A stretch of DNA of 64,000 nt, taken from the NCBI GenBank assembly GCA_051294905.1, contig CM119375.1, forward strand, positions 19,530,001 through 19,594,000, given 5' to 3'. Shown here one piece after another: positions 1 to 64,000 of this stretch. Positions within the stretch are counted from its first letter, which is position 1. Each line of letters begins with the position of its first letter. A program made the position numbers and the translations under genes. Under the pieces are notes generated by a model. That model was given only the letters and a program-made list of their open reading frames with translations. It ran no database searches and was not told where the DNA came from. Origin of the DNA: Botryllus schlosseri. Its lineage: Eukaryota.

Positions 1-666
1 CTTACAATTTACAATGTACGAACGAAAGCGAACATTCGCATATTAGTTTATAGTAGGAGATATAAAGACGAGTGAGACCATCAAATTATGATTAATATAT
101 ATTTGCTACAGGAAACCCTCCGCATTTTCAATATTTTCACCAATTTGCGATACTATATCATACGAAAGATAAAAAAGCGCCTCGGTGAACCTTGGTCTAT
201 GAAAATCAATGCAAAAAAGTATATCTAGAAAAAAATTAGTAAACCGAGCTCGAAAGACTTAAATATAAAATATGAATAGAGTGTAAATTAAGCCAACAGC
301 CATGCAGTCAGCGGTACAGCGAACGGGAACCAAGATATATAAGCCAAGGCGTTCGTTAGAATGATAAAAATATGCAACCGTTGCGTATCCGGTGCATTTT
401 CACCTACCGTATTTGCATGGCATTGTGAGTTAGCTTCGAGGACGGCATTAACATAAAACCATTCACTTTGAGCTTCCATTCCGCGATGCATGCACTGCGA
501 TGACGAAATCACACAATGCACTAGTCAACTCGTGTCTACCTGTTTGAGTAGGCGCAGTGTGTTATTGCGCAACAGCTAGGTTTAATCATGTTTCACAAAA
601 ATGTATTCTTCTTTCTATGCAATTACGCCTACACATAGAAGACATCCCTCTACTCAACCAATATAA

Positions 667-950
667 ACTCTCTATCTCTCTATCTCTCTATCTCTCTATA
701 TCTCTATCTCTCTATCTCTCTATCTCTCTATCTCTCTATCTCTCTATCTCTCTATCTCTCTATCGCTCTATCTCCCTATCGCTCTATCGCTCTATCTCTC
801 TATCTCGCTATCTCTCTATCTCTCTATCGCTATATCTCTCTCTCTCTACCTCTCTGTCTCTCTGTCTCTCTGTCTCTCTATCTCTCTATCCCTCTATCCC
901 TCTATCGCTAAATCCCTCTATCTCTCTATCTCTCCATCTCTCCATCTCCA
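667..950. repeat. (TATCTC)n / (TCTCTA)n hexanucleotide microsatellite
   Basis: Directly visible tandem tctcta units with a few variants. Confidence 0.95.
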
Positions 951-1721
951 AGTATAACTATACATCAAACACATTACTATAGTCCACAAAATGAACTGTG
1001 CAGGTGTGCACCAACAGAGTGTTAAAAGATAAAAACAATTGAAATATAATTTTCACAGGAAACGAAAACATTATAATGAATATTTATAGCAAATCTTACT
1101 CTGCTGTTCCCCTTCAGATGCCAGTTCAGAAACCTTGTAAAGTGTCATCGTAATGTTCGGTCAAACTATATACGCAACACCAACACTAACAATGTGATTA
1201 CGGATCGGGCATAATTTCCTGCAACCAATGATGCCCCTGACGGGCGCGTCATAGCATATCATATGTATCAGTTGCGTGCGTGTAGGTATCCTCTGAGACT
1301 GGTTCAGAGAACCTCTGATGTTCCATGGAACACCGATTAAGAACCACTATGATATGTAGAGTTAGGAACGATATCGCTAAAGTCCGGTAATGAAACTATT
1401 GCATCATTTACAAGTGTATTGTGTCTTCACAGGGCTAATGCTATTCGCTCATCTGCTGCTATTACAATCCGGACCATAGTCGATGTGAACAGGATCTTAC
1501 AGGGAGACGATCCCGACACCTACAATGTCTTACGTATGGTATCGTGTATTTTGCATTAAAATAGAAGAAGTCAACACCGAGCTTTTCCCACATCTATATG
1601 GAAGTGTCGTCATCATGTACCATCACTGTCTTTTACGCGGACGTGGAGTCGCGAATTCTCCACCCAAAACGTCGTTCCCGAACGCCAAGTGTCATAATCG
1701 TCTCTCATATAGATACACGAG

Positions 1722-2240
1722 TAGGGTTGCATTTAAAACAACTATTTTAAAACACTTTTTGTTAAAACATGTTTTAAACAATGTTTTGAATAAATGCCTT
1801 GTATAATTATACCATAATTGTCTGAATGCTTTCGAAAAATATGCAGTATGAGCCTACACCCAAGTTAGTTGACGTATGCGATGTGGAGTGGCTGGGACCC
1901 TCGAAATCGTCACTGCGTCATTAGTTATAGCAAGTAGATATAGATAATTGGTACGGAATGGGTGTTCTGATGATGATGACCGACGATCGTAAAAATGCTG
2001 CATAAAAATGTAGTCATGGTTAAAGATATTTTAGGTCTGTTCATGATAGTGGTCGGAAGCCCTTTTCGTCGAAGGAGCCGTATTTACCATATATTCTCAA
2101 TAGTCAATGTCAATCCACTGTGACATCACAATTAAAGATTCGTGACGTCATGGCTACAAAAATCAAAAACTTGTTTTAAACAAGGGCCATGTTTAAAACA
2201 TGTTTGTTTTAAATTAATTTTTGTTCTAAATGCAACCCCA
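1722..2240. mobile_element. Non-autonomous hAT-like MITE
   Basis: TIRs tagggttgcatttaaaac / gttctaaatgcaacccca; flanking 8-mers tacacgag and tacacgaa (7/8 TSD). Confidence 0.75.
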
Positions 2241-3783
2241 TACACGAAGGACTTAATAGTATGATATGTGCCTTGAACTCTTTAGTCCCAGGATATACCT
2301 GACCAATTTTCGACAAATGTTTGGCATCCTGCATCCCCTCATGAACATCGAAACACTCTCCCGCGGACAGCTTATTTTATCAGAAAAGTAGTTTTTTCTT
2401 TGCACTGAATTAAATATGAAGAGGCAAACATCTTGCAAACGTCGTGCGGGTAAAACAAAACTCTGATAAGAGACTTATGCCTCAGTATGGTGTTAATATT
2501 AGGTTTGCCCCTTCATATTGTAGCCGATATGTATATATTTACTCAAATCTACATATTTACTTTTACATTTACTCTTATCTATTGGAGCGCCACGCCATAT
2601 CTGTTGTTGTTGCAGTAGTCATGTAAACTTAACAATAGAAACCAAACATATTGATGACGTCTGGACATGTCTTAACATGCTTGAAATCAACACCAACTAA
2701 TTCCGATTGACGACATATAAATAAGGACTGGCTACTTCAAATGGAAATATTGTGCGATGGCTATTTAATCAGGTTTCGAAAAAACTACACGTTTCTGTAA
2801 TTCTTTTGTAGCAACATCGGCGTTATTGATAAAATATGAGGGGCATATAGTGGCTATTCAATTTAAACTTCCAAATCAATATTTTTCTACCACCGTTAAT
2901 ATTTATTAGTTCACTATTCGCAAGATTCTACTTTCGTTTTCGCTATCTTATGACTGATCATACTGTGTATCTGATCTTACCGAATATGCTGTTACGGCAA
3001 ACAAATATTGAAAGAGCACTCCTACCTACTCCTATATATGATACAGAATATTAACAACCGTGTTTATAGATATCGTAACATCAGTAGGTTACTTATCTGT
3101 ATCTAGTCAATTTGATGACTATCCTGACATGCCCGTGGAAATTTGCTTTTCCAATCAGAAGAGCGATTAATGTAAGAGTCTGTCGTAATCATAATAGTAA
3201 TGTGTGCCCACCCATGTGACAGACGATAGTGGGACGTTTTCTTAATACATATCCCTATACTTATATTTCTATTTAAAACGAGATCAGCCGACGATTGACG
3301 TTTTAGTCATAAGCAGTGTTGGTCGCAGATAGGCATGAAATATCTGATGCACATGGTGTTAAAAAGACAGGCATATTAAGACGATATCTACTAGGTCGTC
3401 CTAACGCATCTTAATGACGCACAAAGGGGTCAACTAGTCATATTGTACGGTTAGCTACAGATGACTGCGAGAATCTGTTTGTAGCAACCTTGTTTAAATG
3501 ATTTTGTAAGTATTGAAGAAGATGAAGAAAAAGCATACGGCCAATATCCCCTTTTATATTTTCAATAGCTTGTGAAGAATGGTATCACGAAAGGGCTGAG
3601 TCATCGGTCACGGCCCTCTGTCAATCCACGTTTTCCCGAGATGCGTATTTATCTAGCCTTGCTATATTTAGATATACAGCTGCATAATATTCATATTATT
3701 ATACGCAACAGAACAGTGACGATTATGACGTTTTTGAGGTTTTGTGCGCCACGCTATGTGATAATTCTTTGAGCCGTGCCATG

Positions 3784-3937
3784 NNNNNNNNNNNNNNNNN
3801 NNNNNNNNNNNNNNNNNNNNNNNNNNNNNNNNNNNNNNNNNNNNNNNNNNNNNNNNNNNNNNNNNNNNNNNNNNNNNNNNNNNNNNNNNNNNNNNNNNNN
3901 NNNNNNNNNNNNNNNNNNNNNNNNNNNNNNNNNNNNN
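3784..3937. other. Assembly gap (154 N)
   Basis: Run of N. Confidence 1.
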
Positions 3938-6074
3938 ATTCGTGGGATAGTTGATACTGACTTCTAGCATGTGATCTTGATTTCTGAGAATCAGAATCGC
4001 CCTACAGCTTGAGAATTTGATGAACAATCCGTCCGAATCCGAGTACTCTCATCCATGCCCATCTGAAAGATCCCCTCCAAAAATCCGCATTGAATTACGT
4101 TACTGAAGAATCCATTTTCGACAGCTAATCTGAGCCTATATACCAGGGGTCACCGACACGCGGAACGCCACAAGCGGTTTTAGAATTCAGAAGAACGCTT
4201 GGTAAAGCAATTGGTAATGCTGAAATGAATTTCAGTGTCAAAATATTGTTGTTGTTGTTGTTCTAAATAAGCTTATCTCCTGTGCCCAATACCACTATCA
4301 ACCACTAGCTGAGACGGCTTAGGCGATGGCATCAGCATTCCACGGAGGGAGAATCATGACTCGAATGGTCATATCGCCTTGACGTGCAATGGCCCAGACA
4401 CTGCCAAGACCGAGAAGATTAGAGAACAGCTAGGGGTTTCGCCATAAGATCAAGTGTGTCGCTGTCGGGTATTTGCATGTCGCTGAATCCAAAAATGACA
4501 TTAGTTTTTCCGAATTGGCGCTATTGTTTTGAGATATTCCATATTTAGTTTCCACAGATGCTGAAAATACCCAGTTTTGACGTACGTGTAATTATTTTTT
4601 TCTACAACTTTGATGAGTCTACATCAGTCTTCAAGCATATGTGCATTGTGCATACCGTATTCCTCTAGTTCTGAAGGGATATCTCTGAAAACGCAATCGT
4701 TAACACAGAGAGCCGTGTTAACGGGAATCATGCTTCACGTGAAGATCGAGCAAAAAATAGGCGGTATTAGCAGTAAACAAAAACAGCTGACTTCAAAGCA
4801 CAAGCACTACTTTTAGTAACGCTGAAAGTATATTTAGTAAGGTATCAAAGCACTTTACACAACTATAGGACTACGCTATAGCCACATAGCTATAAAATGA
4901 GATATTGATGTCATGTGATAACTGAAGGTAGTACTCGACACTGTAGCCTACATATGGTTAACAACACAAATAAACTGCAGCTTATCAGAATGATGCTTCT
5001 ACTGTTACACTCCCCTCGTCTGATTTACAGTGTGATGCTGTACATTGTGTACAGTTTGCAGAAAGCTGAGGAAATCACTCATAACGGTAGAGATAGACAG
5101 TACAGCAACATGCCGAGTATAGGCTGCAGCTAGATAACTTGTGCTGTCCAAAATGTAGTGTTTTCAATGTCTTGTTTCTGAAGTAACAACAGCAAATATA
5201 CACAGTGACGTATCTGTTCCAGAATAAGTAATGCAGTGCCTTAAGATACATTTCCAATATGCATGTTACTGATACTTCTGTTCACATCTAGCAGTTCTTA
5301 AACTTAATGATTTTTGTTAAATAAAAAATATCAATATCTTAAAAAATAATGGTAATTCAAAGAAACGAATGTCCTTGTCGGACCCAGCAGTCCAAAATAC
5401 CCAGAATCCAATAAAGTATTTTTGGCACTCAATTTTTTTTTGTTGGCCAGTGTTATTCATATTTGCTTGGACACTTGGACACAGAACAGCGTTCCAGTGC
5501 TACCATGGACTTCTATCCTAAACTGTTCACTGTTCCTTTCTGGTTATCGACCTGACGATTTATTCTTTTGGCTTGTAATAAAGAGTCATTTCTGGTCAGA
5601 ACAATTCAAGAATATCTGAAATAAAAGTTACAGCTCTATCCGAAAACAGCCGGCACTAAATTAAAATCGAATCCGTCTACAATGATTGTGGAAATCTCGG
5701 TTTGAATCATATCCTAATCCGAATGATGCTCGTCGCTGCTTCTAGCTCGGCTCACAGTAATTCTTGTTTTTTTGATACACTGCGGCGAAGTCGGCGGATG
5801 CGGGACCATTAGAATAGGGTTACCTACCATATTTTGATATCCGAAAAAGAGGACACTTTTCAAAAATTATGGAAGCTCCAGAACCGGAAGAGAAAACTGG
5901 TGATCTGGCGATTTTAAACACTCTTCGGCTGATAGTACTGTATTGACGAAAAGAAGACCATTAAACTTTGTGTCGGCTAACGTTTACCCTATTTTTTTAC
6001 AAAACTCTAACGTTCGCTGCTTTGTCGTGGAGTTTTTTTATCGCATTTCAATACTATGGTAGTATGGTATGGAC

Positions 6075-7471
6075 CAGAGTTGGATCAATTACATTATTTC
6101 AGTTAAATTACAATTACAATTACAATTACTCCTTGCATGCTTCAATTACATTACAATTACAATTACAATTGCTGCTGTTGAACATGTAATTGAATAATCA
6201 TAAATTCAACCGTGCTCCTTGACAACCGTAGCGTCGTAATTAACAACAATTCAACTATTCATGTTTCATTCATGATACGCAAATACCCGTTAATTAATAA
6301 AAAGAAAAACGTTTTCGAACTATTCCAGTATGCAGTATGTCGTTGAAAAAAGTATTATAATATATGCACGTGTTGGATTTGCGTATATAGTATATAATTA
6401 AAGAAATAATATTATTTTTATCGAGGGACGTAGGAATTAGGATGAGGGGTAAAAACAAAACCGTGCCTTGTCAGAAAAGACGTTATATATTATCCAGTGG
6501 TCTGGTTAGTTAGCCCGACGAAGTAAAAATGCAGCATCGTGATCTGAAAGCGTATTGTAGATTGCCAACCCACGGATAGATGAGCAAGATGTGATTCACG
6601 GATGAATGCACCGACAAACGTACTGCAGAGCCGGCAGCAGCAAACTTTGTCGTCCTAGAGCTGGCGACTCAACGTCCAAATTTGATGCATCTGGTCTTTA
6701 TCGTAAGCTATTGATGCACTAATTCCGAAAATACAAATTAAAATCTCGTCGGGGCAATGTAACTGCTCCAAAATAGCCGTTTAAGGCCGACTGTTCTGAG
6801 AAGTGAGAGCGCCGCAGCAGCATGACCACAACAATGACCAATTACGCCCAGCGATTGTTCAGAACAATGCCGATTCCTAAACTTTCACAACTATTTCGGG
6901 ATGGTACCATTGCCTGGAAATATACTTTTATTGCGGAATCAGTGCGACACTATCTCTTTCGATTAGGACCATACATATCAAATTTCGACGCTTGGATCGC
7001 CAGCTATGGGAGTATCAATTCTGCTGCTTTTAGTCGGCTCAGCAGTTCGCTTCTCGGCGTATTCATTCGTGAGTCACGTGTTGCGTATTCAATCGTGAGT
7101 CACGTGTTGCGAATCCATTCGTTGGTGTGTAATCTAATAATTGTATACAATGGCAGCCGAGGTCAGCATAGCGGTAAAAATAAAAAACGCAAGGGCGCAG
7201 TCAAGGGCTTCCGCGAATGGATTCACCAAATTCCTTGTCGACATTTAAAGAGAATGCACTGCAAGTCAATTATTTTATGTTGTGCTTGTCTGGTCTCTAT
7301 AGCAATTTAATGTAATTGAAATTGTAATTGAGCAAAATTTTTGTCAAATTACAATTACAATTACAATTACACAAAATAAAAATGCTTCAATTACAATTAC
7401 ATTACAATTACATTGAAAAATGTAATTAATTACATTCAGCTCAATTACAAATTACAATTGATCCAACTCTG
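6075..7471. mobile_element. hAT-like non-autonomous element with (ATTACA)n subterminal arrays
   Basis: TIR cagagttggatcaat / attgatccaactctg; perfect 8-bp TSD gtatggac at 6067-6074 and 7472-7479. Confidence 0.9.
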
Positions 7472-8064
7472 GTATGGACGCATGGTAACCTATACCATAG
7501 ATTACCATACATATACGTACACCATACACATACGTATTTGGATTGTGGACGCCGCCCTTTTCTGTTTATATTTTAATATACACGAAGCTTGTGGGCCTTG
7601 ACCATAAATGGGCACAAAATATATATATTGTGTGTAATATATATCCGGTGTCGTTGGATTTGAGATTTACTTAACACGGGCTGCTCTGTGGAACGGCTGC
7701 ATTACGGCTGATAAGGATATGTTGCAATCGCCGACTCTCCACTCCAATTTCGGCATGCAAGGAAATATAAACGCTGCACGTCACACATATCCCGGCTGTC
7801 AAGCAACAACCGATTAAAAGTTATTTGAATATTGATAATAGAAAATCTGAGAGTACAATTTTTCAATTGAATTTATAGATAGGCGGAAGATTTTTCGATT
7901 TGAAAATATAGTAAAAACGTATTCCATTTAATAGTAAGTTAGAATAATACAAACGGAATAATTGAAAAGCATGCTTCGTTTTCAGGAGCAGTCCTGATTT
8001 GAATCGTATATTATATATAGCTTAAAATTTGACATTTCTCCAACACTGGTAGAGATATTCAATC

Positions 8065-9932
8065 ATGCGATGCAGGATGCTCAAAGCTGTTTTATTTCTC
8101 TCTTCGGTAGTGTCAGTATTAGCAGGTACGTAGCTCTACAGGTCTCTAGATGTTTCGTTTATTTAGCTATGATTTGAAATAAAGTCTCATTTCTTTCAGG
8201 ACTGAAAAATAGCATAAAATTCGACGGTACTACCCTGAAATTTTATAATGGAGAGCATGATTCAGCAACATTCGGTACTGCAGTTGTTAGTTGCTTTCAG
8301 AAAGGCGGAGAACTAGTCATGCCGAAGTATAAGAAACTGAATGATGCTGTGACTCAAGTTGTTAATAAGTTAGTAAATAATAACCGCATAAGAACCATGG
8401 ATATTTACCCTCTTTTTTCAAGGGGAGCCGCGTGGATTGGAGGTGGTGATTTTTTTGGTGAGGGTAACTACGAATGGAACGATGGCGAAAGGCATGAATG
8501 GACAAACTGGTATGCTATATTTAAAACAGACTTTATATTCTGCACGATTCCAGTTATTGGTGTATATTGTATATGACCCTACTGAAAATATTACGCTCAG
8601 TATCAGTGCCAGTGCCAGTATACCTACAGAATGTCAGTGTCGGCTTGGACCGCCCATATAGTGGTTATTATTAGGGCTGGGCAAAATCGAGTACCCAAGT
8701 GATTCGATTCTGAATCACGTATAACGCTTAGAGTCGAGTCGAGTAATCGAGTATCGCTCGTTATGACGTCACAACAGAATGTACTATGTCAAAGTTCAAA
8801 TATGTACCTTTTATACTACCACAAGGAACATAATGCCTGGTATCCGTCACAGTAAAGATACTTTGGTATTTTTTAACCATACCGATTTGATTGCACTTCT
8901 TGACAATGTTGTGGGGTGATCATGACTTCGGAAATGTGTTATTTCCAGTAACGTCCGTTGCTTTATACTATGTCTGGTATGCTGCGACACTGCCAATCAA
9001 GGTTTGAAGACTTCCACAGTGGAAAATAGTATCAAAAATATGATTATCGTCAGTAAATTAACTTTCAGTTGCGAGGAGCGTATAATTTCAGTACTCGAAA
9101 AAATCGTCTTTTATTACTCGACTCGAATCATTGAAATTAATACTCGATTCAGATTCGAGTACTCGAATCATTGTGCCCAGTCCTAGTTATTATACGTTAT
9201 TACTATAGGGACGGTGAAACTGTGAAAGGTTTCGGTTAGTGTGACGATGGATTTCCGTAAATGCAGTTCACTGGGAACATGAACATGTGACATCTCGTGG
9301 TTTCGTAATGTTAATTCGAAGACAAATCGCTATCTGACTTCGATCGCCGTCGACTCCAGAATTCTTACCTGAGTGTTACAGGTTGATCTAAGCCCCTCCT
9401 CGCCACGTGATCCGCCCAAGCAACATCTTATAAAAAGCTTAGAAGTGGGTCGTACTACAAGTCGATAAATACAGAAACAAAAACAAAGAAAATTGGCCTG
9501 GTGTAAAATGACCAATAGGCTATATAGTCGAAACACCATGCACACCAAACAAACAAATGGTAGGAGTACACAGTGTACTAGTCAATCACTGTAGCGTACG
9601 CCAGGTATTGTATTTACTCTTGCACCGAGCCAAGCAGTGGAACACATGTTCTGCCAAAAGGCCTTATCTTTCTTGTTTTCTTATTGCAAAACGGACAACG
9701 GAGATATGCAGTCCCATGTTGCTTAGGGTGTGTTCTAGCCCCAGCCAGTGCTAATTACAATAACTACATGCGCCTAATCCCGGTAATCCCAACTTCATTA
9801 AGGGACGATGGGGAGCCTAGTAATTCGGGAGGAGATGAGGACTGCATTGAAATAAATCATTCACGCGCAGATGCCTGGAATGACGATAACTGCTGTAAAA
9901 ATAACGGATATGTTTGTCAAATACGTATGTAA
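8065..9932 (+). CDS. Host secreted single-domain C-type lectin; 4 exons (8065-8125, 8200-8368, 8423-8509, 9803-9932)
   Basis: Exons joined by hand at GT-AG with consistent phase: signal peptide MRCRMLKAVLFLSSVVSVLA, C..GG.L, AWIGG, W-D-D-G-EPS..EDC..WNDDNC..YVCQ lectin motifs. Confidence 0.85.
8672..9185. mobile_element. hAT-like MITE family A (complete 514-bp copy) in lectin intron 3
   Basis: TIR tagggctgggca / tgcccagtccta; perfect 8-bp TSD gttattat; other copies at 10423-12624 and 24540-24878. Confidence 0.92.
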
Positions 9933-10422
9933 CTTCATTTATGATTTTTCCACCAAGTCACTATCGCATTATTCACCAATTACTGATACTACGAAAATAT
10001 TTGATATCATATTAATATGTACATTGTACAGTGATGTATGCTACACCAAAGGTAGACCACACAAAGCATCGAATGATTCCAACTGGACACAAAGTGACAT
10101 CGAAGTATAATGTTGTATGTTCGATCAATGAGATCAGAGAACGGTAATCTTTTTTGTTCTACAAGTAGATTTCAAATGACAAATTTAGTCATAAATATAC
10201 TCAAATACACCACCCTAAATTTATTGCGGCTCATCATCTACAAGGCCACCTATCAGTGTGAGCTTTTGGGTTCAAGACACAAATAATTATAGAACTTAAT
10301 CACACTCACAATGTACCTTTCAAGTTCACTAAGTTTCGCAGTTCGTCTTTGTTGATGTCATTACAGAACATCGGCCTCGAGTATGTCGCTAACAGAAGCA
10401 AGGTTTTTATTGCTCTTACGGC

Positions 10423-12624
10423 TAGGGCTGGGCAAAAACGAGCACCTGAGTGATTCGATTCTGAATCACGTAATATGCTTCGAGTCGAGTCGAGTAATCG
10501 AGTATCACTCATTATGACGTCACAACAGAATGTACTATGTCGAAGTTCAAATATGTACCTTTTATGCGTGGCTGCTTTTATGTCGTAGCTTTATAATATG
10601 TCTGGCAGACATGGGGTGATTACTTCATGAATGTAATCGATTGCGATTACGATTACTTCTGAATCACGCGATTACGATTACGATTACGATTACAGCAAAA
10701 TCAGGAAGTAGTCGATTACGATTACGATTACATTGTAAAAGTAATCACGATTACTCACGATTACATTTATTTTGCATCTTAGTAGTTATATTGGAAGACA
10801 ATACCTGGATTGCGCTGAAAAGGCCTAATGAGAAAACAACTTTATTTAAAAAAGATGCGACATTTGCTTGTTACGTCATAATTTACCCATTGTCCATTCT
10901 ATATGGGACGATTTATCGCACCCAACTATTTGCATTCTTGCTAGGTCCTTAACTCCCGCACCCCAAATTCCCTAATAGGGTGGGGAGCGTGCTCGGAGGG
11001 GACTCAAAAGTATTTCGTAAACCAACATAAATTAGAGAGTATTTTCGAGAGATTTCATTAACTTGAAAATTCTCTTTGAGTTTTGCGATTTAAATGTCTC
11101 CAGATAGCTTGATTTTGAAATGCATATGTGTCCCCCTAAAGAAATGAAGCATGCAGAATTCATAGCAATACGCATTTTTGTGCCAGTCAATACCGCGCCT
11201 CCAGGCACCAAAACACATATGAAGTTTCGGCGAGCATGCGACTCCACGAAGTGTACTACATTGGTCGAAACTTAGGGTATGTGTCCATTGTCAATAGCCG
11301 CGCTGGGTGGGCGTGACTAACAGTTCGGTCCTTTCAATCTGGGCCGACGATGCACTTGGACACCCTCAGAGCATTAGACATGAAAATTTGTGTGTGCGTC
11401 TCACGCAAGTTTTCCTTTTAGTCTGCTACGTTTGGGCCACTACAATATCTTTTGACTATACAACAGACCGGAGGTCACGAATTAACAACATATAATAAAG
11501 TAATTATTGCAAGATAACAGACGTTATAATTATGAATTACGCACCTCCTGTTCTTCAGGTAAATCTGGCCATCGGTGGTTGAGATAGGATTTAAAATGCC
11601 ATATAAATGCCATTACCAATATTATTGACGAAATTAAAACTTCAACTTGAAAATTGACTACCCAATGGGGGCCCAAGACCAACGTTTAGAGTGGGATACG
11701 ATTTTGTTGTTTTGATTCTGATTCTAGCTACGACCCACGCTAACATGGTAGCCTATATAAGCCGATGGCTATGACGGCAGGTCCAAATGTTCAGTAAAGA
11801 ATTGTGAAATAGCGATTGGCGCCCGTTTTGAGTAGAATGATATGAGAATAAGAAAAGGTGGACATAAAATTCTGCCTTCAACCTAATACAGATAATGCAA
11901 TGCAAGGTGTCATTACGAGAAACGGCAAAAACAAACGACTCGGTCGACTCGGAGGTGATTAATCATCCTGCTGCAAGGTAGTGGCGTCTGAAATGTATAT
12001 TGATAACCCGATATACAGCACGGTGGGTGTTCTTACAATCACACAAATGTACATCGAAGATCTAATTACTATGTGTGGATACTGCTTACGCAAAGACGAG
12101 GAGAGCTAATAGGCTACTTCTGACGTAATAATGAACAGTGGCATTTGAAAATCAGACGTTTGTGCTCTCAATAACGGGTATATTACCTCTTCCTTGTTCA
12201 CGAATGTTCAGTTTATGGCACAGTCCTTGTACAAATAAAAAGTAATCGTTCTTTCACAGAAAAATCGATTAAATATGGGAAGTAGTCGATTACGATTACG
12301 ATTACTTCGGAATTTTTTCGAATGTAATCGATTGCGATTACGATTACTTGAAAATGCTGTAATCGTCGTAATCGATTACGTTTACTAATCGCGATTAACC
12401 CATGTCTGATGTCTGGTATGGTGCGACACGGCCAATCAAGGTTTCAAGGCTTCCTCAGTGGAAAATAGTATCAACACTATAATTCTCGTTAGTAAATTAA
12501 CTTTCAGTTGCGAGGAGCGTATATTTTCAGCACTCGAAAATTTCGTCTTTTACTACTCGAATCGAATCATTAGAATTAATACTCGATTCAGATTCGAGTA
12601 CTCGAATCATTGTGCCCAGCCCTA
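10423..12624. mobile_element. MITE family A copy carrying an internal deletion and a nested insertion
   Basis: Same ends as 8672-9185; perfect TSD cttacggc. Confidence 0.88.
10606..12408. mobile_element. hAT-like element with (GATTAC)n arrays nested inside MITE A
   Basis: TIR cagacatggg / cccatgtctg; perfect 8-bp TSD atgtctgg. Confidence 0.9.
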
Positions 12625-13742
12625 CTTACGGCAAGGTCAGGGTAATCCGGCATTGGCATAACATCGACTACCATAGTTTCTGAGGAGGGGTATTTGATTC
12701 CATGAGATTCCCACTATTTTCAGCTCTGCTCAAGTGATATAGAATGGCTCCCGTATTTTCAATACAGAAATTGACTCGAGTCGAATCATTTTAGGCATTT
12801 TACGCAAGTCGGACTCGAGTCATTGCTTCTTCCAAGAAGCAATGGGGATTGGACATACGAAACAACCTCATGCTTACGTCACTGCCAGTCACACTCATTT
12901 TGTGATTAAAGAGATTATATTGGAATTTTTAAACTTTTATCAGTGATCGTCACCAGTGTGATTCTGAATCTTCTCTTGACTTGCAACCTTTGCGACCTCT
13001 AGATTAGACGACGGACTGTGGTTAAATCAGTAAAAATTAGATTACATCCCAAAACGAACACAAAATTAATATCGACATAAACCTTATGTCGGATATTGTT
13101 CAGTATCGAATACACTTCAGGTTTAAATAGTTAGAAATACGCTACCGTGTCGCGCACCTGGGACCCTAAATTAGCGAAGTTTAAGTAATATGATTGCAAT
13201 TCTGTGCAGCTGTCAGTAACTCCGCCATTATCTATACAAAGTACCTGTACCTAACGGAAAGGGTAAATAGAACCAATCCTGTAGTGTATATGAGGGGAAT
13301 AGGGATCAAAAGCCCTACTTCCAAGATGAGCTGTTTTGCGTAAGCAATAGTTCCAGACTTGCACTATTTGATTACCATGTCAATTTCAAATCTCTGGTGT
13401 CGAAACTTAGCATGTAACTATATTTCATTGTGCTTAGTGAACCAGTGGTTACCAACCTTTTTTCCTGACGAGCAGAAATTTGAAAAATATTATAATTTGG
13501 GTAATCATTTGAACGTATGCATGTTGATTAAGTCGTACTACGAAATTTTACGATGACAAAATCACTAACTTCAAGAACTTATTCAATTTGCTACTACCTG
13601 GATATTTTAATTTATTACTATAGTACCACGAGTACCATTATGGATTTTTGGGGCGTCTTTTCTATAAATCATTACAAAATCACATCTCTGAGTGACTGCT
13701 CGCTTATGCTTGCCGCCAGTGCGATTTTCAATTCGCTTATGA

Positions 13743-14778
13743 CAGGGCTGAGCAAACTTTTGAGCTCGCGGGCCGCATTCAACATCTGAATCCATTCGCG
13801 GGCCGCACTACATAAACTAACGCAATATTGGTATTTGATTATATAGTGAGGACATAGATATAATATATGTGCTTATTTAAAACAAACAAAACATTGCTTC
13901 GATGATATCGTACACGCGTCAGAAACATAGTGGCGAGATTTTATAGGCTGGTCGATCTCAATAACCAATTTTTCAAAACTATAGAGACGAAAGACGGTTT
14001 TGTCCCGATTCTTAGAACAGGCTTGAAATTTAAATACCCCAATTCTACGCATAAAGAGAACGAATCAACCTAAGACACGCGCGAATCGCTTTGAATAAGC
14101 ACATCACTGAAATAAGTAAAACTGGAGTGACCAATCTGAAAGCACACTTGTGATCCGAATTATGCCAATTTCGTTTAGGATTTCTGTGATGTTTAGCAGT
14201 TGAAACCTATCAAACTGCGTGGGCCTTGGGATCTGACTGTCGCGCCAGAAATTAAACATAAAAAAATAATATATGAATTATTTACCTTAGAACAGTGGTT
14301 CTCAAACTTTGTAAGACACGCCCCGCTTATGATGGTGAAAGATCTCGCCCCCAACCCCCCAACCCCTTATCGTAATATCACAAAACGCAACCAGGATGCT
14401 AGCAAACCTATCGGATAGTTAATGAAAGACATGGAAGGTTACGACTGTGGATGAGAGATTTTTAAATATGAAACTGTGACTAAATACAGAGCAATAATCA
14501 TGAATGGGAAGAAAATCGCGCATTTTTTTCACTCGAGCTCAGCTTCGCGTCCCCTTCAGATACTTTCACGCCCCCAAAGGGGGGCGCGCCCCCCAGTTGT
14601 GGAACCACTGCCTCACAATTATAATGGTGAAATATACTAAGAAAAAGTTTCATCGAGTACCTGCATTAATTCGAATTTTAGTACGCATTTTTATCAAGTT
14701 TCTTTAGACTCCCGCGGGCCGCACAGAACGGTAATGAGGGCCGCATGCGGCACGCGGGCCGTAGTTTGCCCACCCCTG
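13743..14778. mobile_element. hAT/Charlie-like MITE with a nested CAGTGG-ended MITE (14293-14610)
   Basis: Ends cagggctgagcaaac / gtttgcccacccctg with gcgggccgc subterminal motifs; inner cagtggttctcaa / ttgtggaaccactg; TSDs imperfect. Confidence 0.7.
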
Positions 14779-15049
14779 GTTATGAACTTTACTTTACAGA
14801 TCCAAAGGGATGGCAGTAAATATATCAATGTTGGTCTTAGTCAAAATGTTAACTGAACTTGTGAGCAGGCATGATTTGCATCTCCAAATCCCGTCATTTC
14901 GTCGACCAAGCAATGTCCAGTAAAAGAGAGAGTGTGAGAGAGAGAGACCATATATATTTTCGCCTGTACCATCGAGATGCTGTAACGATACAAATGTGAT
15001 ACGACCATCAAGCAAGGTCATCTAGTCTGCACCACCATATTTTCTCCCC

Positions 15050-15192
15050 CATGCTATCCGTGGATGCTGAACGCCAAGCGGTATAACCGCGGAGACCAAT
15101 TTTCGAGTCTTTGGTCTGACCCGGCCGGGGATTGAGCCCACGACTTGCCTATCAAGAAGCCGGACGTATCACCATGGCACTATCTCGCTCGG
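15050..15192 (-). mobile_element. tRNA-derived SINE (degenerate)
   Basis: Minus strand A-box-like tagtgccatgg and B-box-like gggctcaatcc followed by a non-tRNA body. Confidence 0.45.
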
Positions 15193-15680
15193 CAACTGAT
15201 TGATATTGTAGTTGAAATGTGACATATTGAAAACAATAACACAACTATCATTCATCGTCCACATGATCATTCTGAATGGGTTTTCAAATGTTCCCTCTAA
15301 GCTGCGCATTGCTGACAAAGTCGCTCAGCACGAAAAGCCGAATTTTTTTCGTTGATACGCACTGTTGTCCATGGGACCGCTCAGAGATTTGACGAGTGCG
15401 CGCAGACTCGTGGGACATTGGCATTGACGTAGGCTTATACGAATAAAATAATGTTAGGAAGGAAGTCAATTGCCTACCGTGTCAAGTAAAACCAATCTCA
15501 TAGTTTTCGGGCAGAATCCAGCCACGAATTTTAAAATCGAGACTAATTAGGCTACAATGTTTTTAGGTTGGCATTAGGTAGATTATGGAAATCCAGATGG
15601 GGGTATAGGATATAACCGATGTGGTGAAAATATATTATCGTGTCGAAGAAACAACAACCGTCTACTTATATTCGTTTCAG

Positions 15681-18117
15681 CAGCTGGTACCAAATCTAAA
15701 CCGTACGAATACAGTGCATTTACTGTATATGATGGATACATTGATCGGAGGTCTTATCTCCAAGCTCGGCAATTTTGTAAAAGACATAAATCTAGACTAG
15801 CATTGCTTCATGATGATGAGAATTTAGAAGCTCTGCTGTCGAACCTGGAAAAGTAAGTGATAGCCGGCTTTTAACATATATCATAGTTAGGGATTAGCCT
15901 GTATTTTGTGGCCCCTAGCGATGGCTTTTACCATTTCGTGACCCTGAATGGAACTCCTGGTTGTGGAACTTATAGGCTACTTGCATTCATGGGCTGATTC
16001 CATATTTGATCATATTGAATATTATAGAGAATAAATGGAAACAAAATCGATATGAAGCCACAGTCAGAAACTCATACAAGCCACAGTCAGAAAGTCACAC
16101 GATCTTTTAGGTTCTCGAAGGCAAACCTGTCAGTCTTTCTTTCTTTTTCCGCGCAATGTTAATTCATACACTGAGCGAGAGATGAAAGTCTTCACAAAGA
16201 GACCACACGATACAGCCCGTATAGAACCGTTGACAGACTTAATATATATTTCGATGTAGGTGAGGTTCACCAAAATAATCTTGCTAAATACACTCTCTGT
16301 CACGCTCTCGTCCTATGGTTGCTATTCGTCCCCTATGAATTATTTTCAGCCCGAGCATGACGCCATTTTGGGTCGACAGCGAGAAAAAAGAAAATTCGTG
16401 CATCAGTGTGTCTGATGATGGTGTTTCCGATGCCGACTGCCTTCAGTCAATGTCGTTCATATGCGAGCAAGGTATGACTGAGTTCATGTACCGTAAATAT
16501 CAGGTAACAGGTCGAAAAGCGAATCCAATTTACTCGATTGGATTTTAGTCACATTCGCTGATATACTTTGGCAGAGCGATACGATAAATAAGGCTTCGAA
16601 AGGTGGAAAAACAATATCCCTTCTCGCTATCACAGTGGCTCTCAAACTTTATTGAACACGCCCCCGTTTATGATAGTGAAGAATTTTTCGCCCCTATTAT
16701 CGTCATATCACAAAATGCAACCAGAATGCTAACAATCATAACGGATAGCTTGATGCCATTGAAGGTTATGACATCATTTCATAAATCGGGATGTTATTCG
16801 TTTGCAGCATCTTAATATATACATTGAGCAACTTCATAGCTGATCAGTTTCGTTTTAAATACGACCCTTATATAATATAAGGTCAACTTCCATTTTGAAT
16901 AAAAGATGGCGAAATAATTATTGGTACCAAAATAAAGATGAACGATCTTTGGTCGAATAAAACAAAACGAACACAAAATTCTGCCACCTGTAACCTACAC
17001 ATCACGGAAATTGTAAGCCGCGTTTATTATGAGCAGCTCTGGCAGCGCATACGTAGTTCTAATCGACGTTAATTACAGCGCTTGGTGGCCACTTTTTGAT
17101 AGACACCTGTTCAACCCCCTACGTGCTGATATCATTTTTCAGGCACCATCATTGAGTATAGCAATGCTTGTAATGATAAATTCAGAAAACCGACGTTTCC
17201 TCTGTCATAATAACTTATTTATAGCCTACATCGCAGTATTTCTTGTCCATCTCACATTAGAGTCTTTGTGGAAAAGAAGAGCTTGGCGAGCGGCCTTTTA
17301 CAAATCAAAATAGGCAAAATAAACGATTATTATCATGACTACTGCCAGCACATATCATGATCCATTGGATGTGGCAACTCAAATTTACGTCCGCCTTCGC
17401 AAACTAGCTGTACTATGAAGATCTCAAACTGAGCTCAACAAACCATTATCCACGCGGGAAGCTACATGATCATCACTTACATATACCGGTAATAAAATCA
17501 ATATTCAATCCACAATAGCAATCTTTAAACTTATACTATGTGAGTCCTACTAAATGAGTTGCACGAGTATAACATTGGGATTAACAAAAATGCGGAGGAT
17601 ATTCCAGGAAACAAATAGCGCGAACGCTGTAAATCAACATTATCATTACATGAACTATCTATGTATTCGGGTCCTCTTACTTGTGCGATGAAGTTATGAT
17701 TGGGATCTCCGCCATATTTAATTGAATGCATTTTAGAAATCATTGGTGTTAAGTGTATATGGTGGTCTTTTTTCGAATAATAGTAACGTGTATGCAGTTT
17801 GTGGTATCTTCTCGCGTAACACGTGCATGAAAATTGCATTCCAGTTGCTGCCCATGATTTGTCAGTTTCCGAAGAACAACCTTTCGTAGAGATGGGTATG
17901 AATCTGAATATCAACTGTTCTGCATTGGGGATTCCAGTTCCGAAGGTTTCCTGGTACCGAGGCGGCAGATACGTACCGCCCCAGAAACATGGACTCGGCA
18001 GCTCAACACTAGTGCTCAAGGACATAGGTCCCGATGATTTGGGCATGTATGTGTGTAAAGCTGTGAACGAAGTTGGAGGACAACTGAGACACATGGGAGG
18101 ATTGTCTTTCGTTGAAA
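15681..18117 (+). CDS. Partial host gene: C-type lectin-like domain (exons 15681-15852, 16350-16471) followed by an Ig I-set domain (exon 17845-18117)
   Basis: Phase-consistent GT-AG exons; A..FC....LA, FWVD, SC..V..DADC...FICE; Ig INCSALGIPVPKVSW...GMYVCKAVN; ends of gene not defined. Confidence 0.75.
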
Positions 18118-18894
18118 GTAAATATAGTAAATACAGCAGTATTCTTATACTGAATCTCGTTTGGAAGGTCGGCTTCCGTTTGTTTTCTATCGTTTACCAC
18201 GTTTCCTACACTTCAGAGCTGGGTTGTAACCAAATCAGAAAGCACCGAGTCCTAGTCGTTGCGTTGACTGCTCAGTTTCTAGTTGAAGTCCTGTTAAAGC
18301 CAACTCTGTCTGGGGATATCGAATGGTTCGCATTTGAAATATACTAATTTTCCTCACTTTTACCAGTTTCTGGTGGCATTTTCAAGTACCAGAGCCAGTG
18401 TCTTCGAAAATACATTGAAATGTCGGCGTTGGCCGTCTGAGACTCAAGTCATATGACTTATTACTATATTTTTTATTCACAGTAAAACTGGTAACTACAC
18501 ACATAATCCGGGAAGCAACCTGTCCCCAAAGTAAAAACTGGTAACTACACACATAATCCGGTAAGCAACCTGCCCCCAAAGGACAATGGCGAGATTGGAG
18601 TAAATTTTAAAATTTCAGTAATACAGGCAAATTGTAATTCCTGTGTAATTCATGGAGAAGTCAGATTACAGAATTGCAGTAGATGAAGAATTGTCAAGTG
18701 TAAAAATCGTGATAGTGGCGTTGATCACAGCACAGGTTTTGTGCGCCACTTCTATTAGAATGAATTTATATTATCCAAACATATATCATCGCTCAGTACT
18801 ATTGGCATACCAACATGCACATTGCACATTCAATACACGGAGCTTGCCGACACTATACAATATACAAACATGACATCAACACATTTGGTTAAAC

Positions 18895-19505
18895 AAATTA
18901 TAAATGTACAATTGTACATGTATTAGCTATACTATATAAATCCTCCGAAGATATCACGAACTCTGCAACATTATCCAATATCTTTGGATCTGTTAGAACG
19001 TCTTTCAAAATCCAATTTATTCGGTTCACTAGCGCAGCATCATTTATTTGTCTCCTTTGATGTTGATATCTCACACATTGTAACAAAAATTGCTCTATAG
19101 ATTCTTCTGCATTGCATTGCTTACGTAGTGAAGTCTCAGAACAACGGACCTTATGTCGATGTTGATTCAGTCTGCAATGACCACTTCAATTTGAGCTCTG
19201 TCGCCGGTAATTGATGGTCGCAGATTCTTATACGCTCTCCCGGTTCCAGTGCTTTGGTATATCTGATCCCATTCACATATGCAATGGTTTCCTAAGAGGT
19301 CATAATTGATTGTTCCCGCCATTTTGTTCTTGAAGAAGAGTCATTGGCTAATTGATCGGCGATTTCGTTGCCACGAATACCAGCATGCCCTCATTGCCCA
19401 GGTATCAAGATGAACTTGATTGATTTATTGTTATTTTGAAGTTCTGCAATATATTCTAATATATCGTTCACAACGTAGTCATTGACCGATCCATGATTGG
19501 CGATG
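18895..19505 (-). mobile_element. 5'-truncated non-LTR retrotransposon (RNase H-bearing I-group-like LINE), 3' end of ORF2, degenerate
   Basis: Manual minus-strand translation gives IKFILIPGQ*GHAGIRGNEIADQLA (RNase H C-terminus) and RLNQHRHK..QC.AEESIEQFLLQCVRYQHQR (decayed C-terminal CCHC). Confidence 0.8.
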
Positions 19506-19514
19506 GCGGTTATG

Positions 19515-20420
19515 ACTCGAACCAAGTCATATGACTCGAGACTCATACGGCCAAGACCGACATTTCATCGTAATTTCGAAGAATAGTAAAGTAACCACAC
19601 AATTGGTATTTCGTCTATTGGTACTGGTACTAGAAAATGCGACCAGAAACTGCTAAAAGCGAGGAAAATTATTATATTATAAATGCGAACCATTCGATAT
19701 CACCAAACAAGAGTTATAGAAAGTGCGTTTAACTTGGGCTCAGACTCGAATCATTGCACAAGACTCGGACCAAGTCATATGACTCGAGACTGGTTCTACT
19801 AAGACAGGCATTTTATTTTAATTTCAAAGAATAGTAAAGTTATCACACTATTATTATTTCGTATATCAGAACTCGTACTTGATAATGCTACTAGAGACTG
19901 TTAAAAGTAATGAAAATTAGTAGATTATGAATGCGAAGCATTCGATATCACCGAGCAGAGTTGTAAAAATTGGGGTTCACATGGCATCAGCTCAGAACGG
20001 AACAGTCAATACAGTGACTTGGACTGGGAATCGCGTCAAAGCACTATGACTTGGACTCGACACTCTACTCCGTGACTTGGACTCGGAGTTGACTCGGTGA
20101 TGAATTGAAAATGACTCGACTTGACTCGAGTCAAAACTACAGAAGTGTGATTGACTTGTGACTCGGAACCTTTGACTTGCTTACAACCCTGATAATACCA
20201 TGACTCGGACTCGACCCTATGCTCGCTGACTTGAACCCGGACTTGACTCGGTGGTGAATTTGAAAATGACTCGACTTGACTCGAGTCGAAATTACAAATG
20301 TGAGATTCATTAGCGACTCGGAGACCTGTGACTTGGTTACAAGCCTGGTATTTTGATAAAAGACTTCGAGTCAAGTCGCGTCATCATCAAATCGCAACTC
20401 GAGTCGGACTCGGGTCGAGT
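19515..20420. repeat. GACTCGAGTC-rich repeat/MITE with internal ~250-bp tandem units; inverted related copy at ~18200-18460
   Basis: Many gactcg/cgagtc motifs; 19520-19720 is repeated at 19770-19980 and as reverse complement at 18200-18460. Confidence 0.7.
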
Positions 20421-21040
20421 CATTACAACCTTGCTTCTGAGGCTTCGGACATTCTCGGTTCATATTAAATCCAGCTTTAACTGTGGCTGCAGTGCGCTAA
20501 CGACGCCGGTCGCATATGATATACGTCAGTGGTTCTCAACATCCTGTCCGCGAGGACATTCCTGCCGGTCCGCCAGTTACATTACATTTTTACATCTTAA
20601 TTTCAAGATGCAATGTTGAAGGCTTGTTCATTTATATAATAAACAAAACATCAAATTTTAAAATGATTCAGAACTTCGTGAGGTAACACTAGCGCTGGAA
20701 ACATGTTCGATTTCATTTAAAGTTCAAGACGTGTCATTTGACGACGCGAGCAACAAGTAGCCAACAGAGCAAATGCGAGCTGACTCATTGCTAAACAGCA
20801 CAGTTGGCGCGATCATTCGTTTTCGATTCATTCATTTTGTGCAGGACCGTAACTGGGGCACCCCAAACCGCCCCATTGGAGAGTGGCCGAGCTTGAAAAG
20901 AGCCCAAAATTATTTTGCAAATGAACATAAATTATAGCGTATTTTTTTGAAACATTTTCCAACATTGCGTTGCAGCTATTGCATTGCGTTGTCAGCCATT
21001 ACCTCGCCACGACGTACCAACAACGTGGGTATACCTAGTA

Positions 21041-23043
21041 TAGGGTTGCCATACGTCCGGAATTTCCCGGACATGTCCGGAATTTCACTGTTCAAACTAG
21101 CGTCCGGGAGGAATTTCTAAAATATGCCAAATGTCCGGAATTTTGAAGACTTGGCGTATGCTCATAACTTTTTCGTAAACCAGCTTAAAAATAATATTTT
21201 TGGGGAATATTTATGCTGATGCATGAAATTTTTCTTCGCGCTGCGCGCGATTTACTATCACATTTATTGATTTTATTATGGAGACTATCACCCTCGCAAA
21301 AACTGCAATAAAATATAAATAAAAACAACCTTCATTTACTGGAATAAGCCTAATTGTAATCGGCTCTTCAAAGTTTGATCTGGGCCACGGAACATTTTCA
21401 AATTGGAGATGGAGCCGCGACCATAAAAGGTGCGCACCGGCATAAGGCTGATAAACAATCTTATCGGTAGGACATGAACATGACTTAACCATGTGCAATT
21501 ACGCTCCCTGTATTTTCGAACTCATCATCCTCCACCAGCTCTAACGCTAACTCTGATCGTGTGGGCGGAGAGCAGTAGCTATATAGTGATATATGGAATG
21601 ACCAATGTTATTGACTGAATTCATTATTCATTCAAACAATTTAACGACCAGTTGCATATATAAACCAGATTCATATAGCAAGCCCCCCCCCCCCCAGAAG
21701 TTGCATCGATTAGCCCAGGGGTTCTCAAAGGGTGGGCCATGGCCCACTAGTGGGCCACAGGAGTAATTTTGGTGGGCCACAGAGCTATTTCGAAAATTAT
21801 AGAATTCATGAAAGTTTGGTTGCATTTTTTTTTTTGTTCATATTAAAAAAAATATATTGATGTTATCGAATTATACGTAGCCTATGCTACATAAAGCTTT
21901 TCATCCGACTCTGATGAGACTTAGTGGCACGTATGGAGTCATGAATGTACAAGTCGAAATGGGAGGGGATACGGCGGCTTTTGTCCCACCAGCTATGACA
22001 ACCTCCGACCGGCAGCGACGAAAATAATTTCAATTATATAATAACTGAAAGTTAATGCTGAAATATCCAAGTATTCCGGCAGGGTCATAATGGATTGAGG
22101 AGTTGGCACAGCATATTAATCTTCGGAGTCGGTCTAAAAATGTCCGGCCTTGAAATCGTTATACATAACGTAAGAGTCACATGAATTGGTGGTATCCTTG
22201 GAATTAATGTTATTACATCACAACTTCAAAGGTACAAGACATATACTAGGTAGGCCTACACTGTATTACTAGCGTATTAAAAAAATTTCAACACTTCTCT
22301 GTAGTATCCCATTCATCAAAGAATTGTTTAAAGCGGCCCAGAATGGGTTTAGTATTCCCCATCAGAGTGGAATTAAACCCCTAATCATACAGTGAATGCG
22401 GGGATTGGATCATTGGGTTTCGCGACTTGAGTCGAACAGAGGATGTAGAGTGTACAGGTACACACGAGTTACACGATATTGCAGGGCCGTAACTTTCGCA
22501 CCCCTAACCAACAATTGGGAGAGCTCTAAGTTGGTAATAATTATTTCGTTGGTTGTCTGTTGGAGATTTATGTACCTTTAAATTTTTTGTCGCGCTCCGC
22601 GCGATTTCATGTTCCCTCGGATCGACATTTAAATATGGACAGTAGCCTAATGAAAGAAAAATGCGTATATTTTAGAGAAAAAGCCATATCGGTGGCGATT
22701 AGTCTACCACACATTGAAATGCACTATGACTTTATAAGAGGTGGGCCACAGAACATTTTCAAACCGGAAAATGGGCCACAGCCAAAAAATGGCTGATAAC
22801 CCCTGGATTAGCCTATAGTGTGGGCTCAAAATCATTGTATATTTGGGCGGGAGGAGGCTGTAAACATGTGCTTTCGATCCCGGTTACACAACACACAGCA
22901 ACACACTCTTGAACCGGATCGTGACCAGCACCTCTGGTCTCTGAGCAAAGCTTTGCTAGTGTGACGTCATAACTAATTTTGAAAACCACTAGTGGGCGCT
23001 AAAGAGTGTCCGGAATTTGGGTTTCTGAAATATGGTAACCCTA
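21041..23043. mobile_element. hAT-like element (TAGGGTT ends)
   Basis: TIR tagggttgccat / atggtaacccta; perfect 8-bp TSD acctagta; partial inverted copies at 23870-24330. Confidence 0.88.
21716..22805. mobile_element. hAT-like element nested in 21041-23043
   Basis: TIR caggggttctca / tgataacccctg; perfect TSD gattagcc; an empty-site version of the host element is seen at ~24270-24330 (minus). Confidence 0.88.
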
Positions 23044-23128
23044 ACCTAGTATCCATACCAAACGAGAAGCTTAAATCTGGAATCTTCGGTGGATCCAAGA
23101 TTCGAATAAAGACTAAGGATTACAATGT

Positions 23129-23290
23129 GGTGTCATAGCGCAGTGGTATAATCCACAGCTGCAACATCAATTGATTGCGGGTTCGAGTCCGACCGTGGTC
23201 GACTTCAGAATTCCTACCCAAGTGTTGGAGGTTTATCTAGGCTCCTCCACGCCACCTCATCCGCGTAAGCGGTGTCTTACAAAAAGCCTT
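23129..23290 (+). mobile_element. tRNA-derived SINE (Cys-like head)
   Basis: A box tagcgcagtgg, B box ggttcgagtcc, no closing acceptor stem; right boundary approximate. Confidence 0.55.
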
Positions 23291-24539
23291 GAAGTGGGCT
23301 ACATGTCGGCAGATACGGAACCCAAAATGCAGAAAATCGCCCTGGTGTAAATGACCGTTGTAGTCGACAAACACCATGAATCCTCCAAACAAACCATTAA
23401 ACATAATAAAGTTTAGGCTAACATCGAACTCCGAAAGGTTTGCCAAAATTCGGCAACGAGAAAATCGATGCAGTCGTGCATGATCGAAAATTTTCTCCAT
23501 TGGTGCGATTAAGCTACATAAACTCTCTGCTTACACTGAGTAGAATGAATGTGCTCACAAGTACACGTGAAAACATCCACCCATCAGTATGGTCTGGGAT
23601 CGAAGCCCCCGGAAGTTTGGCTTATCGCCCTGTGGGGGCCCAAGACCGACATTTTTGGGAAGGGTTGACGAAGTGCTTTTTCGGCCCGGATTTGTGGATG
23701 GTCGGTATAGTTGCTGTAAGACAATATGGTAGTCCCCATATTTAAACCAAAAAAGATGATACTATATCGCGAGAAGAAAATTTTTATGTAGCATAAATCT
23801 GCCCGAAAATAGCATAAATGTAGCATAAATCTGCTCGAAATGTTTATGTTGATTTAAGAAATATTATGAGCCTACTTCAAAATTCCGGACATTTAGGCAT
23901 ATTTTAGAAATTCCTCCCGGACGCAGTTTTAACAGTGAACGTATTGCAACCTACTCTAGCACCATATAATTGTAAATAAACGGTTGCATACTTTACATTT
24001 TGGCTTCATTTCAAATTTGAATGTTCACCGGTCCGCCTGACATTTTTTGAAATTTTACCGGCCCGCGAGGTGAAAAAGGTTGAGAACCACTGATCTGCGC
24101 TAGGGTTACCATATTTTTGTGGCTCAAATTCCAGACGCTCTTTAGCACCTACTACTGGGTTTTATCTGGTATACAGCGCACCAGTCGTGTGTTTGACAGC
24201 CGTGACCCATGACGGAAACAACTTTTTGCAGTCTGCAGTCTCCTGTCTCCTCCTCCAAAATACAGTGTGATCTTGGACCCCCATAGCGTAATCGATGCAA
24301 CTTCTGGGGCTTACTATATGCATCTGGTTTCTATGTGCATCTGGTTGATCGTGCTATAAGGGCCAAGACTACCTTTTTCGATGGTTGAGAAACGGTTTAT
24401 TGTGATTAACGAAAAACGTTTCGTTCTCAAAAACGCAAACAAACATAGACAAGCGGTTGTAAAAATTGGCTACACCTGTCAGATTAAAATCATAAAATCA
24501 GCATTATTGTTTGGTTTTGATTTTGTAAGGGGCCTTGAG

Positions 24540-24878
24540 TAGGGCTGAGCACAATGATTCGAGTACTCGAATCTGAATCGAGTATTATTTTTAATGATTC
24601 GAGTCGAGTAGTAAAAGACCATTTTTTCGACTACTGAAATTATACGCTCTGAGCAACTGAAAGTTAATTTACTAACGAAAATTATAGTTTTGGTACTATT
24701 TTCCGCTGATGAAGCCTTGAAACATTGATTAGCTGTGCCGCAGCATACGACATATAGTACAGAGCTACGAACGTTACAGGAAATAACACATTTCCGAAGT
24801 CATGATCATCCCACAATATTGTCAAAAAGTGCAATGAAATTGGAATGGTCGAAAAAATACTAAAGTATCTTTGGTACT
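24540..24878 (-). mobile_element. MITE family A copy truncated by the giant retroelement insertion
   Basis: Reverse complement of ~340 bp of the 8672-9185 copy; homology stops at gtatctttggtact|tgtga; ~170 bp missing. Confidence 0.85.
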
Positions 24879-25083
24879 TGTGAAATAAGTGCCCGGAGGT
24901 CTAGGCGGCAATAGTTGTTGCACCATAAAATGGGTGTGTAGGAGGATAGTAAGTGTTTTGCATGTACATTGAAATGAGGGTGAAAAAATCGTTAGGTCTG
25001 ATAAGGAACAAGTGAAAAAAATAACCCTGTCATAGGAATAACACGGGATTAAAATAGGAGAGAGTCAGTACACAAAAAACGCC

Positions 25084-25097
25084 AAGAAAAAGGGGGG
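25084..25097 (+). other. Candidate polypurine tract
   Basis: aagaaaaagggggg followed by TT then TG (25100), resembling a retroviral PPT-NN-TG junction. Confidence 0.4.
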
Positions 25098-25184
25098 TTT
25101 GATCCGCTAAAGACGATGGGGAGTTGATCGACACCACATGTCGTATTATTTACTTGCGCAGATACGCGGAAAAGAACATACAAT

Positions 25185-26111
25185 GTGTTGAGTTTGGTCG
25201 AATCGGGTGCATTGCTAAACACACGGGATTGTGTGAAATTTCTGAGAAATCACGGGTTGTTGGTGCGAAGGATGAAATGCAAGCGATGTAAAAAAATAAT
25301 GAAAGAGGAAATTACGTCAACAGGCGATGATGGATTTAGGTGGCGATGCAACCCCTGTGACACTACGGCGACTATACGGAAACACTCGATATTCGCGGGA
25401 AGCAAGGTAGAACTTCCCAAATTATTAATATTGTTCTACTTTTGGTCCCATGACGCGTTGCAAACCCAAATTTCGCATGAAGCTGAGATTAGCCCACGTT
25501 CAACGGTTACCTGGTGCGGCAAATTGCGAAAGCTTTGTACGGCCGAATTTCACAGGAACAAGCGACGTTTGGGAAAGGAAGGCGGTTGCGTAATTATTGA
25601 TGAAACGCACTTAGCCAAGCGCCGGGCTGCCTCTGGTAAAGGACCAGCTGTTAAAGCCATTTGGGGGTTTGGAGGAATAGACAAAGCCACCGGAGAAATG
25701 TTCATTGAAATAACTTCTGACAGAACTGCTGAAGTATTTCGAAAACTCATAGTAGAAAATGTGACAGAGGGGTCCACAATTCTAACCGATGCTTATCCTT
25801 CCTACAAGGGCATAGAGAGCTGGGGGAAGGGTTATATACACGGCGTAGTGGACCACTCCCGATGGTTTAAAGATCCCCGGACAGCTTTTTGTACTAATGA
25901 AATCGAGGGGGCCTGGGGACAGCTTAAATATCACTTACATAGGTCTCGTGGTTTAGCACGTCACCTTTTAGCCGATTACGTAGGGGAGTTTTTGTGGAAA
26001 CGTCAACATCAAAAGACTGACCGATTCTTGGCACTCCTGCGCACCATACACAATGATCCACGGTATAATTTTGACAAATTTGATGGGTCTCCTGTATTAC
26101 CACATTTGTAA
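25185..26111 (+). CDS. Merlin/IS1595 (ISXO2-like) DDE transposase #1
   Basis: CxxC..CxxC Zn ribbon, IIDET / LTDAYPSY / NEIEGAW catalytic triad; no in-frame ATG at the 5' end, splice acceptor at 25160-61. Confidence 0.9.
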   Translation: MLSLVESGALLNTRDCVKFLRNHGLLVRRMKCKRCKKIMKEEITSTGDDGFRWRCNPCDTTATIRKHSIFAGSKVELPKLLILFYFWSHDALQTQISHEAEISPRSTVTWCGKLRKLCTAEFHRNKRRLGKEGGCVIIDETHLAKRRAASGKGPAVKAIWGFGGIDKATGEMFIEITSDRTAEVFRKLIVENVTEGSTILTDAYPSYKGIESWGKGYIHGVVDHSRWFKDPRTAFCTNEIEGAWGQLKYHLHRSRGLARHLLADYVGEFLWKRQHQKTDRFLALLRTIHNDPRYNFDKFDGSPVLPHL

Positions 26112-26240
26112 ACCCCGTTTTAAGGTTCCAGGACGGAAATGACGACATCTGTTGTTTTGTGTTTTTACAGACGGTAGTCTAGGTCTAGTGCGCGATTATA
26201 TTTAGTTTATGACGTGGCGAGAACCACCACTGTCTGTACC

Positions 26241-28757
26241 ATGGACATCCTTCCTTATTCTCTGTCTATCCTTGTTGGTATCATTTGTACGTCTGATTTG
26301 GTGCTGCATACGGCGGCGAAAGGCATGCACGGACTTGCAGATCCTGTAACAAGCAGGGCACGGTCTTTCACTCAGGGGACGCTAGGGGAACTACGGGGAC
26401 CCCTGCCTGAAGAATGGATCACTCTAAATGATACACAATGGGAGGACTATCACTTGATGAGCATTTTCAACAAAACGGCGGAGCGACATGTATATAGACG
26501 GCCTGAACTATTTTACAGCAAGTCATTTGGTTACGTAGTAGCTGAGCGTTTTTCATTACAACAAATGGCGTTTCCACATGGAAGATATTGGACAAGTGTA
26601 CAAGATTTTGAACGCACCTGTCTCTGTCAACGGCGCCTGGGCCAAATCACGCCCAATATTTCCTATGATGTTCTTAAACAAACAAACATGTTCATACGTC
26701 CAATAGGGTATTATAGGATTCGCTGGTTCTGGAGTGGGGACTATTACTGGTATCATGACCTTGGCAGAAATTACTCCATGTTTGCTCTAACCAAATTTAA
26801 ATTGATTATGATACGACTATTCGAAAGTTATTCAGCTGTTGAAGCCTCATGTCTTCAAGAGCCAATGAGAGACGGGGACAAAGAAAAATTAAGTGAATTA
26901 AATAAGTATAATGCCAGTAGCAATAGTTTTACACAATGCTGGCATCTAGTGGATAAAGATTATGCCTCCCATAGTGTTTTTTGGCAACAATACCACTCTT
27001 GGAGGGTAAAAGGGGTCAGAAAAGGAATCTGTACCAGGTGTAATTTTAGAGGAGTGATTTCTGCTCTGGAACCAAATAAGGCAGATATAATCATCCAAGA
27101 AATAGTAATGACTACAATAAGTACATGGCCGTATATGCGCGATAAGTTCATTCCATGCCGGGCCCAGGGGGGATGGATTAATCAGTACTGGTTTGAGCAC
27201 TTCTGGCCTGATGGTGGTGTAATAGCCCATTCGTGCAATTTCTGGCCAGGAATGAATACCACTATATGGGGTGATCTACCAACGACAAATTTTCCTCCCA
27301 GAGTAAAATGGATACAACCGTCTTTTCCAAATTTGGATCACAGTGTGTATGCTAATCGTGGCAATCAGGGCATGAGGTGGAATAACCTTTTTGATGGTGC
27401 GCCGACTAGGTTTAAGGCGTCTACATCAACATGGGTACCTTTTCCCAGGCCTATGTGGAAATTCTTCCCCTCTCTTACTGCATCGGATGAAGCATGTAAA
27501 AATAGAATATCACATAACCAGGATTTGTGCCGCGACCCTGTAGGAGGACGCATTTTGAAGGCAGCCTTTTGGGACCATGTTCATTTTGATCCGGAGCTAA
27601 ACCGACCACGCTTCCCAGGGGGACCAATAGAAATTAAAGGTGAATTGGTATCAAGTAATACCGCCCCACGGGGTACGCGTAGAAGGCGTAAAAGGTTCCT
27701 GTCAGGACTGATATGTCTCGTTTTTGCTGCGATATCAGCGATCGCCGTCGTTGCGACAGTTTCATCCCAGTTACATGAAGAAACATTGGATCTTAGCCGA
27801 CAAATCAATAATAGAATGATACAAGCCACGCAGAGGTCCACTGCACTAGGGAGAAAGATTAACGAACTCTCTCTTCTGCAAATAGCCCAACAACAGAAAC
27901 TGGATCAAACGATCGCTACCATGGAAATGAGGACAACGTTAACAAATAAACGACTTGTACTAATGGAAAAGTACATAGAAAGAAACCGACAAATGATAGT
28001 ACGACAAGCCACAGCATCCCTGACCTCTTTTCAAAACTATAAGGAAATGAGCGAAGCTGAACTGGCCCTTGATCGATTGGTTTTGGACGAGTTGGCTAAT
28101 TTAACTGGCAAGTTAATATTCGACTCCAGCAAAGTATATCTCACAAAAATCCGACAAGGAACGCTGCGGATAAAAGAACACGCTCAGCAATTAATAGCCT
28201 ATAGAGACGCTTACATCAATGAGACGAATGACATTGGGGTAGAGCTACGTGCTAACCGAATCAGTCTAGATCAAGCCCAACAGAGTGTGGATTTGGGTTT
28301 ACAAGTTTGGAGAAAAGATCTAAATAAGAGTGTGTACATGAATATTTCTGATTGGCGATATGAGAATATTACAATTAAGCCTTTCGAATTTGTTGGAGGA
28401 GAAGAATTTATGAATAACTTGGGCCAAACGATAGAAGACATGACACACGGTGTAGGAAGCTTGATAAAATCAGTAGGAGATAGCACAGGAGATCTTCTAC
28501 AAGATGGATTAGGTGCGGTCGGAGGAATATTCAATAAGGGAGTGAGCGGAATTTTTTCCGGCCTGGGGTCTGTTCTAATTCCAGTAATTTTGATATTGGG
28601 GGCCGGGATCGTCTTGTTTTGTGGCTGTCGTTATAGCAGTCTTTGCTGTCCTAAGTTAAAAACTGAGGTACAACGGCGAAACACGAATACTCAGTTGACA
28701 ATGCACATATCATCGGTATCGACCCCCGTTAAAACAGCCAAATCGACAAGAATGTAG
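26241..28757 (+). CDS. env: Class I fusion envelope glycoprotein (Env1), 838 aa from ATG 26241
   Basis: Signal peptide; RRRRKR furin site (27678-27695) followed by hydrophobic FLSGLICLVFAAISAIAVVA; heptad-rich region; Gly-rich membrane-proximal segment; C-terminal TM; several NxS/T sites. Confidence 0.88.
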   Translation: MDILPYSLSILVGIICTSDLVLHTAAKGMHGLADPVTSRARSFTQGTLGELRGPLPEEWITLNDTQWEDYHLMSIFNKTAERHVYRRPELFYSKSFGYVVAERFSLQQMAFPHGRYWTSVQDFERTCLCQRRLGQITPNISYDVLKQTNMFIRPIGYYRIRWFWSGDYYWYHDLGRNYSMFALTKFKLIMIRLFESYSAVEASCLQEPMRDGDKEKLSELNKYNASSNSFTQCWHLVDKDYASHSVFWQQYHSWRVKGVRKGICTRCNFRGVISALEPNKADIIIQEIVMTTISTWPYMRDKFIPCRAQGGWINQYWFEHFWPDGGVIAHSCNFWPGMNTTIWGDLPTTNFPPRVKWIQPSFPNLDHSVYANRGNQGMRWNNLFDGAPTRFKASTSTWVPFPRPMWKFFPSLTASDEACKNRISHNQDLCRDPVGGRILKAAFWDHVHFDPELNRPRFPGGPIEIKGELVSSNTAPRGTRRRRKRFLSGLICLVFAAISAIAVVATVSSQLHEETLDLSRQINNRMIQATQRSTALGRKINELSLLQIAQQQKLDQTIATMEMRTTLTNKRLVLMEKYIERNRQMIVRQATASLTSFQNYKEMSEAELALDRLVLDELANLTGKLIFDSSKVYLTKIRQGTLRIKEHAQQLIAYRDAYINETNDIGVELRANRISLDQAQQSVDLGLQVWRKDLNKSVYMNISDWRYENITIKPFEFVGGEEFMNNLGQTIEDMTHGVGSLIKSVGDSTGDLLQDGLGAVGGIFNKGVSGIFSGLGSVLIPVILILGAGIVLFCGCRYSSLCCPKLKTEVQRRNTNTQLTMHISSVSTPVKTAKSTRM

Positions 28758-28844
28758 TGCACGCATATGTACTCAAAGGATTTTACTTTTATTAATTAAA
28801 AATTTTTCATAAGTCCACAGATATACTAACTAATTTATAATAAT

Positions 28845-31800
28845 ATGAATCGTTACCTTAAATTATGGATTGTGCTGGCAGTAGCCTTAACACTACACCG
28901 AGGATATCTTCAAACTCATGGCCAATTATTGCCCCTGTCTGCTATGAGTGTGAGGTTAACATTTAATCTTACAGGATGGACAACGTTCCGGTATCAAGGT
29001 CTCAGATACATCCGCCTTAATCGACTATTCAAATTGAACGAGAGTTGGCCAATAGGTGAAACGGAAAATAATTTTCCAATATACAAAGAGACGCCCAAAT
29101 TTGGTCCAACACGAGCTAGCCAAGATCAATTGTACAAGTTATTTGCACCCTCGGGGTCTGACAAGAGGTATTGGAACAATGTTAGACAATACGAAAGAGA
29201 GTGCGGGTGCAATCGGAAACTATCAAGAATATCTCCCGATATTACTTTGGCAGCCTTTACCAGAACCACAACATATCGTCGAAAGAATAACTTTGGCTTA
29301 GTACATACATGGAAGTATGTGGTAGGAAGGGAAGAACATGGCACTATGGCTGTGCCAGGTCCGATCCTTCGGATGATATCTCCTAATGCTACTCCACAAG
29401 TTACTATACATCAACTGTTGACGGTGTACAAGTTATCAGTGATGAATATCTTGGCACAATATGCAACAGTGACAGCAAGGTGTCAGCAGCGTTTCGAAGA
29501 AATCGCGGGATGGAGAGTCAATAAAGGCGAATTTAACGTATGTGTGCACGGAGAAGACAACCAGATGCAATGCATAGGATGCTCATTTTATACAGAGGAT
29601 CTGGCAGTAAATATACTGTCCAGAGACTTTGTGGTCATGGAAATAGATAATAGCATAAGAGGATTAGGGACGAGAATGCAAGAAACTTATTCCTACAGTC
29701 AATGGCCAGTGGGAGTCAAATTACCCAGATTACATCACGACATCGTGTGGTTGAAGGCTCGAAATGAGACGGGCCCCAGGGAGAGGCCAGCAAACTTTGA
29801 TGGTCATACTTGGTTTAGATTGAGGATTTACGCCCTCCGCGAACATCTGAATAATGATACTCAACGGATAATGGGGAAGAGAAATTTTCCGACTATGTTG
29901 CAAGGCAGCATAGAATGTGAACGTAAAAAAAATCAAAAGGTTTGTCGAAATTCAATAGGAAGTTTAAAGACGGCATTGGCCTTTAAGGAAGTGTTATATG
30001 ATCCATATACAAATCAACCCGTGTATGCAGATCATAGCAATGGTCGGTTACGAATTGCATCTCCAAAACCTGCAGGTCAGGAATCTCCCCTCAAAGCATG
30101 GCCTAAGAGTCTACCCAAGTGTAAACAACCCGGTAGATTAGGCGACTTTATCCTGACTGCATCATTTAAAAGCAATGGGCAAAATACAAGGAATATGGAC
30201 TATTATCTAGCTCGCCTAGGAATGTATTACGTAGAAGCAACAAAACGGCGGTTACGCCAGTTATCTTTGCCCATATATAAAATGCGGAGAAAACTGGGGA
30301 GATTGGACAGGTCCATAACTGGTGAAGAGATGGAGTCTCTAAGTCAGGCGCTACGGTCAGCCTTGACACCTCAGAAACTGAGTAGGATAAATGAAGAATT
30401 ACTGAGCTATATGTCAACACGCAAGCTCATAGAGGTGCAGTTTCATGATATCCGGATATTCCGACCAAGTGTGGCCTACACAGCCACAATATGTGCTGGA
30501 ATATTGGTGTATACGCCTTATGCCTATAAGGACAATAACAAAATCAGAACTAACTCTGAAATGTCATTAAGTACCGCGGAATCAATAACGACAAAGGCTG
30601 TAAATTATGAAGGAACCACTCGAAAAGTACCTTCTAGCTCCGTAATGCCACGAAGTAACGCGGAAGCAATAACGACAAGGACTGTAAGTTACGAAGGAAT
30701 CACTCGAGAAGTGCCTCCTAGTAGCGAGACTGGTATATGGGTTGATATCAATTCTGTTGTAGCGACTCCAGAACCCGCTGTGACACGGGAAAAAACCATA
30801 ACAATTACTGAGGAAAATGTAAGAATGACGAATCAATACGACACTAACCACTATAACTACGATTATATAGAAGGTTACGACGAAGGAATTAGCTATGCCG
30901 GTTATGACGATAATACTAGTTTTCAAGACGCTGGAAATTACTACTACGATTATTATGACAAAGACGGAGAATATAATGTTTTATTAAAACATAGGCCCAT
31001 ACAGATAGCTTATACTACGGATTCTACAAATATTATTGAAACTACAATGGCATTACCAATGATTGAAACTCCAACATCAATTAAAAATACTCAATATACG
31101 ACTGAGTTAACAACAGATACGACAATTTCCACGTCAAAAACGTCTGCACATACGTCAGATAGTATTACGACCACTTTATCCACTGCTGCAATCACACCAT
31201 ATACTGGAGGGTTGACATCGGCTATTGCTATTTCCGAAACGACTTCATCGACATCGCTCCCAGCCATATTGACTACTGTGCATTCCTCACGCGAAGATAA
31301 CACCGGCCCAAGACCAACTACATCTATTATTACATTCTTAACTACGGTGAAAACTGTTCGTGAGCAAGAAAGACGCAGGACGAGTCCCACTGATATTTTC
31401 ACAACTGTGGAACCATCTATGGCTATATCAACAGAGATGGACACTCAGAAAAGCATTGGTATTGCTACGACAGGAGTCACCTTTTCTGAAAGTGGGTTAA
31501 CAACACGTGTACCAATGGCGAGAAGTGTAAAAGCAAGGTTACAATGGAATACCATGACCTATCAAATACCCTCAAAAAATGGTGAAATGTTAGGCTCCTT
31601 ATCCGTGCCAATAAGGAAAACATCCCAAATTACGCAGATACCTGAGTCTTACATACAATTAAGTCATCACGCAAATCAAATCAAGGACACGACACCGCCA
31701 AGAGCGCATTTCAATATGTTGTTTGATACATCACAAGTAGCAACGACAGTTGAAACGCACCAATACTTCGTCACCAGCAAGTCCCGCTCTAATACAGAAC

Positions 31801-32327
31801 CAGATAATTTAAACAAAAAGCAAGATCTACAGGTAAGAACTAAATCAACGTCAATAATTTCATCAGGTGACTATCAGAGCGATCCCACATCAGTAAGTAA
31901 AAATGATGTGATCAGAAGTTGGAAGAGTACTTCCAATAGTGCACTTTCTTCAATTACACCCTCTATCGAAGAAGAAGGAAAAACTACACTCAGTATACCG
32001 CATACCTTACCTACGGCCAGATATGACAGATTGGACCGAATTACATTTGACTTCTATGGACGATTGCACAAACTACACGAAATAGAACAAGGATATGCAT
32101 CAGGTAAAATTATTGTGGATATTAACAATAGAAAGGATTTAGAAGAATCACTTAACAATTATGTCTTGATTTTTGCGGTTAGCGTAACAACAATGGTAGG
32201 ATGTATGTATTTTTGTTATGCGAAATGCGGGAGAGTTGCAGCAAAAAATTATCTTAAAAAGGTTGTTCGGCGGAATAACCAAAAGATGTATATTACAGCA
32301 GTAACATTGCATGAAAAACTGAGATAG
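28845..32327 (+). CDS. Second type I membrane glycoprotein (Env2): Env1-like ectodomain plus Thr/Ser mucin stalk, 1160 aa
   Basis: Signal peptide; motifs shared with the Env1 SU part; ~500-aa T/S-rich region; TM YVLIFAVSVTTMVGCMYFCY; basic tail. Confidence 0.85.
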   Translation: MNRYLKLWIVLAVALTLHRGYLQTHGQLLPLSAMSVRLTFNLTGWTTFRYQGLRYIRLNRLFKLNESWPIGETENNFPIYKETPKFGPTRASQDQLYKLFAPSGSDKRYWNNVRQYERECGCNRKLSRISPDITLAAFTRTTTYRRKNNFGLVHTWKYVVGREEHGTMAVPGPILRMISPNATPQVTIHQLLTVYKLSVMNILAQYATVTARCQQRFEEIAGWRVNKGEFNVCVHGEDNQMQCIGCSFYTEDLAVNILSRDFVVMEIDNSIRGLGTRMQETYSYSQWPVGVKLPRLHHDIVWLKARNETGPRERPANFDGHTWFRLRIYALREHLNNDTQRIMGKRNFPTMLQGSIECERKKNQKVCRNSIGSLKTALAFKEVLYDPYTNQPVYADHSNGRLRIASPKPAGQESPLKAWPKSLPKCKQPGRLGDFILTASFKSNGQNTRNMDYYLARLGMYYVEATKRRLRQLSLPIYKMRRKLGRLDRSITGEEMESLSQALRSALTPQKLSRINEELLSYMSTRKLIEVQFHDIRIFRPSVAYTATICAGILVYTPYAYKDNNKIRTNSEMSLSTAESITTKAVNYEGTTRKVPSSSVMPRSNAEAITTRTVSYEGITREVPPSSETGIWVDINSVVATPEPAVTREKTITITEENVRMTNQYDTNHYNYDYIEGYDEGISYAGYDDNTSFQDAGNYYYDYYDKDGEYNVLLKHRPIQIAYTTDSTNIIETTMALPMIETPTSIKNTQYTTELTTDTTISTSKTSAHTSDSITTTLSTAAITPYTGGLTSAIAISETTSSTSLPAILTTVHSSREDNTGPRPTTSIITFLTTVKTVREQERRRTSPTDIFTTVEPSMAISTEMDTQKSIGIATTGVTFSESGLTTRVPMARSVKARLQWNTMTYQIPSKNGEMLGSLSVPIRKTSQITQIPESYIQLSHHANQIKDTTPPRAHFNMLFDTSQVATTVETHQYFVTSKSRSNTEPDNLNKKQDLQVRTKSTSIISSGDYQSDPTSVSKNDVIRSWKSTSNSALSSITPSIEEEGKTTLSIPHTLPTARYDRLDRITFDFYGRLHKLHEIEQGYASGKIIVDINNRKDLEESLNNYVLIFAVSVTTMVGCMYFCYAKCGRVAAKNYLKKVVRRNNQKMYITAVTLHEKLR

Positions 32328-32631
32328 ATATTGTGAAAATAATTACTGAATTATTGTAAAGGCAGAAGTTAGGGTTGTTATGTGTTGTGTTGTGTTCGGC
32401 CCGTTTTCACGGATTAGAGTCCATGTGAAATTAACTATTAACCTAAATTTAACTCCGTTGAAATAACATAGTTTAAAAAAATCATGCTGTATTTGTTTAT
32501 GGAAGCCTAAAATTGTACGGAATTTGAGAATGTACGAGGCAAATTTGCGGTATTAACGATGATTATACAATGACTATTATTGCGAAATACATAATTGCGA
32601 AATTTTCGGATGGTATTGCTAAGCCAAATCG

Positions 32632-32766
32632 GGATTAAGTAATGCAGTAGTGAGTAAATATGGAAGCGTTAAAAATGGAAGGATTAAGTAATGCAGTAGT
32701 AAGTAAATATGGAAGCATTAAAAATGGAAGGATTAAGTAATGTAGTAGTAAGTAAATATGGAAGCA
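32632..32766. repeat. 49-bp tandem repeat, ~2.7 copies
   Basis: ggattaagtaatgcagtagt(g/a)agtaaatatggaagc(g/a)ttaaaaatggaa starting at 32632, 32681, 32730. Confidence 0.95.
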
Positions 32767-35700
32767 GGATGGCGTAATTTTTGTACATGTTGCGATGGCA
32801 TATTGACGAACAAGAAAATTTAATTTAGTAGAAACGGCAAAATACGACCCCAATTGAGGGGTTGATCACGCCATTGCAAAACTCTTGCACAATAAGGCCA
32901 CAACTAATGGTGGGAAAGGAAGCGCTACAGTGGGTAATTGACGAACAGGAAATATTTAACTGCAGCAAAATGGTGAAATTTGTCTGTAATGGGGGGCTTA
33001 ATCATGCCGGAGTACAAAGGATAGCGACAAAAATTTGCTTGATGAATGTTCGGAAGGATGCCAAAACCCCACTTTACGAAAATAGCAAATTGCTCGTGGT
33101 GATGGGAGGTGCATGCGCGTTAACGTTCTTCCGCTCAAAACTGGATAAAACGCGGAGCGCAGGAATGGAAAAATCAGTTGACTCCATACCAGACTGTAAG
33201 GTGTTAAGGGAGTTGAGTGCTGGTAGTCAGCTTATCCATATATAGGTTGACACCAGTATTGAGGTGACTCGGGTCGACTTCTTCGAGTGGTTTGACCTGG
33301 AGCGATTCGCTTATAGGGAACGAGTGACTTGGTTTGACTCGGGTCGCATTGAGAGTCGATTGACTTGGACTTGACTCGAGTCAGAATGTGTGTTAACTGG
33401 TAATGACTGGGGTATCGAAGGTCGTGCTTTTGTTCCAGCACTAGTTGACACTCAACAAGTTTTGGTATGTCAAGATAATAGACCTGAATATAACTTGGGT
33501 CATCACGTTACAGACTGCCAATCTAATATTGCCGCGTGGAAACTGTATCAGTTATACCAAATGTTACTAAAAGTAGAAGAACTAATGCTCACCTTTCCAT
33601 AAAGGGGAGAGAGAAAATCAACGTGGTACTTATAGCTATGATATGAGACTTATATTATAATCACTCGCTACATTGATATTCTTACTATACAAAATAAATT
33701 CTAAACACTCGGTACTAATTCAATATAAACGCTGGGGTCCAACGGTTAGAATGATTAGGATTGCATGGGATAGCATGACATACGGGTATAGGCGTAAAGT
33801 ATACTACGAAATAGAATCACGACACGCCAAGATAATCCCTGTTAAGGACGTTTGAAAATACAATCATTTGAAGTAAATAATGATAGTAGATCTGGAATTT
33901 TAAGGTTTATAGTATCAGCCTGCTGTCGACGCGTTTTGATACTGTAGTTGTTCTTTACATAACTTAAATATAACAGTATTGGGTAACATAAGCGCCAATT
34001 TATGAGATTGCAAGGTGGCGGCCACCTCGTACAAAATGCTCAAACGCTAAAGTGATTTGTAATTAGTAATTAGTAATCAGGCGAATCGATGCGACCTCGT
34101 TAGAGACGTCTTCGATTTCGATACGCGCGTGTGCCAGGCGCGTAACCACGGGGATTTTGGGGTCGAACTTGCCTATTTGAAACGCGAAACCCCGTCATTT
34201 TGAAATGATCATTGGAAATCTAATATTTAGCTACAATTCAATAATTGTGTAATCAGTGTTCCGCGCGGCGGGTTTGCGAGAAACGAGTTGTCAATTAGCG
34301 AGAGGAAGCTGTGATTATCTCCCGCTGAGATGGTCGCGAAATTAGGTCATTCATTCCTGTGCGCGTGGAAAACTTCGCAAGCCTGATTTATCGCGTCTAG
34401 ATAAAGCCTGGTTTCGCAGGCCTAACAATCACATCTGCAATGGGCCCAGTTCACACTATATCATCGTTTGACTGCGCAATCACATATGCATTGGCGGCTT
34501 CGGCCTGGTGTGCACGATTTCATCGCTGACTCACACAATAGCATCTGCAATAGGCCTGGAGTGAAAGATTATTGCTGGCCTATGGCCTGACTATAGCGTC
34601 TCGAGCCTAACATGCTTCGGCTCCTATCTCTCGCGGGTCTGGCGACAATGCGGTCGGGTGTACGCTAATTAGTGATGGTATTATCTCATATTGCTTAAAA
34701 GGTGACATCGCGAAACTGAATAACATTGAATGATTCGAATGGAGGCAAACATTAACATGAGAAATTGATATCCACTAATATTGGAGCGTAATGATCAAAA
34801 GATGTGTGTCAGTACCATGTCTCGAGTTCTGGAATACGGCAAAGGTTTGAAATCCATCAAGTTAGGACATTCCCCGAATTTTTCCACTGACTACGCACCC
34901 AGCGTGGGCTGAGAAGCACCATCCTAGATCTCCTCTCCCGACCAGGAGCGCTAATATACGTTATGCTTTTCTGAAATCTAAATTATGTGCGCCCATATTC
35001 GTTTACAAAACTAGCTACTAGATACATTCGTACTTCGAAATTGTTGCACAAAGTCCTTTTTTGAGTGTTCCTTTCATTATTAACGTGATGCAGCACAGGA
35101 TTATTGGTCATAGTAGCACAAATTCTGATATTATTCGATTCGTTCGAACAGGGAACCTTCTACATTCCGATAAAATTGATTGCTGGATGAACTCGTTTCC
35201 AGAACAATATTATCGAATATTTACCCATTAGAGATTAAATAGACAATGGATTTCTATTGGTAAGATCGCGACATGCGGCTGGGAGTGGAATCAATCCTAG
35301 CCCAGGGGTGGCTAACACGCGACCGTAGAAAGAGATTTGTGCGGCCGTCAACACGTAGTTCAATTGGTATGCGTTGGCGGCCAACCCGGCCATCGACACG
35401 CAGATGGAATTTGCGAATTGACCGATGTACTCCCGAAATGCCTCGTGAACTTAAATTGGGAAATGCACCAATGTTTTAATCATCAAACAATTGCCGTGAT
35501 GCGAGTAGGTCAAAACGATGCAGAGACAATGACTGATTGCACGGCTGCGCGATTTCGCGTTTGTAATCGTCATTATTGTCAGCTGGAAGTATTATAGCGT
35601 TGTCGTGTGTTGCCTGCCAAGCCATGCGTAGTGTATTTCGTTACTCACACGGGGCATTGCGCGTGAACAGCGTTGATGTAACTGGAGATTCGTCGGACGG

Positions 35701-38700
35701 ACTGGTAGCGCAGGCCGCGGTTACACTTCAAATGATCGCACCGTTTTGAGATTCCATTTAATAACTCGACTGCATGGTTTGATATTAATGAGTGCAGAGC
35801 CGATATTAAAACGTCACGCGAATGGTTCAACTCTGCACGTACACCAGCGGTATGCAGTAAATTGTGGTTTCATATGACGAATGCAGCAATTATGACGTTA
35901 CAAGAATTCGCCGCCTCGTAAAAAAATAAAAGTTGGAGTCTATGTTGGGTAGTATGAGTAACTGCTGTAAAAAGTGGTAATTTCAATCAGCAATAGCACA
36001 ATCACCAACCTATTAAGTATCAGAGCTGCCTCACATTATGTACTGTGCACTGCGCAGGGTTGACAATAGCAGTTAGACTACAAGAAATGCCGATTATCTT
36101 TGTATTGGGCGCTACTGTGCATGAGTCCATGGTCTCTCGAGTCATTGGCCTTGAGCAACTGGATAATATCTGAGTTGATTCGGCATACCTGTTTATGAAT
36201 TGAATTTAATTCGGAGTAAAATTAGTGAGCCAATTTCAAGTCATCAAATAATCAAATGCAGACAAAGATTGTGGTATATAGCATATGTTTGGATTTTTCA
36301 CGCAAAGTTTATGGGATACATAAAAAGCGACCAATCTTTCAATGATAATGCATTTTATTGGGCATCCATCTGACATGTCACAAATATACTGGTCGCGGGT
36401 TAAGAAGTCGAAGTTTGCAGCCAATGCCATCATAAGCTATAAGTGTTTTATTTATTTTTGGCGGATATGATAAATTAAGAACGGTGCGTTTGCTTAAATG
36501 ACTTAAGTTACTTGTATGCAAGCAATACAGCGTATTATTTGTGGACTTATTTAACTCAATATATCTTCATCGGTTAGATACCGATGACCGCCCGATATGT
36601 ATTGCAGAAGACTAGTAAAGTATAATGATATAATCACGTCTTGTGACTAATAAAATCAATTCAATTCCAACCTTAGCTTGATTTGAGTCACTTTCACTAA
36701 TCAGTTGACTTGACTCGGCTTGATCGAAGGATGCGGTGACTCGAAGTGACTCATGACTCGAATGTTGCAGTGCTGGGATCGAGACGCGACCGATCGGTAT
36801 TTTGAATCAAAAAGTTTTTTTGATTTCTAAAATGGAAAGTGTTTCGACCCGGGCCGGCTGAGTCGCTCCAATTGTTGCATTCACTACATTGTGGCATTTA
36901 TTTACGTCAAGCAGGGAATACCGCTTCAGGAAATCTGATCTATCGCATAAATGGCTAACTTAAAACATGTCTTCCAACTGTAGGTACTTTATAACAACTA
37001 ACTAGACCAGTAAGTTGAGTTTACGACGAAAATAAATAAATCGCGATATTGTGACTAGGCGGAGTACAGTATTATATATGAGACAACATTATACATATAC
37101 CTACCTCGGTGATAACGGATTGTAGGTTTGGGGTGATCCCATTCTGGTACATCCATATGTATATTCCATGGGAAAGGTACGCGCTTTGCAACCTCTGGTA
37201 TATCTCAAGAATTACATATATCCCGGTTGAGGGACACTAACCTACAAGTTCCAGAAATTAACTGTACTTATACACACAACTGGCCTCACCGATCCAAACT
37301 TAAACCATGTGGCAAAGCAATCCAACAAGCGTTAGCCGCAACGAAGACGAGTAGCATGGATAGCTTCCTGTACTGTCAAAATTATATTAAGCTACGAGCC
37401 GTATAATACTGAATAATAACAATTCTACTCAAGACGCAAAGTGATTGATTTCCTTCAAAGCTTTTAAGCTACTGAGGCTAAAATATTGGAATTGTTCTCG
37501 AAGTTTTCTTAGGAAAAGTATTGCTGATATGGACATGGTAACTAAAATTGTGTGACAGGAGCCATCCCAATTAATGGTTCCTTCTAGAATACCTGACAGG
37601 ATGGAACGTTATTTGGGGTGATTCTAGTCATGCGCATTCGTATATATGAATAATAAGGGAATATAACAAAATCGAGGTTAGTTCGAGTCATGGTACATTC
37701 TCATTGACACAATAATGACCTGTATACTGAACATTATCTTTTTTTGTAACTAGGGCTAGCTCAAACGCTGATTATAAGAACTCGGCGACCTTATATAAGA
37801 ATTTAAAAATAACTGCGACGAGAATGATGAGATTGAAGTTGGTATTAATATTATTGTTTCTAATTTCAAAACAACCTATCCGCACATTCTCGACAATACT
37901 ATTTAGTACTTGACAATTCTGACATTAGATTTAATTTGCAAAACGCGCAAGTTCATCTTGGTGTATAAGCTTTAAGAAGTATCGTTGGCCGCTGTATACA
38001 GTCTATTGTCGTCTCAAATGCATAGGTGATACTGAATTAAAAAATAGATAGTCTGAACAAAACCGATCAATTTCGATATGAAAGCTAGTTTAATCTTTCG
38101 CGCACCCCTTTTGGTACTGCGGTTCTAATTTACTATGACTGATACATTGCGTATTACTAATGTAAGGAAAGAAACAGTGTTGGGAGGACTCGAGTCGATT
38201 GGAAAATATGTATTGACTCGTGTCTCGAAGAGGAATTTATAAGTTAATATCAAGTCACAAAATAAACGGTGTCAAATAAATCACTGTAGCTTGCGTATAC
38301 TCGAATTGTTGTGTTAAGTCATAAATGAATTAACCGCAAATGAAACGATCATGGCTGACGCTGCCGTGGTAATTATAGAGGACTATTGTGAATAACAACA
38401 TTTTTCTGTCTCATTAGACGACTCAATATTTACGTTGTGCAGGGCGTATCTTTCTATATTTTGGTTGACAATGCCTGACTGTAGTATTTAGCCTTACAAT
38501 TACTCACGTATTCTACTTGCGCGTGACTGATACAGTATCTGGGTGCATGTATAGTTATTTGCATATTTGACAGCTAATTCAATATAGATGCTGAAATCCG
38601 GTTGAATTGAATTGAACCCAACATGGGTGCAAGGTATTGTCTCAAAAAGGCCTGTGCTGAAGTAGTATGTTCCTCAAAAATTAATAATATTTTTGAAAAC

Positions 38701-41700
38701 CAAACAAAACCGTTGGTTTATCGCCGACGAGTAAATAAACAGGTGAAATATCTATCTCAATCGAAGGGTATAAAGTATCACACTAAGGTAACATAATACC
38801 ACGTTGCTCGCTCTCCTATGTTCTAGCTCACGCTGAACCATAAACCTACATTTGCGAAAGCTGGTCTTCAGTTCATTGTATTACGGATTTGGTACATCCC
38901 TGTAAATACCGTTCGAAGGTTACCATATATTGCAAGTTTTGATATATCTCATATTAAGCAGTAACTCCGTTTGAAGAATTCTGGTCTATAATTTCAAAAC
39001 TAAATTGTGCTTTTGCGGACAACTCAGGTCATCCTAGCTAAAATCTGATGCAACTATACGACGCCAAGCATGCAATGGAGCAATGCCTAGCCGTATTGAG
39101 TGACTTCCTGAAATGGACTAACTCCCATTGCAGTGTGAGGCGAATATTATTGATTACTAACAATTGTGTACGTCATAACACAAAAGGGCTATAAAATTGT
39201 AAATCTACTGTAAGCCATGACAAACTTCGGCTTTGATAGATCGCACTGTTTTCAAATCCTTCTTGCGTACTGGATTACTAAAACAGGAAAAAATGTGCTT
39301 GCTCGTGCCCTATTGGAAATGTCCATTTCAAAACTAGTGTGTTGGAGATCTCTACAATATCTCTTCTACTACTAGTGTGTTCTAAGTGTTTGGACATGAT
39401 TAAAATTCACTAGAAATTGTCGTGCGGGTATGGTAATTTGGGTAATGATAGCTGCCTCCGCCAACCGGTCTCTCCAAAATATTTGAAACGATGGAACAAT
39501 TGCTTGAGGCAGTTATAGGATTTTTTGCGCTAGTCACCTTGTGATTAAATTAATCTAGGAGCACTAAGCTGAAATAGATGAGAATGTTATTTTCTCATAT
39601 CACGCCTCAAATGTCAGGAAGTTACAAGTAAGTGAAATTAAGAGCAAGGTATCGGGTTTGCGCCAGTAATAGTGGTGGGCAAACTAATTAGGTAGTCTTA
39701 AAAATAAATGTAAATTTGGCCAGATTTAAAAATACCCAAGCGAGTAGGTAGATTACAAAACATTACTACGAGAAACTTGGGTAGTGATAGATGTTTGTTT
39801 TCGATAATAGCCATTAGCATGTATGTAGCACAGGTATTTTATTTAAAAGTAACTATTGTTGCGAGTCGGCATTTACAAAAGTAAGTTTTGCGTATTGGAG
39901 ACGGCGCATGAATTGTAGATAATTCAGCAGCGTAAACGCTAGTTTGTTAGTGTTGAGCAGTAATGCGAAGTTTGTAGTATCAAAGAACAAACAAAAGATA
40001 TGATAATTAAGGAAAGCCATTGATTTCTGAGGGTAGCAAGATTTGCATTTTGGGATTATAGTTTGCAGAAGTAATTATTTGGGACAGATTGGGTGCGAAA
40101 AGATAGTTTATTGATAATGTATCAACAATAGTGACCTAGTAATCTAGAGTACAATTACATAACAATATACAGTGGTGTAGTATGAAGCAGCGCGTGTTGG
40201 TTTTTGCATTTTCTATGAATAAGGCTGAGAATGGTCGGTGGGACCTTGCTAATTTGAGTGACTACAGGATAATTTGAATTGTTGCATTTGGCAGCAAGAC
40301 TATGCGAATTGGGAAATAAGTTTACAAATTAAAGTAAGTAAAGGAGTGATATTGAATTAGTGGATTGTAGGCGCCACCACGCGGCTGGTTTGAGCCAAGC
40401 AAGAATGAATGTAATCAAAATGGCGTAAAATCGTGCTTGGAAAATGGCGCATGACCTGCTACCACTTAATTTATGTCACTTTTAGCCTTGATATCAAGGT
40501 TGGTAAATGAATGAGCGCTTAAGGTAATATCCAAGTTAGATTGAATCAGTAAACGTGAGAGAAATTGTGGTACAGCCCGTAGCTTTTTACGCAGTGCTCA
40601 TGTTGGCAATGGACCAAGAACAAGAATTGTTGATGTATGAATGACGTAACTCATTGATTAGAAGATTCAGACAGCTAAATATCTAGAATTATACAGTAAC
40701 TAATTAGCTAAGTAGTAAGCGCATATCTAGTTAGTACTTTCTTGATTTGCGTGCCACACAGAGGATCACGAACCAAAAATTAGGCCTGATTTTTAGAATT
40801 TTTCGCGTTAACAATGATCAAACATGTCCATCTGAATCTGATTATGATTTATTACGCAAATTCGGAATTGATAACAAAAAAAGAATGGCATGCCCCATGC
40901 ACTGAGGCTATATCTCATATACCGGCGGTTCATGATTATAAGGAAGTAAACCGAGTTTAGAATGTAGGTTGATGACTTGGTATCTGAAGGAGGCATGAGT
41001 TATAGTTTCATTAAGGGTGTATTAGAGATGGAATACAGGCCATACGACAATTAAAATAACATAGTCATACTCCATGTATGTATTTAAGAAAATTAGAGTT
41101 GGGGTAAGATAGCACGAACTTGGTGATGAAGTGTTGGACATAGTAATAACGGTACTGAATGAGGGCTATGAACTGAGCAATAAAGGCATAGATCCCTATA
41201 ATTTGATATTAACACCGAAAGATAGGTGCGTTAGGTAAGCGATGACCCGTCACAAAGATCTGGTATTTAATGGCCAATTGGTACAATTGTTTGACAATAA
41301 AAGAACTTGTAATAGATCAGAAGGTCGCAGCTTGGTATTTCGCTAACCAAGCAAGTATGGTTATGAAAACCATTGGCATTCTGTTAGTTACATCTTTGGT
41401 CGCTAAATCATGTTATTAGGGCCACTTAAAGGTACCGAGTACTGTAGTGGTACGCTCCAACGATGTAACAGCAATAGGACGTCCGGCGTTCCCACATTTC
41501 AATCACTAGGACACATTCATTAATATATTTATATTATATTTATATTTTTTTTCTGCTCCTATATTTGAAGATATTTGGCCATGAGATTAATAGCCTACTT
41601 CTCAAAAGTATACCCGAATCGTGATTGGAATTACAATGATCAGATCAGACTCTGTTATCGGTCTGTTGGATCCAAAATATTCATAGTAGCTGAAAATTAT

Positions 41701-42433
41701 AATGTAATGGCTTTTATGATGGCATCATACGTTTGTCCGCTCATATGGTGTCTATATCTTATAGTTAATTTATGTCAAGTACAACAACAATTCTATTCAA
41801 ATAGTTATAAATATGATGATTCTTTTCGTGCCAGGCCTAAATTTATACAAATCTAAATCATATTTTGGCGATGTGTGGTTACTGTCAGTCTGTTGGATCG
41901 ACTCACTCTCAATAGAAAAATTCATTCCCGCCAAATAAGGCCTACTTGGAAAGACATAGAATACCCCTATAAATGCTGCGGCCCGCGGCGTCGTCCCAAC
42001 TAGGAGAATGGCCCGCAAGCACGTTTGAGTTTGAGACCCCTGTGCTAGATGAAGAAACAGGACACAAAATTGGTACAATCACCTACAATTTTAATTCACC
42101 TGATTATAATTGATAGAAGGTTCTCACTTTGAGCGAGGCCTTATATAAAATACGGATAATGTAGCAGTAAAGATGAACATCGAGATTGATTTAGGATAAT
42201 GGATATCATGGTTATATCCTAGTGTGGCGCATGTAAAAAAAGGGTGATGAATCAAAATAAGACGAATAGCATGATCACTGCGTATTGTGGTGTGAACTCG
42301 CTAAGAAAAAAGAAAGATTCCTGTGGCATTCTTGGAAAATTTATGACACATAGACCTATTACATTTCCACAGACTTGGTATATATAGGGTCAAAAAAACA
42401 GCAATACATCTCTTTGCTGGTATAACTGTAGCC

Positions 42434-42955
42434 ATGACAAGTTCTGATGCCATGGAAGCCTCTGTTCTGGATGAACAAATCTGGACTGGAAGGTGGATTG
42501 TTGTATTAAAAAATATAGATGAAATTCTCAAATCATGCCAAACATCGCCTGAAGCAGATGAAAATGAGGAAAATGAACAAGAAATTGACGAGGCCACTTT
42601 GGAAAGCTATTTTGAAAGAAACCCTTCGATCTGGGGAGATGATACGGACTCGGAATTAGATCTCACTGACTCAGATGAAAGTTCGAGTATTTTGTCTGGC
42701 TCCGGATATGATTCTGGACATGATTGGATAGAGTCCTATCTTTTCCCAGACCACGAGTTGAGAACTTATCCGAATTCCGAATCTAGTGATTTGACAGATT
42801 CGAATGAAAGTTTGAATACTCTACCCGATACTGACTCTGGTGTTAGTAGTAGCGATTCCGATCCATCCTCAGATCATGAACAGTTACGACCTCTTGACGA
42901 GGCAACTCTCAGGCGCCTTGATAGAATGTTTTGGCGCCCCTGGAATAACGAGTAA
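42434..42955 (+). CDS. Acidic Ser/Asp-rich protein with sub-terminal WRPW motif
   Basis: 173-aa ORF; ends RMFWRPWNNE; acceptor tttccacag at 42364-72. Confidence 0.65.
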   Translation: MTSSDAMEASVLDEQIWTGRWIVVLKNIDEILKSCQTSPEADENEENEQEIDEATLESYFERNPSIWGDDTDSELDLTDSDESSSILSGSGYDSGHDWIESYLFPDHELRTYPNSESSDLTDSNESLNTLPDTDSGVSSSDSDPSSDHEQLRPLDEATLRRLDRMFWRPWNNE

Positions 42956-44097
42956 AATTGGAAAACTATGTGATCAAAATGTATAAATTGATGTGATCAG
43001 AAAAATCGTAAATGTACATTAATTACGTTGCGACTGTTACAAGAGATGTTGTGTTTTCTGTGCCTCATAGTGAAACAATTAAATACTGAGGACGACTGTG
43101 TTGTCGTTTGAAAAAGGGAATTTTTGTGTAACCATGGAATAATGACAGGTTATTTGGCAGATGTTAAGAGAGAGAGAACAATTAGGATGGTATGTGATAC
43201 AAAATAAAAGTTTGAATTAGTCAAGGCTGGGCAATCTTTTTCAGCCCGAAGGTCACATTCGATTGACGAAATACTGTGCATGCCACTACCGCGCGAAGCG
43301 CGAAAAGCTTTTGAAGTTCATAGAACAATGATATTATAACTTGGCATTGTTGCGGGCTTACCGTACACCGTTAGGCTGAGTTTACGCGGACCAGGCTATG
43401 TGGCGCATGGCCATAGTAATAACAAAAGCCAACATGCGTCAATCTTTCCGTATCTGGGTTTCATAGTCAGCAATATTACCGCAAACGCAAACGCAAGGTC
43501 ACACATGTTCAACGACACCTTGGTCCGAAATCGCGAGTATAGTTAGGCTCAGTCTGAATAAATTGGCCGTTTTTCCATGGTCATAAGATGGGCAACAGTA
43601 TTAAAAACAAGGAATCGTGTGGCAAAATATTGTGTTTAGCTTGTGAAAATTTTGTTTTTGATGTATCTGGTGCAAATTATTCTGCTTGATGGTAGTGTAT
43701 AAAAATATACCATTATGTGACTGGCTGATGGATCTGCCAATACGTAGGAATAGATATTTTAGTCATCACATCCAAACAAATATAAATTTTGCTCGACCTT
43801 GCAAGTTCCCAATCAGTGCAATCCATTCTAGATATTGGCAATTTCGGAAATTACCTCGGGGGCCACGAATTGGCCGGCCCTGAGTTGAGGAAATCAAGAA
43901 TTGTTAGGCTGACAAATGGCCAAAGATAACACTTTTCTTCACCCGGTAAAGGAATAATTAACCCCAAATAAGATTAATAAAGAGTTAGCACGATTCAGTG
44001 TTTTGAATATCATTAACGATATCTTACAATAATCTCGACTTAAAGAAACATTATTATTTTTAAGGTGTAAAAATAACGCGGTGTCGTAAATTAAAGA

Positions 44098-44616
44098 ATG
44101 TCTGCCTCAATAACTAAAGAACAATTATGGGAGCTATCTATTGAAAATATCGAACTATGGTATGAGGAACTTCGCGGGGTAAAAAAGACAGAAAGATTAC
44201 AACGATGGAATAATTTTTTCGAGGACATTAAAAATGGAACTAGACGTTATGCAGAAATCTTCTTCGAAGGAATGAGAGCGAGTAATGAAAAGGTCAAAGA
44301 ATGGCCATGGCGAAATGACTATCGTAGAAAACACTTGAGAAATCGCAAGGTAGCAAAAGTAAAACCATATTTGCTAATAAAAACTGCCTCAAACAAACAG
44401 AATCGGAATACAGAGATACGAGCAAGCTCTTCGACATCGACAAGTAATACTCCCTTGACGTCCTCTCTGACACCATCTACTACAAACAATGATGCACCGC
44501 CTAATAACAATGTCACGTCAAATGAAACTTATGCATCTTTTGGTAGTATAATGTTTTCGCAACAATCATCCTTTAATCAGCCTCAACCTACAACATCGCA
44601 TCACGTTAACGAATAA
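44098..44616 (+). CDS. Hypothetical protein (charged N-half, S/T/N-rich tail)
   Basis: 172-aa ATG ORF followed by AATAAA. Confidence 0.65.
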   Translation: MSASITKEQLWELSIENIELWYEELRGVKKTERLQRWNNFFEDIKNGTRRYAEIFFEGMRASNEKVKEWPWRNDYRRKHLRNRKVAKVKPYLLIKTASNKQNRNTEIRASSSTSTSNTPLTSSLTPSTTNNDAPPNNNVTSNETYASFGSIMFSQQSSFNQPQPTTSHHVNE

Positions 44617-44776
44617 TGAAAAATATTCAGTGGAATGATGTGAATATTATCAATTATATGGAGTGAATATATGGTGAATAAAAGCTAGTTTATTAACTTG
44701 TGCCTAAAGGATATTATGAATGACGAGGGATTATCTTGTTTTAAGTTGATAAATAGTGAACTAGTTAAAGAAAGAA

Positions 44777-45637
44777 ATGTGCCACGGGCTATTGTGCAAC
44801 CCTAATACGGATCATAAGGTTGTCCACGAGTGGGCGATGCAGTTCGATGTTATACATAGGCAGCAGATGGTAATGGAAATCATAAAAACTGCGCCGGTAC
44901 GGGATCGGTTGATGAGCATCTTGTTCGGCACCTGTGAGCGAGACAATCCAAGGGTACAATATTGGCAACAGTGTATGTACACCAAGGAGGACTGGACAAA
45001 AACAGGAAAGCCTTTTCAACCGGTTGGGAGCGGTGAATGTAAACAATGTTACCTAATGAAGTACGTAAGACCGTATTTCAAGAATACCGGGCAGATTTTG
45101 GACCTTATGACATTGTGCCATGACTATTTAAAAGAAGCTTGTAGTATGCACAAAGGACTAGATCAAAACACCGAAAGAGATAAAGGACATATAGTGCTTT
45201 ATGTGTTATATCCAGAAGCGATAATAACCGCTATAGCTCTCATGTTGCAACAATATCGGGGGGCAAAAAACATACGAACATTTTGTTTTACGAGATGTCG
45301 GATGGATGCAGAATTTGAGTTCCTATTTGGGGGAAATTTTGAACAATGGAGGTTTACATACGGGTCCACGAGCACGTTTGGTTTTGTGGGAGGCGTTTTT
45401 ATTCTACCGATTGACCAAGTGTCGGAATCAACCTTTAAAAGCTCGTTAAAAAAAGAGGGAGACAAACAATTAGTCAAAAACACCAATTCGGAAACTACAT
45501 TGATGTTTGATATTGAATCTTCAACCAGTGGAGACAGTAGGTTTCCAAACAGACCAGAGGCTCCGACCCGAATGGTAGTTTTACGGAGACCCAGTGTAGA
45601 TGGATCACATGCTGCCTCTAGTGGTAATATGGGCTGA
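44777..45637 (+). CDS. Hypothetical protein, family X (paralog of 48832-49338)
   Basis: 286 aa; MCHGLLC, NPRVQYWQQ, LYVLYPEAII. Confidence 0.75.
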   Translation: MCHGLLCNPNTDHKVVHEWAMQFDVIHRQQMVMEIIKTAPVRDRLMSILFGTCERDNPRVQYWQQCMYTKEDWTKTGKPFQPVGSGECKQCYLMKYVRPYFKNTGQILDLMTLCHDYLKEACSMHKGLDQNTERDKGHIVLYVLYPEAIITAIALMLQQYRGAKNIRTFCFTRCRMDAEFEFLFGGNFEQWRFTYGSTSTFGFVGGVFILPIDQVSESTFKSSLKKEGDKQLVKNTNSETTLMFDIESSTSGDSRFPNRPEAPTRMVVLRRPSVDGSHAASSGNMG

Positions 45638-46967
45638 TTTTAAAATAAACTACTATTAGTTTGATCTAGAAATTATCTTGATTGATCTGGACTTTTAGGG
45701 ATAGCCTATTAGATAAGCCATGATAACTGAATTATTTAGGGCTGACCGGTGGTGGTTTAGGACAATTTATCAATTCGGCACCACTACCAAAAGGTCAAAC
45801 TTAACGGAAAAAGTATAGAAGCCGGGTATAGTGAAACTTGAGATTAGCAAAAGTGGAAACTATATACCTGTATTTTACGATATATATTTACTCAGAGTTA
45901 TTAATACAGTTTCCCTTTTTACTAAAAGATTCCGATACATTGATCAATCGCTGGGATTGTTCCCGCTATCACCTCCCCTAGAATGACATCCCGGGGACTA
46001 TGAGAACTTGAGTACTTGAATGCAAGATCGACCTATCTTTATTGCAAAAACTTTTTTAAATTCGAGAAGAACTTGTTATTGTAAATTATGAAGAATTGTA
46101 CGGTGTTGTTTTCCATAATATTGAATGTTATTTATGAATTTTCGGCTGCAATTTTTGTGTTAAAATTTAGTCTGTAACGGCCCCAGACAACCTACCCTAT
46201 CACAAATCACCTCGTGTTCATACTTATATGTTATGCTAATCGAATTATTTTATATTTTATAAAGAATGACGTGAGCGTAATTTTTTCCGTTTTGCCCACG
46301 CTTTGCGCTCTGCCAAGATCTCTTTGTGTGAGCCTCACACTAATTTGCTGCTATTTGAGTTATTGCTGTTATTAAAATTTTTTCTGATTATGTAAATTCT
46401 TTATGGTACTATACATAAGATGCGTAAAAAATTAGCTTAGCCTCTAGTCTTTTACCCAATATTTAATTAGGTAATAGTTTAGTAAAGTAATATATTGCAA
46501 ATTGCTCACATTCTTGTCTCATGGCACCCTTCCTACAATAGTCTCTATGAGACGTAATTGTGTAATACTTGTATAAATGATCCTTGAATAAATTAGTTTC
46601 GCCATTCAGAGAAACTCGGGTCAAAACATTTCTTATGGAAGGGAAGGCAAGGATGATGAGTAATATTATCTTTTAATAATGTTTAAATTGATATGTCGTA
46701 TTATTTTCCCCACTAAAAAAATCTTCAAAAAAATAAAATGTCAGATTATGTTTATAGATCATAAAAATGATAAAATTATTGCTAATACCGAATGATAAAA
46801 GCTATATAAGAGATAAAATCTTAATGAGAAAAAAAAATTATATAAATAAAAACCAGAAAATAGAAAATTATAAAATAATTAAATCCCTTGTGGGGGGGAG
46901 AGATTAAATGGAGTATACTTGATAAGTTATGAGTGAAAAGTAAAAGTAATAACATGAGTCTTGAGAA

Positions 46968-47591
46968 TTGTCATATCCTGAAAACGGTAAATTGTGCGAA
47001 ATTGCTATTTTGTTTGAAAAAAGAATGCTAGATTTTGATTATATTGAAGGTTACGATTCAACAAATTGGTGTCATTTGTACGATGTATATGACGAGTTGG
47101 ATCTATTGAATCTTAAAGAATATAACAGCGAATATGAGAGATACCAGTTTAAAGAAAAAGTATGGGAATTGCTTACGGACCAAGCCGATTGGGTTAAACA
47201 AACAGACGATGGCCTAGAAGAGGTAGCCCTAGATGAGGAATTAACCGAAGAAATTCTTGATAAATTCAACCATGTGGCAGAAGAGATATTTGAAATAAGA
47301 GCAAAGGAATACACCTCTTTGGGAAGAAGAGTCATGTTGTATGAATTAATTAGAGGACTTGTGATGAAACTTACAAACACTAATATAACAAAGGACGTGT
47401 ACCAGGAGAGAGAAATTTGTAAAGATCCGCCACATATGGAACAATGGAATTGTCAGAATAATTTGGGCCTAAAAGGCTATTCAAGTTCAATACATTGGCG
47501 AACAAAAAGGATAAGACGTATAGAAATACATCCTTACCCCTACGAAGGGGAAAGTGTGAACATTGACTCTATAATACCGGAACAATCATGA
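46968..47591 (+). CDS. Hypothetical protein, family Y (paralog of 50610-51269); start uncertain
   Basis: RVMLYELIRGLVM and WNCQNNLGLKGY; TTG start in track, upstream ATG (46954) is out of frame. Confidence 0.72.
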   Translation: MSYPENGKLCEIAILFEKRMLDFDYIEGYDSTNWCHLYDVYDELDLLNLKEYNSEYERYQFKEKVWELLTDQADWVKQTDDGLEEVALDEELTEEILDKFNHVAEEIFEIRAKEYTSLGRRVMLYELIRGLVMKLTNTNITKDVYQEREICKDPPHMEQWNCQNNLGLKGYSSSIHWRTKRIRRIEIHPYPYEGESVNIDSIIPEQS

Positions 47592-47677
47592 GTAATGACA
47601 ACGACTGTAAATAAGATTTTGACTTACAAAGGACACTTTTTCGAAGGTATAGAGTAACAAAGTGGGTTATCTAATTC

Positions 47678-48727
47678 ATGAGTAAAATGAACCGAGTGGA
47701 ACTACTAGTATTATGGCTAGGCATGTGTTATGCTATTTATCCGGAAACAATAGAACAAAAGAAGTGTACAATGGATGAAAGACGAACCATGTTATACCCG
47801 GAATGCATGCAAGGAAGCAATTTGGTACTTTGGTGTGACCATTCGAGTTATACAAGAATTCCGGATCCTGACAAGATATACTTGGCAAAATCTTGTCGGA
47901 ACACAATAAAGATATTCATCAACGACAGCTGCCTACGGGAAATAACCAAAGGACAATTGGAAAAATATAAAGACGTAGAGGTGTTGCATTGTGGTTGGAA
48001 TAAAATCCAAACCATACCAGGAGGGGTCTTCTGCAAAAATGAAAAGCTTAGGGAGATAAATTTGATGCGAAACTACATCACACGAATTGAAAAAGAAAGC
48101 TTTGCAGGCTTACACCAACTGGAAAGTTTGTACTTAAGCAGTAATTTGCTGGCGGAAATAGAAGGATCGAAATTTGCAAGCATGGAAAAGTTAAAAAGAT
48201 TATATTTGGACAACAATGTCATAAAGAAACTAAAGAATGGAACATTCATTCATTTACGTCATTTAAGAATACTAGACTTATCAAGAAACGCAATAAGCGC
48301 TATAGAAGAAGGGGCGTTCAAAGGACTGAGGAAACTGGAAACTTTGAACTTGGATGAAAATAAACTGGTGGAATTTGATATGACAATACTTGAATCTTTA
48401 TGTAATTTAGAGAGATTAACGTTGTACTATAATAACTTGCAATATTTTTCTCTGTCCTCCAACATATCGTTCAGATATCTGCATACAATTGATCTTAGTT
48501 ATAATCATGTTAAATTTCTTAATGACTCCCTATTGAGAAAATTACCAGATCTGGAAGTTTTAAAATTAAATAGATATAATAATGAAACACCTACCAGAAG
48601 ACCCTATGTACGTAAACAATCAAGACTATATGATGACGAAATGAAAAGTCTTTCCAATCGTGTGACTATACATTCAAAGTGTACATTTACCGTTATTGTT
48701 TGGCTAGTTATTATTAAACTAATGTAA
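47678..48727 (+). CDS. Intronless secreted/membrane-anchored leucine-rich repeat protein
   Basis: Signal peptide, ~8 LxxLxLxxNxL repeats, N-terminal Cys cap, hydrophobic C-terminus. Confidence 0.9.
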   Translation: MSKMNRVELLVLWLGMCYAIYPETIEQKKCTMDERRTMLYPECMQGSNLVLWCDHSSYTRIPDPDKIYLAKSCRNTIKIFINDSCLREITKGQLEKYKDVEVLHCGWNKIQTIPGGVFCKNEKLREINLMRNYITRIEKESFAGLHQLESLYLSSNLLAEIEGSKFASMEKLKRLYLDNNVIKKLKNGTFIHLRHLRILDLSRNAISAIEEGAFKGLRKLETLNLDENKLVEFDMTILESLCNLERLTLYYNNLQYFSLSSNISFRYLHTIDLSYNHVKFLNDSLLRKLPDLEVLKLNRYNNETPTRRPYVRKQSRLYDDEMKSLSNRVTIHSKCTFTVIVWLVIIKLM

Positions 48728-48831
48728 AAATGATTAAGTATATAAATTAAAAATTGGTGTAATAATTGTAATATGGTACTATGTAACTGAATTTAAATAT
48801 GTTGTATAAAGGATTTACTTAAATTATAAAA

Positions 48832-49338
48832 ATGTGTTTGGGATTACGTTGTGATGATCCAGAAATACAACATACGACATGGATACCCCAAAAAGAAATA
48901 CTAATAGACAATGGATTAAAGTCGCTGAAGTTTCTGTTAACAACATATACATTGACGGATCACTTATGTGATATAATGTATAACGAATCAAATCCACGAC
49001 TACTATATTGGAAACAAAAGTATGGTGTCACCACATACAACAATCATTGGCCTGGGAAACATCTGGTTGAAAATGAGTGGGAAGAAATTTATACAGGAAG
49101 CATTTACCCTGAAAAACCTATACAAATGGCTTTTGCAGAAATTTGCATAAACTGGGTAACAATTTTGAAAAGGGTAAATCCTGAAATGAGGGAATTTCTA
49201 AAAAGGGGAGATTCTGAAAGAGATCTCATAATGTGGATAATCTTTCCGGAAGTTCAGATCTACGCATGGGCAAAGACGCAGGGAATATCATTAAAAGAAG
49301 CCGATTGTCAATTTATGACTTTGAAAGTGCCTGCATGA
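48832..49338 (+). CDS. Hypothetical protein, family X
   Basis: 168 aa; MCLGLRC, NPRLLYWKQ, MWIIFPEVQI. Confidence 0.75.
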   Translation: MCLGLRCDDPEIQHTTWIPQKEILIDNGLKSLKFLLTTYTLTDHLCDIMYNESNPRLLYWKQKYGVTTYNNHWPGKHLVENEWEEIYTGSIYPEKPIQMAFAEICINWVTILKRVNPEMREFLKRGDSERDLIMWIIFPEVQIYAWAKTQGISLKEADCQFMTLKVPA

Positions 49339-49407
49339 AATTTAACTTTCCAATGTTTGTATATACAGAAAACTACTTTTGAAAAGACAATAAAGTTTTA
49401 AATAAAT

Positions 49408-50356
49408 ATGAAGACTAAAGAATCCAGAAAAAGAAAAAAATCTATTCAATCTTGCTCGATGTGGTATAATATCAAGTGAACGAAAATGTATAAAGTTTCT
49501 GCGATCACGGCAACTCCTTGTTCAAAAGGCAACATGTTTTAATTGTGGACAACAAATGAATGAAGAAAAATGCAAAAGAACTATGGATGGATGTAGATGG
49601 AGGTGTCCGGTTTCAAAGTGCAGGACTACCACGTCCATAAGGAAAGGATCACTATTTGAAGGAAGTAAAATAAGACTCACCCAACTTGTAATGATGATTT
49701 ATCTTTGGACCATAGATGTATCTCAACGACAAATAGCTTTTGAAGCACACGTCAGCAAGAGAACAATGGTGAATTGGACCAAGAAACTTCGTAAGATATG
49801 CTCTGTGGAAATGGAAAGAAGAGGTACCCTAATAGGGGGAATATCACAAGGTAAATCACATGTAATTCAAATTGATGAGACGTTTGTGGCCAAAAGAAAA
49901 TTTAATCGTGGAAGAATAATACGCCAACGCTGGGTTTTGGCTGGAATAGATATGAAAACGCGAGAAATGTTTGCAGAATTGGTACCTGAAGAAGGGAGAA
50001 AAACCTCTGTATTATCAGAAATAATTATGAAACACGTAAAAGAGGGATCCACTATATGGACTGATTCATTTGCCAGTTACCGCAAGTTGGAAAGCCTGGG
50101 AATGAATTATAAACATTCAGTAGTTAATCATGATCGCGAATTTGTCACTACAGAAGGCATAAATACACAATTGATCGAGGTGTCTTGGAATTTTTTTAAA
50201 GCTGCTATTAGAAGGCTGAATGGGGTATCAAGATCACTTATTCCTCATTACTTACAGGAGTGGCTCTGGAAAAGAAGGGTGGCCTTGGAGGAAAGGTTTC
50301 AACTATTTTTAGAGATAATTGCTCTTGATCCTAATTTTAGGACACTGGAACATTGA
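49408..50356 (+). CDS. Merlin/IS1595 DDE transposase #2; 5' end appears frameshifted in an A7 run (49434-49440)
   Basis: QIDET / WTDSFASY / QLIEVSW triad; frame of 49556 is open upstream to 49412 and encodes CFNC of the Zn ribbon; ATG 49408 joins it after one A is removed. Confidence 0.85.
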
Positions 50357-50609
50357 AAACAATGTTGGTCACTATGTGCAATATCATTAGAGATGAGAGA
50401 TTTGAATCTTTAGGGAAGCAATAGAGGCATGTATGATAATCTACATGTTTAGAAAACCTATGAAATGTTTCTATTATTGTTGTGTCATAGTGAGTGAATG
50501 TATTACATGTATGTTATATGATATCTAATATCGAGATTTGATGCATTGAAATCTTGAATCAGGATCTTTTATTGTTATTGCACATTATTGTTATATTCGC
50601 AGGGATAAA

Positions 50610-51269
50610 ATGTATCTATCTGAAGTACAGGATCATAATACTGCTATTTTTTGTAAATTAATAAATCAACTAGATAAAATCGACGTGCGAAAAAATGCTG
50701 GATGTCTAAAGTTGCTGATGGATATGTTGAAAAACTTTTTTGAACAAGAACATAATTGGTACAAAAGACAACTTCCATGTGGCGACAGGAAACCCCATGG
50801 AGAAACGCCGGAGGACGAAATTTCTAGTAATACGGACTCTGACGACTCCCAGGATTCTGCCATTGTGAAAGATTCCTCAAGACAACGACTCATAGTATGG
50901 AGTAAACAGACAATACGACCCGATGACGACACATGGACTATAATTACGGAAACTTTGATGGGAGTTGTCCGAAGAATACCTCCCCTATGTATGAGACGAG
51001 TAATATATGAAGTGATACGAGGAGTAATAATGGGCCATACAAGATTGTTAGTATGTGCAAATAGTCTGGCTTATGTTACAGATGCGAATTGCAAATGGAC
51101 TTGGCACAGCCAAACCAACCTAGGAGTAAAAGGTTATATGTCGTTGAGTTCTGATACCTCCGTTATGGATGCATATATATACATATACTCGAAGAAAGTA
51201 GATAAGAAAGCCCAGTCAATGAATCAATATCTGGAAAATTCCTATATTTTGGACATACATCTCCATTAA
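50610..51269 (+). CDS. Hypothetical protein, family Y
   Basis: 219 aa; RRVIYEVIRGVIM, WHSQTNLGVKGY. Confidence 0.75.
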   Translation: MYLSEVQDHNTAIFCKLINQLDKIDVRKNAGCLKLLMDMLKNFFEQEHNWYKRQLPCGDRKPHGETPEDEISSNTDSDDSQDSAIVKDSSRQRLIVWSKQTIRPDDDTWTIITETLMGVVRRIPPLCMRRVIYEVIRGVIMGHTRLLVCANSLAYVTDANCKWTWHSQTNLGVKGYMSLSSDTSVMDAYIYIYSKKVDKKAQSMNQYLENSYILDIHLH

Positions 51270-51508
51270 CTGTTGTCACATATTGACAATTAAATAATGA
51301 CTTTACACCCAATCCATGGAATTTATCGAACCAATGCTAATTTGGAACCTCGAGAAATCTTATATAATGATATTTTTTTTAACAGAATGTTTATGTATTA
51401 TTACTAGAATGTTGGATTGGTATGGTTATATTTAGACATTTTGATCTGTATTATTGAACGCCTGTTCCATCGAAAGCAATTACACCGAGAAGTGACCGAA
51501 TTGAAACT

Positions 51509-53200
51509 ATGGGCATTCTGATGAAAAGAGATCGTGATCCTCCTGGACATAATTGCGTTTATATTCCACCTGGAGATCACCGGGTTGAGTATTACAGACT
51601 TGCAACGTTCAAACATTTTTCGAAAGAAACTCCTGTGATACCGAGCTATCTAGCCGCTGCTGGTTTCTATTGGACAGGATTTCAAGATAGAGTAAGATGT
51701 TACTGCTGTGGCGTATCTGTGGAAAAATGGGTCACTGGAGATGATCCTTTTGATGACAAGTGGCATAAATCTACTTGTGACATGGTGACCATACAACATG
51801 GTTATAACTTGCCTATTTCAAATTGCTCAAGGAGGCTCCTTTTTGAACAAATGAGGTGCCACCTTAACCTTACTACAAGAAGTCAGCAAACTAATCGGAA
51901 TGTGCAAAGACCGACTATCAAAGAGGAAAAATGTCCCTTACCACAAACCGTGTTTGCGAACATTTGTGACCAAGAACATGAGACTTCATTGCGATCAGCA
52001 AATTTGAGGAGTGAACTAGAGAGAAGAAGAACCTTTGACAAATGGCCTTCCTATCCTACTCCATACTTGGTAGGGGAATTGGCAAAACAGGGGTTTTTTT
52101 ACCTGGGAAACCTTGACAGAGCGCAATGTTTTTCATGCTCAGGAGTACTGAGAAATTGGGCACCCACTGATAATGTCCTTGAACAACATAAAAGACATTT
52201 TACAAAATGCAAAATGGCAAATAACGAGTATGCAGGAAATATGCCCTTGACAGACTCCGAGAGAAATCAGGCAGATAATGAACTTAAAATAAAAATTGAA
52301 AGGTTAACTACTAATAGGGGAGAACCTCCGGATCCATCGCCAGAAGAACAACTCCAGTTGGTGGAAAGATTCCCTTGCCTTTACCCGATAAATTTGCATA
52401 TGACATCGTTACAGCAAAGAATATCTTCGTTTAATGAAAAATGGCCCAGGATCCTCGCAACAACGGAACAATTGGCTAAAGCGGGTATGTATTATCTAGG
52501 GGATTCGGACAGGGCGAAATGCTTTTACTGCAATGGAGGATTACAAAACTGGAACTACAATGATGAGCCGTGGACAGAACATGCAAAGTGGTTTCCTGGT
52601 TGTGAATATGTTTTGCAAATGAAAGGTATTGATTTCGTTTTACGACTAAGAGATGAACATCCCAATCTCAATCGACCATCGATAAGGAATGCAATATGTC
52701 TTGATGCACCACGAGAGGAGATACGAAGGAACCATAATCGACCAAGGTTATCTAGACAATACATAAACAGGATGCAACTGGAAGACATGGGATTTACGAG
52801 AGATCAAATAGAAGGAACTATAAATAGACAGATTAATGATCCTTTCTCTACTGGTGATATAATTCAGGATTTACTAGAGACAGTAAATACAATTACCGCC
52901 AGTCCAACGAAAACAACACAACAAGGCGATAGTATATCTGAAAATAATCACGAAGTAAACAACAACAAAGAAACGAAAGAAGCAGCAGTTGCAGAAATAA
53001 TGTCGGTGGATGAGATCGCGCAAAATTTGAAAGAAATACAAGAAGTTGTGCTTTGCAAAAATTGCAAGAGAAACAAAAGTGAAATTACTTTCATACCTTG
53101 TGGACATTTATGTAGTTGTGAAAAATGTGCAACAAATACTGAAAGATGCAACATTTGTGGTGAAACAATACTTGAAAAGATAAAGGTGTATAGAGCTTGA
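51509..53200 (+). CDS. iap: Intronless inhibitor of apoptosis protein (3 BIR + UBA-like + RING)
   Basis: Three R..[T/S]F..W..LA..GF/MY..C..C..W..H..C BIR repeats; C-terminal CxxC..PCGH..C..C..CxxC RING. Confidence 0.95.
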   Translation: MGILMKRDRDPPGHNCVYIPPGDHRVEYYRLATFKHFSKETPVIPSYLAAAGFYWTGFQDRVRCYCCGVSVEKWVTGDDPFDDKWHKSTCDMVTIQHGYNLPISNCSRRLLFEQMRCHLNLTTRSQQTNRNVQRPTIKEEKCPLPQTVFANICDQEHETSLRSANLRSELERRRTFDKWPSYPTPYLVGELAKQGFFYLGNLDRAQCFSCSGVLRNWAPTDNVLEQHKRHFTKCKMANNEYAGNMPLTDSERNQADNELKIKIERLTTNRGEPPDPSPEEQLQLVERFPCLYPINLHMTSLQQRISSFNEKWPRILATTEQLAKAGMYYLGDSDRAKCFYCNGGLQNWNYNDEPWTEHAKWFPGCEYVLQMKGIDFVLRLRDEHPNLNRPSIRNAICLDAPREEIRRNHNRPRLSRQYINRMQLEDMGFTRDQIEGTINRQINDPFSTGDIIQDLLETVNTITASPTKTTQQGDSISENNHEVNNNKETKEAAVAEIMSVDEIAQNLKEIQEVVLCKNCKRNKSEITFIPCGHLCSCEKCATNTERCNICGETILEKIKVYRA

Positions 53201-53329
53201 TGGAGCAGGCAGGACTATTATTTTGTGGCATGAATGCTCTTGATGCATATGTATAATGCATAACGTTACTAGTTACTTTTGCGCGTAAAATTGAACATAT
53301 GATTTTAAAGTATTTTATTCTGTATTAAG

Positions 53330-53785
53330 ATGACTAGAGTATTAGAGAATTGGGAAATTACGCTAGCCAAGAAACAAATTAATGAATACTATGATGAGTT
53401 TGAACAGGAATACCATCATCAAAATTTTGAAATATGGAAAAATACCCCAAAGGAAAAATTCAAACAATTAATAAAGAAATACCTTCATCATTGTTTTGCG
53501 AATGTGACAGAAAAGCTTTTTGATAAGCTTTATGACGCACATAGTGATATTGCTCGCGTTTTTGTTACAAAAGATTTTAATCTGGCCCAATATACATGGT
53601 TTGGACTTGTTCTAAAACTACATCCGGCTCATAAATATCTACCAGAAGAATTTCTGGATGAAAGATTACCACAAATGGAATTGCAAGATTCTACAACATT
53701 ACTTCTAAATGCTCGAGAATTTGAAACTGTTGCTGTTCCAATTTTAGAAGACGCTTTTTCGAAAATTGTTATACTGCACGATTAA
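53330..53785 (+). CDS. Hypothetical protein, family Z subtype A
   Basis: 151 aa; paralog of 55470-55928. Confidence 0.78.
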   Translation: MTRVLENWEITLAKKQINEYYDEFEQEYHHQNFEIWKNTPKEKFKQLIKKYLHHCFANVTEKLFDKLYDAHSDIARVFVTKDFNLAQYTWFGLVLKLHPAHKYLPEEFLDERLPQMELQDSTTLLLNAREFETVAVPILEDAFSKIVILHD

Positions 53786-53790
53786 GAGGA

Positions 53791-54186
53791 ATGTCTCGAA
53801 GAACCATGAGTAACCAGGAAATATTGCAAATGGGACATGAATCTGCAGTGTGCGACTTGAAATATTATTTTGACATGTTTTGTAAATACTATGAAGAAGA
53901 TGTGGAAATTTCCGACAGATGGCAAAGATGGGCTATGACAAGACCCAATGACATTGTTGGAATGCTGACGCTGTATATTGATAAAGTTTATGGGAGTGCT
54001 TTGTCTCCGCAAGGCAAGGCTCGGGGGTATCATGCTGCTATCAAAGAACATAATAGGATTGCAATTATTACACTGGGAAACTATAAGGAAGCCAAATTTC
54101 TTTGGTACCAACATATTGTTCGTATGCATCCCATGAAGGAGAACTTTTCAGAACAATGGATAAAAGGATGTTTGAAAGATGATTAA
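53791..54186 (+). CDS. Hypothetical protein, family Z subtype B
   Basis: 131 aa; paralog of 56094-56543. Confidence 0.78.
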   Translation: MSRRTMSNQEILQMGHESAVCDLKYYFDMFCKYYEEDVEISDRWQRWAMTRPNDIVGMLTLYIDKVYGSALSPQGKARGYHAAIKEHNRIAIITLGNYKEAKFLWYQHIVRMHPMKENFSEQWIKGCLKDD

Positions 54187-54293
54187 CTGAAATGATACAT
54201 AGACTGCACCAAATTTACTATATCTAATATAACAACTAGAATTAAAACTTTTATTTGTGTAGTCATGTTGATTTACTGATTAAGACTTTTTGA

Positions 54294-54818
54294 ATGTTTA
54301 ATAATGTTTGGGTTTTTTGTGTAAGAAATTTTAAGACATTAGGAATTTATTTGACCTTTAATCGTGATATGTTGGAAATCAATTATGAAAAGTACGAATA
54401 TGTGCCCAAAGACCCACAAAAGAAAGAATTGAACCGAAAGAGGTTCAGACCGTGTCTATACCCTACGATACCTGACAGCAGAGTTGCTTGGCTAAAGATG
54501 GGAGTTGTACATGAACGAATAAAAGAAAGAATAGAAAACTTTCCGAAGTTAACAGCCAATGACATGGAGTATGTATTGAAAGACTTTCTTGTCTGGTTAT
54601 ACCGGGACCATGAGGTGGCGGAACAATTGGAATGCGCAAAAAAAGTACTGGAGCGCATTGTGGAAGAAAACTTTGGAGAAAGTCCTGCGTACTATTTGTA
54701 CTTATTTCTACGATATGTATTGGCTATAGCTAATGTTGATGAAGATTGGAACATTACTAGCAGAACTATTGCCGGATTTTCACGTGACATGTACGCTATG
54801 GATAAACGATTGAATTAG
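54294..54818 (+). CDS. Hypothetical protein
   Basis: 174-aa ATG ORF inside the cluster, no recognised motif. Confidence 0.65.
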   Translation: MFNNVWVFCVRNFKTLGIYLTFNRDMLEINYEKYEYVPKDPQKKELNRKRFRPCLYPTIPDSRVAWLKMGVVHERIKERIENFPKLTANDMEYVLKDFLVWLYRDHEVAEQLECAKKVLERIVEENFGESPAYYLYLFLRYVLAIANVDEDWNITSRTIAGFSRDMYAMDKRLN

Positions 54819-54878
54819 TGATGTTCCCCTTTTCTTTTATGTGTGTAAGTTTTATTGGATAGTATAAGTCTGCATCGA

Positions 54879-55334
54879 ATGGCAAAACATAGATTATACG
54901 TTGAACGGCGAAAAATTAATCAAGAAATACGAACAAATCCTGTAATTTTGCAAGCAGGGCCATTGGACGAGTCGGATATCTATGTTTGGCAAGCACTTTT
55001 GCGAGGACCATCAAAAACACCATATGAAAAAGGAACATTTCTTCTTAGAATTGAATTTCCAACGGAATATCCATTCAAGCCTCCGAAGATCAAATTTGAA
55101 ACCAAGATTTTCCATCCGAATATAAGCCGTAAGGGTACCATATGTATTGACATTCTTGCCGATGAATGGTCTCCCGCTTTAACGTTGGGAAAAGTATTGG
55201 TCTCGATTTCGTCATTATTGGCTTCCCCTAACCCAGAAGATCCAATGGATGTTGAGAGCGCCAGACTGTATCGGGATGACTATGAAAGTTATCAGAAGAT
55301 GGCAAGAAACTGGACTGATATGTATGCTAAGTAA
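54879..55334 (+). CDS. Intronless ubiquitin-conjugating enzyme E2 (UBE2D/Ubc4-like)
   Basis: GP..TPYE.G.F...I.FP.EYPFKPPK..F.TKIFHPNI..G.IC(catalytic)IDIL..WSPAL. Confidence 0.95.
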   Translation: MAKHRLYVERRKINQEIRTNPVILQAGPLDESDIYVWQALLRGPSKTPYEKGTFLLRIEFPTEYPFKPPKIKFETKIFHPNISRKGTICIDILADEWSPALTLGKVLVSISSLLASPNPEDPMDVESARLYRDDYESYQKMARNWTDMYAK

Positions 55335-55469
55335 TTACTATGTATCTAGTATGCTTATCACAATTATTGAATATTTTGGAAATGCTGTTATACTTATATG
55401 TATTAAAAATGTTAGCAAGGAAAGTTTCCGGTCCGATAATCAACGTAAAATTTTCTATATTAAGAAAAT

Positions 55470-55928
55470 ATGGGTGAAAAAATTGCTAGAGTAAAGCATG
55501 AACTTGACGTGTTCTTCGATTCATTTGAAAAGAAATATGAACATAAAGATTTCGGCAAGTGGGCTGCAACAACACGGGATGAATTGGAGATATTTATGAC
55601 ACCTTACTTGAGGATTTGCAACCTGAGAGTATCCGACAGACTGTTTGATGCGCTATACAAAAAGCATTTAGCTATCGCCCGCATGATATTGTTTGAAAAT
55701 TATGAACATGCGAAATTTTGTTGGTTCGTCTTCTGTGTTGGATTACATCCTGCCTCAGATGTAATACCTGAAGGATGGGTGTTGGAAAGAATGCCTGACT
55801 CTGATAAAACTGGATTTTGTATCTATACCACGGAAAAACTCTTTTATGATACTTTTCCCTCTGATGTGAGAGCTGCTATACTTATACATAAAATGAAATG
55901 TTATGGCTGTAATAATAATGGACAATGA
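55470..55928 (+). CDS. Hypothetical protein, family Z subtype A
   Basis: 152 aa; FFDSFEKKY, LFDALYKKH, WF....LHPA. Confidence 0.78.
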   Translation: MGEKIARVKHELDVFFDSFEKKYEHKDFGKWAATTRDELEIFMTPYLRICNLRVSDRLFDALYKKHLAIARMILFENYEHAKFCWFVFCVGLHPASDVIPEGWVLERMPDSDKTGFCIYTTEKLFYDTFPSDVRAAILIHKMKCYGCNNNGQ

Positions 55929-56093
55929 ATTCATGGATTGTATATTGTATTTTATGCTAAATCAAAATATCTATTAAAATTATGTATGACATGTATGCCA
56001 ATTTATTGAGTGTTGCATTGAGTTACTTCATTTTCGTCTGCATAACCCAATGGACCCTTATTAGGATTATTAATATTTTTCAGAAAATTAAGT

Positions 56094-56543
56094 ATGAGTA
56101 ACGTGATAATAAATGATAATGGTGACGTTGATGTCACCAGAATGGTGGGCTCCAATGTGGCGGAACAAGATTTGATATTTTATTTTTGGCTATTCAAAGA
56201 ACGATATGAAGCGAGAATACTCCCCTCTCATAGATGGTACGAGTGGTCAAAGACTCCACCCAAATATATCAAACTTGGATTGAAATGTTTTTTCAAACGA
56301 ATTAAAGAAACTCTTTCTGATGAGAAGCCCCTTGTTATTGACTACCAAGGAATACTAGAAAACCATAAAATGATAAGAGACATGGCCTCTGGAAATTATG
56401 AAAAGGCTAAACTTTTGTGGTTCAACTATATGACTCGAATGCATCCTATGGAAAATTTGATCACGGATGAATGGGTGAAGGAACAAGCCGAATCTACGGA
56501 ACCCTTTTATCCTGAGGATACTATAGATGTCTTAGTTCAATGA
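56094..56543 (+). CDS. Hypothetical protein, family Z subtype B
   Basis: 149 aa; GNYEKAKLLWFNYMTRMHPM. Confidence 0.78.
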   Translation: MSNVIINDNGDVDVTRMVGSNVAEQDLIFYFWLFKERYEARILPSHRWYEWSKTPPKYIKLGLKCFFKRIKETLSDEKPLVIDYQGILENHKMIRDMASGNYEKAKLLWFNYMTRMHPMENLITDEWVKEQAESTEPFYPEDTIDVLVQ

Positions 56544-56823
56544 GAAATATTAAGCCCAGGAATGCTATTGTTTTCATGTATGTATATAAAGTGTTATAAC
56601 TGACCTACGGAATATAGAATGGTCAAGAATCTCTATTGCGTCTTGCATAGAGTCATTTTATTGTATTTTGTTGCACAGAAAATTGATTCCGTCACGTTCA
56701 CGGTTTATTGAGTGGTTTGGTCAACCTATATTCAGAAATGTTTTACAGTTTGTACGGATTATTGCTGCTTTGCTAACTGCGAATGAATTTAATACTGTGG
56801 GGCCTCGTCATCCCTACAGTATG

Positions 56824-57675
56824 TATATAAGGCGTTATACACTGCTACGCCCTTATTTTTAAGCAGGACCCTAGGGATTGAAGCCCTAGTTTTAGGGAAA
56901 CAAAATCCGAAGTTTACGGTGCGAACCCTTATTATAGGCTAAATAAATAATTAATGAAAAACAATATAAAATCTTATAAAATCTTGAACAACTAAACCAT
57001 TAAATTAACTAAATAATGAACACTAAAACCTGTTTGAACAATCTGCAATGCCTGTATTAAGTGGCATCTAAGTTAAGGGTAGTATCATGCGGTCCGATTA
57101 AGAGGATCATAGTGATTATAATTGCACTGAAGACATGACGTCCTTAATGTTGATATGTTATATTAAAATTGATTGAAACATTATAATCGCAAGTATACTG
57201 AAGAATATTATGATGAATAGGAATTGATATTTGAAATGCATTGATATTTACGGCAGGAAAGGCCGTCGCATCAATTATATGCGAAAACAAACCTTGGAGT
57301 ATTAAAAATGTTTATTAATTGTGTATGATGATGTATAGGTTAAACATGCCTTGTGTTATAATTGATGGATGATGTGTATGCCAATTTTAACCAAGCTTTG
57401 CATAGAGTTACCACATTTCCGTCTGCGCAATTAACTGATTGGAGTATTTGGTTGTATTAAGATTATCAGTAGATAAAGGTAGATTAAAATTCTGGACCCC
57501 AGGGTCATTGTCAACTTGAGAAGAAACAATCCTACAACTGTTGTTGCTCCAATCACCATTTACAGACGTCGTCAAGATATTAAAGCAAACGAAAGGCAAC
57601 GCTTTACTAGGAAGTAACCCGAACAAGTGTGGACTACTCGCATGACAATCGTTGTGGAGCTGCACTATAAAAACA
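56824..57675 (+). promoter_or_regulatory. Candidate LTR core (end of U3, R, U5): TATA 56824-31, AATAAA 56942-47, terminal ...AAAACA 57675
   Basis: TATA, poly(A) signal and CA end in canonical order immediately before the PBS. Confidence 0.6.
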
Positions 57676-57679
57676 AAAT

Positions 57680-57699
57680 TGGTGGCCAGTACGGGGATC
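57680..57699 (+). promoter_or_regulatory. Primer binding site complementary to tRNA-Ile(AAU) 3' end
   Basis: tggtggccagtacggggatc is the reverse complement of GATCCCCGTACTGGCCA+CCA; 4 nt after the CA. Confidence 0.9.
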
Positions 57700-57727
57700 T
57701 TTCCGGTGTTCAGACGTTGACCAATCG

Positions 57728-57997
57728 ATGCTTTCTAAGACGACCATCGTAAAACTTGTACTTGTCGTATCCTTGCTTTCATCTTCTATATCTCTCCTGA
57801 TTATATTGGCAGCAATCTATCTGCACGTATCGCCTGGAGCGCTTTCTAATCTATTGAACGTATTTTTGGGATCCAACAGCAGCGCATCTACTGCTTACGT
57901 TCCACCCACGAATACGCCGCAAGGATCTATAATCCATTTTAACATATCTTCACCTGATCTAAAAACTTCTGTCAACAGTACTTTCTCCAGTCAATAG
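57728..57997 (+). CDS. Small pre-gag ORF with N-terminal transmembrane segment
   Basis: 89 aa; ~25 hydrophobic residues then NSS/NIS/NST sequons; ATG 29 nt after the PBS. Confidence 0.5.
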   Translation: MLSKTTIVKLVLVVSLLSSSISLLIILAAIYLHVSPGALSNLLNVFLGSNSSASTAYVPPTNTPQGSIIHFNISSPDLKTSVNSTFSSQ

Positions 57998-58005
57998 GAA
58001 GGACT

Positions 58006-60822
58006 ATGCGAAGGATGTTGAAAGCATTCAAAAGGAAAAAGCCGTCAGAAGCAACAGACGAACTCAAACAAGGGATTACCTTGCTTAAAGCTACACAAAA
58101 ACGCCATGAAGATGTCCGGCGACAAGAAAGACAACTGGCTAAGGACGTGGCTGAACAGACAGAGCTATTGAAAGAGGTAAAGACAGCTCTGCCGGAAACC
58201 ATGAAAGGGTTAGAAAAGGCAAAGAAAGAGGTTCGAAAAGCTCAAGCAGACCTCAAAGCTGTTTGTGATGCCACAACAAAAGTTAGCGGAAAGGTCTCCA
58301 CCGACGTGCTGAATGACATCCTTAAGTCAGAGTTCGAGCTCGGAAGGTCGCATGCTCAGGCTACGCGAGATAGCGTCCAATCTCCCGTTTTGACAGTAAC
58401 TCCCAATGCACCAGAACATGATCCTCCGGCTTACGTCCCGCTCGCTGAGCAGCCGTCGGATAATGTACAACCAGGACCAACAATGACGGTCCGTAAGGGT
58501 CTGGATTGTCATACTGTGACGGCTGTCTATCCTAAATTACCACGTTCTGATTCATCCTCGTTGTCAGACTCTCAAATAGGGACGACACCATGCTTCCATA
58601 TTGGCAGTGGTGCGCGCCCCAAACAAAAAGACGGTAACCCAACAACGATGGGAACAAGGGCGAAACCTGCAAAAAGTTCCTTGAGTAACTATAGGGGATA
58701 TCAAGGTTGGCAAGAAGGCCGCAATTCGAAGACAGAATCACGTATAAAAGCGGATGGCGCTTCACAACGTGTTACCTTTCGTAGTCCAGGCGAGGAACAA
58801 TCTGCCGCAGAAGACAGTGAGGTCGACTTTCAGACTCGATTAAAGCATCTTTCCAAAGAATTAAGAGATAATATAAGGTCTCTACGGGGCGGTGCCAGCC
58901 CTCAGGATTCTGCGGATGAATCTAGCGAGGAGGAACCTGCCGATATCTCTCGTTCTCCTGATACACCTCGCGCTACCTCCACTCCAAAAGAGTATGGGGG
59001 AAGGACTAGGCGACAACGGCAGCAACAGCTACATAAGAATTCTGGTGGTTTTGCCCCAGTACTTAATGTATCTGCTAAAATCCAGTCAGAAAAAGAAATG
59101 CTTCAGCTTATGATGGACCCTGGGGACATGCCACTGCTAAAATGGATGGAGAATTCGATGCGAAGAATACGCCACGGTCCTGGAAATACGGATGTGGATG
59201 TTATTTTGGCTAATGCACTGCAGAAGAAATTGAGGGCTGCTGGTCGACACAAACAGGCTACCCAACTGGGAAATTTTTTTAATACCAATTCGGGGGAAGC
59301 AGAATGGGAATCGGTGATGCGATCTCTTTCCTTGTCCAATCCCCAGGGTTTGGTAAATGACGAAAAGATCATTGGAGAATTCCGCAGAAATTATCGCTGG
59401 GAGGATGAGCCGCTACCTCGGCTGAATAGCGCCTTGAAGCAACTAGAAATAGACATGGATAGTCTTATTGAGGATAATCCAGATGGATTACGTCTTTTCC
59501 GAAATTTACGACAACGCCTTCCGGAAGCGCTCAGACTGATGTTGCGAGGCTGGGAAGAGGATAAAACTTGGCGGGACGTTGCGGAGGAACTACAACTTGT
59601 TTGGAACTCCGAGTTCCTGGATGAACAAGAGACACGCCCCAGGTATCAGGAAACAAAGGAAGTCCTTGATACAAAACCGTCATTGCCGCCAGTACACATT
59701 TATAATGTTCAACCTGCAGGACAAATAGTGCACAGTTATCCCACTCATGGAAGAGAGGACAGTCAGCTCAACACTCCTCCTCCACCTGGTGACACCCCAC
59801 CGCCGGTGGTACAATCACCCTCGCCCCTACAACCACTGAATAACTTTGGGGGGGCAACACCTCCTGGATCACCTAGGGGGATCTCACCGCGTCAGCTTGC
59901 TAATGCAGACCAGGTACCGTTACAACGTCGGAATCCTCAACGTAAAGCACGCAACAATCGATTTCCCACCCGCATCATGAATGGTAATGGAGTTGGTAGG
60001 CGTGGACAAGGCCCGAGGGCCAGGCCAGTACACCAACAGGATGGGCGTAACGCATCATCGAGACCTAACGGACAGCCAACAAGAACAACAAGATCTTCAC
60101 GCGCTAGTCCAGGACCGGAAACCGCAAACCGAAGTCCGCGAGTGGCGAATACGCAAGATTCCGGGATGGGTGCAGACAACTCACAAATTACGCCGTCCAG
60201 CAGCCAGGAAGCCCGCAACATTGCGGATAGTCAAGGTGAGAGATACAATTTTCTTGGAAACCCGAATATTTTCGCTCCTCTAGGATTGTATCTAAATCCC
60301 ACTCAGGGACAATCCCTGTCCGTTTGTTACTACTGTAAGGCACCGGGACATCAATCCCGAAATTGCGTGGCTAAGTTCATACTGTGGCTAAACGATAAGG
60401 TTCTTGCTAGGGATGAGGAATTAGGATGGGTAATTCGTGGGCGAGCACGACCTGTACCCCCTCATGTTAAAGAATCTGCAGAACGAAACTGGAAACCGTT
60501 CCTTGCGAGAAATAACATACTAACAATTGAAGGACTTGATCGATATCTGGCTGCTCAAGGTTCACCCTCGTTTACACAGAGGACCGCTCTGTGCGAAGCC
60601 TATTATGATACCAGACCAAAAAACCGAGATAGAACCCACTGGCATGATAGGGATCAATGGGGTCCTCATGGACCACCTGCACGTCCATCTGGGGGAAATA
60701 CCCAAGTGGCCTGGACGAAACCTCAATATCATGATCGGCCGCGTCAATATGATGCTTCATATTGGACGGACGAGGAACTGAATCAAGGTATACGACTTTC
60801 AAAAAACGCCTTGGGGTGCTGA
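58006..60822 (+). CDS. gag: Gag-like polyprotein, 938 aa
   Basis: Position between PBS and pol; N-terminal coiled coil; PPAY and YPKL motifs; CYYCKAPGHQSRNC zinc knuckle (60325-60366). Confidence 0.88.
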   Translation: MRRMLKAFKRKKPSEATDELKQGITLLKATQKRHEDVRRQERQLAKDVAEQTELLKEVKTALPETMKGLEKAKKEVRKAQADLKAVCDATTKVSGKVSTDVLNDILKSEFELGRSHAQATRDSVQSPVLTVTPNAPEHDPPAYVPLAEQPSDNVQPGPTMTVRKGLDCHTVTAVYPKLPRSDSSSLSDSQIGTTPCFHIGSGARPKQKDGNPTTMGTRAKPAKSSLSNYRGYQGWQEGRNSKTESRIKADGASQRVTFRSPGEEQSAAEDSEVDFQTRLKHLSKELRDNIRSLRGGASPQDSADESSEEEPADISRSPDTPRATSTPKEYGGRTRRQRQQQLHKNSGGFAPVLNVSAKIQSEKEMLQLMMDPGDMPLLKWMENSMRRIRHGPGNTDVDVILANALQKKLRAAGRHKQATQLGNFFNTNSGEAEWESVMRSLSLSNPQGLVNDEKIIGEFRRNYRWEDEPLPRLNSALKQLEIDMDSLIEDNPDGLRLFRNLRQRLPEALRLMLRGWEEDKTWRDVAEELQLVWNSEFLDEQETRPRYQETKEVLDTKPSLPPVHIYNVQPAGQIVHSYPTHGREDSQLNTPPPPGDTPPPVVQSPSPLQPLNNFGGATPPGSPRGISPRQLANADQVPLQRRNPQRKARNNRFPTRIMNGNGVGRRGQGPRARPVHQQDGRNASSRPNGQPTRTTRSSRASPGPETANRSPRVANTQDSGMGADNSQITPSSSQEARNIADSQGERYNFLGNPNIFAPLGLYLNPTQGQSLSVCYYCKAPGHQSRNCVAKFILWLNDKVLARDEELGWVIRGRARPVPPHVKESAERNWKPFLARNNILTIEGLDRYLAAQGSPSFTQRTALCEAYYDTRPKNRDRTHWHDRDQWGPHGPPARPSGGNTQVAWTKPQYHDRPRQYDASYWTDEELNQGIRLSKNALGC

Positions 60823-60844
60823 TTGATCCGGTGAATCAGCTCCC
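60801..60844 (+). other. Programmed -1 ribosomal frameshift signal
   Basis: A_AAA_AAC heptamer in gag frame (60801-07), 5-6 nt spacer, stem GGG.GCTGATT / AATCAGC.CCC; pol is in the -1 frame. Confidence 0.85.
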
Positions 60845-63800
60845 AGACAATTTAATAATTCAACATACAAAAACTGTACATAACTCATCATTACCCTTAT
60901 TTACATTTCTTGATATGCCGGATGACCCCCTACAGCCCGACTTTACGGAATTGTTTGGAGGCCAGTTGTTGTATTTAATTGATACAGCGACTGGTACAAA
61001 ATTCCTAGCTGACACGGGGAGCATCCCCAATTTGATAATGAAAAAGGTCGTTATAACTAAATATCCACGAAGCTGGGAAAAACGTCAACCAATAGACATG
61101 GCATTAACTGGAATAGGTGGCTCGTCCCAAGTGGACTCTTTTGTAGTGATTGATATTGGTGGACTGCCCGTTCCATTTGTAACCGGACCAGGAGTCCCAC
61201 TTAATATCGTAGGGCTGAAATGGATTGAGGAAGTCCAACAATTACCAGGCGTAACTACGGAATTCAAAACCCCGTCTAACGCAAATGAGGAGCTGTCTTT
61301 AGCATCATTACTCGAAGGGAATCATTATGACCAAGGTAACGGAACCGAAGTTGGAAGCAGTACTAGCTACACTGTAACCAACGATGGGTTGATGGATGCT
61401 GCAAACCAATTTAGCGTGGAGCGGAAAATGGCCGTTGGCGCGAGTACCGAGATGGAAATAACCACTGGTGCGAGCGACGAGTTGAAATTAGCAACTTACG
61501 TCACACAGAACCCATGGGAAACTATAGGTGTTGAGACAGGAATGCCTGCTGACACCGTTAAGGAAGACGTCGAGCGTGGAATCCCCGCTGGCGTAAAGAT
61601 GGACCTGCACGAGAAAACTGGTCCAGAACACTCTCGCGGATGCACTTATCCGGATGACGATAGGAATCTGGCCCATAGTTGCATGGCGACTACTACAACT
61701 GACATCCAGAGCGAAATGTCCTCTGGCGAAAATAAAGACCTGCATGAGAAAACTGGTCCTAAGTGCCTTCGTGGATGCACTTGTCCGAATAACCTTAATG
61801 ATTCGGCCCATAGTTGCATGACGACAGCCGCAGTAATGAGTACTTTCCCAAAAGGTTCAAACGAAGCAGCAATTGCCGGTCAACCGGATGTACATCCGGA
61901 CATGTCCGACAAGGAGTCTGGGGATTTTATGATGCACGTCTCCCCAGAAAAAGGGTCCCCGGCGGAAAAGGAGTCCGTCGGCGTGACGGTAGGTGCGGGC
62001 ACGCGCCGAGATCAGAGGCCTACATCGAAGGACCTCGCCCTCTCTCCACCAACACCAACAACTCGGTCATCACGAATCTCAAATCAGCCTATGGCTGGGC
62101 CAGTAACCACGTATGTTTTGCAGAAAGACACTCACCCGCGAGTCAAGACGGAACTTGAGGATCTCTGCGCAAAATCCGTGGCGCTGGCCAAACTCCCATA
62201 CAAACCTCCTGATCTGACGACTCCAGAAAACACCATTATTGCTGATGATGTTTGGAAAGCCGTCTACACACCGTTCGCGTCTGAACTCGAGGACCTGCGA
62301 GGCCATCTTGGCGGCCCGCAAACCATGAAATACAAATGCGACATCGAGCTTAAAGATCCCTCGACGAAACCGTTTGTGTCTGGTCCTTATAATCTGAAGG
62401 GGAAGGGCCAGGCGAAAGCATTAAAAGAAGCGGTAGACAATTTCCTGGATTTGGGCGTCATTGAACGAGGCTTTGCCGAATGGAAGTTGGCTATATTTGT
62501 GGTCCCTCAGAAAATGAATGAGAGACAGAAACAGGAGGATGGATGGAAGCAGGCCTGGAGAGTAGTACAGAATCTCCAACCCCTTAATGCGGCCATAAAA
62601 TCAATAGAAGTACCTCCACCTCTTGTACCGGACGTAAAGCAGCTCGCCCAAGGCAGAGAAGTGCTTTCTCTCCTTGATTTGAAGAAGGCCTATTTCCACA
62701 TGGACGTAACGGAAAGGTCTAAACAATATGTGGGCATAGCCATCAAAGGAATGCACGTAAGATGGCGTAAGATGCCGATGGGGCTAAAGACCGCGGTGGC
62801 TCTTTGGTCTGCGAATATGCAAGAATGTGTGGTGAAACCTATCACGGAAAAATACCAACAACACATGAAACAAGTTGGCAGGACAGATGAGGAGAATGCG
62901 ACGCCTATGGAGGCCTACATAGACGACATTTTTCTCAGCACAAGAACGGTAGAAGACCACTTACTGCTGCTACGCATGGTATTTGAACAGCTCGCCAAGA
63001 TGAAACTGACGGTTAGCATCAATAAGTGTTTCATTGGAAAGCGAAAAGTGAACCTTTTGGGGGCAACCTTGACGGGGAAAGAAATTGAGGTTCAGCCCGA
63101 AAGATTAAGGGCTTTACGCGAACTCTCACCACCCCACAATGTATACGAGTTAAGGGGGTGGATTGGCGCACTTCGCTATATTTCGGAACATATTCCTGAG
63201 TTAAGCTTGAAGCTGGCCAAATTCGATGCGCTGACAGGCAAGGTCCCTGCGACACAAGGACGAGTGACGCCTGTGCTATGGACCAACGAATTACTGCAGG
63301 ACTTCAAAACGGCACAAGCAGCCCTCGAAGATGCTAAGGTTCTGTATCATCTGGATCCAAATCTTTCCATTTTTGTGGAAACGGACGCTTCAGATATTGG
63401 ATTTGGATCAATTATTTTCCAGACGGAAAAAGGGTGTAAACCACCGTTCGGAAAGGTTTACCCAATTGCTTACTACAGCCAAAAGTGGGCGACTCCAACG
63501 GCAAAGGCTTATGACCCATGTACAAAAGAATTGAAAGCCCTAAAAGATTCGGTGGAAAAATGGCAATCAATGTTGAGAGCCTTACCCTTTACAATAATTA
63601 CTGATAATACTGGGGTTTTTGGGCTCCTCAAAAGAATGACGGACAAAGCGAAAAATCCAAGCCCAAAACCCCTAATTCAGAGGTGGCTCAATCATCTAGC
63701 AGGATTCCAAATAAAGGAGGTAATTCATCTAAGTACGATGCAGGTATTTACGTCAGATGGATTGTCCCGTTCTTATTGGATGGAGATGGCTGCGGGAGAA

Positions 63801-64000
63801 GATGATCCACATGTTTGGGCGACGATTCCCAAGAAAAAGGGCGTTTCGAACCGACATAAAAGACCCCGACCGGAAAAAATACAGCAGATACTGATGTATC
63901 ACTGTCGACATGAACTTTGCGACAACTCGGTGAACGGGTTCCATCCTTGGGAAGATATTTGCAGTATCTTTCAAAAGAAAACTGGTGAACAAATGGAAAT
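60801..64000 (+). CDS. pol: Pol polyprotein, 3'-incomplete: aspartic protease, long spacer, reverse transcriptase, RNase H
   Basis: Not in the ORF track; translated by hand with no stop over ~1066 codons. FLADTGS (61011), LDLKKAYFH, MPMGL, YIDD (62916-27), TDAS/KEL/ITDN/RW..L/DGLSR. Integrase not reached. Confidence 0.95.

Follow-up and report, generated by a model that had tools for sequence, protein, structure and literature searches.

A 39.8-kb element in Botryllus schlosseri appears to combine reverse transcription with insertion by a Merlin/IS1595-like transposase

Introduction

Class I and class II mobile elements are defined by reverse transcription and by the action of a transposase, respectively. 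Several reverse-transcribing systems differ from the retroviral plan. Caulimoviridae prime reverse transcription from a tRNA, lack an integrase, form a circular product and carry a short terminal redundancy in their RNA, while DIRS and Ngaro elements encode a reverse transcriptase (RT) with RNase H and have replaced integrase by a tyrosine recombinase that acts on a circular intermediate. The strand-transfer junctions of reverse transcription are error-prone.

Merlin transposons are recognized by GG ends, target site duplications (TSDs) of 8-9 bp, a DDE_Tnp_IS1595 domain and TIRs that are sometimes very imperfect (PMC8101967). ISApl4, a member of the IS1595 family, makes circles that are detectable by inverse PCR (PMC12561309). 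Teratorn, a 180-kb fusion of piggyBac with an alloherpesvirus DNA virus, carries its virus-like genome within TIRs, is inserted by a DNA transposase at TTAA targets and has been proposed to excise before replication (PMC5601938). Env-bearing Ty3/gypsy elements combine gag-pol and a Ty3-type RNase H with an env-like gene (PMC13524379), and the Burro elements exceed 30 kb and carry BIR and ubiquitin-related cargo (PMC6431247); both have LTRs and an integrase.

Here we describe an element found in a 64,000-nt stretch of the Botryllus schlosseri genome (the window; contig CM119375.1, positions 19,530,001 to 19,594,000) and compare it with these systems.

Results

Termini and target site

The element spans 39.8 kb, from a GG at 24873 to a CC 636 bases past the window, where its right terminus ...CTAGTTCC ends at L001:635 (window-equivalent 64635) and is followed by GTATCTTT (Table 1). 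It interrupts a host repeat, MITE A, whose reference copy lies at 8672-9185 (514 bp, 8-bp TSD gttattat). A first-pass annotation of the window had rightly described an inverted MITE A copy, starting at 24540, as split by an insertion. It had set the break at 24878 and had begun the element at the TG of 24879, read as an integrase-processed end. The actual break falls after 24872 (MITE nucleotide 332), GGTACT (24873-24878) is element sequence that opens all 27 insertions examined, and the ends are of the Merlin type (GG...CC, imperfect TIR, 8-bp TSD). In 11 of 12 fetched copies the flanks are unrelated before 24873 and the sequences identical from GGTACTTGTG onwards, so the TG lies six bases inside the element; the twelfth copy was placed likewise in the survey of paired insertions. 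A search of the host's own genome with 24870-25500 returned at least 41 matches, most of which begin at query base 1-4.

The predicted remainder of the MITE is present past the right end (L001:636-825, window-equivalent 64636-64825), and MITE sequence restarts after the right-end TSD at the exact base of its interruption. The missing piece, put at ~170 bp, measures ~182 bp after the TSD. It ends in gaccagccctg followed by gaggtgag, which matches the forecast outer TSD gccttgag at only 5 of 8 positions. The short TSD tact or gtact that had been anticipated next to the element is instead the 8-bp GTATCTTT.

Table 1. Features of the element and its insertion site. Positions are those of the window; L001 coordinates lie past its right edge.
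Feature	Position	Strand	Remarks
Host MITE copy, left 332 bp	24540..24872	-	Inverted relative to 8672-9185
8-bp target site GTATCTTT	24865..24872	+	Exact repeat after right end, L001:636-643
Left terminus, GG-starting imperfect TIR	24873..24895	+	17/23 matches to right end L001:613-635
Purine tract	25084..25097	+	Internal to the element; putative plus-strand primer
Transposase 1	25272..26111	+	ISXO2/IS1595-like (PF12762), DDE motifs present, dN/dS 0.10
GP1, env-like glycoprotein	26241..28757	+	Basic cleavage-like site, hydrophobic peptide, long helices, TM
GP2, membrane glycoprotein-like	28845..32327	+	Thr/Ser-rich stalk; N-terminal domain paralogous to GP1
ORF-poor variable 10-kb region	32328..42433	.	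Many copies lack parts of it or cannot be aligned there
Accessory gene block	42434..56543	+	Single-ORF genes, all under purifying selection
LRR ORF	47678	+	Pfam; accessory block
Transposase 2	49556-50356	+	39% identical to transposase 1; in accessory block
IAP, 3 BIR + RING	51509	+	Pfam; accessory block
Ubiquitin E2	54879	+	Pfam; accessory block
Host spliced-leader relic fixed in DNA	57437..57461	+	Inferred 5' end (R start) of genomic RNA
Primer-binding site (PBS), 18 nt	57679..57696	+	Complementary to host tRNA-Ile(AAT); hypervariable 3' edge
Small membrane-protein-like ORF	57728..57997	+	Precedes gag
gag-like ORF	58006..60822	+	CCHC knuckle; Pfam
pol	60753..64000, onward to ~L001:369	+	Protease motif, RT, RNase H, Tpt1/KptA C-terminus

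We paired and fetched 27 insertions from at least 41 left-end and at least 40 right-end matches. All 27 have GG...CC termini with imperfect 23-bp TIRs. The termini are nearly invariant and free of switch scars. TSDs are exact and 8 bp long in 23 insertions, 9 bp in one, 8 bp with one mismatch in another and absent from two. The 39.8-kb element moves as a whole unit: all 12 full-length copies tested are colinear, with reading frames mostly open, and 16 of the 27 insertions measure 37-41 kb (range 8.0-51.6 kb). The PBS is kept in all six shortened copies examined, and no TIR-only derivative occurs among the matches listed, where paired copies are no shorter than 8 kb. Self-BLAST of the element showed only short local repeats, with no second LTR, no internal copy of the ends, and no split repeats or internal complementary region of the DIRS type. 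Two of the shortened copies, L022 and L052, have short homologies at their rejoining points, 75 and ~3 nt ahead of the PBS, as could result either from a minus-strand jump made too early or from a deletion during DNA repair. Loci L027 and L060 hold two right ends 14 kb apart with a flank in common, a local duplication of the pol end.

Gene content and selection

All 20 ORFs of at least 150 aa inside the element lie on the plus strand, and GC and AT skew is 0.09 inside the element compared with ~0.01 or less outside. The two transposases match PF12762 with E-values of 7e-10 and 2.5e-17, and DDE motifs are found in both. The C-terminus of pol is a Tpt1/KptA domain (E 4e-11) and its protease was recognized as a DTGS motif, with a PF00077 match in the relative P0002; a domain scan found no integrase (rve) in pol. 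Among 23 ORFs there was no Pfam match to a tyrosine recombinase or a movement protein, and Rfam gave no match within 24800-64000.

Across 18 copies, dN/dS was below 0.5 in all 23 regions tested, these values being drawn from pooled pairs that are not independent. RT-RNase H is the most constrained region (0.05), followed by the transposases at 0.10 and 0.13, with the other 20 regions at 0.10-0.46. Beyond the genes listed in Table 1, the accessory block holds 11 ORFs without an assigned function. Three or four short ORFs at 53330-56543 form one paralogous family and the ORFs at 47025 and 50610 another, neither with a Pfam match.

GP1 could be a class I fusogen, an assignment that we treat as a lead. 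Atlas leads were class I fusogens at 0.88-0.90 and only one close homologue was found; a single-sequence AlphaFold model (367 aa) reached a pLDDT of 54 and a viral fold search was empty at E<=0.001, so we only infer the identity of GP1 as an env protein. The purine tract AAGAAAAAGGGGGG, which had been taken as a retroviral-style primer directly preceding an LTR, is present as described but internal, with no LTR start at 25100. Fifteen of 17 near copies have nothing but purines in this tract, which is lost in the diverged copies L054, L056 and L058.

A variable edge at the primer-binding site

The PBS is preceded by CAAAAT. Its cognate, host tRNA-Ile(AAT), has 63 pattern matches in the genome, with four loci confirmed by ARAGORN. 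Position 18 of the PBS is A in 21 of 24 copies and C in three, and host tRNA-Ile(AAT) genes carry T or G at the facing base; the two PBS variants thus match two host isodecoders. A tandem array with more than 30 tRNA-Ile pattern matches lies on C12 near 26.0-26.16 Mb.

At the 3' edge of the PBS, 23 copies show 10 alleles, more than in any other of 870 windows (mean 2.8). This edge is discordant in 78 of 91 close pairs, ranking first of 284 windows (mean 0.16). The window copy and the copies L024 and L025 are ~99% identical around the PBS, yet their PBS edges differ. In the strictest form of the comparison, with only six qualifying pairs, four were discordant, a figure also reached by one of 40 background windows. 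Plus-strand strong-stop DNA is reported to stop one nucleotide before m1A58 of the primer (PMC8599865), and the variable edge would therefore be the junction of the second strand transfer. Together with the isodecoder match and the leader relic described below, these sequence patterns point to an RNA step.

A spliced-leader relic upstream of the PBS

A copy of the host spliced leader is fixed in the element 241 nt upstream of the PBS. Its sequence is identical to the published 'Chordata 1' leader (PMC3795323, Table 1), as would suit a tunicate-type host. In RNA the leader was found in 2,950 and 5,283 reads with the template-switch adapter at that point, continuing into unrelated mRNAs. Of 24 aligned copies, 23 have the relic, and the remaining one has a deletion there. 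The window copy alone is missing the 7 nt that separate the leader from the next AG in the other 22 relic-bearing copies, as would be expected if an RNA had been trans-spliced to the next AG and then reverse-transcribed. Variability at the 5' edge of the leader ranks only 4-5 of 284 windows. In dinoflagellates, retrocopies are marked by such leader relics (PMC6050394).

The 24-nt spliced leader has 236 exact copies in the genome, and most of those sampled lie in retroelements. Our sample comprised 15 lone and five paired sites from the list for one chromosome. Thirteen of the lone sites lie ahead of homologues of gag or pol (34-92% identity), and a partial second leader accompanies two of them. 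Eight of these 13 have a TGGAGGCACC site ~215-257 nt further on; one such site matches host tRNA-Thr(AGT) perfectly over 18 nt. A diverged subfamily retains the leader-PBS layout with a tRNA-Thr PBS. Three of the five paired sites are LTRs of a true LTR element and provide a positive control for the order leader, then PBS. A small non-coding LTR element (L176-L178; LTRs of 409-410 bp, 99-100% identical) has a leader relic in each LTR, and a PBS-like site follows 175 nt further on. A repeat at L179, L180 and L186 begins with the spliced leader, in many cases preceded by (AAT)n, and may be a retroposon headed by the leader.

In two runs, single-cell 3' reads accumulate in the sense orientation at 57.2-57.4 kb, a short way upstream of the relic. 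This is as expected for a poly(A) site near the leader, internal priming being an alternative. RNA of gag-pol was barely covered in three raw RNA runs, and none of the runs listed as containing matching sequence is recorded as RNA. Three single-cell reads with two different starts join the leader to 49367, upstream of transposase 2, which suggests trans-spliced accessory mRNAs. The motif TTGCATWGAGT occurs at 56013, 56643 and 57398, and TATA-like boxes lie near 56582 and 56820, in the stretch preceding the last genes and the leader relic.

Gene order and linkage on a proposed joined-end circle

When the two ends of the element are joined, its order becomes PBS-gag-pol-[joined ends]-transposase-GP1-GP2-accessory genes-leader. 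Judged from the predicted genes, this is the order of a complex retrovirus with a transposase in the place of the integrase. Element copies are strongly mosaic. Among 80 cut points tested on the circle, linkage decayed best with distance for a cut at 57373, which adjoins the leader: rho was -0.34 there and -0.15 in the chromosomal order. This optimum is part of a wide plateau at 45-57 kb and held in 17 of 18 jackknife runs. Without one recombinant copy it fell to rho -0.19 at 54373, and the support for permutation is therefore modest. A contrast between the gag-pol and left-arm blocks (0.43 versus 0.29) was dropped, as it vanished without one copy.

No head-to-tail junction was found in the assembly with spacers of 0-12 or 0-30 nt, and none is among the joints listed for reads on the 8-kb copy L053. 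The read test is uninformative for this junction because depth was low and the joint list incomplete, with 224 further joints beyond those listed, on a reference only ~90% like the young copies. An empty-site joint in the same reads was discounted as evidence of polymorphism because the flank is a high-copy repeat.

Relatives of the pol protein

Related pols include P0001 (50%), P0002 (41%), P0031, P0032, P0034-P0037 and the marine metagenome loci L122 and L123, which lie on 4.7-kb contigs; two scans of viral contigs gave no relative. Nine relatives were scanned, of which seven have a Tpt1 match and none an integrase match. In a FastTree phylogeny of RT-RNase H, the Tpt1-bearing pols form a clade with SH-like support of 99 (seven rows) and 98 (eight rows), and the next branch outside it is an integrase-bearing pol. 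This tree comprised the 125 rows with enough RT-RNase H coverage from 179 proteins and two translations, the rest being left out, and contained no caulimovirus sequence. The best solved-structure match of pol was 8r0s, 'Enzymatic polyprotein' (121 bits), which we take to be the RT of CaMV; 4ol8 and Ty3 Gag-Pol (~100) and Pr125Pol (70) were weaker. The flanks of the relatives are too short or unavailable, and the link between this pol and a Merlin transposase is therefore known in this genome only. P0032 carries an exo/endonuclease-phosphatase piece after Tpt1, and P0058 a dUTPase after RNase H.

Discussion

Comparison with known systems

The element resembles Caulimoviridae in its RT-RNase H without integrase and in its tRNA priming. 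It differs from them in its animal host and chordate-type leader, its precise, TSD-bounded insertions of the transposase type, its glycoprotein-like genes, the lack of a movement-protein match and a size five times larger. With DIRS and Ngaro it shares an RT-RNase H whose usual integrase has been swapped for another recombinase, but this recombinase is a DDE transposase and is accompanied by 8-bp TSDs and a tRNA PBS.

Its mode of insertion places it with Merlin/IS1595: we found the DDE_Tnp_IS1595 domain with the DDE triad, 5'-GG ends with short imperfect TIRs, and TSDs of 8-9 bp (24 of 27 exact), all of which are Merlin features (PMC8101967). It is far from compact, with two transposase genes and ~20 further ORFs in 39.8 kb, among them gag-pol, env-like and accessory genes, and it bears signs of passage through RNA. 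Like Teratorn, it is a virus-like genome within TIRs that a DNA transposase inserts, and excision before replication is proposed for both; in this case the genome has an RT and a PBS and the transposase is of the Merlin type (PMC5601938). We consider it likely that the element inserts like Teratorn and copies itself like a pararetrovirus.

Of the features of LTR retrotransposons and retroviruses, gag, protease, RT-RNase H and a tRNA PBS are present, whereas two LTRs, TG...CA ends, a 4-6 bp TSD and an integrase are not. The likenesses to env-bearing Ty3/gypsy (gag-pol, Ty3-type RNase H, env-like gene) and to Burro (BIR and ubiquitin-related cargo, size) are set against a pol that belongs to a separate, integrase-less, Tpt1-bearing clade (PMC13524379, PMC6431247). 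The element is not an LTR element, an ordinary Merlin, a caulimovirus or a DIRS element. In the portions of these two sources available to us, its design is absent from the giant retroelements of PMC6431247 and the env-bearing gypsy elements of PMC13524379, and those portions of PMC13524379 mention neither Merlin nor a transposase. The combination of RT and Merlin was not found in the literature searched, which covered neither most subscription journals nor Repbase Reports.

A proposed replication cycle

The account that we consider probable for the observed ends, TSDs, gene set, purifying selection, PBS-tRNA match, leader relic and variable PBS edge is that a circle copied from RNA is inserted by the transposase that this 39.8-kb multicopy Merlin/IS1595-type element itself encodes. 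The transposase would excise the element or copy it out, and the two ends would join. The circle would then be transcribed from upstream of 57437 and the RNA trans-spliced to the host leader, running once round, from the PBS through gag-pol, the joined ends, the transposase, the glycoproteins and the accessory genes, to a poly(A) site near the relic. Reverse transcription primed by tRNA-Ile, with the two usual strand transfers, would yield a circle as in caulimoviruses. Finally, the transposase would cut the joined ends and insert the DNA with an 8-bp duplication. Cutting at that point would leave the retroviral order of genes permuted in the chromosomal copy, much as a prophage is opened at its att site. 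The element might plausibly be packaged in enveloped particles, although this is hypothetical. At 40 kb, the reverse-transcribed genome would be very large, which counts against this cycle.

We think it unlikely that the element is instead a giant cut-and-paste Merlin that moves as DNA with captured retrovirus-like cargo, its scars stemming from cDNA recombination or from the past of the donor. Movement as DNA would account for the fact that every hallmark of insertion is of the Merlin type (PMC8101967), the circle junction was found neither in the assembly nor in the listed read joints, and the mosaicism could reflect gene conversion of DNA. It would not explain why PBS edges differ among copies as similar as the window copy, L024 and L025, why RT-RNase H is more constrained than any other region, or why ORFs share one strand and the skew stops at the element's borders. 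The retention of the PBS in six of six shortened copies, with no TIR-only derivative in the listed matches, also speaks against it.

Next in rank, and likewise improbable in our view, is reverse transcription without an excised template. The transposase would then insert a product assembled by a template switch at the ends, either from a pair of half-genome RNAs (one from the leader to the right end, the other from the left end to R) or from a single read-through RNA of a chromosomal copy. Such a route requires transcription to begin at the left TIR or outside it wherever the element has inserted, and the almost invariant, scar-free termini of the 27 insertions are not what switching would be expected to leave. 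It makes excision unnecessary, explains the PBS and leader scars equally well, and would produce the high mosaicism through frequent template switching.

The initial reading of an integrase-inserted LTR retroelement with an LTR of 32.6-32.8 kb starting at the TG of 24879 or 25100 is refuted by the right end at L001:635 and has next to no probability left: the TG at 24879-24880, the purine tract with TTTG and the CAAAAT before the PBS all exist, but the element runs from 24873 to a point 6.9 kb past the PBS, has an 8-bp TSD, no second LTR and no integrase in pol, and neither TG begins any listed copy (41 and 40 matches listed). On the joined-end circle, the stretch from the purine tract towards the PBS takes the single place of U3-R-U5, and it therefore resembled one giant LTR.

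Implications

Under the transposase-inserted circle that we favour, the family appears to combine copying by RT and insertion by a DNA transposase in one cycle. If true, this would be a new life cycle for a retroelement, and would give LTR-type RTs another route to the chromosome beside integrase and tyrosine recombinase. It would also mean that genomes copied by reverse transcription can be as large as 40 kb and carry an anti-apoptosis and ubiquitin toolkit. Screens that demand both LTRs and an integrase would miss such elements, since this one has neither. Scars at the PBS edge and of the spliced leader could offer a general means of showing passage through RNA from an assembly alone.

More tentatively, and with rather less confidence than in the cycle itself, we raise the possibility that the element is an enveloped, pararetrovirus-like agent of animals with a 40-kb reverse-transcribed circle. 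A trans-spliced host leader would cap its genome and serve to express its gene array, and Merlin-type entry would take place at an att-like junction situated where the integrase sits in retroviruses. Such agents would make up a distinct, integrase-less, Tpt1-bearing lineage in several marine hosts.

Other features of the window and its surroundings

Another MITE A copy, at 10423-12628, is split by a 1.84-kb insertion with its outer 8-bp duplication CTTACGGC intact. Three host-side ORFs of 167-220 aa lie outside the element at 6807-7310 and 17531-18347. Beyond the right end of the element, L003-L005 (window-equivalent ~88.5-109 kb) repeat the left flank of the window (1.7-18.5 kb) as a long, diverged duplicate with 67-91% identity.

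What the first reader, a model, noticed from the sequence alone, without database searches (positions are those of the whole stretch)
24879..57699. Giant gene-carrying LTR: env and ~15 accessory genes lie upstream of the PBS-gag-pol unit
Seen: from a TGT at a host MITE breakpoint (24879) to a CA (57675) plus tRNA-Ile PBS there are 32,797 bp of same-strand sequence, containing two envelope genes and an accessory cluster but no gag/pol and no repeat of either end. Known: in LTR elements the sequence directly 5' of the PBS is the LTR, and env normally follows pol. Inference: this block is a ~33-kb U3-R-U5. If duplicated at the right end, the element would be at least ~72 kb, well above the ~25-35 kb Ogre/Burro-class giants. 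It would be a retroelement with the cargo of a large DNA virus. Alternatives are a tandem or 1-LTR-circle integration, or an ordinary Ty3 nested in an unrelated cargo element.
Basis: partly seen in the sequence, partly recalled or inferred. Interest (0 to 1): 0.97.

Follow-up and report, generated by a model that had tools for sequence, protein, structure and literature searches.

The report
Prophage-like enveloped retroelement with transposase ends
A 40-kb mobile element in a sea-squirt-type genome carries retrovirus-like genes but no integrase and is inserted by DNA-transposon ends; it likely copies itself through RNA into a ring that its own transposase would open and paste in, much as a prophage does, which would be a new way for a retrovirus-like element to live.

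Summary
The giant-LTR reading is refuted. The block is the left part of a 39,763-bp element (24873 to 635 bp past the window) that ends 265 bp after pol, with no second copy. It has Merlin/IS1595-type inverted ends and an 8-bp target duplication (24 of 26 copies). It encodes two IS1595 transposases, two envelope-like proteins, 14 further accessory ORFs, gag, and a pol ending in a Tpt1 domain where integrase should be. The host spliced leader sits 218 nt before a tRNA-Ile primer site. Near-identical copies differ mostly at the leader's 5' edge (18 of 20 pairs) and the primer site's 3' edge (21 of 27), where reverse transcription switches template. A sister family (5 of 5 with target duplications) has the same gene ring opened elsewhere: gag-pol-transposase-env. 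Best reading (0.65): a ~40-kb RNA is reverse-transcribed into a one-LTR ring, which the transposase opens and inserts. No ring junction was seen in reads, and linkage support is weak. Earlier scan notes found this family on other DNA of this genome; ten literature searches found no description.

The parts
24865..24872 (.). left target-site duplication (8 bp; repeated at L001:636-643)
24873..24896 (+). left terminal inverted repeat, starts GG; 17 of 24 identical to the right one, which ends at L001:635, 635 bp past the window
25084..25097 (+). polypurine-tract candidate; a second purine tract lies about 105 nt inside the right end; role untested
   Evidence: no variation among close copies
25272..26111 (+). 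transposase 1, IS1595/Merlin type, D-D-E positions intact
   Evidence: PF12762 E 7e-10; alignment; pN/pS 0.13
26241..28757 (+). env1: signal peptide, polybasic cleavage site, hydrophobic fusion-peptide-like stretch, long helices, membrane anchor; likely class I fusogen
   Evidence: sequence and alignment; weak leads to spike and F proteins; model unreliable
28845..32327 (+). gp2: second membrane glycoprotein, N-terminal part related to env1, Thr/Ser-rich stalk
   Evidence: blastp 23%, E 9e-9
32328..42433 (.). ORF-poor variable stretch; holds a host-type repeat insert (41309-42050) shared by 11 of 21 copies
42434..56543 (+). accessory cluster of 15 single-exon ORFs, including an LRR protein (47678-48727), IAP with 3 BIR + RING (51509-53200), a ubiquitin-conjugating enzyme (54879-55334) and four paralogous ~150-aa ORFs
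   Evidence: pN/pS 0.14-0.36
49556..50356 (+). transposase 2, IS1595/Merlin type, 39-40% identical to transposase 1; the spliced leader is joined at the acceptor at 49368 in 3 RNA reads
57438..57461 (+). DNA copy of the host 24-nt spliced leader; likely the 5' end of the genomic RNA (start of R)
   Evidence: reads start here behind the template-switch adaptor; listed as the chordate leader in PMC3795323; junction variation
57462..57679 (+). R-U5-like leader ending CA-AAAT
57680..57697 (+). primer-binding site for tRNA-Ile(AAT); its 3' edge is hypervariable among copies
58006..60822 (+). gag with zinc knuckle
   Evidence: PF00098 E 5e-4
60915..64000 (+). pol: protease-like motif, RT (YIDD), RNase H; continues to L001:370 with a Tpt1/KptA domain; no integrase

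Best explanation
This is a 39.8-kb integrase-less retroelement with transposase-type ends that likely replicates through a ring: a predicted ~40-kb RNA starting at the spliced leader would be reverse-transcribed into a one-LTR DNA circle, which its own Merlin-type transposase would cut at the joined inverted repeats and insert with an 8-bp duplication. Steps: (1) SHOWN: the unit inserts with inverted ends and 8-9-bp duplications and encodes DDE transposases but no integrase. (2) SHOWN as sequence pattern, INFERRED as cause: copies vary most at the two template ends of LTR-type reverse transcription, the leader's 5' edge and the PBS's 3' edge. (3) INFERRED: both transfers can only be completed if the template runs leader-PBS-gag-pol-[right end|left end]-transposase-env-accessory-leader, so the integrated form is a circular permutation of the RNA, as a prophage is of its virion DNA. 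(4) INFERRED: an integrated copy must first be re-closed into a DNA circle by the transposase to be transcribed across its joined ends. (5) PARTLY SHOWN: downstream ORFs are cut out of polycistronic RNA by host leader trans-splicing. (6) INFERRED: Gag, env1 and gp2 would package the RNA into enveloped particles, and IAP, E2 and LRR would act on host defence.
For: Ends: TSD in 24 of 26 copies (23 exact, 1 with one mismatch). No integrase: pol ends in Tpt1, and none of the 8 close homologs from other assemblies carries an integrase Pfam. RT footprints: among pairs with flanks at most 2% apart, 21 of 27 differ at the PBS edge (1.5 expected) and 18 of 20 at the leader edge (1.0 expected); 10 PBS-edge alleles in 25 copies. 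The leader is exact in 12 of 12 sampled genomic hits by search design, at least 7 of them heading gag genes down to 36% identity while the flanks diverge. This copy lacks the 7 nt that follow the leader in most copies, ending at an AG, as a trans-spliced and reverse-transcribed RNA would. Permutation: family C has the order left end-accessory-leader-gag-pol-transposase-env1-gp2-right end, with the same right tip and TSDs in 5 of 5 fetched copies. Copy B1 (pol then transposase) is sister to B2 (transposase at the left end) in the RT tree, so the opening site moved at least twice while ring order stayed. Deleted derivatives keep about 190 nt before the leader, the leader and the PBS (5 loci, plus L040). 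All 20 ORFs are under purifying selection, pN/pS 0.13-0.44. Copies are mosaics, and linkage decay fits best when the ring is opened at the leader (rho -0.49 against -0.13; best of 20 openings).
Against: No right-end-to-left-end junction was seen: 0 exact tandem junctions in the genome, and none among the joints listed for 4 contig sets (53 joints not shown, flank repeats dominated). The linkage signal, corrected for bin effects, holds with all 21 copies (0.30 against 0.19) but vanishes when 5 young near-copies are dropped (0.035 against 0.046). The PBS edge is not the only hot spot: it ranks 4th among local peaks of 30,859 windows and in the top 0.3% among six young copies, with 10 windows higher (insertions not counted, leader edge not scorable there). 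Pairs are not independent. The PPT candidate shows no variation (0 of 49 pairs) and is degenerate in older copies. With three blocks only two ring orders exist, so conserved ring order alone is weak. gag-pol RNA depth is at most 3 per bin in the three raw RNA runs. A 40-kb RT template exceeds Burro (over 30 kb; PMC6431247). Circle formation by Merlin transposases is not documented in the paper read (0 hits for 'circular').
Confidence: 0.65

Rival explanations
1. A giant Merlin DNA transposon moves as DNA by cut-and-paste and carries an integrase-less retrovirus as cargo; RT acts only now and then, refreshing copies by cDNA recombination.
For: Ends, TSDs and transposases are pure Merlin. No junction molecule was seen. 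Host-type DNA repeats inside the element are propagated. Linkage evidence for a ring is weak.
Against: DNA-only copying predicts identical junctions in sister copies, but 21 of 27 and 18 of 20 close pairs differ. gag and pol are as constrained as the transposases. Derivatives that lost RT keep leader and PBS. Variation at the PBS 3' edge needs a completed plus-strand transfer, hence a ring-shaped cDNA.
Confidence: 0.18
2. The ring exists only as cDNA: two RNAs from a linear provirus (leader-gag-pol, and the 33-kb block ending in R) are co-packaged, RT jumps between them, and the transposase cuts the element out of the product.
For: It needs no excised DNA circle. Trans-splicing at the leader would split one long transcript into these two RNAs. 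A pile of single-cell reads lies just before the leader (mean depth 136 and 46 against at most 7 in upstream bins), though many come from related families.
Against: Both RNAs would have to include the terminal repeats to the last base, and the second jump has no homology. With all 21 copies, linkage breaks at the leader more than at the ends (weak).
Confidence: 0.13
3. One reading: a 33-kb LTR at both ends of a 72-kb LTR retrotransposon.
For: The block lies directly 5' of a true PBS and ends in CA; a PPT-like tract lies near its left end.
Against: No second copy after pol in 12 of 12 right-flank loci. No integrase. Inverted ends with 8-9-bp TSD around block plus gag-pol in 24 of 26 copies.
Confidence: 0.02

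Closest known systems
Merlin superfamily / IS1595 family DNA transposons (PMC8101967, passages read)
   Same: Inverted ends of about 24 bp starting GG, 8-9-bp TSD, DDE_Tnp_IS1595 transposase
   Different: 40 kb, two transposases, plus gag, RT-RNase H, PBS, envelope-like and accessory genes; RT-type junction variation
Teratorn, piggyBac fused to an alloherpesvirus (PMC10175614, passages read)
   Same: A virus-like gene set integrated by a cut-and-paste transposase; excision and circularisation proposed there too, not shown
   Different: Teratorn is a 180-kb DNA virus; here the viral partner is reverse-transcribing and the transposase is Merlin-type
Envelope-bearing Ty3/gypsy elements (Metaviridae), including Burro and Ogre (PMC6431247, passages read)
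   Same: gag, PR-RT-RH, tRNA PBS, env; Burro also carries BIR and ubiquitin-related domains
   Different: No integrase, no second LTR, 8-9-bp TSD, permuted gene order, larger; RT on its own long branch
Caulimoviridae (plant pararetroviruses; properties recalled)
   Same: tRNA-primed RT without integrase, ring-shaped product; the best PDB match of the RT is 8r0s 'Enzymatic polyprotein', recalled as cauliflower mosaic virus
   Different: They do not integrate actively, have no envelope or transposase, and are about 8 kb
DIRS-like tyrosine-recombinase retroelements (mechanism recalled; named in PMC11673190)
   Same: LTR-type RT, no integrase, another enzyme inserts a circular intermediate
   Different: No tyrosine recombinase found here; DDE transposase, inverted ends with TSD, protease motif, envelope-like genes
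Kuafuorterviruses (PMC11673190, main text read through the discussion)
   Same: Divergent animal RT lineage
   Different: They are 5-6 kb with two LTRs, integrase and IADD/VADD/LADD; this element has YIDD and none of those

Membership tests
Merlin/IS1595 | terminal inverted repeats of 24 bp or more starting GG | tested here: met
   17 of 24 identical, GG at both ends
Merlin/IS1595 | 8-9-bp target-site duplication | tested here: met
   24 of 26 copies; family C 5 of 5
Merlin/IS1595 | DDE_Tnp_IS1595 transposase with catalytic residues | tested here: met
Merlin/IS1595 | single transposase gene | tested here: not met
   two transposases among 20 constrained ORFs
Merlin/IS1595 | moves as DNA without an RNA step | tested here: inconclusive
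   junction variation points to RT; controls show other hot spots
Metaviridae (Ty3/gypsy) | two direct LTRs | tested here: not met
Metaviridae (Ty3/gypsy) | integrase after RNase H | tested here: not met
   Tpt1 domain then stop
Metaviridae (Ty3/gypsy) | gag, PR-RT-RH and tRNA primer site | tested here: met
   protease seen as a DTGS motif only, no Pfam hit in this copy
Metaviridae (Ty3/gypsy) | 4-6-bp TSD | tested here: not met
   8-9 bp
Metaviridae (Ty3/gypsy) | RT nests inside the family | tested here: inconclusive
   12 rows on a long branch apart from 37 Ty3-type rows; quick tree, midpoint root, no other RT families included
Caulimoviridae | RT-RH without integrase | tested here: met
Caulimoviridae | circular DNA in particles | not testable with these tools
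   no raw DNA reads were offered; contig lay inconclusive
Caulimoviridae | no active integration | tested here: not met
   precise ends with TSD
DIRS-like elements | tyrosine recombinase | tested here: not met
   no such Pfam hit among the 21 element ORFs scanned or the pol tail; short ORFs in 32-42 kb not scanned
Kuafuorterviruses | two LTRs, integrase, IADD/VADD/LADD motif | tested here: not met
   YIDD; features

The most novel reading that the evidence does not exclude
A new order-level group of animal reverse-transcribing viruses with a prophage-like cycle: a ~40-kb enveloped RNA genome, larger than any described RT-virus genome I found, capped by the host spliced leader, reverse-transcribed into a ring, and both integrated and re-excised by a Merlin transposase that replaced integrase. 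The opening site can move around the ring.
Probability: 0.5. Interest if true: 0.96.

Novelty: categorically new. Interest (0 to 1): 0.9.

Why it matters
It joins class I and class II transposition in one obligate unit: RT makes the copy and a cut-and-paste transposase inserts it. If the ring model holds, a retroelement can be stored in permuted, silent form and must be excised to be expressed as a genome, like a temperate phage. It would also raise the size limit of RT templates to about 40 kb and show integrase to be replaceable. The DNA-encoded host leader ties the cycle to trans-splicing. LTR finders would miss the whole group, since it has one LTR-like region and inverted ends. Related pol and env proteins occur in other assemblies, so the group is probably wider than this genome.

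Tried and rejected
Search for a 3' LTR or integrase right of pol: none. Tandem right-left junction in the genome: 0 exact matches, a lower bound. Junction in four contig sets: not among the listed joints, inconclusive because host repeats in the flanks dominated. No RNA holder on record in the run index. Back-joints from an element-specific leader: only the leader itself joined to the acceptor at 49368, so host trans-splicing explains it and it does not prove a circle. Close relatives with DNA context: none in viral contigs; metagenome hits only 22-27% identical and not used. Rfam: 0 matches. env1 structure: mean pLDDT 36.5, not used for a fold search; the second fold job had not finished at the last poll. 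Atlas hits score under 0.9 and are leads only; PDB profile hits have E of 0.23 or more. Host UBC gene with introns as a retrocopy control: not identifiable, most hits were single-exon. Ends of copy B1: left end not found. Solo-LTR screen: of 10 extra loci, 8 continue from the pre-leader region into U5 and gag-side sequence, and 2 (L267, L270) stop matching after the leader and were not resolved. Linkage test: supportive with 21 copies, not with 16. Dropped before the linkage counts: C16s, C10f, C1d, C2b, C10b. Literature: 10 searches, no description of this combination; the library lacks most subscription papers and Repbase. The Kuafuortervirus supplement was listed but not read. I found no paper to cite for errors at RT template ends or for the m1A58 stop: these are recalled, and PMC3185545 gave only passages on non-templated addition and on deletions next to the PBS.

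Full report
OBSERVATION. The window is G000:C5:19530001-19594000. The block holds same-strand ORFs as described. Pfam shows two IS1595-type transposases (25272-26111, 49556-50356), LRR, IAP and a ubiquitin-conjugating enzyme, then gag and RT-RNase H. Comparison with other copies puts the left end at 24873. Right of the window, pol ends at L001:370 in a Tpt1/KptA domain (E 4e-11), and copies stop aligning at L001:635. Total length is 39,763 bp. The 8 bases left of 24873 recur right of the end, and an intact copy of the interrupted host repeat has them once. The terminal 24-mers are inverted, start with GG and match at 17 of 24. No part of the block recurs in the 60 kb to the right. The 72-kb giant-LTR model is therefore wrong for the integrated form.

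FAMILY. Of 26 copies read at both ends, 24 have an 8-9-bp duplication and 23 are 34-52 kb long. These are the Merlin marks given in PMC8101967 (passages). All 20 ORFs tested have pN/pS of 0.13-0.44, gag and pol (0.19, 0.21) much like the transposases (0.13, 0.15). Eight pol homologs from other assemblies (40-52% identical) also lack an integrase Pfam, and five carry the Tpt1 Pfam. With four copies from this genome they form a 12-row clade on a long branch apart from 37 Ty3-type rows (quick tree, no other RT families). env1 has a signal peptide, a polybasic site before a hydrophobic stretch, long helices and a membrane anchor. It has 54 relatives among cluster representatives; the 10 looked up carry no name. 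A class I fusogen is likely but unproven.

SPLICED LEADER. In RNA runs thousands of reads start at 57437-57438 behind the template-switch adaptor and run on unlike after about 57466. So 57438-57461 is the host's trans-spliced leader. PMC3795323 lists it as the chordate consensus (one passage); that it belongs to stolidobranch ascidians is recalled. It sits 218 nt before the PBS here and heads related families too. Three reads join it to the acceptor at 49368 before transposase 2, so at least one internal ORF is expressed by trans-splicing. The PBS matches a host tRNA-Ile(AAT) gene over 18-20 nt.

DOES THE UNIT PASS THROUGH RNA? LTR-type reverse transcription has two template ends, the RNA 5' end and the tRNA stop at the PBS 3' edge, and both are error-prone (recalled; PMC3185545 passages mention non-templated addition and deletions next to the PBS). 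Copies vary at these places. There are 10 alleles among 25 copies at the PBS edge and 10 among 24 at the leader edge. Pairs with flanks within 2% differ in 21 of 27 and 18 of 20 cases, against 1.5 and 1.0 expected. The PBS edge tops 225 nearby windows. Element-wide it is fourth among peaks of 30,859 windows and in the top 0.3% among six young copies, so it is extreme but not unique, and the pairs are not independent. This copy lacks 7 nt after the leader, up to an AG, as a trans-spliced RNA would; a microhomology deletion could do the same. Deleted derivatives keep about 190 nt before the leader, the leader and the PBS, which a DNA-only derivative would not need.

WHY A RING. Minus-strand transfer links the leader to the sequence before it, which is the end of the accessory block. 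Plus-strand transfer requires the minus strand to come round to the PBS through pol and gag. With no LTR after pol, the template must continue from pol across the joined ends into the block (inference). The genome offers independent support. Searches with transposase 1 and the Tpt1 domain show 7 places where pol is followed within about 250 nt by transposase 1. Five family-C copies were read: left end, accessory genes, leader, gag, pol, transposase 1, env1, gp2, right end, 38-44 kb, with the same right tip and 8-bp duplications (4 exact, 1 with one mismatch). The sixth family-C copy was not fetched. This is the retroviral order with the transposase where integrase would be, and it is the family-A ring opened at another point. 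Copy B1 has this order while its RT sister B2 has the family-A order; B1's left end was not found. Copies are recombinant mosaics. Linkage decay fits best when the ring is opened at the leader (rho -0.49 against -0.13). After bin effects this holds for 21 copies (best opening in 30 of 40 subsamples) but not for 16, so I count it as weak.

WHAT IS MISSING. No joined-end molecule was found in the genome or in four contig sets (inconclusive). The plus-strand primer is unproven: purine tracts lie near both ends. gag-pol expression is low in the runs laid. Particles are untested. Whether the ring forms first as excised DNA or only as cDNA from two RNAs is open.

COMPARISON. By its ends it works like Merlin; by its core like an envelope-bearing Ty3 element; by its predicted ring like caulimoviruses or DIRS elements (both recalled); by its logic like Teratorn (PMC10175614 passages). 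It fails defining features of each family. Ogre reaches 25 kb, Burro over 30 kb and Terminons 40 kb. Kuafuorterviruses have integrase and two LTRs. Ten searches found no description; subscription papers and Repbase were not searchable. Earlier notes of this scan describe the same family on other DNA of this genome; they are not independent evidence. The permuted sister family and the junction footprints were not in the lines shown.

VERDICT. Observation partly confirmed; giant LTR refuted; a transposase-integrated, integrase-less retrovirus-like element is shown. Ring replication 0.65, DNA transposon with retro cargo 0.18, two-RNA ring 0.13, giant LTR 0.02. Interest 0.9.

Noticed in passing
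window 57462-57505 and L041-L052: After the leader many copies have a GT, an Sm-site-like stretch (label recalled) and a conserved short hairpin, resembling a spliced-leader RNA gene; the element might supply its own splice donor. The true host leader gene was not identified.
   Followed up: partly
L092 (two leaders about 1.8 kb apart with identical flanks); similar pairs: Other small elements seem to carry the leader in both of two direct repeats; 236 exact leader copies in the genome.
   Followed up: no
window 55977-56040, 56643-56656, 57360-57411: A motif is repeated upstream of the last accessory ORF and of the leader; possible promoter or 3'-end signal.
   Followed up: partly
family C: L150, L157, L160, L166, L182: The leader is followed by 11, 4, 0, 0 and 1 extra letters matching its own 3' end, and copies of one family use two different primer-site sequences.
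   Followed up: partly
genome-wide: 112 matches to the element's ubiquitin-conjugating enzyme, most single-exon: a tandem cluster on C1 near 34.1-34.5 Mb and sets of identical dispersed copies, probably in other mobile elements.
   Followed up: no
P0161/P0005 and P0163/P0008: env and pol homologs from other assemblies have equal longest-contig lengths (1,287,913; 246,134), suggesting linkage in distant relatives.
   Followed up: partly
L272:2199-2919 and window 41309-42050: The same host-type repeat sits inside pol of a deleted copy and in the ORF-poor stretch of 11 of 21 long copies.
   Followed up: partly
window 17892-18347: Host immunoglobulin-domain exon; the element lies among host repeats, probably in an intron or intergenic stretch.
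   Followed up: no

Follow-up and report, generated by a model that had tools for sequence, protein, structure and literature searches.

The window, by which we mean the whole stretch of 64,000 nucleotides of Botryllus schlosseri DNA analysed here, holds on its forward strand most of a single element of 39,763 bp, whose extent (24873..64000, continuing for 635 nt past the window) was defined by comparison of copies. Read along the + strand, the element comprises a transposase gene (Tnp1), env1, env2, about 9 kb without long open reading frames (ORFs), a group of accessory genes, gag and pol. The env1 product (26241..28757, +) has a signal-like N-terminus, a polybasic site at 480, a hydrophobic stretch, long helices and a C-terminal transmembrane segment, and env2 (28845..32327, +), a paralogue of the env1 N-terminal domain, has a Ser/Thr-rich stalk and likewise a C-terminal transmembrane segment. 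Both are termed env-like by architecture only; env1 gave no significant family, fold or PDB-profile match, and the predicted folds are of low confidence (pLDDT 36 and 38). The region without long ORFs (33246..42433) varies between copies and includes pieces resembling high-copy host repeats, and in the non-coding sequence at 33300-44000 segments resemble very high-copy host repeats and content differs strongly among copies.

The accessory genes (42434..56543, +) encode an LRR protein, a BIR-RING IAP, a ubiquitin E2 and unnamed paralogous ORFs. Two sets of the latter, of four and two members respectively (53330-56543 and 47025-51269), are under purifying selection and have no Pfam match over cut-off; a 70-nt segment at 55974-56043, which is 79% similar to what lies immediately upstream of the leader copy described below, precedes the last accessory ORF. 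Tnp2 (49412..50356, +), a second IS1595-type transposase identified by Pfam, is 38% identical to Tnp1 and corresponds to the second homologue that an earlier note on this DNA had placed 24 kb away. Relative to 17/17 sisters, in which the gene has its own ATG, the 5' start of the window copy is out of frame; the catalytic triad is intact in all 17 copies covering the gene and dN/dS is 0.14. Tnp2, which was not found in most sister families, could contribute to transposition.

The gag gene (58006..60822, +) carries late-domain-like motifs and a CCHC knuckle scoring 20.5 bits, just below the cut-off of 20.8. In the -1 frame relative to gag, across a conserved A-rich heptamer, pol (60753..64000, +, with its stop at extended coordinate 64368) encodes a protease, recognised by motif only, a spacer, reverse transcriptase (RT), RNase H and a Tpt1/KptA domain. 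The suggested check for an intact integrase returned none in pol, which closes with PF01885 (Tpt1) and stops 267 nt from the element end. The RH and GHT motifs of this 2'-phosphotransferase-like domain (63900-64000 and beyond) are invariant, the domain is kept even by non-autonomous copies that have lost RT and RNase H, and no case of a retroelement with a Tpt1/KptA domain was found in the literature searched. Pfam matches of the element ORFs included no movement protein, herpesvirus core gene or piggyBac transposase and, among 21 ORFs, no tyrosine recombinase; an Rfam search gave no match.

Selection was estimated as dN/dS pooled over pairs among 18 copies, i.e. the window copy and 17 others that are 86-98.8% identical to it, with a codon bootstrap computed; the copies are mosaics and the pairs are not independent. 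Values were 0.05 for RT, 0.04 for RNase H, 0.18 for gag, 0.22 for env1, 0.10-0.34 for the accessory genes and 0.83 for the pol spacer.

The transposase gene Tnp1

Tnp1 (25162..26111, +), the gene flagged by the earlier note, is encoded in an open frame at 25128-26111 (+) and was identified from Pfam, motifs and copy alignment as a Zn-ribbon plus DDE transposase of Merlin/IS1595 type. Its match to Pfam DDE_Tnp_IS1595 (E 9e-10) is over cut-off, its NCBIfam score of 63.8 bits lies below that model's cut-off of 75, and its neighbours in Atlas are mainly eukaryotic ISXO2-like transposases. The description of the transposase as intact is borne out by the open frame, the Pfam match and the CxxC..CxxC and D-D-E motifs, which are intact in 18/18 copies compared; a stop is present in 4/18 copies, and the catalytic triad is invariant. 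The CxxC pair gives no match to Pfam Zn_Tnp_IS1595, a bacterial domain absent from the Merlins described in the available text of PMC8101967. The flagged start at 25185 is a GTG, 312 nt from the sharp element end at 24873 (estimated earlier as about 300 bp), and the first in-frame ATG is at 25272.

Tnp1 adjoins the left end in every full-length copy examined, at least 31 genomic places match from 24873 through Tnp1 with flanks that differ, and the gene is found also in sister families, down to 38-43% identity. The proposed comparison of dN/dS across copies yielded 0.11-0.12 (pooled pairwise, window copy and 17 others), indicating purifying selection and, with the constant position, upholding the view of Tnp1 as a resident gene; on the sequence evidence, it is best described as the resident transposase of a 39.8-kb element. 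As for the roles that had been suggested, DNA binding only is unlikely, since the catalytic triad is invariant, whilst an alternative integration route is supported by a pol that lacks integrase and by Merlin-type ends with 8-bp duplications, and is the only route seen. The statement that the gene runs into an env1 splice acceptor stood in part: an acceptor-like AG at 26169-26170, 58 nt past the Tnp1 stop, is invariant in 18/18 copies, but no splicing at it was seen in reads.

Element termini and target-site duplication

Alignment of copies placed the left terminus, an imperfect 22-bp inverted repeat beginning GG, at 24873..24894 (+), and the right terminus, which ends in CC, at extended coordinate 64635 (G000:C5:19594635). 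The inverted ends (GG..CC) match at 16/22 positions, and the left copy of an 8-bp target-site duplication (TSD; 24865..24872) is repeated as the identical 8 letters after the right end. A search for perfect terminal inverted repeats (TIRs) had given no ends because the TIR is imperfect. The earlier report of no TIR or TSD therefore applies to the ORF, around which there is none, but not to the element, which is flanked by both, and the proposal that TIRs and a TSD flanking the ORF would betray a nested insertion was pitched at the wrong scale, as these surround the whole retroelement. A second motif resembling the left terminus lies about 133 nt inside, and is found also in families B and C.

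In family A, a TSD was present in 22/24 paired copies (17/17 in a first set and 5/7 further pairs); the first set contained 16 insertions with 8 bp and one with 9 bp (n = 17 paired), 3/20 left-end loci having no right end with which they could be paired. An 8-bp duplication and GG..CC ends were likewise present in 8/8 sister-family copies (one each of B, D, E, F and G, and three of C). For one copy, the empty site was present in 4/4 runs, from four studies, in both reads and contigs, so that this insertion is either polymorphic or excised. Within the element there is no long direct repeat of the kind expected of paired LTRs, and each end matches only like ends. The criteria applied for Merlin/IS1595 were the DDE_Tnp_IS1595 domain with its triad, an 8- or 9-bp TSD, a terminal 5'-GG and a TIR of 24-462 bp; the first three features are all present here, and the TIR, at about 22 bp, is shorter and more imperfect than most described. 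According to the available text of PMC8101967, Merlin elements have 5'-GG ends and 8- or 9-bp TSDs, and one family has highly imperfect TIRs. The insertion target is a high-copy host repeat (24540-24872, with the remaining half after the right end), which recurs in the window at 8672-9185 and 12403-12632.

Marks of reverse transcription

A single U3-R-U5-PBS block is located mid-element, upstream of gag. It begins with a putative U3-like segment (57243..57437, +), delimited by a homology boundary, whose motif is in tandem in families B and C; there follow a single 24-nt DNA copy of the host spliced leader (57438..57461, +), the candidate 5' end of the copied RNA, and, about 240 nt downstream of this block, a primer-binding site (PBS; 57680..57699, +) complementary over 20 nt to the 3' end plus CCA of host tRNA-Ile(AAT). 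A polypurine tract at 25084..25097 (+), exact in 12/18 copies, is a candidate plus-strand primer. The assignment to tRNA-Ile(AAT) refers to 4/6 loci examined that are that tRNA gene; primer type varies by family, with a match to tRNA-Thr(AGT) in B, C2 and D (1/8 loci examined being that gene). Seventeen nucleotides of the PBS are invariant in the 24 sequences retrieved by that motif, after which the sequence is highly variable, and also in 18/18 aligned copies. Beyond the PBS the haplotype count per 8 columns reaches 10 (17 copies; median 3), as it also does at 57234-57238 and 57266, and the window copy differs from its 98.8% identical sister at three adjacent columns of the PBS edge and at each of the two leader junctions.

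The leader block occurs once per window and 236 times in the genome. It is retained by A, B, C, C2, E, F, G and H among the families, and was not seen in the D copy. The base 5' of the leader copy is most commonly G (23/41), and its boundary gives the top four-gamete incompatibility among 59 adjacent windows. In run X23, 655 reads start at the leader block, with an end that we take to be the template-switch oligo, and continue into mixed sequences; they were considered as evidence of the element's transcription start and rejected, because the mixed sequences after the block and the 236 genomic copies identify them as host leader-spliced mRNAs. Replacement of the outron by a spliced leader is described in the available text of PMC3074122. 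The leader copy, with its variable junctions, appears to mark the 5' end of a copied RNA, and from this copy, together with a tRNA-Ile primer site bearing copy-to-copy scars, we infer that reverse transcription is ongoing.

Two further observations concern this block. After the leader (57461-57462) the window copy lacks 7 nt ending AG that are present in 16/16 aligned sisters, which resembles re-trans-splicing at the next AG, and a second, partial leader is present in two copies from sister families. In a short copy (G000:C4), a 25-kb internal deletion ends at the PBS 5' edge, as a reverse-transcription error would.

Gene order and a predicted Gag-Tnp1 splice

The N-terminal helix of Tnp1 ahead of the first ATG is conserved (dN/dS 0.23), and no conserved in-frame start for it exists at the left end. 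A predicted phase-1 splice acceptor (25150..25161, +) occupies a codon position shared by families A, B, C, C2, D and E, and a predicted phase-1 donor at gag codon 744 (60233..60241, +), identical over 9 nt in these six families, is the best-scoring of five candidates conserved in family A. In families F and G, Tnp1 has its own ATG and the gag donor is weaker. Donor conservation by itself is modest evidence for the splice, since 2/354 codon triples are identical against about 0.5 expected (background 9-13% identity per codon). An ATG with a donor at the left end was considered as Tnp1 exon 1 and rejected, there being a stop in frame and the ATG not being conserved (5/18 copies not anchored).

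In the window copy the donor sits 35 kb downstream of the Tnp1 acceptor, so that in family A the predicted Gag-Tnp1 product could arise only from an RNA crossing the junction of the element's ends. Families C and C2 have the order gag-pol-Tnp1-env1-env2, followed by the same right-end motif, and 7/51 Tnp matches are of this order; Tnp1 is in frame after the pol stop in 2/3 family C copies read, and a left end of family C2 was not found. This arrangement would represent retroviral order with Tnp1 in the integrase slot, the circle of genes being unchanged and the end junction moved, and the integrated copy is best read as a circularly permuted form of a genome of retroviral order. To begin at the leader and terminate in that same block, an RNA has to cross from right end to left end.

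The right-end/left-end junction itself gave two pattern matches in the genome against seven for a control, i.e. chance level, and was absent from the 15 of 127 read joints that were listed; 68 junction-pattern matches in viral contigs were discarded as showing no homology. No Gag-Tnp1 splice was seen in reads or in the DNA sequences compared. Linkage of the two ends (r2 0.14 and 0.12, against an adjacent-window mean of 0.21, range 0.09-0.48, in 18 copies) is no higher than between distant sites and does not support a model of adjacent ends; along the element linkage is U-shaped, falling to 0.107 at 16-24 kb and rising to 0.149 at 32-36 kb. Transcription is low, with a sense-biased depth of 0.3-1.7 over Tnp1-env in X23 and little in X22 and X24; expression was taken from 3-6% of each run, the initial read mapping being dominated by host repeats. 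An AATAAA near the right end was dismissed as a poly(A) signal, as it is not conserved; purine richness there is.

Related families, host Merlins and outside relatives

Sister families with RT 59-93% identical to that of the element each have a transposase. Counting 69/129 Tnp matches (Tnp2 copies and fragments left out) and 71/87 RT matches, all 51 Tnp matches of at least 55% identity have a same-strand RT within 90 kb, which in 50/51 is their own; an RT is nearby in 8/10 at 38-43% identity and in 0/8 ordinary Merlins at 32-33%. Conversely, 60/71 RTs are accompanied by a transposase. Tnp1 branching broadly follows that of RT (F and G deep, E and C2 next) and differs in the crown, the transposase tree being midpoint-rooted and the RT tree a quick version. 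The phylogeny with host Merlins that had been called for separates the element transposases from three host Merlins with 100/100 support. Host Merlins have different, long TIRs, and ordinary copies carry near-perfect inverted repeats of more than 750 bp. TSD-flanked copies of B, D, E, F and G have a single transposase, in the Tnp1 position. Family H, with the deepest RT (42-46%), has no transposase in 3/3 loci examined; its leader, gag and Tpt1 are present and its gene order is rearranged. A non-autonomous family of about 10-14 kb (e.g. G000:C1:748741-758853) retains both ends, leader, PBS, part of gag, protease and Tpt1, and has no RT or RNase H, nor, in the stretches examined, Tnp or env.

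Outside the host, the closest pol relatives have rve in 0/12 and Tpt1 in 4/12 cases (several fragmentary), and the nearest RTs belong mostly to integrase-bearing Gypsy-like pols. Viral contigs contained no RT relative; one related marine metagenome contig has gag and pol only. The best PDB match for RT is 8r0s_A ('Enzymatic polyprotein', 75 bits), presumably a caulimovirus RT.

Discussion

We consider it probable that Tnp1 takes the place of integrase in an element that is copied by reverse transcription and integrates from a DNA circle. In the cycle proposed, genomic RNA would begin at the trans-spliced leader, run through PBS, gag and pol and across the right-end/left-end junction, then cover Tnp1, env1, env2 and the accessory genes and terminate in the same R segment. 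As in pararetroviruses, tRNA-primed reverse transcription would yield a circle carrying a single LTR-like block; Tnp1 would open this circle at the joined ends and insert it, giving a chromosomal copy that is, like a prophage, a circular permutation. The enzyme would be produced as a Gag(1-743)-Tnp1 splice product, in family A only on junction-crossing RNA, and excision back to the circle would restart the cycle. That Tnp1 acts as the integrase on reverse-transcribed circular DNA is likely as a prediction from the sequences, and cell-to-cell spread by putative Env particles is possible. More tentatively, and with slightly less than even confidence, we propose that these elements form a temperate, enveloped lineage of reverse-transcribing animal viruses with a pararetrovirus-like circle, integrated and excised by a Merlin DDE transposase that is made as a Gag fusion through a splice broken by integration, such that the provirus would silence its own integrase until circularised.

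Merlin-type end features, the failure to observe a junction and the loose linkage of the ends would also suit a giant cut-and-paste Merlin DNA transposon with retroviral genes as cargo, whose insertions come from DNA and in which the part played by reverse transcription would not go beyond renewing some of the element through cDNA recombination; the order in family C could be obtained by three deletions in a head-to-tail dimer. We nevertheless judge this unlikely: among the genes, constraint is strongest on RT and RNase H, PBS and leader scars in near-identical copies require both strand transfers, by which U3-like DNA from upstream is joined to the 5' end of the RNA, Tnp1 lacks a conserved in-frame start at the left end, and non-autonomous copies retain ends, leader, PBS, gag and protease. 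The scars and the selection argue against purely DNA cut-and-paste movement. A less probable variant accepts reverse transcription and insertion by Tnp1 and derives the junction from RT jumping between read-through RNAs, e.g. at the 8-bp duplication, with no excised circle as template. It accounts for the scars and the weak linkage, and in one run sense reads accumulate near the right end, but extra jumps on very short homology would be required and, barring trans-splicing, no pre-mRNA would exist for the predicted gag-to-Tnp1 splice in family A.

The enzyme could in principle be Tnp2 or a host Merlin transposase, with Tnp1 only binding DNA or being spare. The intact triad of Tnp2, its own ATG in sisters and its low dN/dS are compatible with such a role, which is however very improbable, given the invariant Tnp1 triad, the single transposase at the Tnp1 position in the TSD-flanked B, D, E, F and G copies examined, and the 32-33% identity and different long TIRs of host Merlins. 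That a Merlin simply inserted itself within one retroelement copy can hardly be entertained, and is refuted by the recurrence of Tnp1 in the same position at 31 or more loci and in sister families (38-43% identity) and by a TIR and TSD that surround the whole unit and not the ORF.

Returning to a reverse-transcribed circle inserted by Tnp1, a parallel in replication is offered by Caulimoviridae, which replicate through a circle with terminally redundant RNA. The element shares with them gag-like, protease, RT and RNase H functions and the lack of integrase, besides its predicted circle and terminally redundant RNA; it differs in its animal host, env-like genes, its own integration enzyme and the lack of any movement protein found, and the RT tree contains no named caulimovirid. 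Absence of integrase from Caulimoviridae is noted in the available text of PMC12440569. With DIRS/YR elements, as portrayed in the available portions of PMC3266345 and PMC12440569, it has in common an LTR-type RT without DDE integrase and integration from a circle at a junction, the circle being predicted in the present case; those elements have a tyrosine recombinase, no TSD and no protease, unlike the element with its DDE transposase, 8-bp TSD, protease motif, tRNA PBS and env-like genes. Teratorn (piggyBac-alloherpesvirus) is similarly a virus-like genome integrated by a TIR transposase, with excision to a circle proposed, so far as the accessible text of PMC10175614 and PMC6431247 goes, but combines a DNA herpesvirus with piggyBac where the element combines reverse transcription with Merlin.

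Ty3/Gypsy elements (Metaviridae) and the giant Burro, as treated in the accessible part of PMC6431247, resemble it in gag-CCHC, PR-RT-RNase H, a -1 frameshift, a PBS, and env-like and anti-apoptotic cargo; unlike Ty3/Gypsy, the element has no integrase, paired LTRs or TG..CA, has an 8-bp TSD rather than one of 4-6 bp, and carries Tpt1 at the end of pol. Troyka, another aquatic-animal retroelement with unusual termini that occurs in stolidobranch ascidians, has integrase, LTRs, CG..CG ends, a 3-bp TSD and no env in the available account (PMC12440569). With Merlin/IS1595 the element shares the DDE_Tnp_IS1595 domain with its triad, the 5'-GG and the 8- or 9-bp TSD, whereas its 40 kb, two transposases, gag/pol/env, PBS, RT scars, ~22-bp TIR and CxxC pair set it apart from Merlins as described in the available text of PMC8101967. 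The element departs in a defining feature from each of Gypsy, DIRS, Teratorn and Troyka; to judge from sequence, its ends and enzyme are Merlin and its copying machinery is Gypsy-like. No description of such a combination, or of a life cycle that joins copying by RT to integration by a Merlin transposase, was found in the literature searched, with Repbase and most subscription journals outside the scope.

Class I and class II elements are divided by how they move, and this element appears to copy itself by reverse transcription and to insert with a cut-and-paste transposase. If so, LTR-type RT elements would have a third way of integrating, besides integrase and tyrosine recombinase, the integrase-less pararetroviruses would have an animal counterpart, and a chordate would be host to a switch of prophage type; the chemistry of Merlin transposase at joined ends would also become accessible. 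With its length of about 40 kb the element tests how large an RNA can be copied by RT, and since its copies are young and polymorphic and have intact genes, sequencing alone could test each step.

Follow-up and report, generated by a model that had tools for sequence, protein, structure and literature searches.

Results

The window that we analysed is a stretch of 64,000 nucleotides of Botryllus schlosseri DNA (GCA_051294905.1, CM119375.1:19530001-19594000), in which two neighbouring genes on the plus strand encode related putative surface glycoproteins. The first, Env1, runs from an ATG at 26241 (or a GTG at 26214) to 28757 and encodes 838 amino acids, and the second, Env2 (28845-32327), encodes 1160 amino acids. 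Both open reading frames are uninterrupted, and all three pairs of colinear motifs on which the original prediction had based the relationship of the two ectodomains are found in the translations. The observation of two paralogous envelope glycoproteins is thus confirmed.

The absence of a significant alignment between the two N-terminal domains had been named in advance as an outcome that would speak against paralogy, and the comparison gave the opposite result. BLASTP returned two colinear segments (E 1e-9 and 5e-4), and hhalign of an Env1 profile against Env2 gave a probability of 98.3% and E 2.3e-14 over 282 columns. When Env2 together with its orthologue, P0022, was aligned with 23 Env1-family proteins, the probability was 100% and E 1.4e-46 over 459 columns, joining Env2 residues 39-561 (28959-30527) to Env1 residues 53-649. 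Moreover, eight cysteines of the Env1 ectodomain (127, 129, 204, 233, 264, 267, 419 and 430) are matched by cysteines in Env2 and P0022. In correction of the original prediction, the homology does not stop at the N-terminal domain but runs on through the former cleavage region and a shortened helical region of Env2.

Env1 has the organization of a type I membrane precursor, with a signal peptide (hydrophobic N-terminus at residues 3-26), 11 N-x-S/T sites and a membrane anchor at about residues 766-803 (residues 769-802, 28545-28646, followed by a 36-residue tail). The surface-subunit-like domain shared with Env2 (residues 53-460, 26397-27620) carries the eight conserved cysteines and was modelled by AF2 with pLDDT of 85-97 over most of residues 60-300 and 410-470. 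It is followed by a polybasic furin-type site (residues 480-485, 27678-27695) and a hydrophobic stretch (residues 484-512), of which the part directly after the site (residues 486-512, 27696-27776; Kyte-Doolittle peak 2.67-3.03) is a candidate fusion peptide. The R-x-K/R-R motif is present at the aligned place in 24 of 27 Env1-type relatives, and a comparable hydrophobic peak occurs after it in most relatives; actual cleavage was not examined. The helical core of the membrane subunit (residues 486-693, 27696-28319) is predicted to consist of a long helix, a short beta hairpin and a second helix (H486-602, H605-620, E625-650 and H652-693, at low to medium confidence), and a heptad signal was detected at residues 520-556 and 707-763. 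Env1 has no cysteines between residue 493 and the membrane anchor.

Modelling of the C-terminal half of Env1 as a trimeric class I hairpin had likewise been set out as a test of the original prediction. The model obtained is of a monomer, with pLDDT of about 40-70 in the membrane subunit, and a Foldseek search found nothing at E <= 0.001 in PDB or BFVD; together with the heptads and predicted helices, this neither establishes nor excludes a six-helix bundle, so that a class I fold is not shown.

Env2 is also a type I protein, with an N-terminal signal-like segment and an anchor at residues 1106-1126 (32160-32222), followed by a 34-residue basic tail. It has neither an R-x-K/R-R motif nor a second hydrophobic stretch, and the maximum 15-residue hydropathy at the fusion-peptide position is 0.13, against 2-3 in Env1-type proteins; P0022 lacks both the motif and the peak as well. 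The region homologous to Env1 comprises the surface domain, a degenerate cleavage and fusion-peptide region, a shortened helix and the hairpin motif. Downstream of it lies an S/T-rich, mucin-like stalk (residues about 565-1050, 30537-31994), in which the S+T+P fraction is 0.26-0.54 per 50 residues over most of residues 550-1050, and which contains a Tyr/Asp-rich stretch near residues 665-712. The composition of this long region fits that of a mucin-like domain, although O-glycosylation itself was not measured; no tandem DNA repeats and no Pfam hit were found in it.

Since the homology continues through the helix that follows the fusion peptide and through the hairpin motif (Env2 residues about 440-561), and a heptad signal lies at Env2 residues 456-498, Env2 might be a regulatory subunit which co-assembles with Env1 through the retained helix into mixed trimers and tunes or restrains fusion, rather than an independent attachment protein. 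We consider this unlikely, as the helix is shortened by an internal deletion in Env2-type proteins and the membrane-proximal part differs completely; co-assembly was not addressed in our analysis.

The Env1 family is small, a search among 1.84 billion representatives having returned only 48 hits, coming exclusively from unannotated metagenome or read-archive assemblies. On one contig of a relative, an Env1-type gene (P0004) is followed by an Env2-type gene (P0022), in the same order as in the window and with a 97-nt spacer, against 87 nt here (31% and 22% identity to Env1 and Env2, respectively). A further gene follows the Env1 homologue after 82 and 89 nt on two more contigs. P0022 and Env2 share the region after the surface domain (BLASTP E 1e-23 over Env2 residues 7-587), yet in the surface domain P0022 scores higher with Env1-type proteins than with Env2. 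Orthology of the Env2-type genes therefore rests on architecture, the shared C-terminal extension and synteny. Both copies have been kept through long divergence, which argues for two functions.

The spacer between Env1 and Env2 contains a poly(A)-signal hexamer (28795-28800), which leaves open that the genes are expressed separately, even at different times. Because Env2 also has its own start codon, and keeps the whole surface domain with its eight cysteines but none of the fusion machinery, it could be a receptor-interference or decoy protein, which occupies or down-regulates the receptor in cells carrying the element (superinfection exclusion) or soaks up host recognition, without helping entry. 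Fusion-defective env copies act in this way in vertebrates (Fv4, Rmcf, Refrex-1, suppressyn). This possibility appears unlikely, as known interference factors are host-fixed single genes and not a conserved second gene inside the element itself, next to the functional env, and neither a 490-residue stalk nor a membrane anchor is needed for interference.

Directly upstream of Env1 lies an IS1595/Merlin-type DDE transposase-like gene (25185-26111, plus strand; 308 residues from a GTG, with an ATG at 25272; Pfam DDE_Tnp_IS1595, E 8.5e-10). It is 39% identical to a second copy at 49556-50356, in which the same domain is found, and candidate D, D, E columns are invariant among three copies, but no terminal inverted repeats flank either gene, so that assignment of the gene to the IS1595/Merlin transposases is left undecided. 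The order transposase then Env recurs in another locus, L001, and on the contig of an Env relative, P0003. Downstream of Env2, an ORF-poor stretch of unknown nature (33300-41500) contains no ORF of 100 residues or more, no Pfam family and no remnant of the element's own genes, while the plus-strand G>C skew continues through it. It is followed by a block of about 16 compact plus-strand ORFs (42434-56543), which include an LRR protein, an IAP (3 BIR + RING), a UBC E2, the second transposase-like gene and several small paralogue families. In all, about 25 kb of accessory genes follow Env2, and poly(A) hexamers occur after 9 of 18 ORFs (P 3.5e-4).

Farther downstream, on the plus strand, a gag-like gene (58006-60822, 938 residues, Pfam zf-CCHC zinc knuckle) precedes a pol gene (60753-64000; protease, RT and RNase H; Pfam RVT_1 and RT_RNaseH), which is open to the end of the window. 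An 18-nt sequence starting with TGG (57680-57697), about 300 nt upstream of gag and unique in the window, is a candidate primer-binding site; its function is only inferred, and no matching tRNA gene is in the window. The gag-like gene is homologous to the gag genes of four other loci, L002, L004, L005 and L006. The pol is 38-48% identical to the pol of loci that carry an Env1-family gene after pol, an arrangement seen in L002, L004 and L005. The six closest pol relatives (40-48% identity) carry RT and RNase H domains but never the integrase domain PF00665, and five of the six also have a Tpt1/KptA-like domain, whereas more distant Ty3/gypsy hits do carry PF00665; the C-terminus of the window pol itself lies beyond the window end. 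No direct repeat pair was found around 25-64 kb, the 3' end of the window unit being outside the window, and none was found in L002, L004 or L005, which show inverted repeats or head-to-tail tandems instead. The gag-pol, which lies 25 kb downstream, most likely belongs to the next unit of a head-to-tail array.

This context allows other readings. As no gag-pol lies upstream of Env1 in the window, the relatives come only from unannotated assemblies and no known viral fold is matched, the two genes could be domesticated host cell-surface glycoproteins lying beside retroelement debris or, in a weaker variant, Env2 could be a functionless duplicate on its way to decay. We regard this as very improbable, since Env1-family genes follow pol in three independent loci whose gag and pol match those of the window, in multicopy tandem units 99% identical, and the family is tiny and patchy. 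Both ORFs are intact, and the Env2 type is kept at 22% identity, which argues against decay.

It is also possible, though doubtful, that the 25-57 kb block, including Env1 and Env2, is part of a large DNA-level mobile element or integrated DNA virus using the DDE transposases, and not the 3' part of a giant retroelement unit, with the gag-pol at 58 kb being a separate neighbour or insertion. The per-gene poly(A) hexamers, the two transposase-like genes with intact candidate catalytic columns, the multigene families and host-like IAP, UBC and LRR genes, the GC jump from 0.36 to 0.48 at 58 kb, and the lack of accessory-gene homologues in L002, L004 and L005 would be consistent with this view. 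On the other hand, the Env family is linked to gag-pol in these three loci, head-to-tail tandem units in L005 reproduce the order env, small ORFs, spacer, gag seen in the window, and no DNA-virus hallmark gene (capsid, DNA polymerase, packaging ATPase) was found in the block.

Discussion

The explanation that we favour, with moderate confidence, is that Env1 and Env2 are tandem paralogous envelope genes of an endogenous retrovirus-like element. In this view, Env1 is the standard entry protein of the lineage, made as a type I precursor and cut by a furin-type protease at the polybasic site, which frees a hydrophobic N-terminus on a largely helical membrane subunit with a cysteine-free ectodomain and drives fusion in the manner of class I fusogens. 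Env2 would have arisen by duplication of that gene, keeping the cysteine-stabilised surface domain and a shortened central helix, losing the cleavage site, the fusion peptide and the membrane-proximal segment, and acquiring an S/T-rich, presumably heavily O-glycosylated stalk of about 490 residues. It would therefore be a non-fusogenic surface protein that holds the same kind of binding domain far from the membrane, most likely serving in attachment and/or shielding beside Env1 on the same membrane. Our analysis demonstrates the paralogy, the loss of the fusion hallmarks in Env2, their conservation in Env1-type proteins and the conservation of the pair, while cleavage, fusion activity, glycosylation, co-display and the attachment role are inferred, no evidence on expression or particle incorporation having been obtained. 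One element thus seems to keep two specialised envelope proteins of a family not described before.

The original prediction, that a duplication split fusion from receptor-binding or shielding functions, is partly supported by these results. The duplication, the linear hallmarks of a cleaved class I-type fusogen in Env1, and the loss of exactly those hallmarks with the gain of a stalk in Env2 all agree with it, but that Env2 binds a receptor or shields the particle is not shown, and the fusion-plus-attachment reading is plausible but untested. The comparison with retroviruses and errantiviruses, which were said to use normally a single Env, is also off, given the absence of a flanking LTR pair, the lack of integrase in the related pol lineage, and the positions of the transposase-like gene and gag-pol.

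A more far-reaching possibility, which is not excluded but which we consider rather unlikely, is that the pair belongs to an undescribed lineage of very large (about 40 kb) retrovirus-like elements without integrase and LTRs, arranged in head-to-tail arrays. One branch would carry an IS1595/Merlin-type DDE transposase gene between pol and env, possibly as its integration enzyme. The elements would carry host-derived anti-apoptosis, ubiquitin and LRR genes expressed as separate cistrons, and enter cells with an envelope family unrelated to the known F, gB and gamma types, perhaps a distant cousin of haemagglutinin; in that branch the envelope gene would have split into a fusogen and a mucin-stalked partner.

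With class I viral fusion glycoproteins (retroviral Env, influenza haemagglutinin, paramyxovirus/pneumovirus F, F-type Env of errantiviruses) Env1 shares the type I precursor, the conserved furin-type motif, the hydrophobic peptide at the new N-terminus, the heptad and helical region and the C-terminal anchor, and in related loci the gene follows pol in a retroelement. However, no sequence-family or fold match to any of them was found, neither Env1 nor Env2 having a Pfam hit and Env1 having no PDB sequence hit, and the surface domain is a fold without detected relatives. Unlike in gamma-type retroviral Env, there is no CX6CC-type loop in the membrane subunit, and no TLV_coat or GP41-type Pfam hit was obtained. 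Neither Fusion_gly nor Baculo_F was matched by Env1 or 22 relatives at E <= 0.01, and no F structure was among the Foldseek matches, though model quality limits the fold test. No Pfam, PDB-sequence or Foldseek match to herpesvirus gB (class III) was found either. Among these 23 members the only exception to the lack of Pfam fusion-protein hits was one relative (P0032), which matches Foamy_virus_ENV at profile positions 913-972 only, that is, the anchor, at 23.8 bits, below the cut-off of 27; the PDB foamy Env also matches only at the anchor (E 0.59). The only hint was a marginal resemblance to influenza haemagglutinin, given by one profile (A2), across the C-terminal end of HA1, the cleavage site and the first HA2 helix (E 0.008-0.1), whereas a 3-sequence profile gave no such match and no HA appeared among the top 50 Foldseek PDB matches listed, so that a relationship is neither supported nor ruled out.

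The proposed analogy to pneumovirus F and G is functional at most, and untested. In both cases one cleaved fusogen (in Env1, by inference) and one heavily S/T-rich, mucin-like surface protein are encoded side by side, but G is a type II protein, with a central conserved cysteine noose between two mucin-like regions, and is unrelated in sequence to F, whereas Env2 is a type I paralogue of Env1 that retains part of the fusion subunit. Filovirus GP, with its mucin-like domain, and the secreted sGP likewise share one N-terminal domain and differ in their C-terminal parts, and the long mucin-like region is thought to shield or extend the surface protein; there, however, the variants come from one gene by transcript editing, while here there are two genes, about 23% identical, and both products are membrane-anchored. 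In group I alphabaculoviruses, a fusion-protein homologue that lost its fusion function (Ac23) is retained beside the active entry protein, but that fusogen, GP64, belongs to another family, whereas here the putatively active and inactive proteins are paralogues; this parallel was not tested here. The vertebrate env-derived interference genes keep the receptor-binding part and lack fusion activity, as Env2 may do, but they are host-fixed and solitary, while Env2 is a conserved neighbour of the intact Env1 and carries a long stalk and an anchor. Finally, env-carrying Ty3/gypsy elements of invertebrates (Chary and Hayashi, eLife 2026, PMC13524379) are gag-pol-env retroelements in invertebrate-type genomes with a furin site and fusion peptide conserved in the env. 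That survey sorts the env genes it found into F-type and gB-type, one per element, on LTR elements, whereas the env family described here is neither type, is duplicated, and is associated with a pol lineage that lacks integrase and with no visible LTR pair.

Relationship between Env1 and Env2

The window contains two long, uninterrupted ORFs on the plus strand, Env1 at 26241-28757 (838 aa from the first ATG; a GTG at 26214 would add 9 aa) and Env2 at 28845-32327 (1160 aa). They lie in the same frame, 87 nt apart, with more than one stop codon between them and a poly(A) hexamer at 28795. The original prediction, that these are two paralogous envelope genes with colinear motifs, held as an observation, and all the motif pairs on which it was based are present in the translations.

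A lack of significant alignment between the two N-terminal domains had been named in advance as an outcome that would overturn the proposal, and the opposite was found. In BLASTP the proteins gave two colinear matches, with E values of 1e-9 and 5e-4. An Env1 profile built from three sequences aligned to Env2 with 98.3% probability and E 2.3e-14 over Env1 94-460 / Env2 84-396, and when Env2 together with its orthologue P0022 (the product of the Env2-type gene on a relative's contig) was compared with 23 Env1-family proteins, the alignment reached a probability of 100% and E 1.4e-46 over 459 columns, Env2 39-561 against Env1 53-649. Eight ectodomain cysteines of Env1 have cysteines opposite them in Env2 and in P0022, and most of these are conserved across the family. 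The homology therefore covers the whole surface domain, and continues through the former cleavage region, a shortened version of the long helix, and a short hairpin motif shared by Env1-type proteins, Env2 and P0022. Retention of this helix might be taken to mean that Env2 is a subunit of mixed trimers with Env1, although we consider such a possibility unlikely.

Features of the two proteins

Env1 has a hydrophobic N-terminus, 11 N-glycosylation sequons and a polybasic R-x-K/R-R site at residues 480-485, followed at once by the most hydrophobic stretch of the ectodomain. The ectodomain of its membrane subunit has no cysteine, and is followed by a Gly-rich membrane-proximal part, an anchor at about 769-802 and a short tail. 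Heptad periodicity above 99.5% of shuffles was detected at 520-556 and 707-763. Among the 27 Env1-type sequences that cover the site, 24 have the furin-type motif, nearly always followed by a hydrophobic peak. Both Env2 and P0022 lack the motif and the peak (0.13 and 0.82, respectively, against about 2-3). Env2 then continues into about 490 residues rich in Ser, Thr and Pro (up to 54% per 50 residues), with no DNA tandem repeats, and ends in a single anchor (1106-1126) and a basic tail. This region includes a Tyr/Asp-rich stretch (window 30837-30980, Env2 aa about 665-712) which resembles sulphotyrosine-type acidic regions; a seven-residue motif from it, DYIEGYD, occurs also near the N-terminus of the product of the ORF at 46968-47591.

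It had also been set out beforehand that the C-terminal half of Env1 should model as a trimeric class I hairpin. The first AlphaFold model, based on 3 sequences, was uninformative (pLDDT 31.8). The second, based on 49 sequences (mean pLDDT 65.5, pTM 0.55), gave a confident mixed alpha/beta surface domain, with pLDDT 85-97 over most of residues 60-300 and 410-470. After the cleavage site it predicts helices at 486-602 and 605-620, a three-stranded sheet at 625-650 and a helix at 652-693, at only low to medium confidence and as a monomer only, which leaves the question of a trimeric core undecided. A Foldseek search of the model against PDB and BFVD gave nothing at E <= 0.001, the top rows being coronavirus spikes at probability <= 0.1, although the floppy helical half of the model weakens that test.

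Conservation of the gene pair

Env1 has only two relatives in the 90%-clustered protein collection, and 48 among 1.84 billion representatives when these were searched with a profile. A word-indexed search with the N-terminal half of Env2 found nothing, and scans of the IMG/VR and JGI metagenome collections found no relatives. On one read-archive contig the Env1 orthologue P0004 (769 aa, 31% identical) is followed, after 97 nt, by P0022 (722 aa). P0022 aligns to Env2 over Env2 residues 7-587 (E 1e-23), beyond the part that either shares with Env1. In the surface domain alone, however, P0022 scores better with Env1-type proteins than with Env2, and orthology of the Env2-type genes therefore rests on architecture and synteny. 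Two further contigs show a gene starting 82 and 89 nt after an Env1 homologue; the sequences of these genes were not examined, nor was the DNA of the closest relatives. Another relative, P0001, is an N-terminally short Env1 homologue.

The more distant relatives that were examined at the DNA level, the loci L002, L004 and L005, have a single env, which in L004 is in two ORFs (one break, of a kind that was not determined). The duplication therefore happened within one branch of the family, and both copies have been kept while diverging to 22-31% identity. This is the main argument that Env2 has a function of its own. A recent, decaying duplicate was rejected because the pair is conserved in a relative, and no broken gene was recognised among the named genes of the window. 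That the two are host genes, or that Env2 is a decaying copy, appears very unlikely.

The element carrying the env genes

The gag-like gene (58006-60822) and pol (60753 to the window end at 64000) are homologous to gag and pol of L002, L004, L005 and of one more locus, L006 (pol 38-48% identical). In L002, L004 and L005 an Env1-family gene follows pol, and Env1 is thus the env of this retroelement lineage. A classical provirus with env after pol was nevertheless rejected for the copy in the window, as no pol lies upstream of Env1.

The lineage is unusual. Its pol has protease, RT and RNase H, and the six closest pol proteins (P0050-P0055) carry RT and RNase H domains but never an integrase domain, whereas five of the six also carry a Tpt1/KptA-like domain (PF01885). 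The next-best hits, at 29% identity or less, are ordinary Ty3/gypsy pols, most of which do carry an integrase domain. The 3' part of the gag-pol unit lies outside the window. No LTR pair was found in the window, whether around the env genes or upstream of gag, or in any locus. L005 (1-23243) shows three 99%-identical units head to tail (13.8-kb unit), one of them with an internal deletion, and L002 (1-21868) shows one unit between 3.96-kb inverted repeats which carry small genes, including a PHD-finger ORF.

In the window, an IS1595/Merlin-type DDE transposase-like gene (25185-26111) lies directly before Env1, and a second, 39%-identical copy is located at 49556-50356. Both have a zinc-ribbon-like N-terminus, and the candidate D, D, E catalytic columns are invariant. 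The order transposase then Env recurs in the locus L001 (transposase-like gene at 1-615) and on the contig of P0003, another Env1 relative. It is possible that this gene stands in for the missing integrase. Relatives without it carry a CUB-domain protein gene between pol and env (L004 7242-8516; L005 6062-7075 and 13264-14043), while L002 has an unassigned 200-aa ORF at that place.

In our reading of the window, host DNA extends to about 24.9 kb. On this side there are an 8-nt microsatellite array (605-980), an N run of 154 nt (3784-3937), an immunoglobulin-domain exon-like ORF (17823-18347), and three copies of an interspersed repeat (8869-9185, 12409-12632 and 24532-24856), the third of which is inverted and lies just before the element. 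A partial unit would follow, beginning with the transposase-like gene and holding Env1, Env2, an ORF-poor stretch of 8 kb and about 16 accessory ORFs. The ORF-poor stretch (33300-41500) has no long ORF, no Pfam hit and no recognisable remnant of the element's genes, and the plus-strand G>C skew continues through it. The plus strand shows G>C and A>T from about 24 kb to the end of the window, unlike the first 22 kb.

The accessory ORFs form a dense, same-strand block of intronless ORFs (42434-56543), which includes an LRR_8 protein (47678-48727), an IAP with three BIR domains and a RING (51509-53200), a UBC E2 (54855-55334), a weak Bcl-2-like ORF (46968-47591, E 0.054), two PWWP3-C-like ORFs, and a four-member family of ORFs of 131-152 aa (53330, 53791, 55470, 56094), among small paralogue families. 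After it comes a 1.4-kb spacer. An 18-nt sequence in it starting with TGG (57680-57697), about 300 nt before gag, looks like a tRNA primer-binding site; this candidate is unique in the window but is not shared with L002 or L004, and Rfam and tRNA scans of the window were empty. An 89-aa ORF with a hydrophobic segment (57728-57997) ends 8 nt before gag. The gag-pol of the next unit would come last. The order env, small ORFs, spacer, gag is what L005 shows on a smaller scale.

Some observations speak against a single RNA-replicated unit. Between 25185 and 56600, nine of 18 ORFs have an A[AT]TAAA hexamer within 70 nt after the stop, against a background of 14% (P 3.5e-4), including the one between Env1 and Env2, which suggests separately terminated cistrons and is odd for a retroviral genomic RNA. 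GC content rises from about 0.36 to 0.48 at the start of gag. Moreover, the accessory genes have no homologues in the relatives. We therefore keep a DNA-level mobile element as a serious rival explanation for the context; either way, the conclusions about the two proteins stand.

The surrounding element, having pol without integrase, DDE transposase-like genes, about 25 kb of accessory genes and tandem units, hints at a kind of retroelement outside the current classification, which makes the origin and integration of such elements a concrete question for comparative genomics. Literature searches on integrase-less, transposase-bearing or paired-env retroelements, and on the sample accessions of the relatives, found no description.

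Possible roles of the two proteins and comparison with known systems

The most likely mechanism, which we hold with about even confidence, is that Env1 is the cleaved fusogen, and Env2 is a non-fusogenic partner that presents the same kind of binding domain on a long glycosylated stalk, for attachment and/or shielding. The homology of the two proteins and the retention of the pair come directly from the sequence comparisons, whereas the cleavage, the glycosylation and the roles assigned here are inferred; fusion and attachment were not assayed, and there are no expression data. A receptor-interference or decoy function of Env2 is a less likely, though possible, alternative. The original interpretation, a duplication that split fusion from receptor binding or shielding, is thus partly supported.

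Retroviruses and env-carrying retrotransposons are understood to use one envelope gene that both binds and fuses. A stable split into a fusogen and a fusion-dead, stalked paralogue within one element would be a natural case of subfunctionalisation of an entry protein. It would parallel the separate attachment and fusion proteins of some RNA viruses, but arise by duplication.

In layout Env1 works like a class I fusogen, but membership of any named family is not shown. In Pfam scans of Env1, Env2 and 22 relatives no member reached an envelope or fusion family; a Foamy_virus_ENV hit, covering only the anchor, and a Baculo_PEP_C hit are sub-threshold matches to hydrophobic or Gly-rich segments in single members. 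PDB sequence searches with single proteins and with two small profiles (A1 and A4) were empty. The 23-sequence profile (A2) gave a marginal match to influenza haemagglutinins (E 0.008-0.1), spanning the last part of HA1, the cleavage site and the first HA2 helix; this is a lead and not a result, because the polybasic site and helical composition inflate such scores. With no relative detected among the solved or predicted viral structures searched, the Env family widens the known repertoire of candidate fusogens.

The membrane subunit of Env1 has no cysteine loop, so it is not gamma-type. A recent survey of env-carrying Ty3/gypsy elements sorts the env genes it found into F-type and gB-type, and no mention of two env genes or of a transposase was found in its text (PMC13524379). 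The analogy to pneumovirus F and G, put forward in the original prediction, is functional only. Closer parallels, none of which was tested here, are filovirus GP/sGP with the mucin-like domain, the non-fusogenic F homologue kept by some baculoviruses, and env-derived interference genes.

Follow-up and report, generated by a model that had tools for sequence, protein, structure and literature searches.

The question raised by this locus is whether a mobile element carries its own ubiquitination pair. The window analysed is a 64,000-nt stretch of the Botryllus schlosseri genome (GCA_051294905.1, contig CM119375.1, positions 19,530,001-19,594,000, forward strand). An earlier note had proposed that it includes an LTR element with an E3-E2 pair of retro-captured host genes. 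Such cargo is familiar from viruses: baculoviruses carry IAPs and ASFV encodes an E2. The description of the two genes was borne out. They are intronless, lie on the same strand 1,678 nt apart, and retain their Zn ligands and catalytic Cys:

51509-53200, + strand: IAP, uninterrupted ORF of 563 amino acids with three BIR domains, a UBA-like MGF segment (weak) and a C3HC4 RING
54879-55334, + strand: divergent UBE2D-like E2, uninterrupted ORF of 151 amino acids (Pfam UQ_con, E 3.8e-48)

The reading that we favour, with somewhat better than even confidence, is that IAP and E2 are selected cargo of a Merlin-ended, integrase-less element with retroviral-type genes, that they were captured separately and that they act independently.

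Pfam recognises three BIRs (E 3e-59) and zf-C3HC4_3 (E 3.6e-9) in the IAP ORF. All Zn ligands are present, including eight of eight in the RING. The spacing is C-x2-C-x16-H-x6-C in BIR2 and BIR3 and C-x2-C-x18-H-x3-C in BIR1, the latter being common to most ascidian IAP rows of the alignment. Three Zn-binding BIRs with a C-terminal C3HC4 RING are the architecture of an XIAP/cIAP-type E3 IAP. The best matches of the E2 among solved structures are UBE2D2/D3, at approximately 53% identity (counted from the alignment). Its HPN motif (79-81) and catalytic Cys89 are intact in all 22 sequences compared, and Asp87, Asp117, Phe62 and the S-P-A loop (S94-P95-A96 equivalents) are equally invariant (22/22).

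Both genes belong to a multicopy mobile element, as the earlier note had supposed; the alternative that it named, single-copy host loci, is ruled out. An E2 and a RING lie within 4 kb of each other for 27 of 28 family E2 hits and 27 of 28 RING hits, and the linkage is preserved among copies that have diverged to 63-74% identity. Among 21 other copies, 19 have an open IAP and 20 an open E2. A dN/dS analysis, also proposed in that note, gave 0.18 for IAP and 0.10 for E2, indicating purifying selection; the 21 copies used were drawn from the best IAP hits, a choice that favours intact copies. By domain, the IAP values are 0.09 for BIR2, 0.11 for BIR3 and 0.19 for the RING.

Three ORFs between IAP and E2 (starting at 53330, 53791 and 54294) had been missed in the first reading. 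The neighbouring cargo genes are as follows:

47678-48727, + strand: leucine-rich-repeat cargo gene
53330-53785, + strand: ORF without assigned family, paralogue of those at 53791, 55470 and 56094 (dN/dS 0.14)
53791-54186, + strand: ORF of the same four-member family (dN/dS 0.18)
54294-54818, + strand: ORF without assigned family (dN/dS 0.22)
55470-55928, + strand: ORF of the four-member family (dN/dS 0.12; only weak leads in the ESM Atlas)
56094-56543, + strand: ORF of the four-member family (dN/dS 0.25)

Does this linkage mean that the two proteins work together? A close parallel is cIAP1 RING-UbcH5B, which likewise joins a BIR-BIR-BIR-UBA-like-RING IAP to a UBE2D-class E2 with intact L1/L2 loops; in contrast, the element RING has Asn, Lys and Gly at contact positions, and its E2, at approximately 53% identity to UBE2D2, lacks Ser22 (comparison with the accessible text of PMC6349121). 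According to the same part of that source, cIAP1 Val573, Met575 and Arg606 contact the E2 or E2~Ub. The Val573 equivalent is changed in 22/22 sequences (Asn, with His in one copy) and the Met575 equivalent is Lys in 22/22, so that the hydrophobic E2-binding core is missing from the element RING. At the linchpin Arg (Arg606) there is Gly in 22/22, with Asp in two divergent copies and Lys in the host donors. This last loss is not decisive alone because XIAP has Tyr at the position and no Arg either. The RING retains equivalents of His588, Ile604 and the C-terminal aromatic residue.

It could be argued that a non-canonical RING and a divergent E2 have co-adapted into a private pair, shielded from the E2s and E3s of the host. 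The linkage at 27/28 loci is what such a pair would show, both genes (and the RING itself) are under purifying selection, and the E2 has its F62, S94-P95-A96 and D117 equivalents intact throughout. In the host, too, the two donor lineages are divergent. The intact RING Zn ligands, the selection, the example of XIAP and the non-canonical RING already carried by the host IAP donors make co-adaptation possible. We nevertheless consider this rather unlikely. Three E2 or E2~Ub contact residues of cIAP1 are altered in the RING, and co-occurrence is not specific to the pair, since every one of the eight cargo genes examined shows the same co-occurrence and comparable selection (dN/dS 0.10-0.29). Nor is there extra co-inheritance: pairwise synonymous distances of IAP and E2 give a Spearman correlation of 0.56, lower than the 0.72 and 0.69 obtained when each gene is compared with an adjacent neighbour. 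In one copy the E2 is still open after loss of the IAP, and other elements carry the genes singly: sister E2s adjoin a Bcl-2 or caspase domain, and IAPs occur without an E2. As a dedicated partnership, the proposed E3-E2 pair is doubtful on account of the changed RING contacts and the ordinary degree of co-inheritance.

A second alternative, which we think unlikely, is that the proteins act as decoys. The RING would serve dimerisation without an E2, giving a stable IAP that does not bring about its own degradation, and the E2 would compete for host RING ligases and favour mono-ubiquitination. The altered E2 face of the RING beside a retained C-terminal aromatic would fit this, as would the RING-less IAPs that are cargo of another element family in the same genome. 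The Ser22 position of the E2 would fit as well: 21 of the 22 sequences have Gln there and one has Lys, a departure from the UBE2D/UbcH5 backside site; Ser22 is described as the backside-ubiquitin site in the accessible part of PMC6349121. Against a decoy, the catalytic Cys and HPN are invariant, and most of the changes are common to host paralogues and so may be lineage traits and not adaptations of the element. A complex prediction (RING dimer, E2 and Zn) scored 0.00 with alignments not used and carries no weight either way.

The best reading of the two genes is as independent modulators of cell death and ubiquitination. The IAP would probably use BIR2/BIR3 to block cell death, while the likely partners of the E2 are host ligases and not the RING of the element.

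RNA depth across IAP and E2 is mostly around 1x or lower, and pol transcripts are near zero in four RNA runs. Two bulk runs show a peak of depth at 52005-52671, which was dismissed as a sign of IAP expression because it probably consists of partly matching host IAP reads. An index of sequencing runs named no RNA holder. In one single-cell run, one-directional reads stack just upstream of the spliced-leader copy described below (119x compared with 0-3x in the cargo bins).

The retro-capture of host genes that had been proposed has support for one gene and not for the other. The nearest host IAPs (C12:7.16 and 7.23 Mb) have GT-AG introns, and the element IAP reads through those positions; it looks like a spliced copy from an intron-containing host lineage. 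The RING exon is too short for its tree to identify the donor. In the E2 tree, the element sequences group as a clade of 12 rows (98/98; one of them is a database protein), which nests within a clade of 23 rows (98/94) that also holds intronless tandem copies from the host, 79-80% identical. Since this tree is midpoint-rooted, it suggests rather than fixes a host-to-element direction, and because these nearest relatives are themselves intronless, retro-capture of the E2 lacks support. Direct descent from a conventional host UBE2D is not indicated: against UBE2D2, the element E2 reaches 171 bits and a host gene at C9:12.0 Mb reaches 270 bits, and the two belong to different clades. An intron-containing conventional UBE2D was not found in the host, the exon match at C11:18.19 Mb being UBE2L3-like. 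Taken together, the two histories make separate capture events likely.

What, then, is the carrier? It spans 39.8 kb, its right end lying 635 nt beyond the window. Its features outside the cargo are:

24865-24872, strand not applicable: left copy of an 8-bp target-site duplication, the right copy being just after the right end, 635 nt beyond the window
24873-24896, + strand: left terminal inverted repeat, beginning GG; 17 of 24 bases agree with the reverse complement of the right end
25084-25097, + strand: polypurine-tract-like run, 212 nt in from the left end
25272-26111, + strand: Merlin/IS1595-type DDE transposase 1 (PF12762)
26241-28757, + strand: envelope-like glycoprotein, so labelled from its sequence; no Pfam family
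28845-32327, + strand: second membrane glycoprotein with a Thr/Ser-rich stalk
49556-50356, + strand: Merlin/IS1595-type transposase 2, 39% identical to transposase 1
57438-57461, + strand: exact 24-nt match to the host spliced leader
57680-57697, + strand: 18-nt primer-binding site complementary to the 3' end of host tRNA-Ile(AAT)
58006-60822, + strand: gag-like ORF, in which Pfam weakly recognises a single CCHC knuckle (E 5e-4)
60915-64000, + strand: pol, with protease-like DTG, RT (YIDD), RNase H and Tpt1/KptA, extending 370 nt beyond the window

The assignment to an LTR element did not survive. The gag-protease-RT-RNase H order and the tRNA primer-binding site before gag are those of LTR retrotransposons and errantiviruses (Ty3/gypsy), but terminal direct repeats and a pol integrase are lacking and the ends are of Merlin type. 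The element ends share no direct repeat, and no second copy of the pre-gag region was found in the element, its left flank or 45 kb downstream. RT and RNase H were found by Pfam and the protease by its DTG motif alone, with no Pfam hit. Pol contains no integrase and ends RT-RNase H-PF01885 (E 5e-11), as do its two nearest database relatives. Rfam gave no match within 24800-64000. The envelope-like glycoprotein has a hydrophobic N-terminus, a cleavage-like basic site at amino acid 480 and a C-terminal membrane segment; the second glycoprotein resembles it weakly (E 8e-9).

Could the carrier simply be a giant Merlin DNA transposon that moves by cut-and-paste, with the retroviral genes and cargo as passengers and no reverse-transcription cycle? 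Merlin elements are defined, in the accessible part of PMC8101967, by TIRs starting with GG, 8-9-bp duplications and a DDE_Tnp_IS1595 transposase. Every one of these features is present here. The terminal GG occurs in 30/30 left ends and the terminal CC in 30/30 right ends. Among 24 paired ends (for 6 of the 30 left ends, the sequences retrieved included no right end), duplications are perfect over 8 bp in 20 and over 9 bp in one, match at 7/8 in one and are absent in two. Both transposases match PF12762 (E 7e-10 and 2.5e-17); the first is open and full length in 27 of 30 left ends and retains D-D-E in all 29 with a match. The near absence of pol transcripts would also suit cut-and-paste, as would the failure to find a circle junction: the right-end-to-left-end joint has 0 matches in the assembly and is absent from the joints listed for four data sets, three of contigs and one of RNA, aligned to an 8-kb copy (320 joints were outside the list).

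We doubt this explanation on three grounds. RT/RNase H shows a dN/dS of 0.04 across 30 copies. An 8-kb copy with a perfect duplication carries neither transposase; it retains 435 nt at the left end, the leader region and primer site, gag and pol, and the right end. Finally, the exact spliced leader and primer site stand before gag in distant families: the leader is present in 23 of 27 stretches examined and, at 15 of 30 loci, precedes a related gag whose identity falls as low as 36%. The leader copy likely marks the start of an internal R-like region. The copy in the window is not an SL RNA gene, a possibility ruled out by the absence of a GT donor after it; the 16-nt leader of another ascidian genus gave matches not above chance. 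The pattern complementary to the primer site occurs at 10 genomic sites, and all four examined are tRNA-Ile(AAT) genes. The purine run, which we take to resemble retroviral polypurine tracts, is at the same place in 31/31 left ends (24/31 in the strict A3+G4+ form), 32 kb from the leader and not adjoining it; in LTR retrotransposons the polypurine tract adjoins the 3' LTR.

Our best reading of the carrier is an undescribed kind of retroelement, with retrovirus-type genes, DNA-transposon ends and no LTRs. The internal block of leader and primer site before gag suggests a circularly permuted, reverse-transcribed genome. The circular order would be leader, primer site, gag, pol, joined ends, purine tract, transposase, env, cargo and leader again, that is, the retroviral order opened between pol and the integrating enzyme. 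A circular form could give a terminally redundant RNA, capped via trans-splicing. Reverse transcription would be primed by tRNA-Ile, the DNA-encoded leader would provide homology for strand transfer, and the Merlin transposase would integrate at the joined ends. Template switching in such a cycle would account for the spliced IAP. The most elaborate version, an enveloped animal 'temperate pararetrovirus' with a permuted genome, Merlin entry and exit, a leader strand-transfer repeat, a Tpt1-like pol end and a private, co-adapted IAP-E2 pair keeping the host cell alive, is in our opinion quite improbable.

Pararetroviruses (caulimoviruses), which infect plants, use tRNA-primed reverse transcription, have no integrase and produce terminally redundant RNA from a circular template. 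The element is similarly integrase-less and would be tRNA-primed, with a putative circular template, but pararetroviruses are not known to have a dedicated integration enzyme, whereas precise ends and 8-bp duplications are present here. Burro, a group of gypsy-like LTR retrotransposons of planarians, also exceeds 30 kb and combines gag, pol and env with BIR and apoptosis- or ubiquitination-linked domains; unlike the present element with its Merlin-type ends and integrating enzyme, Burro has LTRs and integrase, and the accessible text mentions no E2 (PMC6431247). Merlin/IS1016-IS1595 transposons share the GG TIRs, 8-9-bp duplications and transposase, and highly imperfect TIRs are also known among them; the available portion of PMC8101967 does not use the term reverse transcriptase, whereas here 40 kb include two transposases, gag-pol, env-like genes, numerous cargo ORFs and a primer site. 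Teratorn, a teleost piggyBac-herpesvirus fusion, likewise combines a virus-like genome with a borrowed DDE transposase and TIRs, and its excision to a circle has been proposed; it joins a DNA-polymerase herpesvirus to piggyBac and not a reverse-transcribing part to Merlin (accessible parts of PMC6431247 and PMC10175614). Adintoviruses/Polintons carry comparable anti-apoptotic cargo (IAP and Bcl2 homologues) but are DNA-replicating, according to the part of PMC8502044 available. Neither IAP and E2 together in a retroelement nor a Merlin-bounded gag-pol element was found in the openly searchable literature.

The novelty rests on the carrier; the IAP-E2 pairing alone is a variation on known viral cargo. 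The carrier would represent a new integration route for a reverse-transcribing element, using transposon ends and a transposase related to those of bacterial ISs in place of LTRs and integrase. A concrete, testable model of its replication follows from the purine tract, the primer site and the leader inside the element. The cargo is an example of a virus-like element of an invertebrate chordate acquiring a spliced host gene, as retroviruses do with oncogenes. Several unrelated mobile elements of this genome have acquired apoptosis regulators and one and the same fast-evolving lineage of E2, a pattern that points towards cell death and ubiquitin as the basis of a host defence.

The IAP and E2 ORFs reported in the earlier note are both present, unbroken, on the + strand and 1,678 nt apart, and the IAP retains its complete set of zinc ligands. 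They are maintained cargo of a mobile element. The features concerned, in window coordinates, are:

17892 to 18347: host flank, an ORF with an immunoglobulin I-set domain
24540 to 24872, together with L021:1636-1824 (L021 being the stretch that holds the end of pol): copy of an older repeat, the insertion target of the element, with another copy at 8672 to 9203
24873 to 635 nt beyond the window end: the element
32328 to 42433: about 10 kb of the element nearly free of ORFs, ~98% identical in the copy on contig C14
47025 to 56543: cargo ORFs, all in head-to-tail order and separated by 5-253 nt, a layout resembling the operons that ascidians resolve by trans-splicing; leader-joined reads over these ORFs, if any, stayed below the listing threshold
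51509 to 53200, + strand: IAP (563 aa), with three BIRs and a C3HC4 RING (Pfam)
54879 to 55334, + strand: E2 (151 aa), with UQ_con (Pfam)
53330, 53791, 55470 and 56094: four mutually paralogous ORFs (22-31% identical) around the E2, without Pfam family and all under purifying selection
57438 to 57461: 24-nt DNA copy of the host spliced leader
57680 to 57697: 18-nt tRNA-Ile(AAT) primer site, 242 nt downstream of the leader

The window and the C14 copy have a block of ~39.8 kb in common. Its termini are imperfect inverted repeats (17/24 bases) starting with GG. Of 30 left ends, 24 could be paired within a set of 30 right ends; these paired copies carry perfect target duplications of 8 bp (20) or 9 bp (1), a 7/8 match (1) or none (2), and 16 measure 37.6-40.4 kb. 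Inverted ends starting with GG and duplications of 8 or 9 bp are described as defining Merlin features (PMC8101967). The element encodes two IS1595/Merlin transposases, the first being full length and open in 27/30 left ends with its D-D-E triad kept in all 29 copies with a match. It also encodes two membrane glycoproteins (called env-like from sequence features only), gag, and a pol that contains RT and RNase H. At its C-terminus, pol has a Tpt1/KptA domain in the place of the integrase, as in the two nearest database relatives; no integrase was found at the pol end in any of the three. This fused, RNA 2'-phosphotransferase-like domain (L021:870-1367) keeps its motifs over 30 copies (dN/dS 0.23). 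The anatomy of the carrier is established, and the LTR element proposed in the earlier note is set aside: there are no LTRs, pol lacks an integrase and the ends are of Merlin type. The element would act like a retroelement and integrate like Merlin, and it falls outside the LTR class. An 8-kb copy (L186:892-8928), flanked by a perfect 8-bp duplication, is reduced to 435 nt of the left side, the leader region, the gag and pol genes and the right terminus.

Of the family E2 matches, 27/28 have a RING on their own strand no more than 4 kb away, and 27/28 family RING matches have an E2 alongside. Of 21 other copies, drawn from the best IAP matches, 19 have an open IAP and 20 an open E2. The dN/dS check suggested in the earlier note, run on these copies, gave 0.18 for the IAP and 0.10 for the E2 (mean pairwise values from non-independent pairs); by IAP domain it gave BIR1 0.30, BIR2 0.09, BIR3 0.11, UBA-like 0.13 and RING 0.19. 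Six adjacent ORFs of unknown family are likewise selected (0.12-0.29), and selection therefore does not mark out the IAP-E2 pair. In four runs, both genes have RNA depths that are mostly ~1x or below. Three ORFs of unknown family separate them.

Sequence comparison identifies the apparent donor lineages of both genes. The closest IAP relatives in databases are ascidian proteins (top identity 44%), which places the host among the sea squirts, and the BIR1 spacing, C-x2-C-x18-H-x3-C, is shifted as in most ascidian IAP rows of the alignment. The nearest host IAPs, on contig C12 at 7.16 and 7.23 Mb (RING 67-69% identical), are interrupted by GT-AG introns where the element IAP is continuous, which supports its capture as a spliced mRNA. 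A RING tree, from too short an alignment, gave no named sister. Intronless IAP retrocopies are described in other animals (PMC13159474). Retro-capture, as previously proposed, is supported for the IAP. The top matches of the E2 are UBE2D2/D3, and its nearest relatives (79-80% at best) are already intronless genes, arrayed in tandem in the host at C1:34.1-34.5 Mb, so that its missing introns are uninformative on the capture route. Element E2s are nested among array E2s (support 98/94, midpoint root) in a tree of 57 rows, a subset of 115 matches plus 13 database proteins; a more conventional host UBE2D lies at a different locus and in a different clade. The array (C1:34.12-34.49 Mb; L146-L149, L166-L177, L184) comprises ~20 UBE2D-like genes that evolve fast and share 52-79% identity with the element E2, and no element genes were found in 40 kb around the closest. 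On these origins, the two genes were likely acquired in different events.

That IAP and E2 form a co-adapted private pair, close to the E3-E2 module originally proposed, is doubtful. UbcH5B is contacted by Val573 and Met575 of cIAP1, whose linchpin residue is Arg606; the R606A mutant is defective (PMC6349121). The element RING has Asn/Lys/Gly at these positions in 22/22 copies (one with His for Asn). With Gln, Lys and Lys, the host donor RINGs already differ from cIAP1, so most of the change was inherited, and since XIAP likewise lacks the linchpin Arg, the element RING may yet have ligase activity. Pairwise synonymous distances correlate at 0.56 between IAP and E2 versus 0.72 and 0.69 for each with its adjacent neighbour. 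One copy has lost the IAP with the E2 still open; in related families the IAP survives as a broken remnant, and the 10 kb examined contain no E2. In L161-L163, from related families, a near-identical remnant (a BIR1 piece and the RING) lies directly upstream of leader and gag. The E2 keeps its catalytic and RING-binding residues but lacks Ser22. A decoy role for the two proteins is unlikely.

As to the carrier, several features point to an RNA cycle. Thousands of RNA-read 5' ends fall at 57437, running on into unrelated sequence, and the adjoining 24 nt match the 'Chordata 1' spliced-leader consensus given in Table 1 of PMC3795323. Among 27 stretches, 23 contain the leader, 20 of them in exact form; two or more of the remaining four end before its position. 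The genome has 236 exact matches to the leader; among the first 30, 15 lie upstream of a related gag, with gag identity down to 36%. Most copies have an acceptor-like YAG 4-8 nt after the leader, the bases between being variable (57462-57469 and siblings). The primer site is present in 13 stretches and absent from one family stretch of sufficient length. A single-cell run shows 119x one-directional depth directly upstream of the leader versus 0-3x in cargo bins, which fits expected transcript 3' ends. All 31 left ends contain a purine run, 212 nt in from the terminus (strict form in 24/31), and RT/RNase H has a dN/dS of 0.04 (30 copies). With the ends joined, the order is leader-primer site-gag-pol-transposase-env-cargo-leader. 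This reads as the retroviral order, with the transposase in the integrase slot. The cycle would include a circular intermediate. No right-end/left-end junction was found in the assembly or among joints listed from four runs. For Cer1 of C. elegans, the long gag-pol RNA is reported not to undergo trans-splicing (PMC3315495). Plain cut-and-paste movement by the Merlin transposase, a separate question, we regard as improbable. We lean, moderately, towards a reading in which the IAP would guard the expressing cell via BIR2/BIR3, the E2 would serve mainly host ligases, and the carrier would replicate through RNA and a circle, with the transposase integrating.

As described in PMC6431247, Burro is of similar size and likewise carries apoptosis-linked genes, yet it possesses LTRs and an integrase; Teratorn shares a borrowed transposase but is a herpesvirus (PMC6431247, PMC10175614). 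Adintoviruses are reported to carry IAP and Bcl2 (PMC8502044). The literature searched yielded neither a gag-pol element with Merlin ends nor a retroelement carrying both IAP and E2. The IAP-E2 cargo by itself is a variation on known viral cargo; the carrier, as far as searched, is a new category.

Other families in this genome carry related genes. Two have a sister E2 next to a Bcl-2 or caspase-domain gene; their capsid match is weak (E 0.03), and their Polinton-like assignment is in part presumed. These are multicopy (L156:4296-5792, L158, L157:2982-4965; Bcl-2 E 9e-20, caspase-domain E 4e-13). A palindromic family carries RING-less IAPs, each element (for example, L165:3724-6610; there are many other inverted pairs) having two inverted three-BIR copies. 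The picture suggested is one in which many elements would draw, one gene at a time, from a shared pool of death and ubiquitin regulators.

Follow-up and report, generated by a model that had tools for sequence, protein, structure and literature searches.

What kind of genetic unit carries the four small genes A1, B1, A2 and B2 of Botryllus schlosseri, and what might their products do? The genes lie in a 64,000-nucleotide stretch of contig CM119375.1 (assembly GCA_051294905.1, positions 19,530,001 to 19,594,000, forward strand), referred to here as the window. A sequence-only reading had taken them for a multigene family of a large DNA virus in conflict with its host. The novel family, the A-B order, the lack of a recognised fold and the virus-like setting were borne out, whereas the large DNA virus and the arms-race signature were not. 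Almost certainly, the four are accessory genes of a 39.8-kb element that occurs in multiple copies in a 495-Mb animal genome (Table 1). The reading favoured here, with a probability of roughly one half, is that they are old paralogous cargo genes of a gag/pol/env-like element with Merlin ends and encode host-protein modulators.

Table 1. Features of the element within the window (positions count from the first base of the window).
Feature	Position	Strand	Remarks
Target-site duplication, left copy	24865-24872		8 bp; right copy 636-643 bases beyond the window
Element left end	24873-24895	+	imperfect ~23-bp TIR starting GG; boundary common to the C14 and C8 copies
Merlin/IS1595-type DDE transposase 1	25128-26111	+	PF12762, E 7e-10; D, D and E motifs located
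Env-like ORF 1	26241-28757	+	838 aa; hydrophobic at the N-terminus and in a C-terminal stretch; basic cleavage-like site
Env-like ORF 2	28845-32327	+	1160 aa; weak similarity to ORF 1
ORF X	47025-47591	+	function not assigned; paralog of 50610, z 9.4
Leucine-rich-repeat (LRR) protein	47678-48727	+	hydrophobic ends; PF13855, E 5e-76
Second IS1595-type transposase	49412-50356	+	PF12762, E 2.5e-17
IAP, intronless	51509-53200	+	three BIR domains and RING; PF00653, E 3e-59; PF13920, E 4e-9
A1	53330-53785	+	151 aa; A clade; omega 0.20
B1	53791-54186	+	131 aa; B clade; starts 5 bases past the A1 stop; omega 0.17
ORF C	54294-54818	+	174 aa; not a member of the A/B family; purifying selection
E2 ubiquitin-conjugating enzyme, intronless	54879-55334	+	PF00179, E 4e-48
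A2	55470-55928	+	152 aa; A clade; omega 0.16
Non-coding motif before B2, ~70 bp	55974-56041	+	77% identical to a motif just ahead of the leader copy (57356-57426)
B2	56094-56543	+	149 aa; B clade; final gene ahead of the LTR-like region; omega 0.30
Host spliced-leader-like sequence, exact DNA copy	57438-57461	+	24 nt; in 20/20 copies (L001-L020) and in other families
Primer-binding site	57680-57697	+	18 nt; complementary to the 3' end of tRNA-Ile(AAT)
Gag-like ORF	58006-60822	+	938 aa; CCHC knuckle; PF00098, E 5e-4, marginally short of the curated cut-off
Pol	60753-64000	+	runs 370 bases past the window; RT (YIDD), RNase H; PF00078, PF17917/PF17919

All four ORFs were found on the forward strand at the places claimed for them, and the motifs quoted in the sequence-only reading (YYDEFEQEY/FFDSFEKKY and LFDKLYDAH/LFDALYKKH) are present in the A1/A2 pair. 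The proposed homology in A-B...A-B order was upheld by local alignment against 2000 shuffles, as all six pairs score above the shuffled sequences. A1-A2 (z 32), B1-B2 (z 31), A2-B1 (z 19), A2-B2 (z 14) and A1-B2 (z 8.5) were reached by 0/2000 shuffles each, and the weakest pair, A1-B1 (z 5.7), by 1/2000. ORF C was considered as a fifth member and rejected, with z values of 0.5-1.0 against all four. In the family tree, clades A and B are separated by a deep split (100/99). An alignment of 16 members reveals a compact conserved aromatic core, with invariant F, Y, W, H and W columns and an H-P pair; in the proposed F...Y...W..T motif, F, Y and W are invariant, but T is not. The duplicated cassette is correct in that two A-B pairs exist, but not as a recent block or segmental duplication, which was rejected because protein identity is 29% for A1/A2 and 27% for B1/B2 and because in a BLAST of the element against itself the coding regions do not match each other at the DNA level. 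By this divergence, the A-B duplication is old. A precedes B in three independent slots, and B2 ends 0.9 kb ahead of the leader copy. The word TTAAG was noticed ahead of several start codons.

The novelty of the family agrees with a Pfam scan, in which none of the four proteins has a passing match (best E 0.063). PHROG profiles gave a best E of 0.002, in one of the 16 members, and no family common to more than four of them, while sequences of solved structures (PDB) gave a best E of 0.35. A word-index search with the four-protein alignment yielded 244 candidates, of which four matched, each with 71-76% identity to one of the proteins of the window; the three proteins retrieved by a HMMER scan of 1.84 billion representatives are all among these four. 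No relative was seen among 5921 candidates from longer proteins, which is weak evidence, and tblastn of B1 against phage found nothing. ESM Atlas matches of A2 (recognition 1924) to bacterial and phage hypothetical proteins, at 0.91-0.93, are treated as weak. Nearly all own-genome matches of three single-protein searches pair as element cassettes. The single fragment fetched outside such cassettes (L120) is broken, and an intron-bearing, multi-exon host ortholog was not seen among the best candidates scored in an exon-wise search. At the sequence level, relatives of A/B were detected nowhere but in such elements. Among open-access main texts, none was listed that describes the A/B family or an element uniting RT-Tpt1 with Merlin ends. 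The supplements of PMC8101967, PMC12440569, PMC11673190 or PMC13524379 could list such elements.

The B1 model consists of six confidently predicted helices (pLDDT 92), and the A2 model is all-helical (pLDDT 82). As the sequence-only reading had stated, the fold is not recognised: Foldseek searches with these models, predicted viral structures included, gave E values of at least 0.76, with no listed family above background. The best VIA comparisons reached Z 5.2 (rmsd 3.8, 83 aligned) and 7.0 (rmsd 4.0, 95 aligned), in the range of common helical arrangements, and neither a cyclin box nor a DNA-binding fold stood out. The window proteins have no signal-like N-terminus, Kyte-Doolittle maxima below 1.4, a neutral to acidic net charge (-10 to +2) and no basic or zinc-binding motif. 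A/B are likely to be soluble helical proteins.

The right end of the element lies 635 bases past the window end (G000:C5:19594635), and the element bounds are common to three copies with 96-99.6% identity. The genome contains 40 matches to the left end and 44 to the right end. Among 30 left ends examined, 23 pair with a right end; 19 of these pairs have exact 8-bp duplications, one has a 9-bp duplication, one a duplication with a mismatch, and two lack a duplication. The empty-site joint of another copy was seen in DNA and RNA runs. With GG...CC TIRs, target duplications of 8 or 9 bp and two genes for DDE_Tnp_IS1595 transposases, the element has the features of Merlin/IS1595 transposons. It also has those of LTR retrotransposons and retroviruses, namely gag, a protease-like motif in pol (read by eye), RT, RNase H and a tRNA primer-binding site before gag. 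The C-terminus of pol is a Tpt1/KptA domain (PF01885, E 6e-11). No integrase family match was found in pol with Pfam, and self-comparison of the element revealed no long direct repeat representing two terminal LTRs. Env-like ORF 1 has no Pfam match, and both env-like ORFs are putative env genes by their sequence features.

A related element family, family 2, has the order pol-env-X-A-B-leader-gag, and its own A-B pair has neither IAP nor E2 beside it. An X-like gene precedes A-B in family 2 and in one subfamily of the element. The A-B pairing is not obligatory, since A stands alone at one slot of a subfamily (L118) and, of the two copies of family 2, in one (L209). Eight other sampled elements share the leader/gag/pol layout, with a transposase directly after pol in two. 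A/B were detected in none of the eight (E<=1) within 20 kb upstream of the pol end, stretches that leave the larger elements partly uncovered; this argues that A/B are accessory rather than core. A 14.7-kb copy (L109/L110) was considered as an A/B-free core and dropped, as its leader is also missing; it is probably a deletion derivative and thus no proof that A/B are dispensable.

The cassette is maintained by selection. Among 24 copies, A1 is intact in 21, B1 in 22, A2 in 24 and B2 in 23, in a sample that is biased toward intact cassettes because it was chosen by B2 match. Pairwise dN/dS is 0.14 for A1, 0.19 for B1, 0.135 for A2 and 0.26 for B2, at dS 0.21-0.26, and each maximum-likelihood omega (Table 1) is far from 1 (2dL 68-179). 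The positive selection implied by host conflict did not emerge: in all four genes, an omega>1 class has a weight of about 0 from free and fixed starts, in tests whose power is limited by the use of own code, 115-151 codons and the presence of recombination. All seven cargo genes tested are under purifying selection among recent copies.

It is probable that the element propagates by a cycle of RNA, circle and transposase. The element RNA would start at the leader copy, run through gag, pol, transposase, env and cargo on a circular map, and end near the leader again. A/B would be its 3'-most genes, in the place that accessory genes occupy in complex retroviruses, and the region between B2 and the leader is likely where this RNA genome, circularly permuted, ends. 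The Merlin transposase would then open and insert a DNA circle. Thousands of RNA reads begin at the leader after the template-switch oligo and run into unrelated sequences, and the leader copy is likely to be the 5' end of the element RNA. It is spaced 242-294 nt from the primer site, which in family 2 is a different one (tRNA Gln). Relative to the C14 copy, the window differs by 2.9-6.1% over A1-B1-C and by 0-0.2% in IAP, E2, A2 and B2, a pattern by which copies are mosaic at gene scale. The primer site and leader, the different tRNA and the mosaic copies support an RNA step, and the family-2 gene order and the transposase after pol in two of eight elements support permutation. Against the cycle counts that the joined-ends pattern of a circle has no genome match and is not among the joints listed, and that there is no clear polypurine tract between B2 and the leader. 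Three RNA reads join the leader to 49367, ahead of the second transposase. The sense RNA depth over A/B is low, at 0.4-6.5 in two single-cell runs and below 0.7 in a bulk run (three runs, chosen by species label), and no leader-to-A/B joint is among the RNA joints listed, both of which count against the proposed explanation.

Alternatively, an ordinary cut-and-paste Merlin DNA transposon may have swallowed a retrovirus-like genome, which it would now mobilise as DNA, with A/B as cargo kept by older selection. All Merlin hallmarks given in the accessible part of PMC8101967 are present, short copies without leader or RT (L109/L110, L111 and a ~12-kb group) retain exact ends and target duplications, and the missing circle junction fits as well. 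This scenario is somewhat unlikely, however, given the purifying selection on the seven cargo genes among recent copies, the conservation of primer site and leader across families, the permuted gene orders and the gene-scale mosaicism.

As cargo of the element, A and B are tentatively assigned a host-modulating role, the likeliest of those considered. They would be non-catalytic adaptors that bind host proteins, probably in an anti-apoptosis/ubiquitin arm together with the neighbouring IAP (RING) and E2. This assignment derives from these neighbours and from gene position, not from selection or homology. The lack of IAP and E2 beside the family-2 pair weakens the ubiquitin link, and the lack of an omega>1 class counts against a host-facing role, where such a class is common. 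Instead, the target of A/B might be the element itself, whose transcription they would activate in trans or whose RNA they would help to process, encoded beside a promoter-like region and comparable to the 3' accessory proteins of complex retroviruses. This would fit their place immediately ahead of the LTR-like region, which is the same in the two families, and the purifying rather than diversifying selection, and rv-cyclin of a walleye virus controls its own promoter according to the available part of PMC3185748. Self-regulation is nevertheless unlikely for neutral to acidic proteins without a basic or zinc-binding motif, whose fold matches stay in the common-helical range, with no cyclin-box or DNA-binding fold standing out, and which were not detected in eight related elements of the same leader/gag/pol layout. 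A role as structural or assembly helpers, acting in the particle, in budding or in packaging of the very large RNA and possibly as an A-B heterodimer, would suit the A-before-B order in three independent slots, the 5-base A1-B1 spacing, the deep A/B split and the aromatic core. It is improbable in view of other intact-looking families in which A/B were not detected, the occurrence of A without B at L118 and L209, and the distance from gag on the inferred transcript.

That A/B are captured host genes or neutral passengers is very improbable: the neighbours IAP, E2 and LRR are host-type genes, but the own-genome matches are nearly all element cassettes, the one outside fragment is broken, and omega is far below 1. 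Large DNA viruses have dense, intronless, same-strand ORFs with IAP, E2 and LRR genes. The locus shares this appearance and several paralog pairs, yet a diversifying multigene family of such a virus can be given hardly any weight, as a Pfam scan of 22 ORFs recognised no gene for a DNA polymerase, a capsid or packaging, the setting is that of an RT element, no predicted viral structure matches and no omega>1 class is seen. As a description of the locus, the DNA-virus reading is largely refuted by the gag, RT and transposases of a multi-copy element around the cassette; the ultimate origin of A/B may lie in an unsampled DNA virus.

The view of A/B as host-directed cargo of a reverse-transcribing element with Merlin ends can be extended, more speculatively, to an enveloped, reverse-transcribing virus of a class not yet described, with sea-squirt-like animals as hosts. 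Such a virus would have a single LTR-like region, placed internally and opening with the host spliced leader, a DNA circle and a Merlin transposase in place of integrase. A/B would represent a new helical fold family, swapped between lineages at the RNA 3' end, which disarms host cells together with the element's own IAP and E2. If so, a reverse-transcribing element can shed integrase and paired LTRs and take up a DNA-transposon enzyme, reach 40 kb and evolve accessory gene families like large DNA viruses and complex retroviruses. As small proteins with confident models, evidence of selection and no known relatives, A/B offer a tractable entry to invertebrate-chordate antiviral defence, and knowing what they bind would identify the host pathway that is countered.

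In walleye dermal sarcoma virus, orf a and orf b are paralogs located between env and the 3' LTR. The accessible part of PMC3185748 describes orf a (rv-cyclin) and orf b as accessory genes with roles in transcription and cell survival. A/B resemble them as paired small accessory genes with a helical, in A/B putatively protein-binding, fold, but are about half their length, and no sequence or fold link to them was found; the host here is an invertebrate, and the element lacks integrase. With Merlin/IS1595-like transposons, as portrayed in the part of PMC8101967 consulted, the element shares GG termini, short TIRs (imperfect here), 8- or 9-bp target duplications and DDE_Tnp_IS1595. Unlike them, it spans 40 kb with two transposases, gag, an RT-RNase H-Tpt1 pol, env-like genes, a primer site, a leader copy and the A/B cargo block. 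Giant env-bearing Ty3/gypsy elements, namely planarian Burro (PMC6431247) and errantiviruses (PMC13524379), are comparable in their gag-pol-env content and size above 30 kb, and Burro also bears BIR, BCL2-like and ubiquitination domains, the BIR and ubiquitin-related ones being shared with the element here, a precedent for cargo of this type. In the sections available, both have two LTRs and integrase, neither of which occurs here; the last domain of pol here is Tpt1, and the cargo genes have ORFs of their own. Troyka/Kuafuorterviruses, which have been reported from ascidians, form a lineage of animal RT elements distinct from the classic families; the accessible parts of PMC12440569 and PMC11673190 give them LTRs, integrase, 3-bp duplications, I/V/LADD and no env. 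Assignment to this lineage was rejected because YIDD, 8-bp duplications and env-like genes are present here, and integrase and LTRs are not. Teratorn, a piggyBac-herpesvirus fusion according to the part of PMC10175614 consulted, is likewise a virus-like genome that the enzyme of a DNA transposon delimits and inserts, with a DNA herpesvirus where the element described here combines reverse-transcribing genes with a Merlin enzyme.

The open reading frames (ORFs) A1, B1, A2 and B2 are present as described in the sequence-only reading, and its claim that they form one homologous family is borne out, with all six pairs scoring above 2000 shuffles. The weakest pair, A1-B1, reaches z 5.7 against shuffled sequences (1/2000 shuffles). 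ORF C, located between B1 and the E2 gene, was considered as a further member and is unrelated to the four in the shuffle test. In an alignment of 16 sequences, namely the four window proteins and 12 natural relatives, the columns F, Y, W, H, W, H and P are invariant, and the tree separates eight A from eight B rows with support 100/99. Identity is 29% for A1/A2, 27% for B1/B2 and 17-29% between A and B. Since, in addition, self-comparison of the element reveals no coding DNA similarity between the duplicates, the duplications are old. Duplication is general in the cargo block, because further paralog pairs of unknown ORFs exist there, 47025/50610 (z 9.4) and 44777/48832 (z 8.5; shuffle test). 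The latter pair shows weak PF20886 matches under the cut-off (E 1.5e-5 and 0.007), and ORF 47025 a weak Bcl-2 match (E 0.044).

Features of the element in window coordinates
Feature	Position	Strand
Left bound of element	24873	
Stretch almost without long ORF	33500-42400	
ORF 44777	44777-45637	
ORF 47025	47025-47591	
LRR	47678-48727	
ORF 48832	48832-49338	
Acceptor 5' of second transposase	49367	
ORF 50610	50610-51269	
IAP	51509-53200	
A1	53330-53785	+
B1	53791-54186	+
ORF C	54294-54818	+
E2	54879-55334	
A2	55470-55928	+
B2	56094-56543	+
Candidate single LTR-like region	56544-57679	
Host leader	57438-57461	
gag	58006-60822	
pol	60753 to past window end	
Right bound of element	635 bases beyond window end	

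The family resides in a 39.8-kb element whose bounds follow from alignment with two other copies. In the 495-Mb genome, B2 is matched 25 times at 75-100% identity, a count that includes the window's own copy. The gene order is transposase, two env-like ORFs, unknown ORFs, LRR, second transposase, IAP, A1, B1, C, E2, A2, B2, a small hydrophobic ORF, gag and pol. Its termini read GG...CC and form an imperfect inverted repeat of ~23 bp. Among the best 30 of 40 left-end and 30 of 44 right-end matches, 23/30 left ends are paired with a right end; 19 of these pairs carry exact 8-bp duplications, one a 9-bp duplication, one a duplication with one mismatch, and two none. About 9 kb almost without long ORF is ~96-98% conserved among copies. 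In the copy on sequence C8 (L038/L039), env-like ORF 2 is broken by a ~7.7-kb insertion. Derivatives of 10-14 kb (L101-L108, L112-L117), which keep both ends, leader, primer site and gag and have lost RT, RNase H and transposase, are likely non-autonomous.

Pol comprises RT, RNase H and Tpt1/KptA domains, and no integrase was found in it. The Tpt1/KptA 2'-phosphotransferase domain occupies the integrase's place at the C-terminus (L071:1050-1500, past the window end; proteins P0005-P0011). This pol type extends beyond the genome studied, as seven relatives exist in other assemblies (36-46% identity), six of them annotated with the Tpt1 family. Within its own genome, pol has 137 matches of many identity classes. 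A marine metagenome contig (L177) carries a related gag-pol, 51% in RT and near-identical to P0005.

Thousands of RNA reads start at the host leader after the template-switch oligo, then run into unrelated sequences. This 24-nt leader is presumably of the stolidobranch-ascidian type; the only leader length found in published descriptions is the 16 nt of Ciona. A leader copy is present in 20/20 element copies (L001-L020), among which only the window's lacks 7 bases, ending AG, directly after it. Such a loss could stem from re-splicing to an acceptor close by or from a small deletion. A tRNA-Ile primer site lies 242-294 nt downstream. In two single-cell runs, sense-side reads, many from diverged copies, accumulate directly in front of the leader, as expected if transcripts terminate there. 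The same leader copy precedes gag in element families with otherwise unrelated flanks (L119, L209, L212, L217, L219, L221, L223, L225 and L226), and at two loci its 3' half is partly repeated directly after it. Three reads (two starts, run X23) link the leader to an acceptor just 5' of the second transposase. TTAAG, the last five leader bases, occurs within 12 bases 5' of the A1, B1, C, A2 and B2 start codons (53320-56093).

The interval directly after B2 may be a single LTR-like region. The element would then be a circle, opened between pol and transposase, with A/B as the last genes of its RNA. This map is supported by the permuted order of a related family 2 (pol, env, ORF 47025 type, A, B, leader, tRNA-Gln site, gag) and by the transposase directly following pol in 2/8 other sampled elements. 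Two negatives count against it: neither a joined-end junction, in the genome search or the read joints shown, nor a clear polypurine tract turned up. The main rival, a swallowed retrovirus moved by ordinary DNA transposition, is considered rather unlikely.

Family 2 pol is 38-44% identical to that of the window element. No Merlin match, transposase included, occurs within the stretches covered. Two ORFs separate its pol from env, an unknown one of 235 aa and a membrane-type one of 108 aa (L163:1733-2759, L210:3-653). Copies of gag in inverted orientation flank its copy on C3. A 6.2-kb inverted repeat (99.8%, 1-kb loop; L163:3813-10000 / L164:1073-7261) inserted in its pol carries OB-fold-like ORF remnants, judged by eye. 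Elsewhere, tRNA-Gln-like 3' ends form a tandem array with ~150-bp spacing (G000:C7:23.46-23.48 Mb).

In 24 copies picked by B2 match, ORFs are intact in 21 (A1), 22 (B1), 24 (A2) and 23 (B2) cases, and the neighbours IAP, C and E2 in 20, 22 and 23. Mean pairwise dN/dS is 0.14, 0.19, 0.135 and 0.26 for A1, B1, A2 and B2 at dS 0.21-0.26; codon-model omega, from custom fits, is 0.20, 0.17, 0.16 and 0.30. The check for positive selection proposed in the sequence-only reading yielded no class with omega>1 from free or fixed starts, short genes and recombination limiting its power. Copies are mosaic (between-gene distance correlations -0.02 to 0.65). The final slot is not constant. In two copies it is occupied by a different B (B3; 34-38% to B1 and B2), and in one subfamily by a different A (A3) that no B follows. 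Of the two family 2 copies, one has the pair A4-B4, the other just A4. As A4 and B4 are about as near to A1 and B1 (37-39% identity) as the pols are to one another, their sequences suggest swapping of A/B between families. A profile search of 20-kb stretches from eight further elements, seven of them with the leader and the larger ones covered in part, found A/B in none.

The AlphaFold2 models of A2 (pLDDT 82) and B1 (six helices, pLDDT 92) are all-helical. Fold searches returned nothing above background, a negative of limited weight for helical bundles, and the only homologs from sequence searches were four close relatives, each on a short contig. Signal segments, membrane segments and basic tracts are absent from all four proteins. 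A/B RNA depth is low and mostly sense-side in two single-cell runs and almost nil in a bulk run, each sampled at 3-6 in 100 reads.

The preferred, tentative reading of A/B is as host-modulating adaptors (probability roughly 45%), because they are optional, selected and soluble, because their genes alternate with those of an IAP-RING ligase and an E2, and because giant relatives of this element type carry apoptosis and ubiquitin genes, as described for Burro (PMC6431247). Two points weigh against it: the family 2 pair has no adjoining IAP or E2, and there is no sign of diversifying selection. Regulation of the element's own transcription by A/B is unlikely, and a role as particle or assembly helper is more doubtful still.

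A/B is a real, new, lineage-restricted accessory family of putative function in a strange element. Literature searches, which covered main-text passages of publications including PMC12440569, PMC11673190, PMC8101967, PMC3074122, PMC13524379, PMC3185748, PMC10175614 and PMC6431247, turned up no description of the element. GG...CC ends, short inverted repeats and 8- or 9-bp duplications are Merlin hallmarks according to PMC8101967, and the element agrees with Merlin in the features tested. It differs from LTR elements and retroviruses in its integrase-free pol and in showing no LTR pair on self-comparison, and would operate as retroviruses do, using an integration enzyme that it has borrowed.
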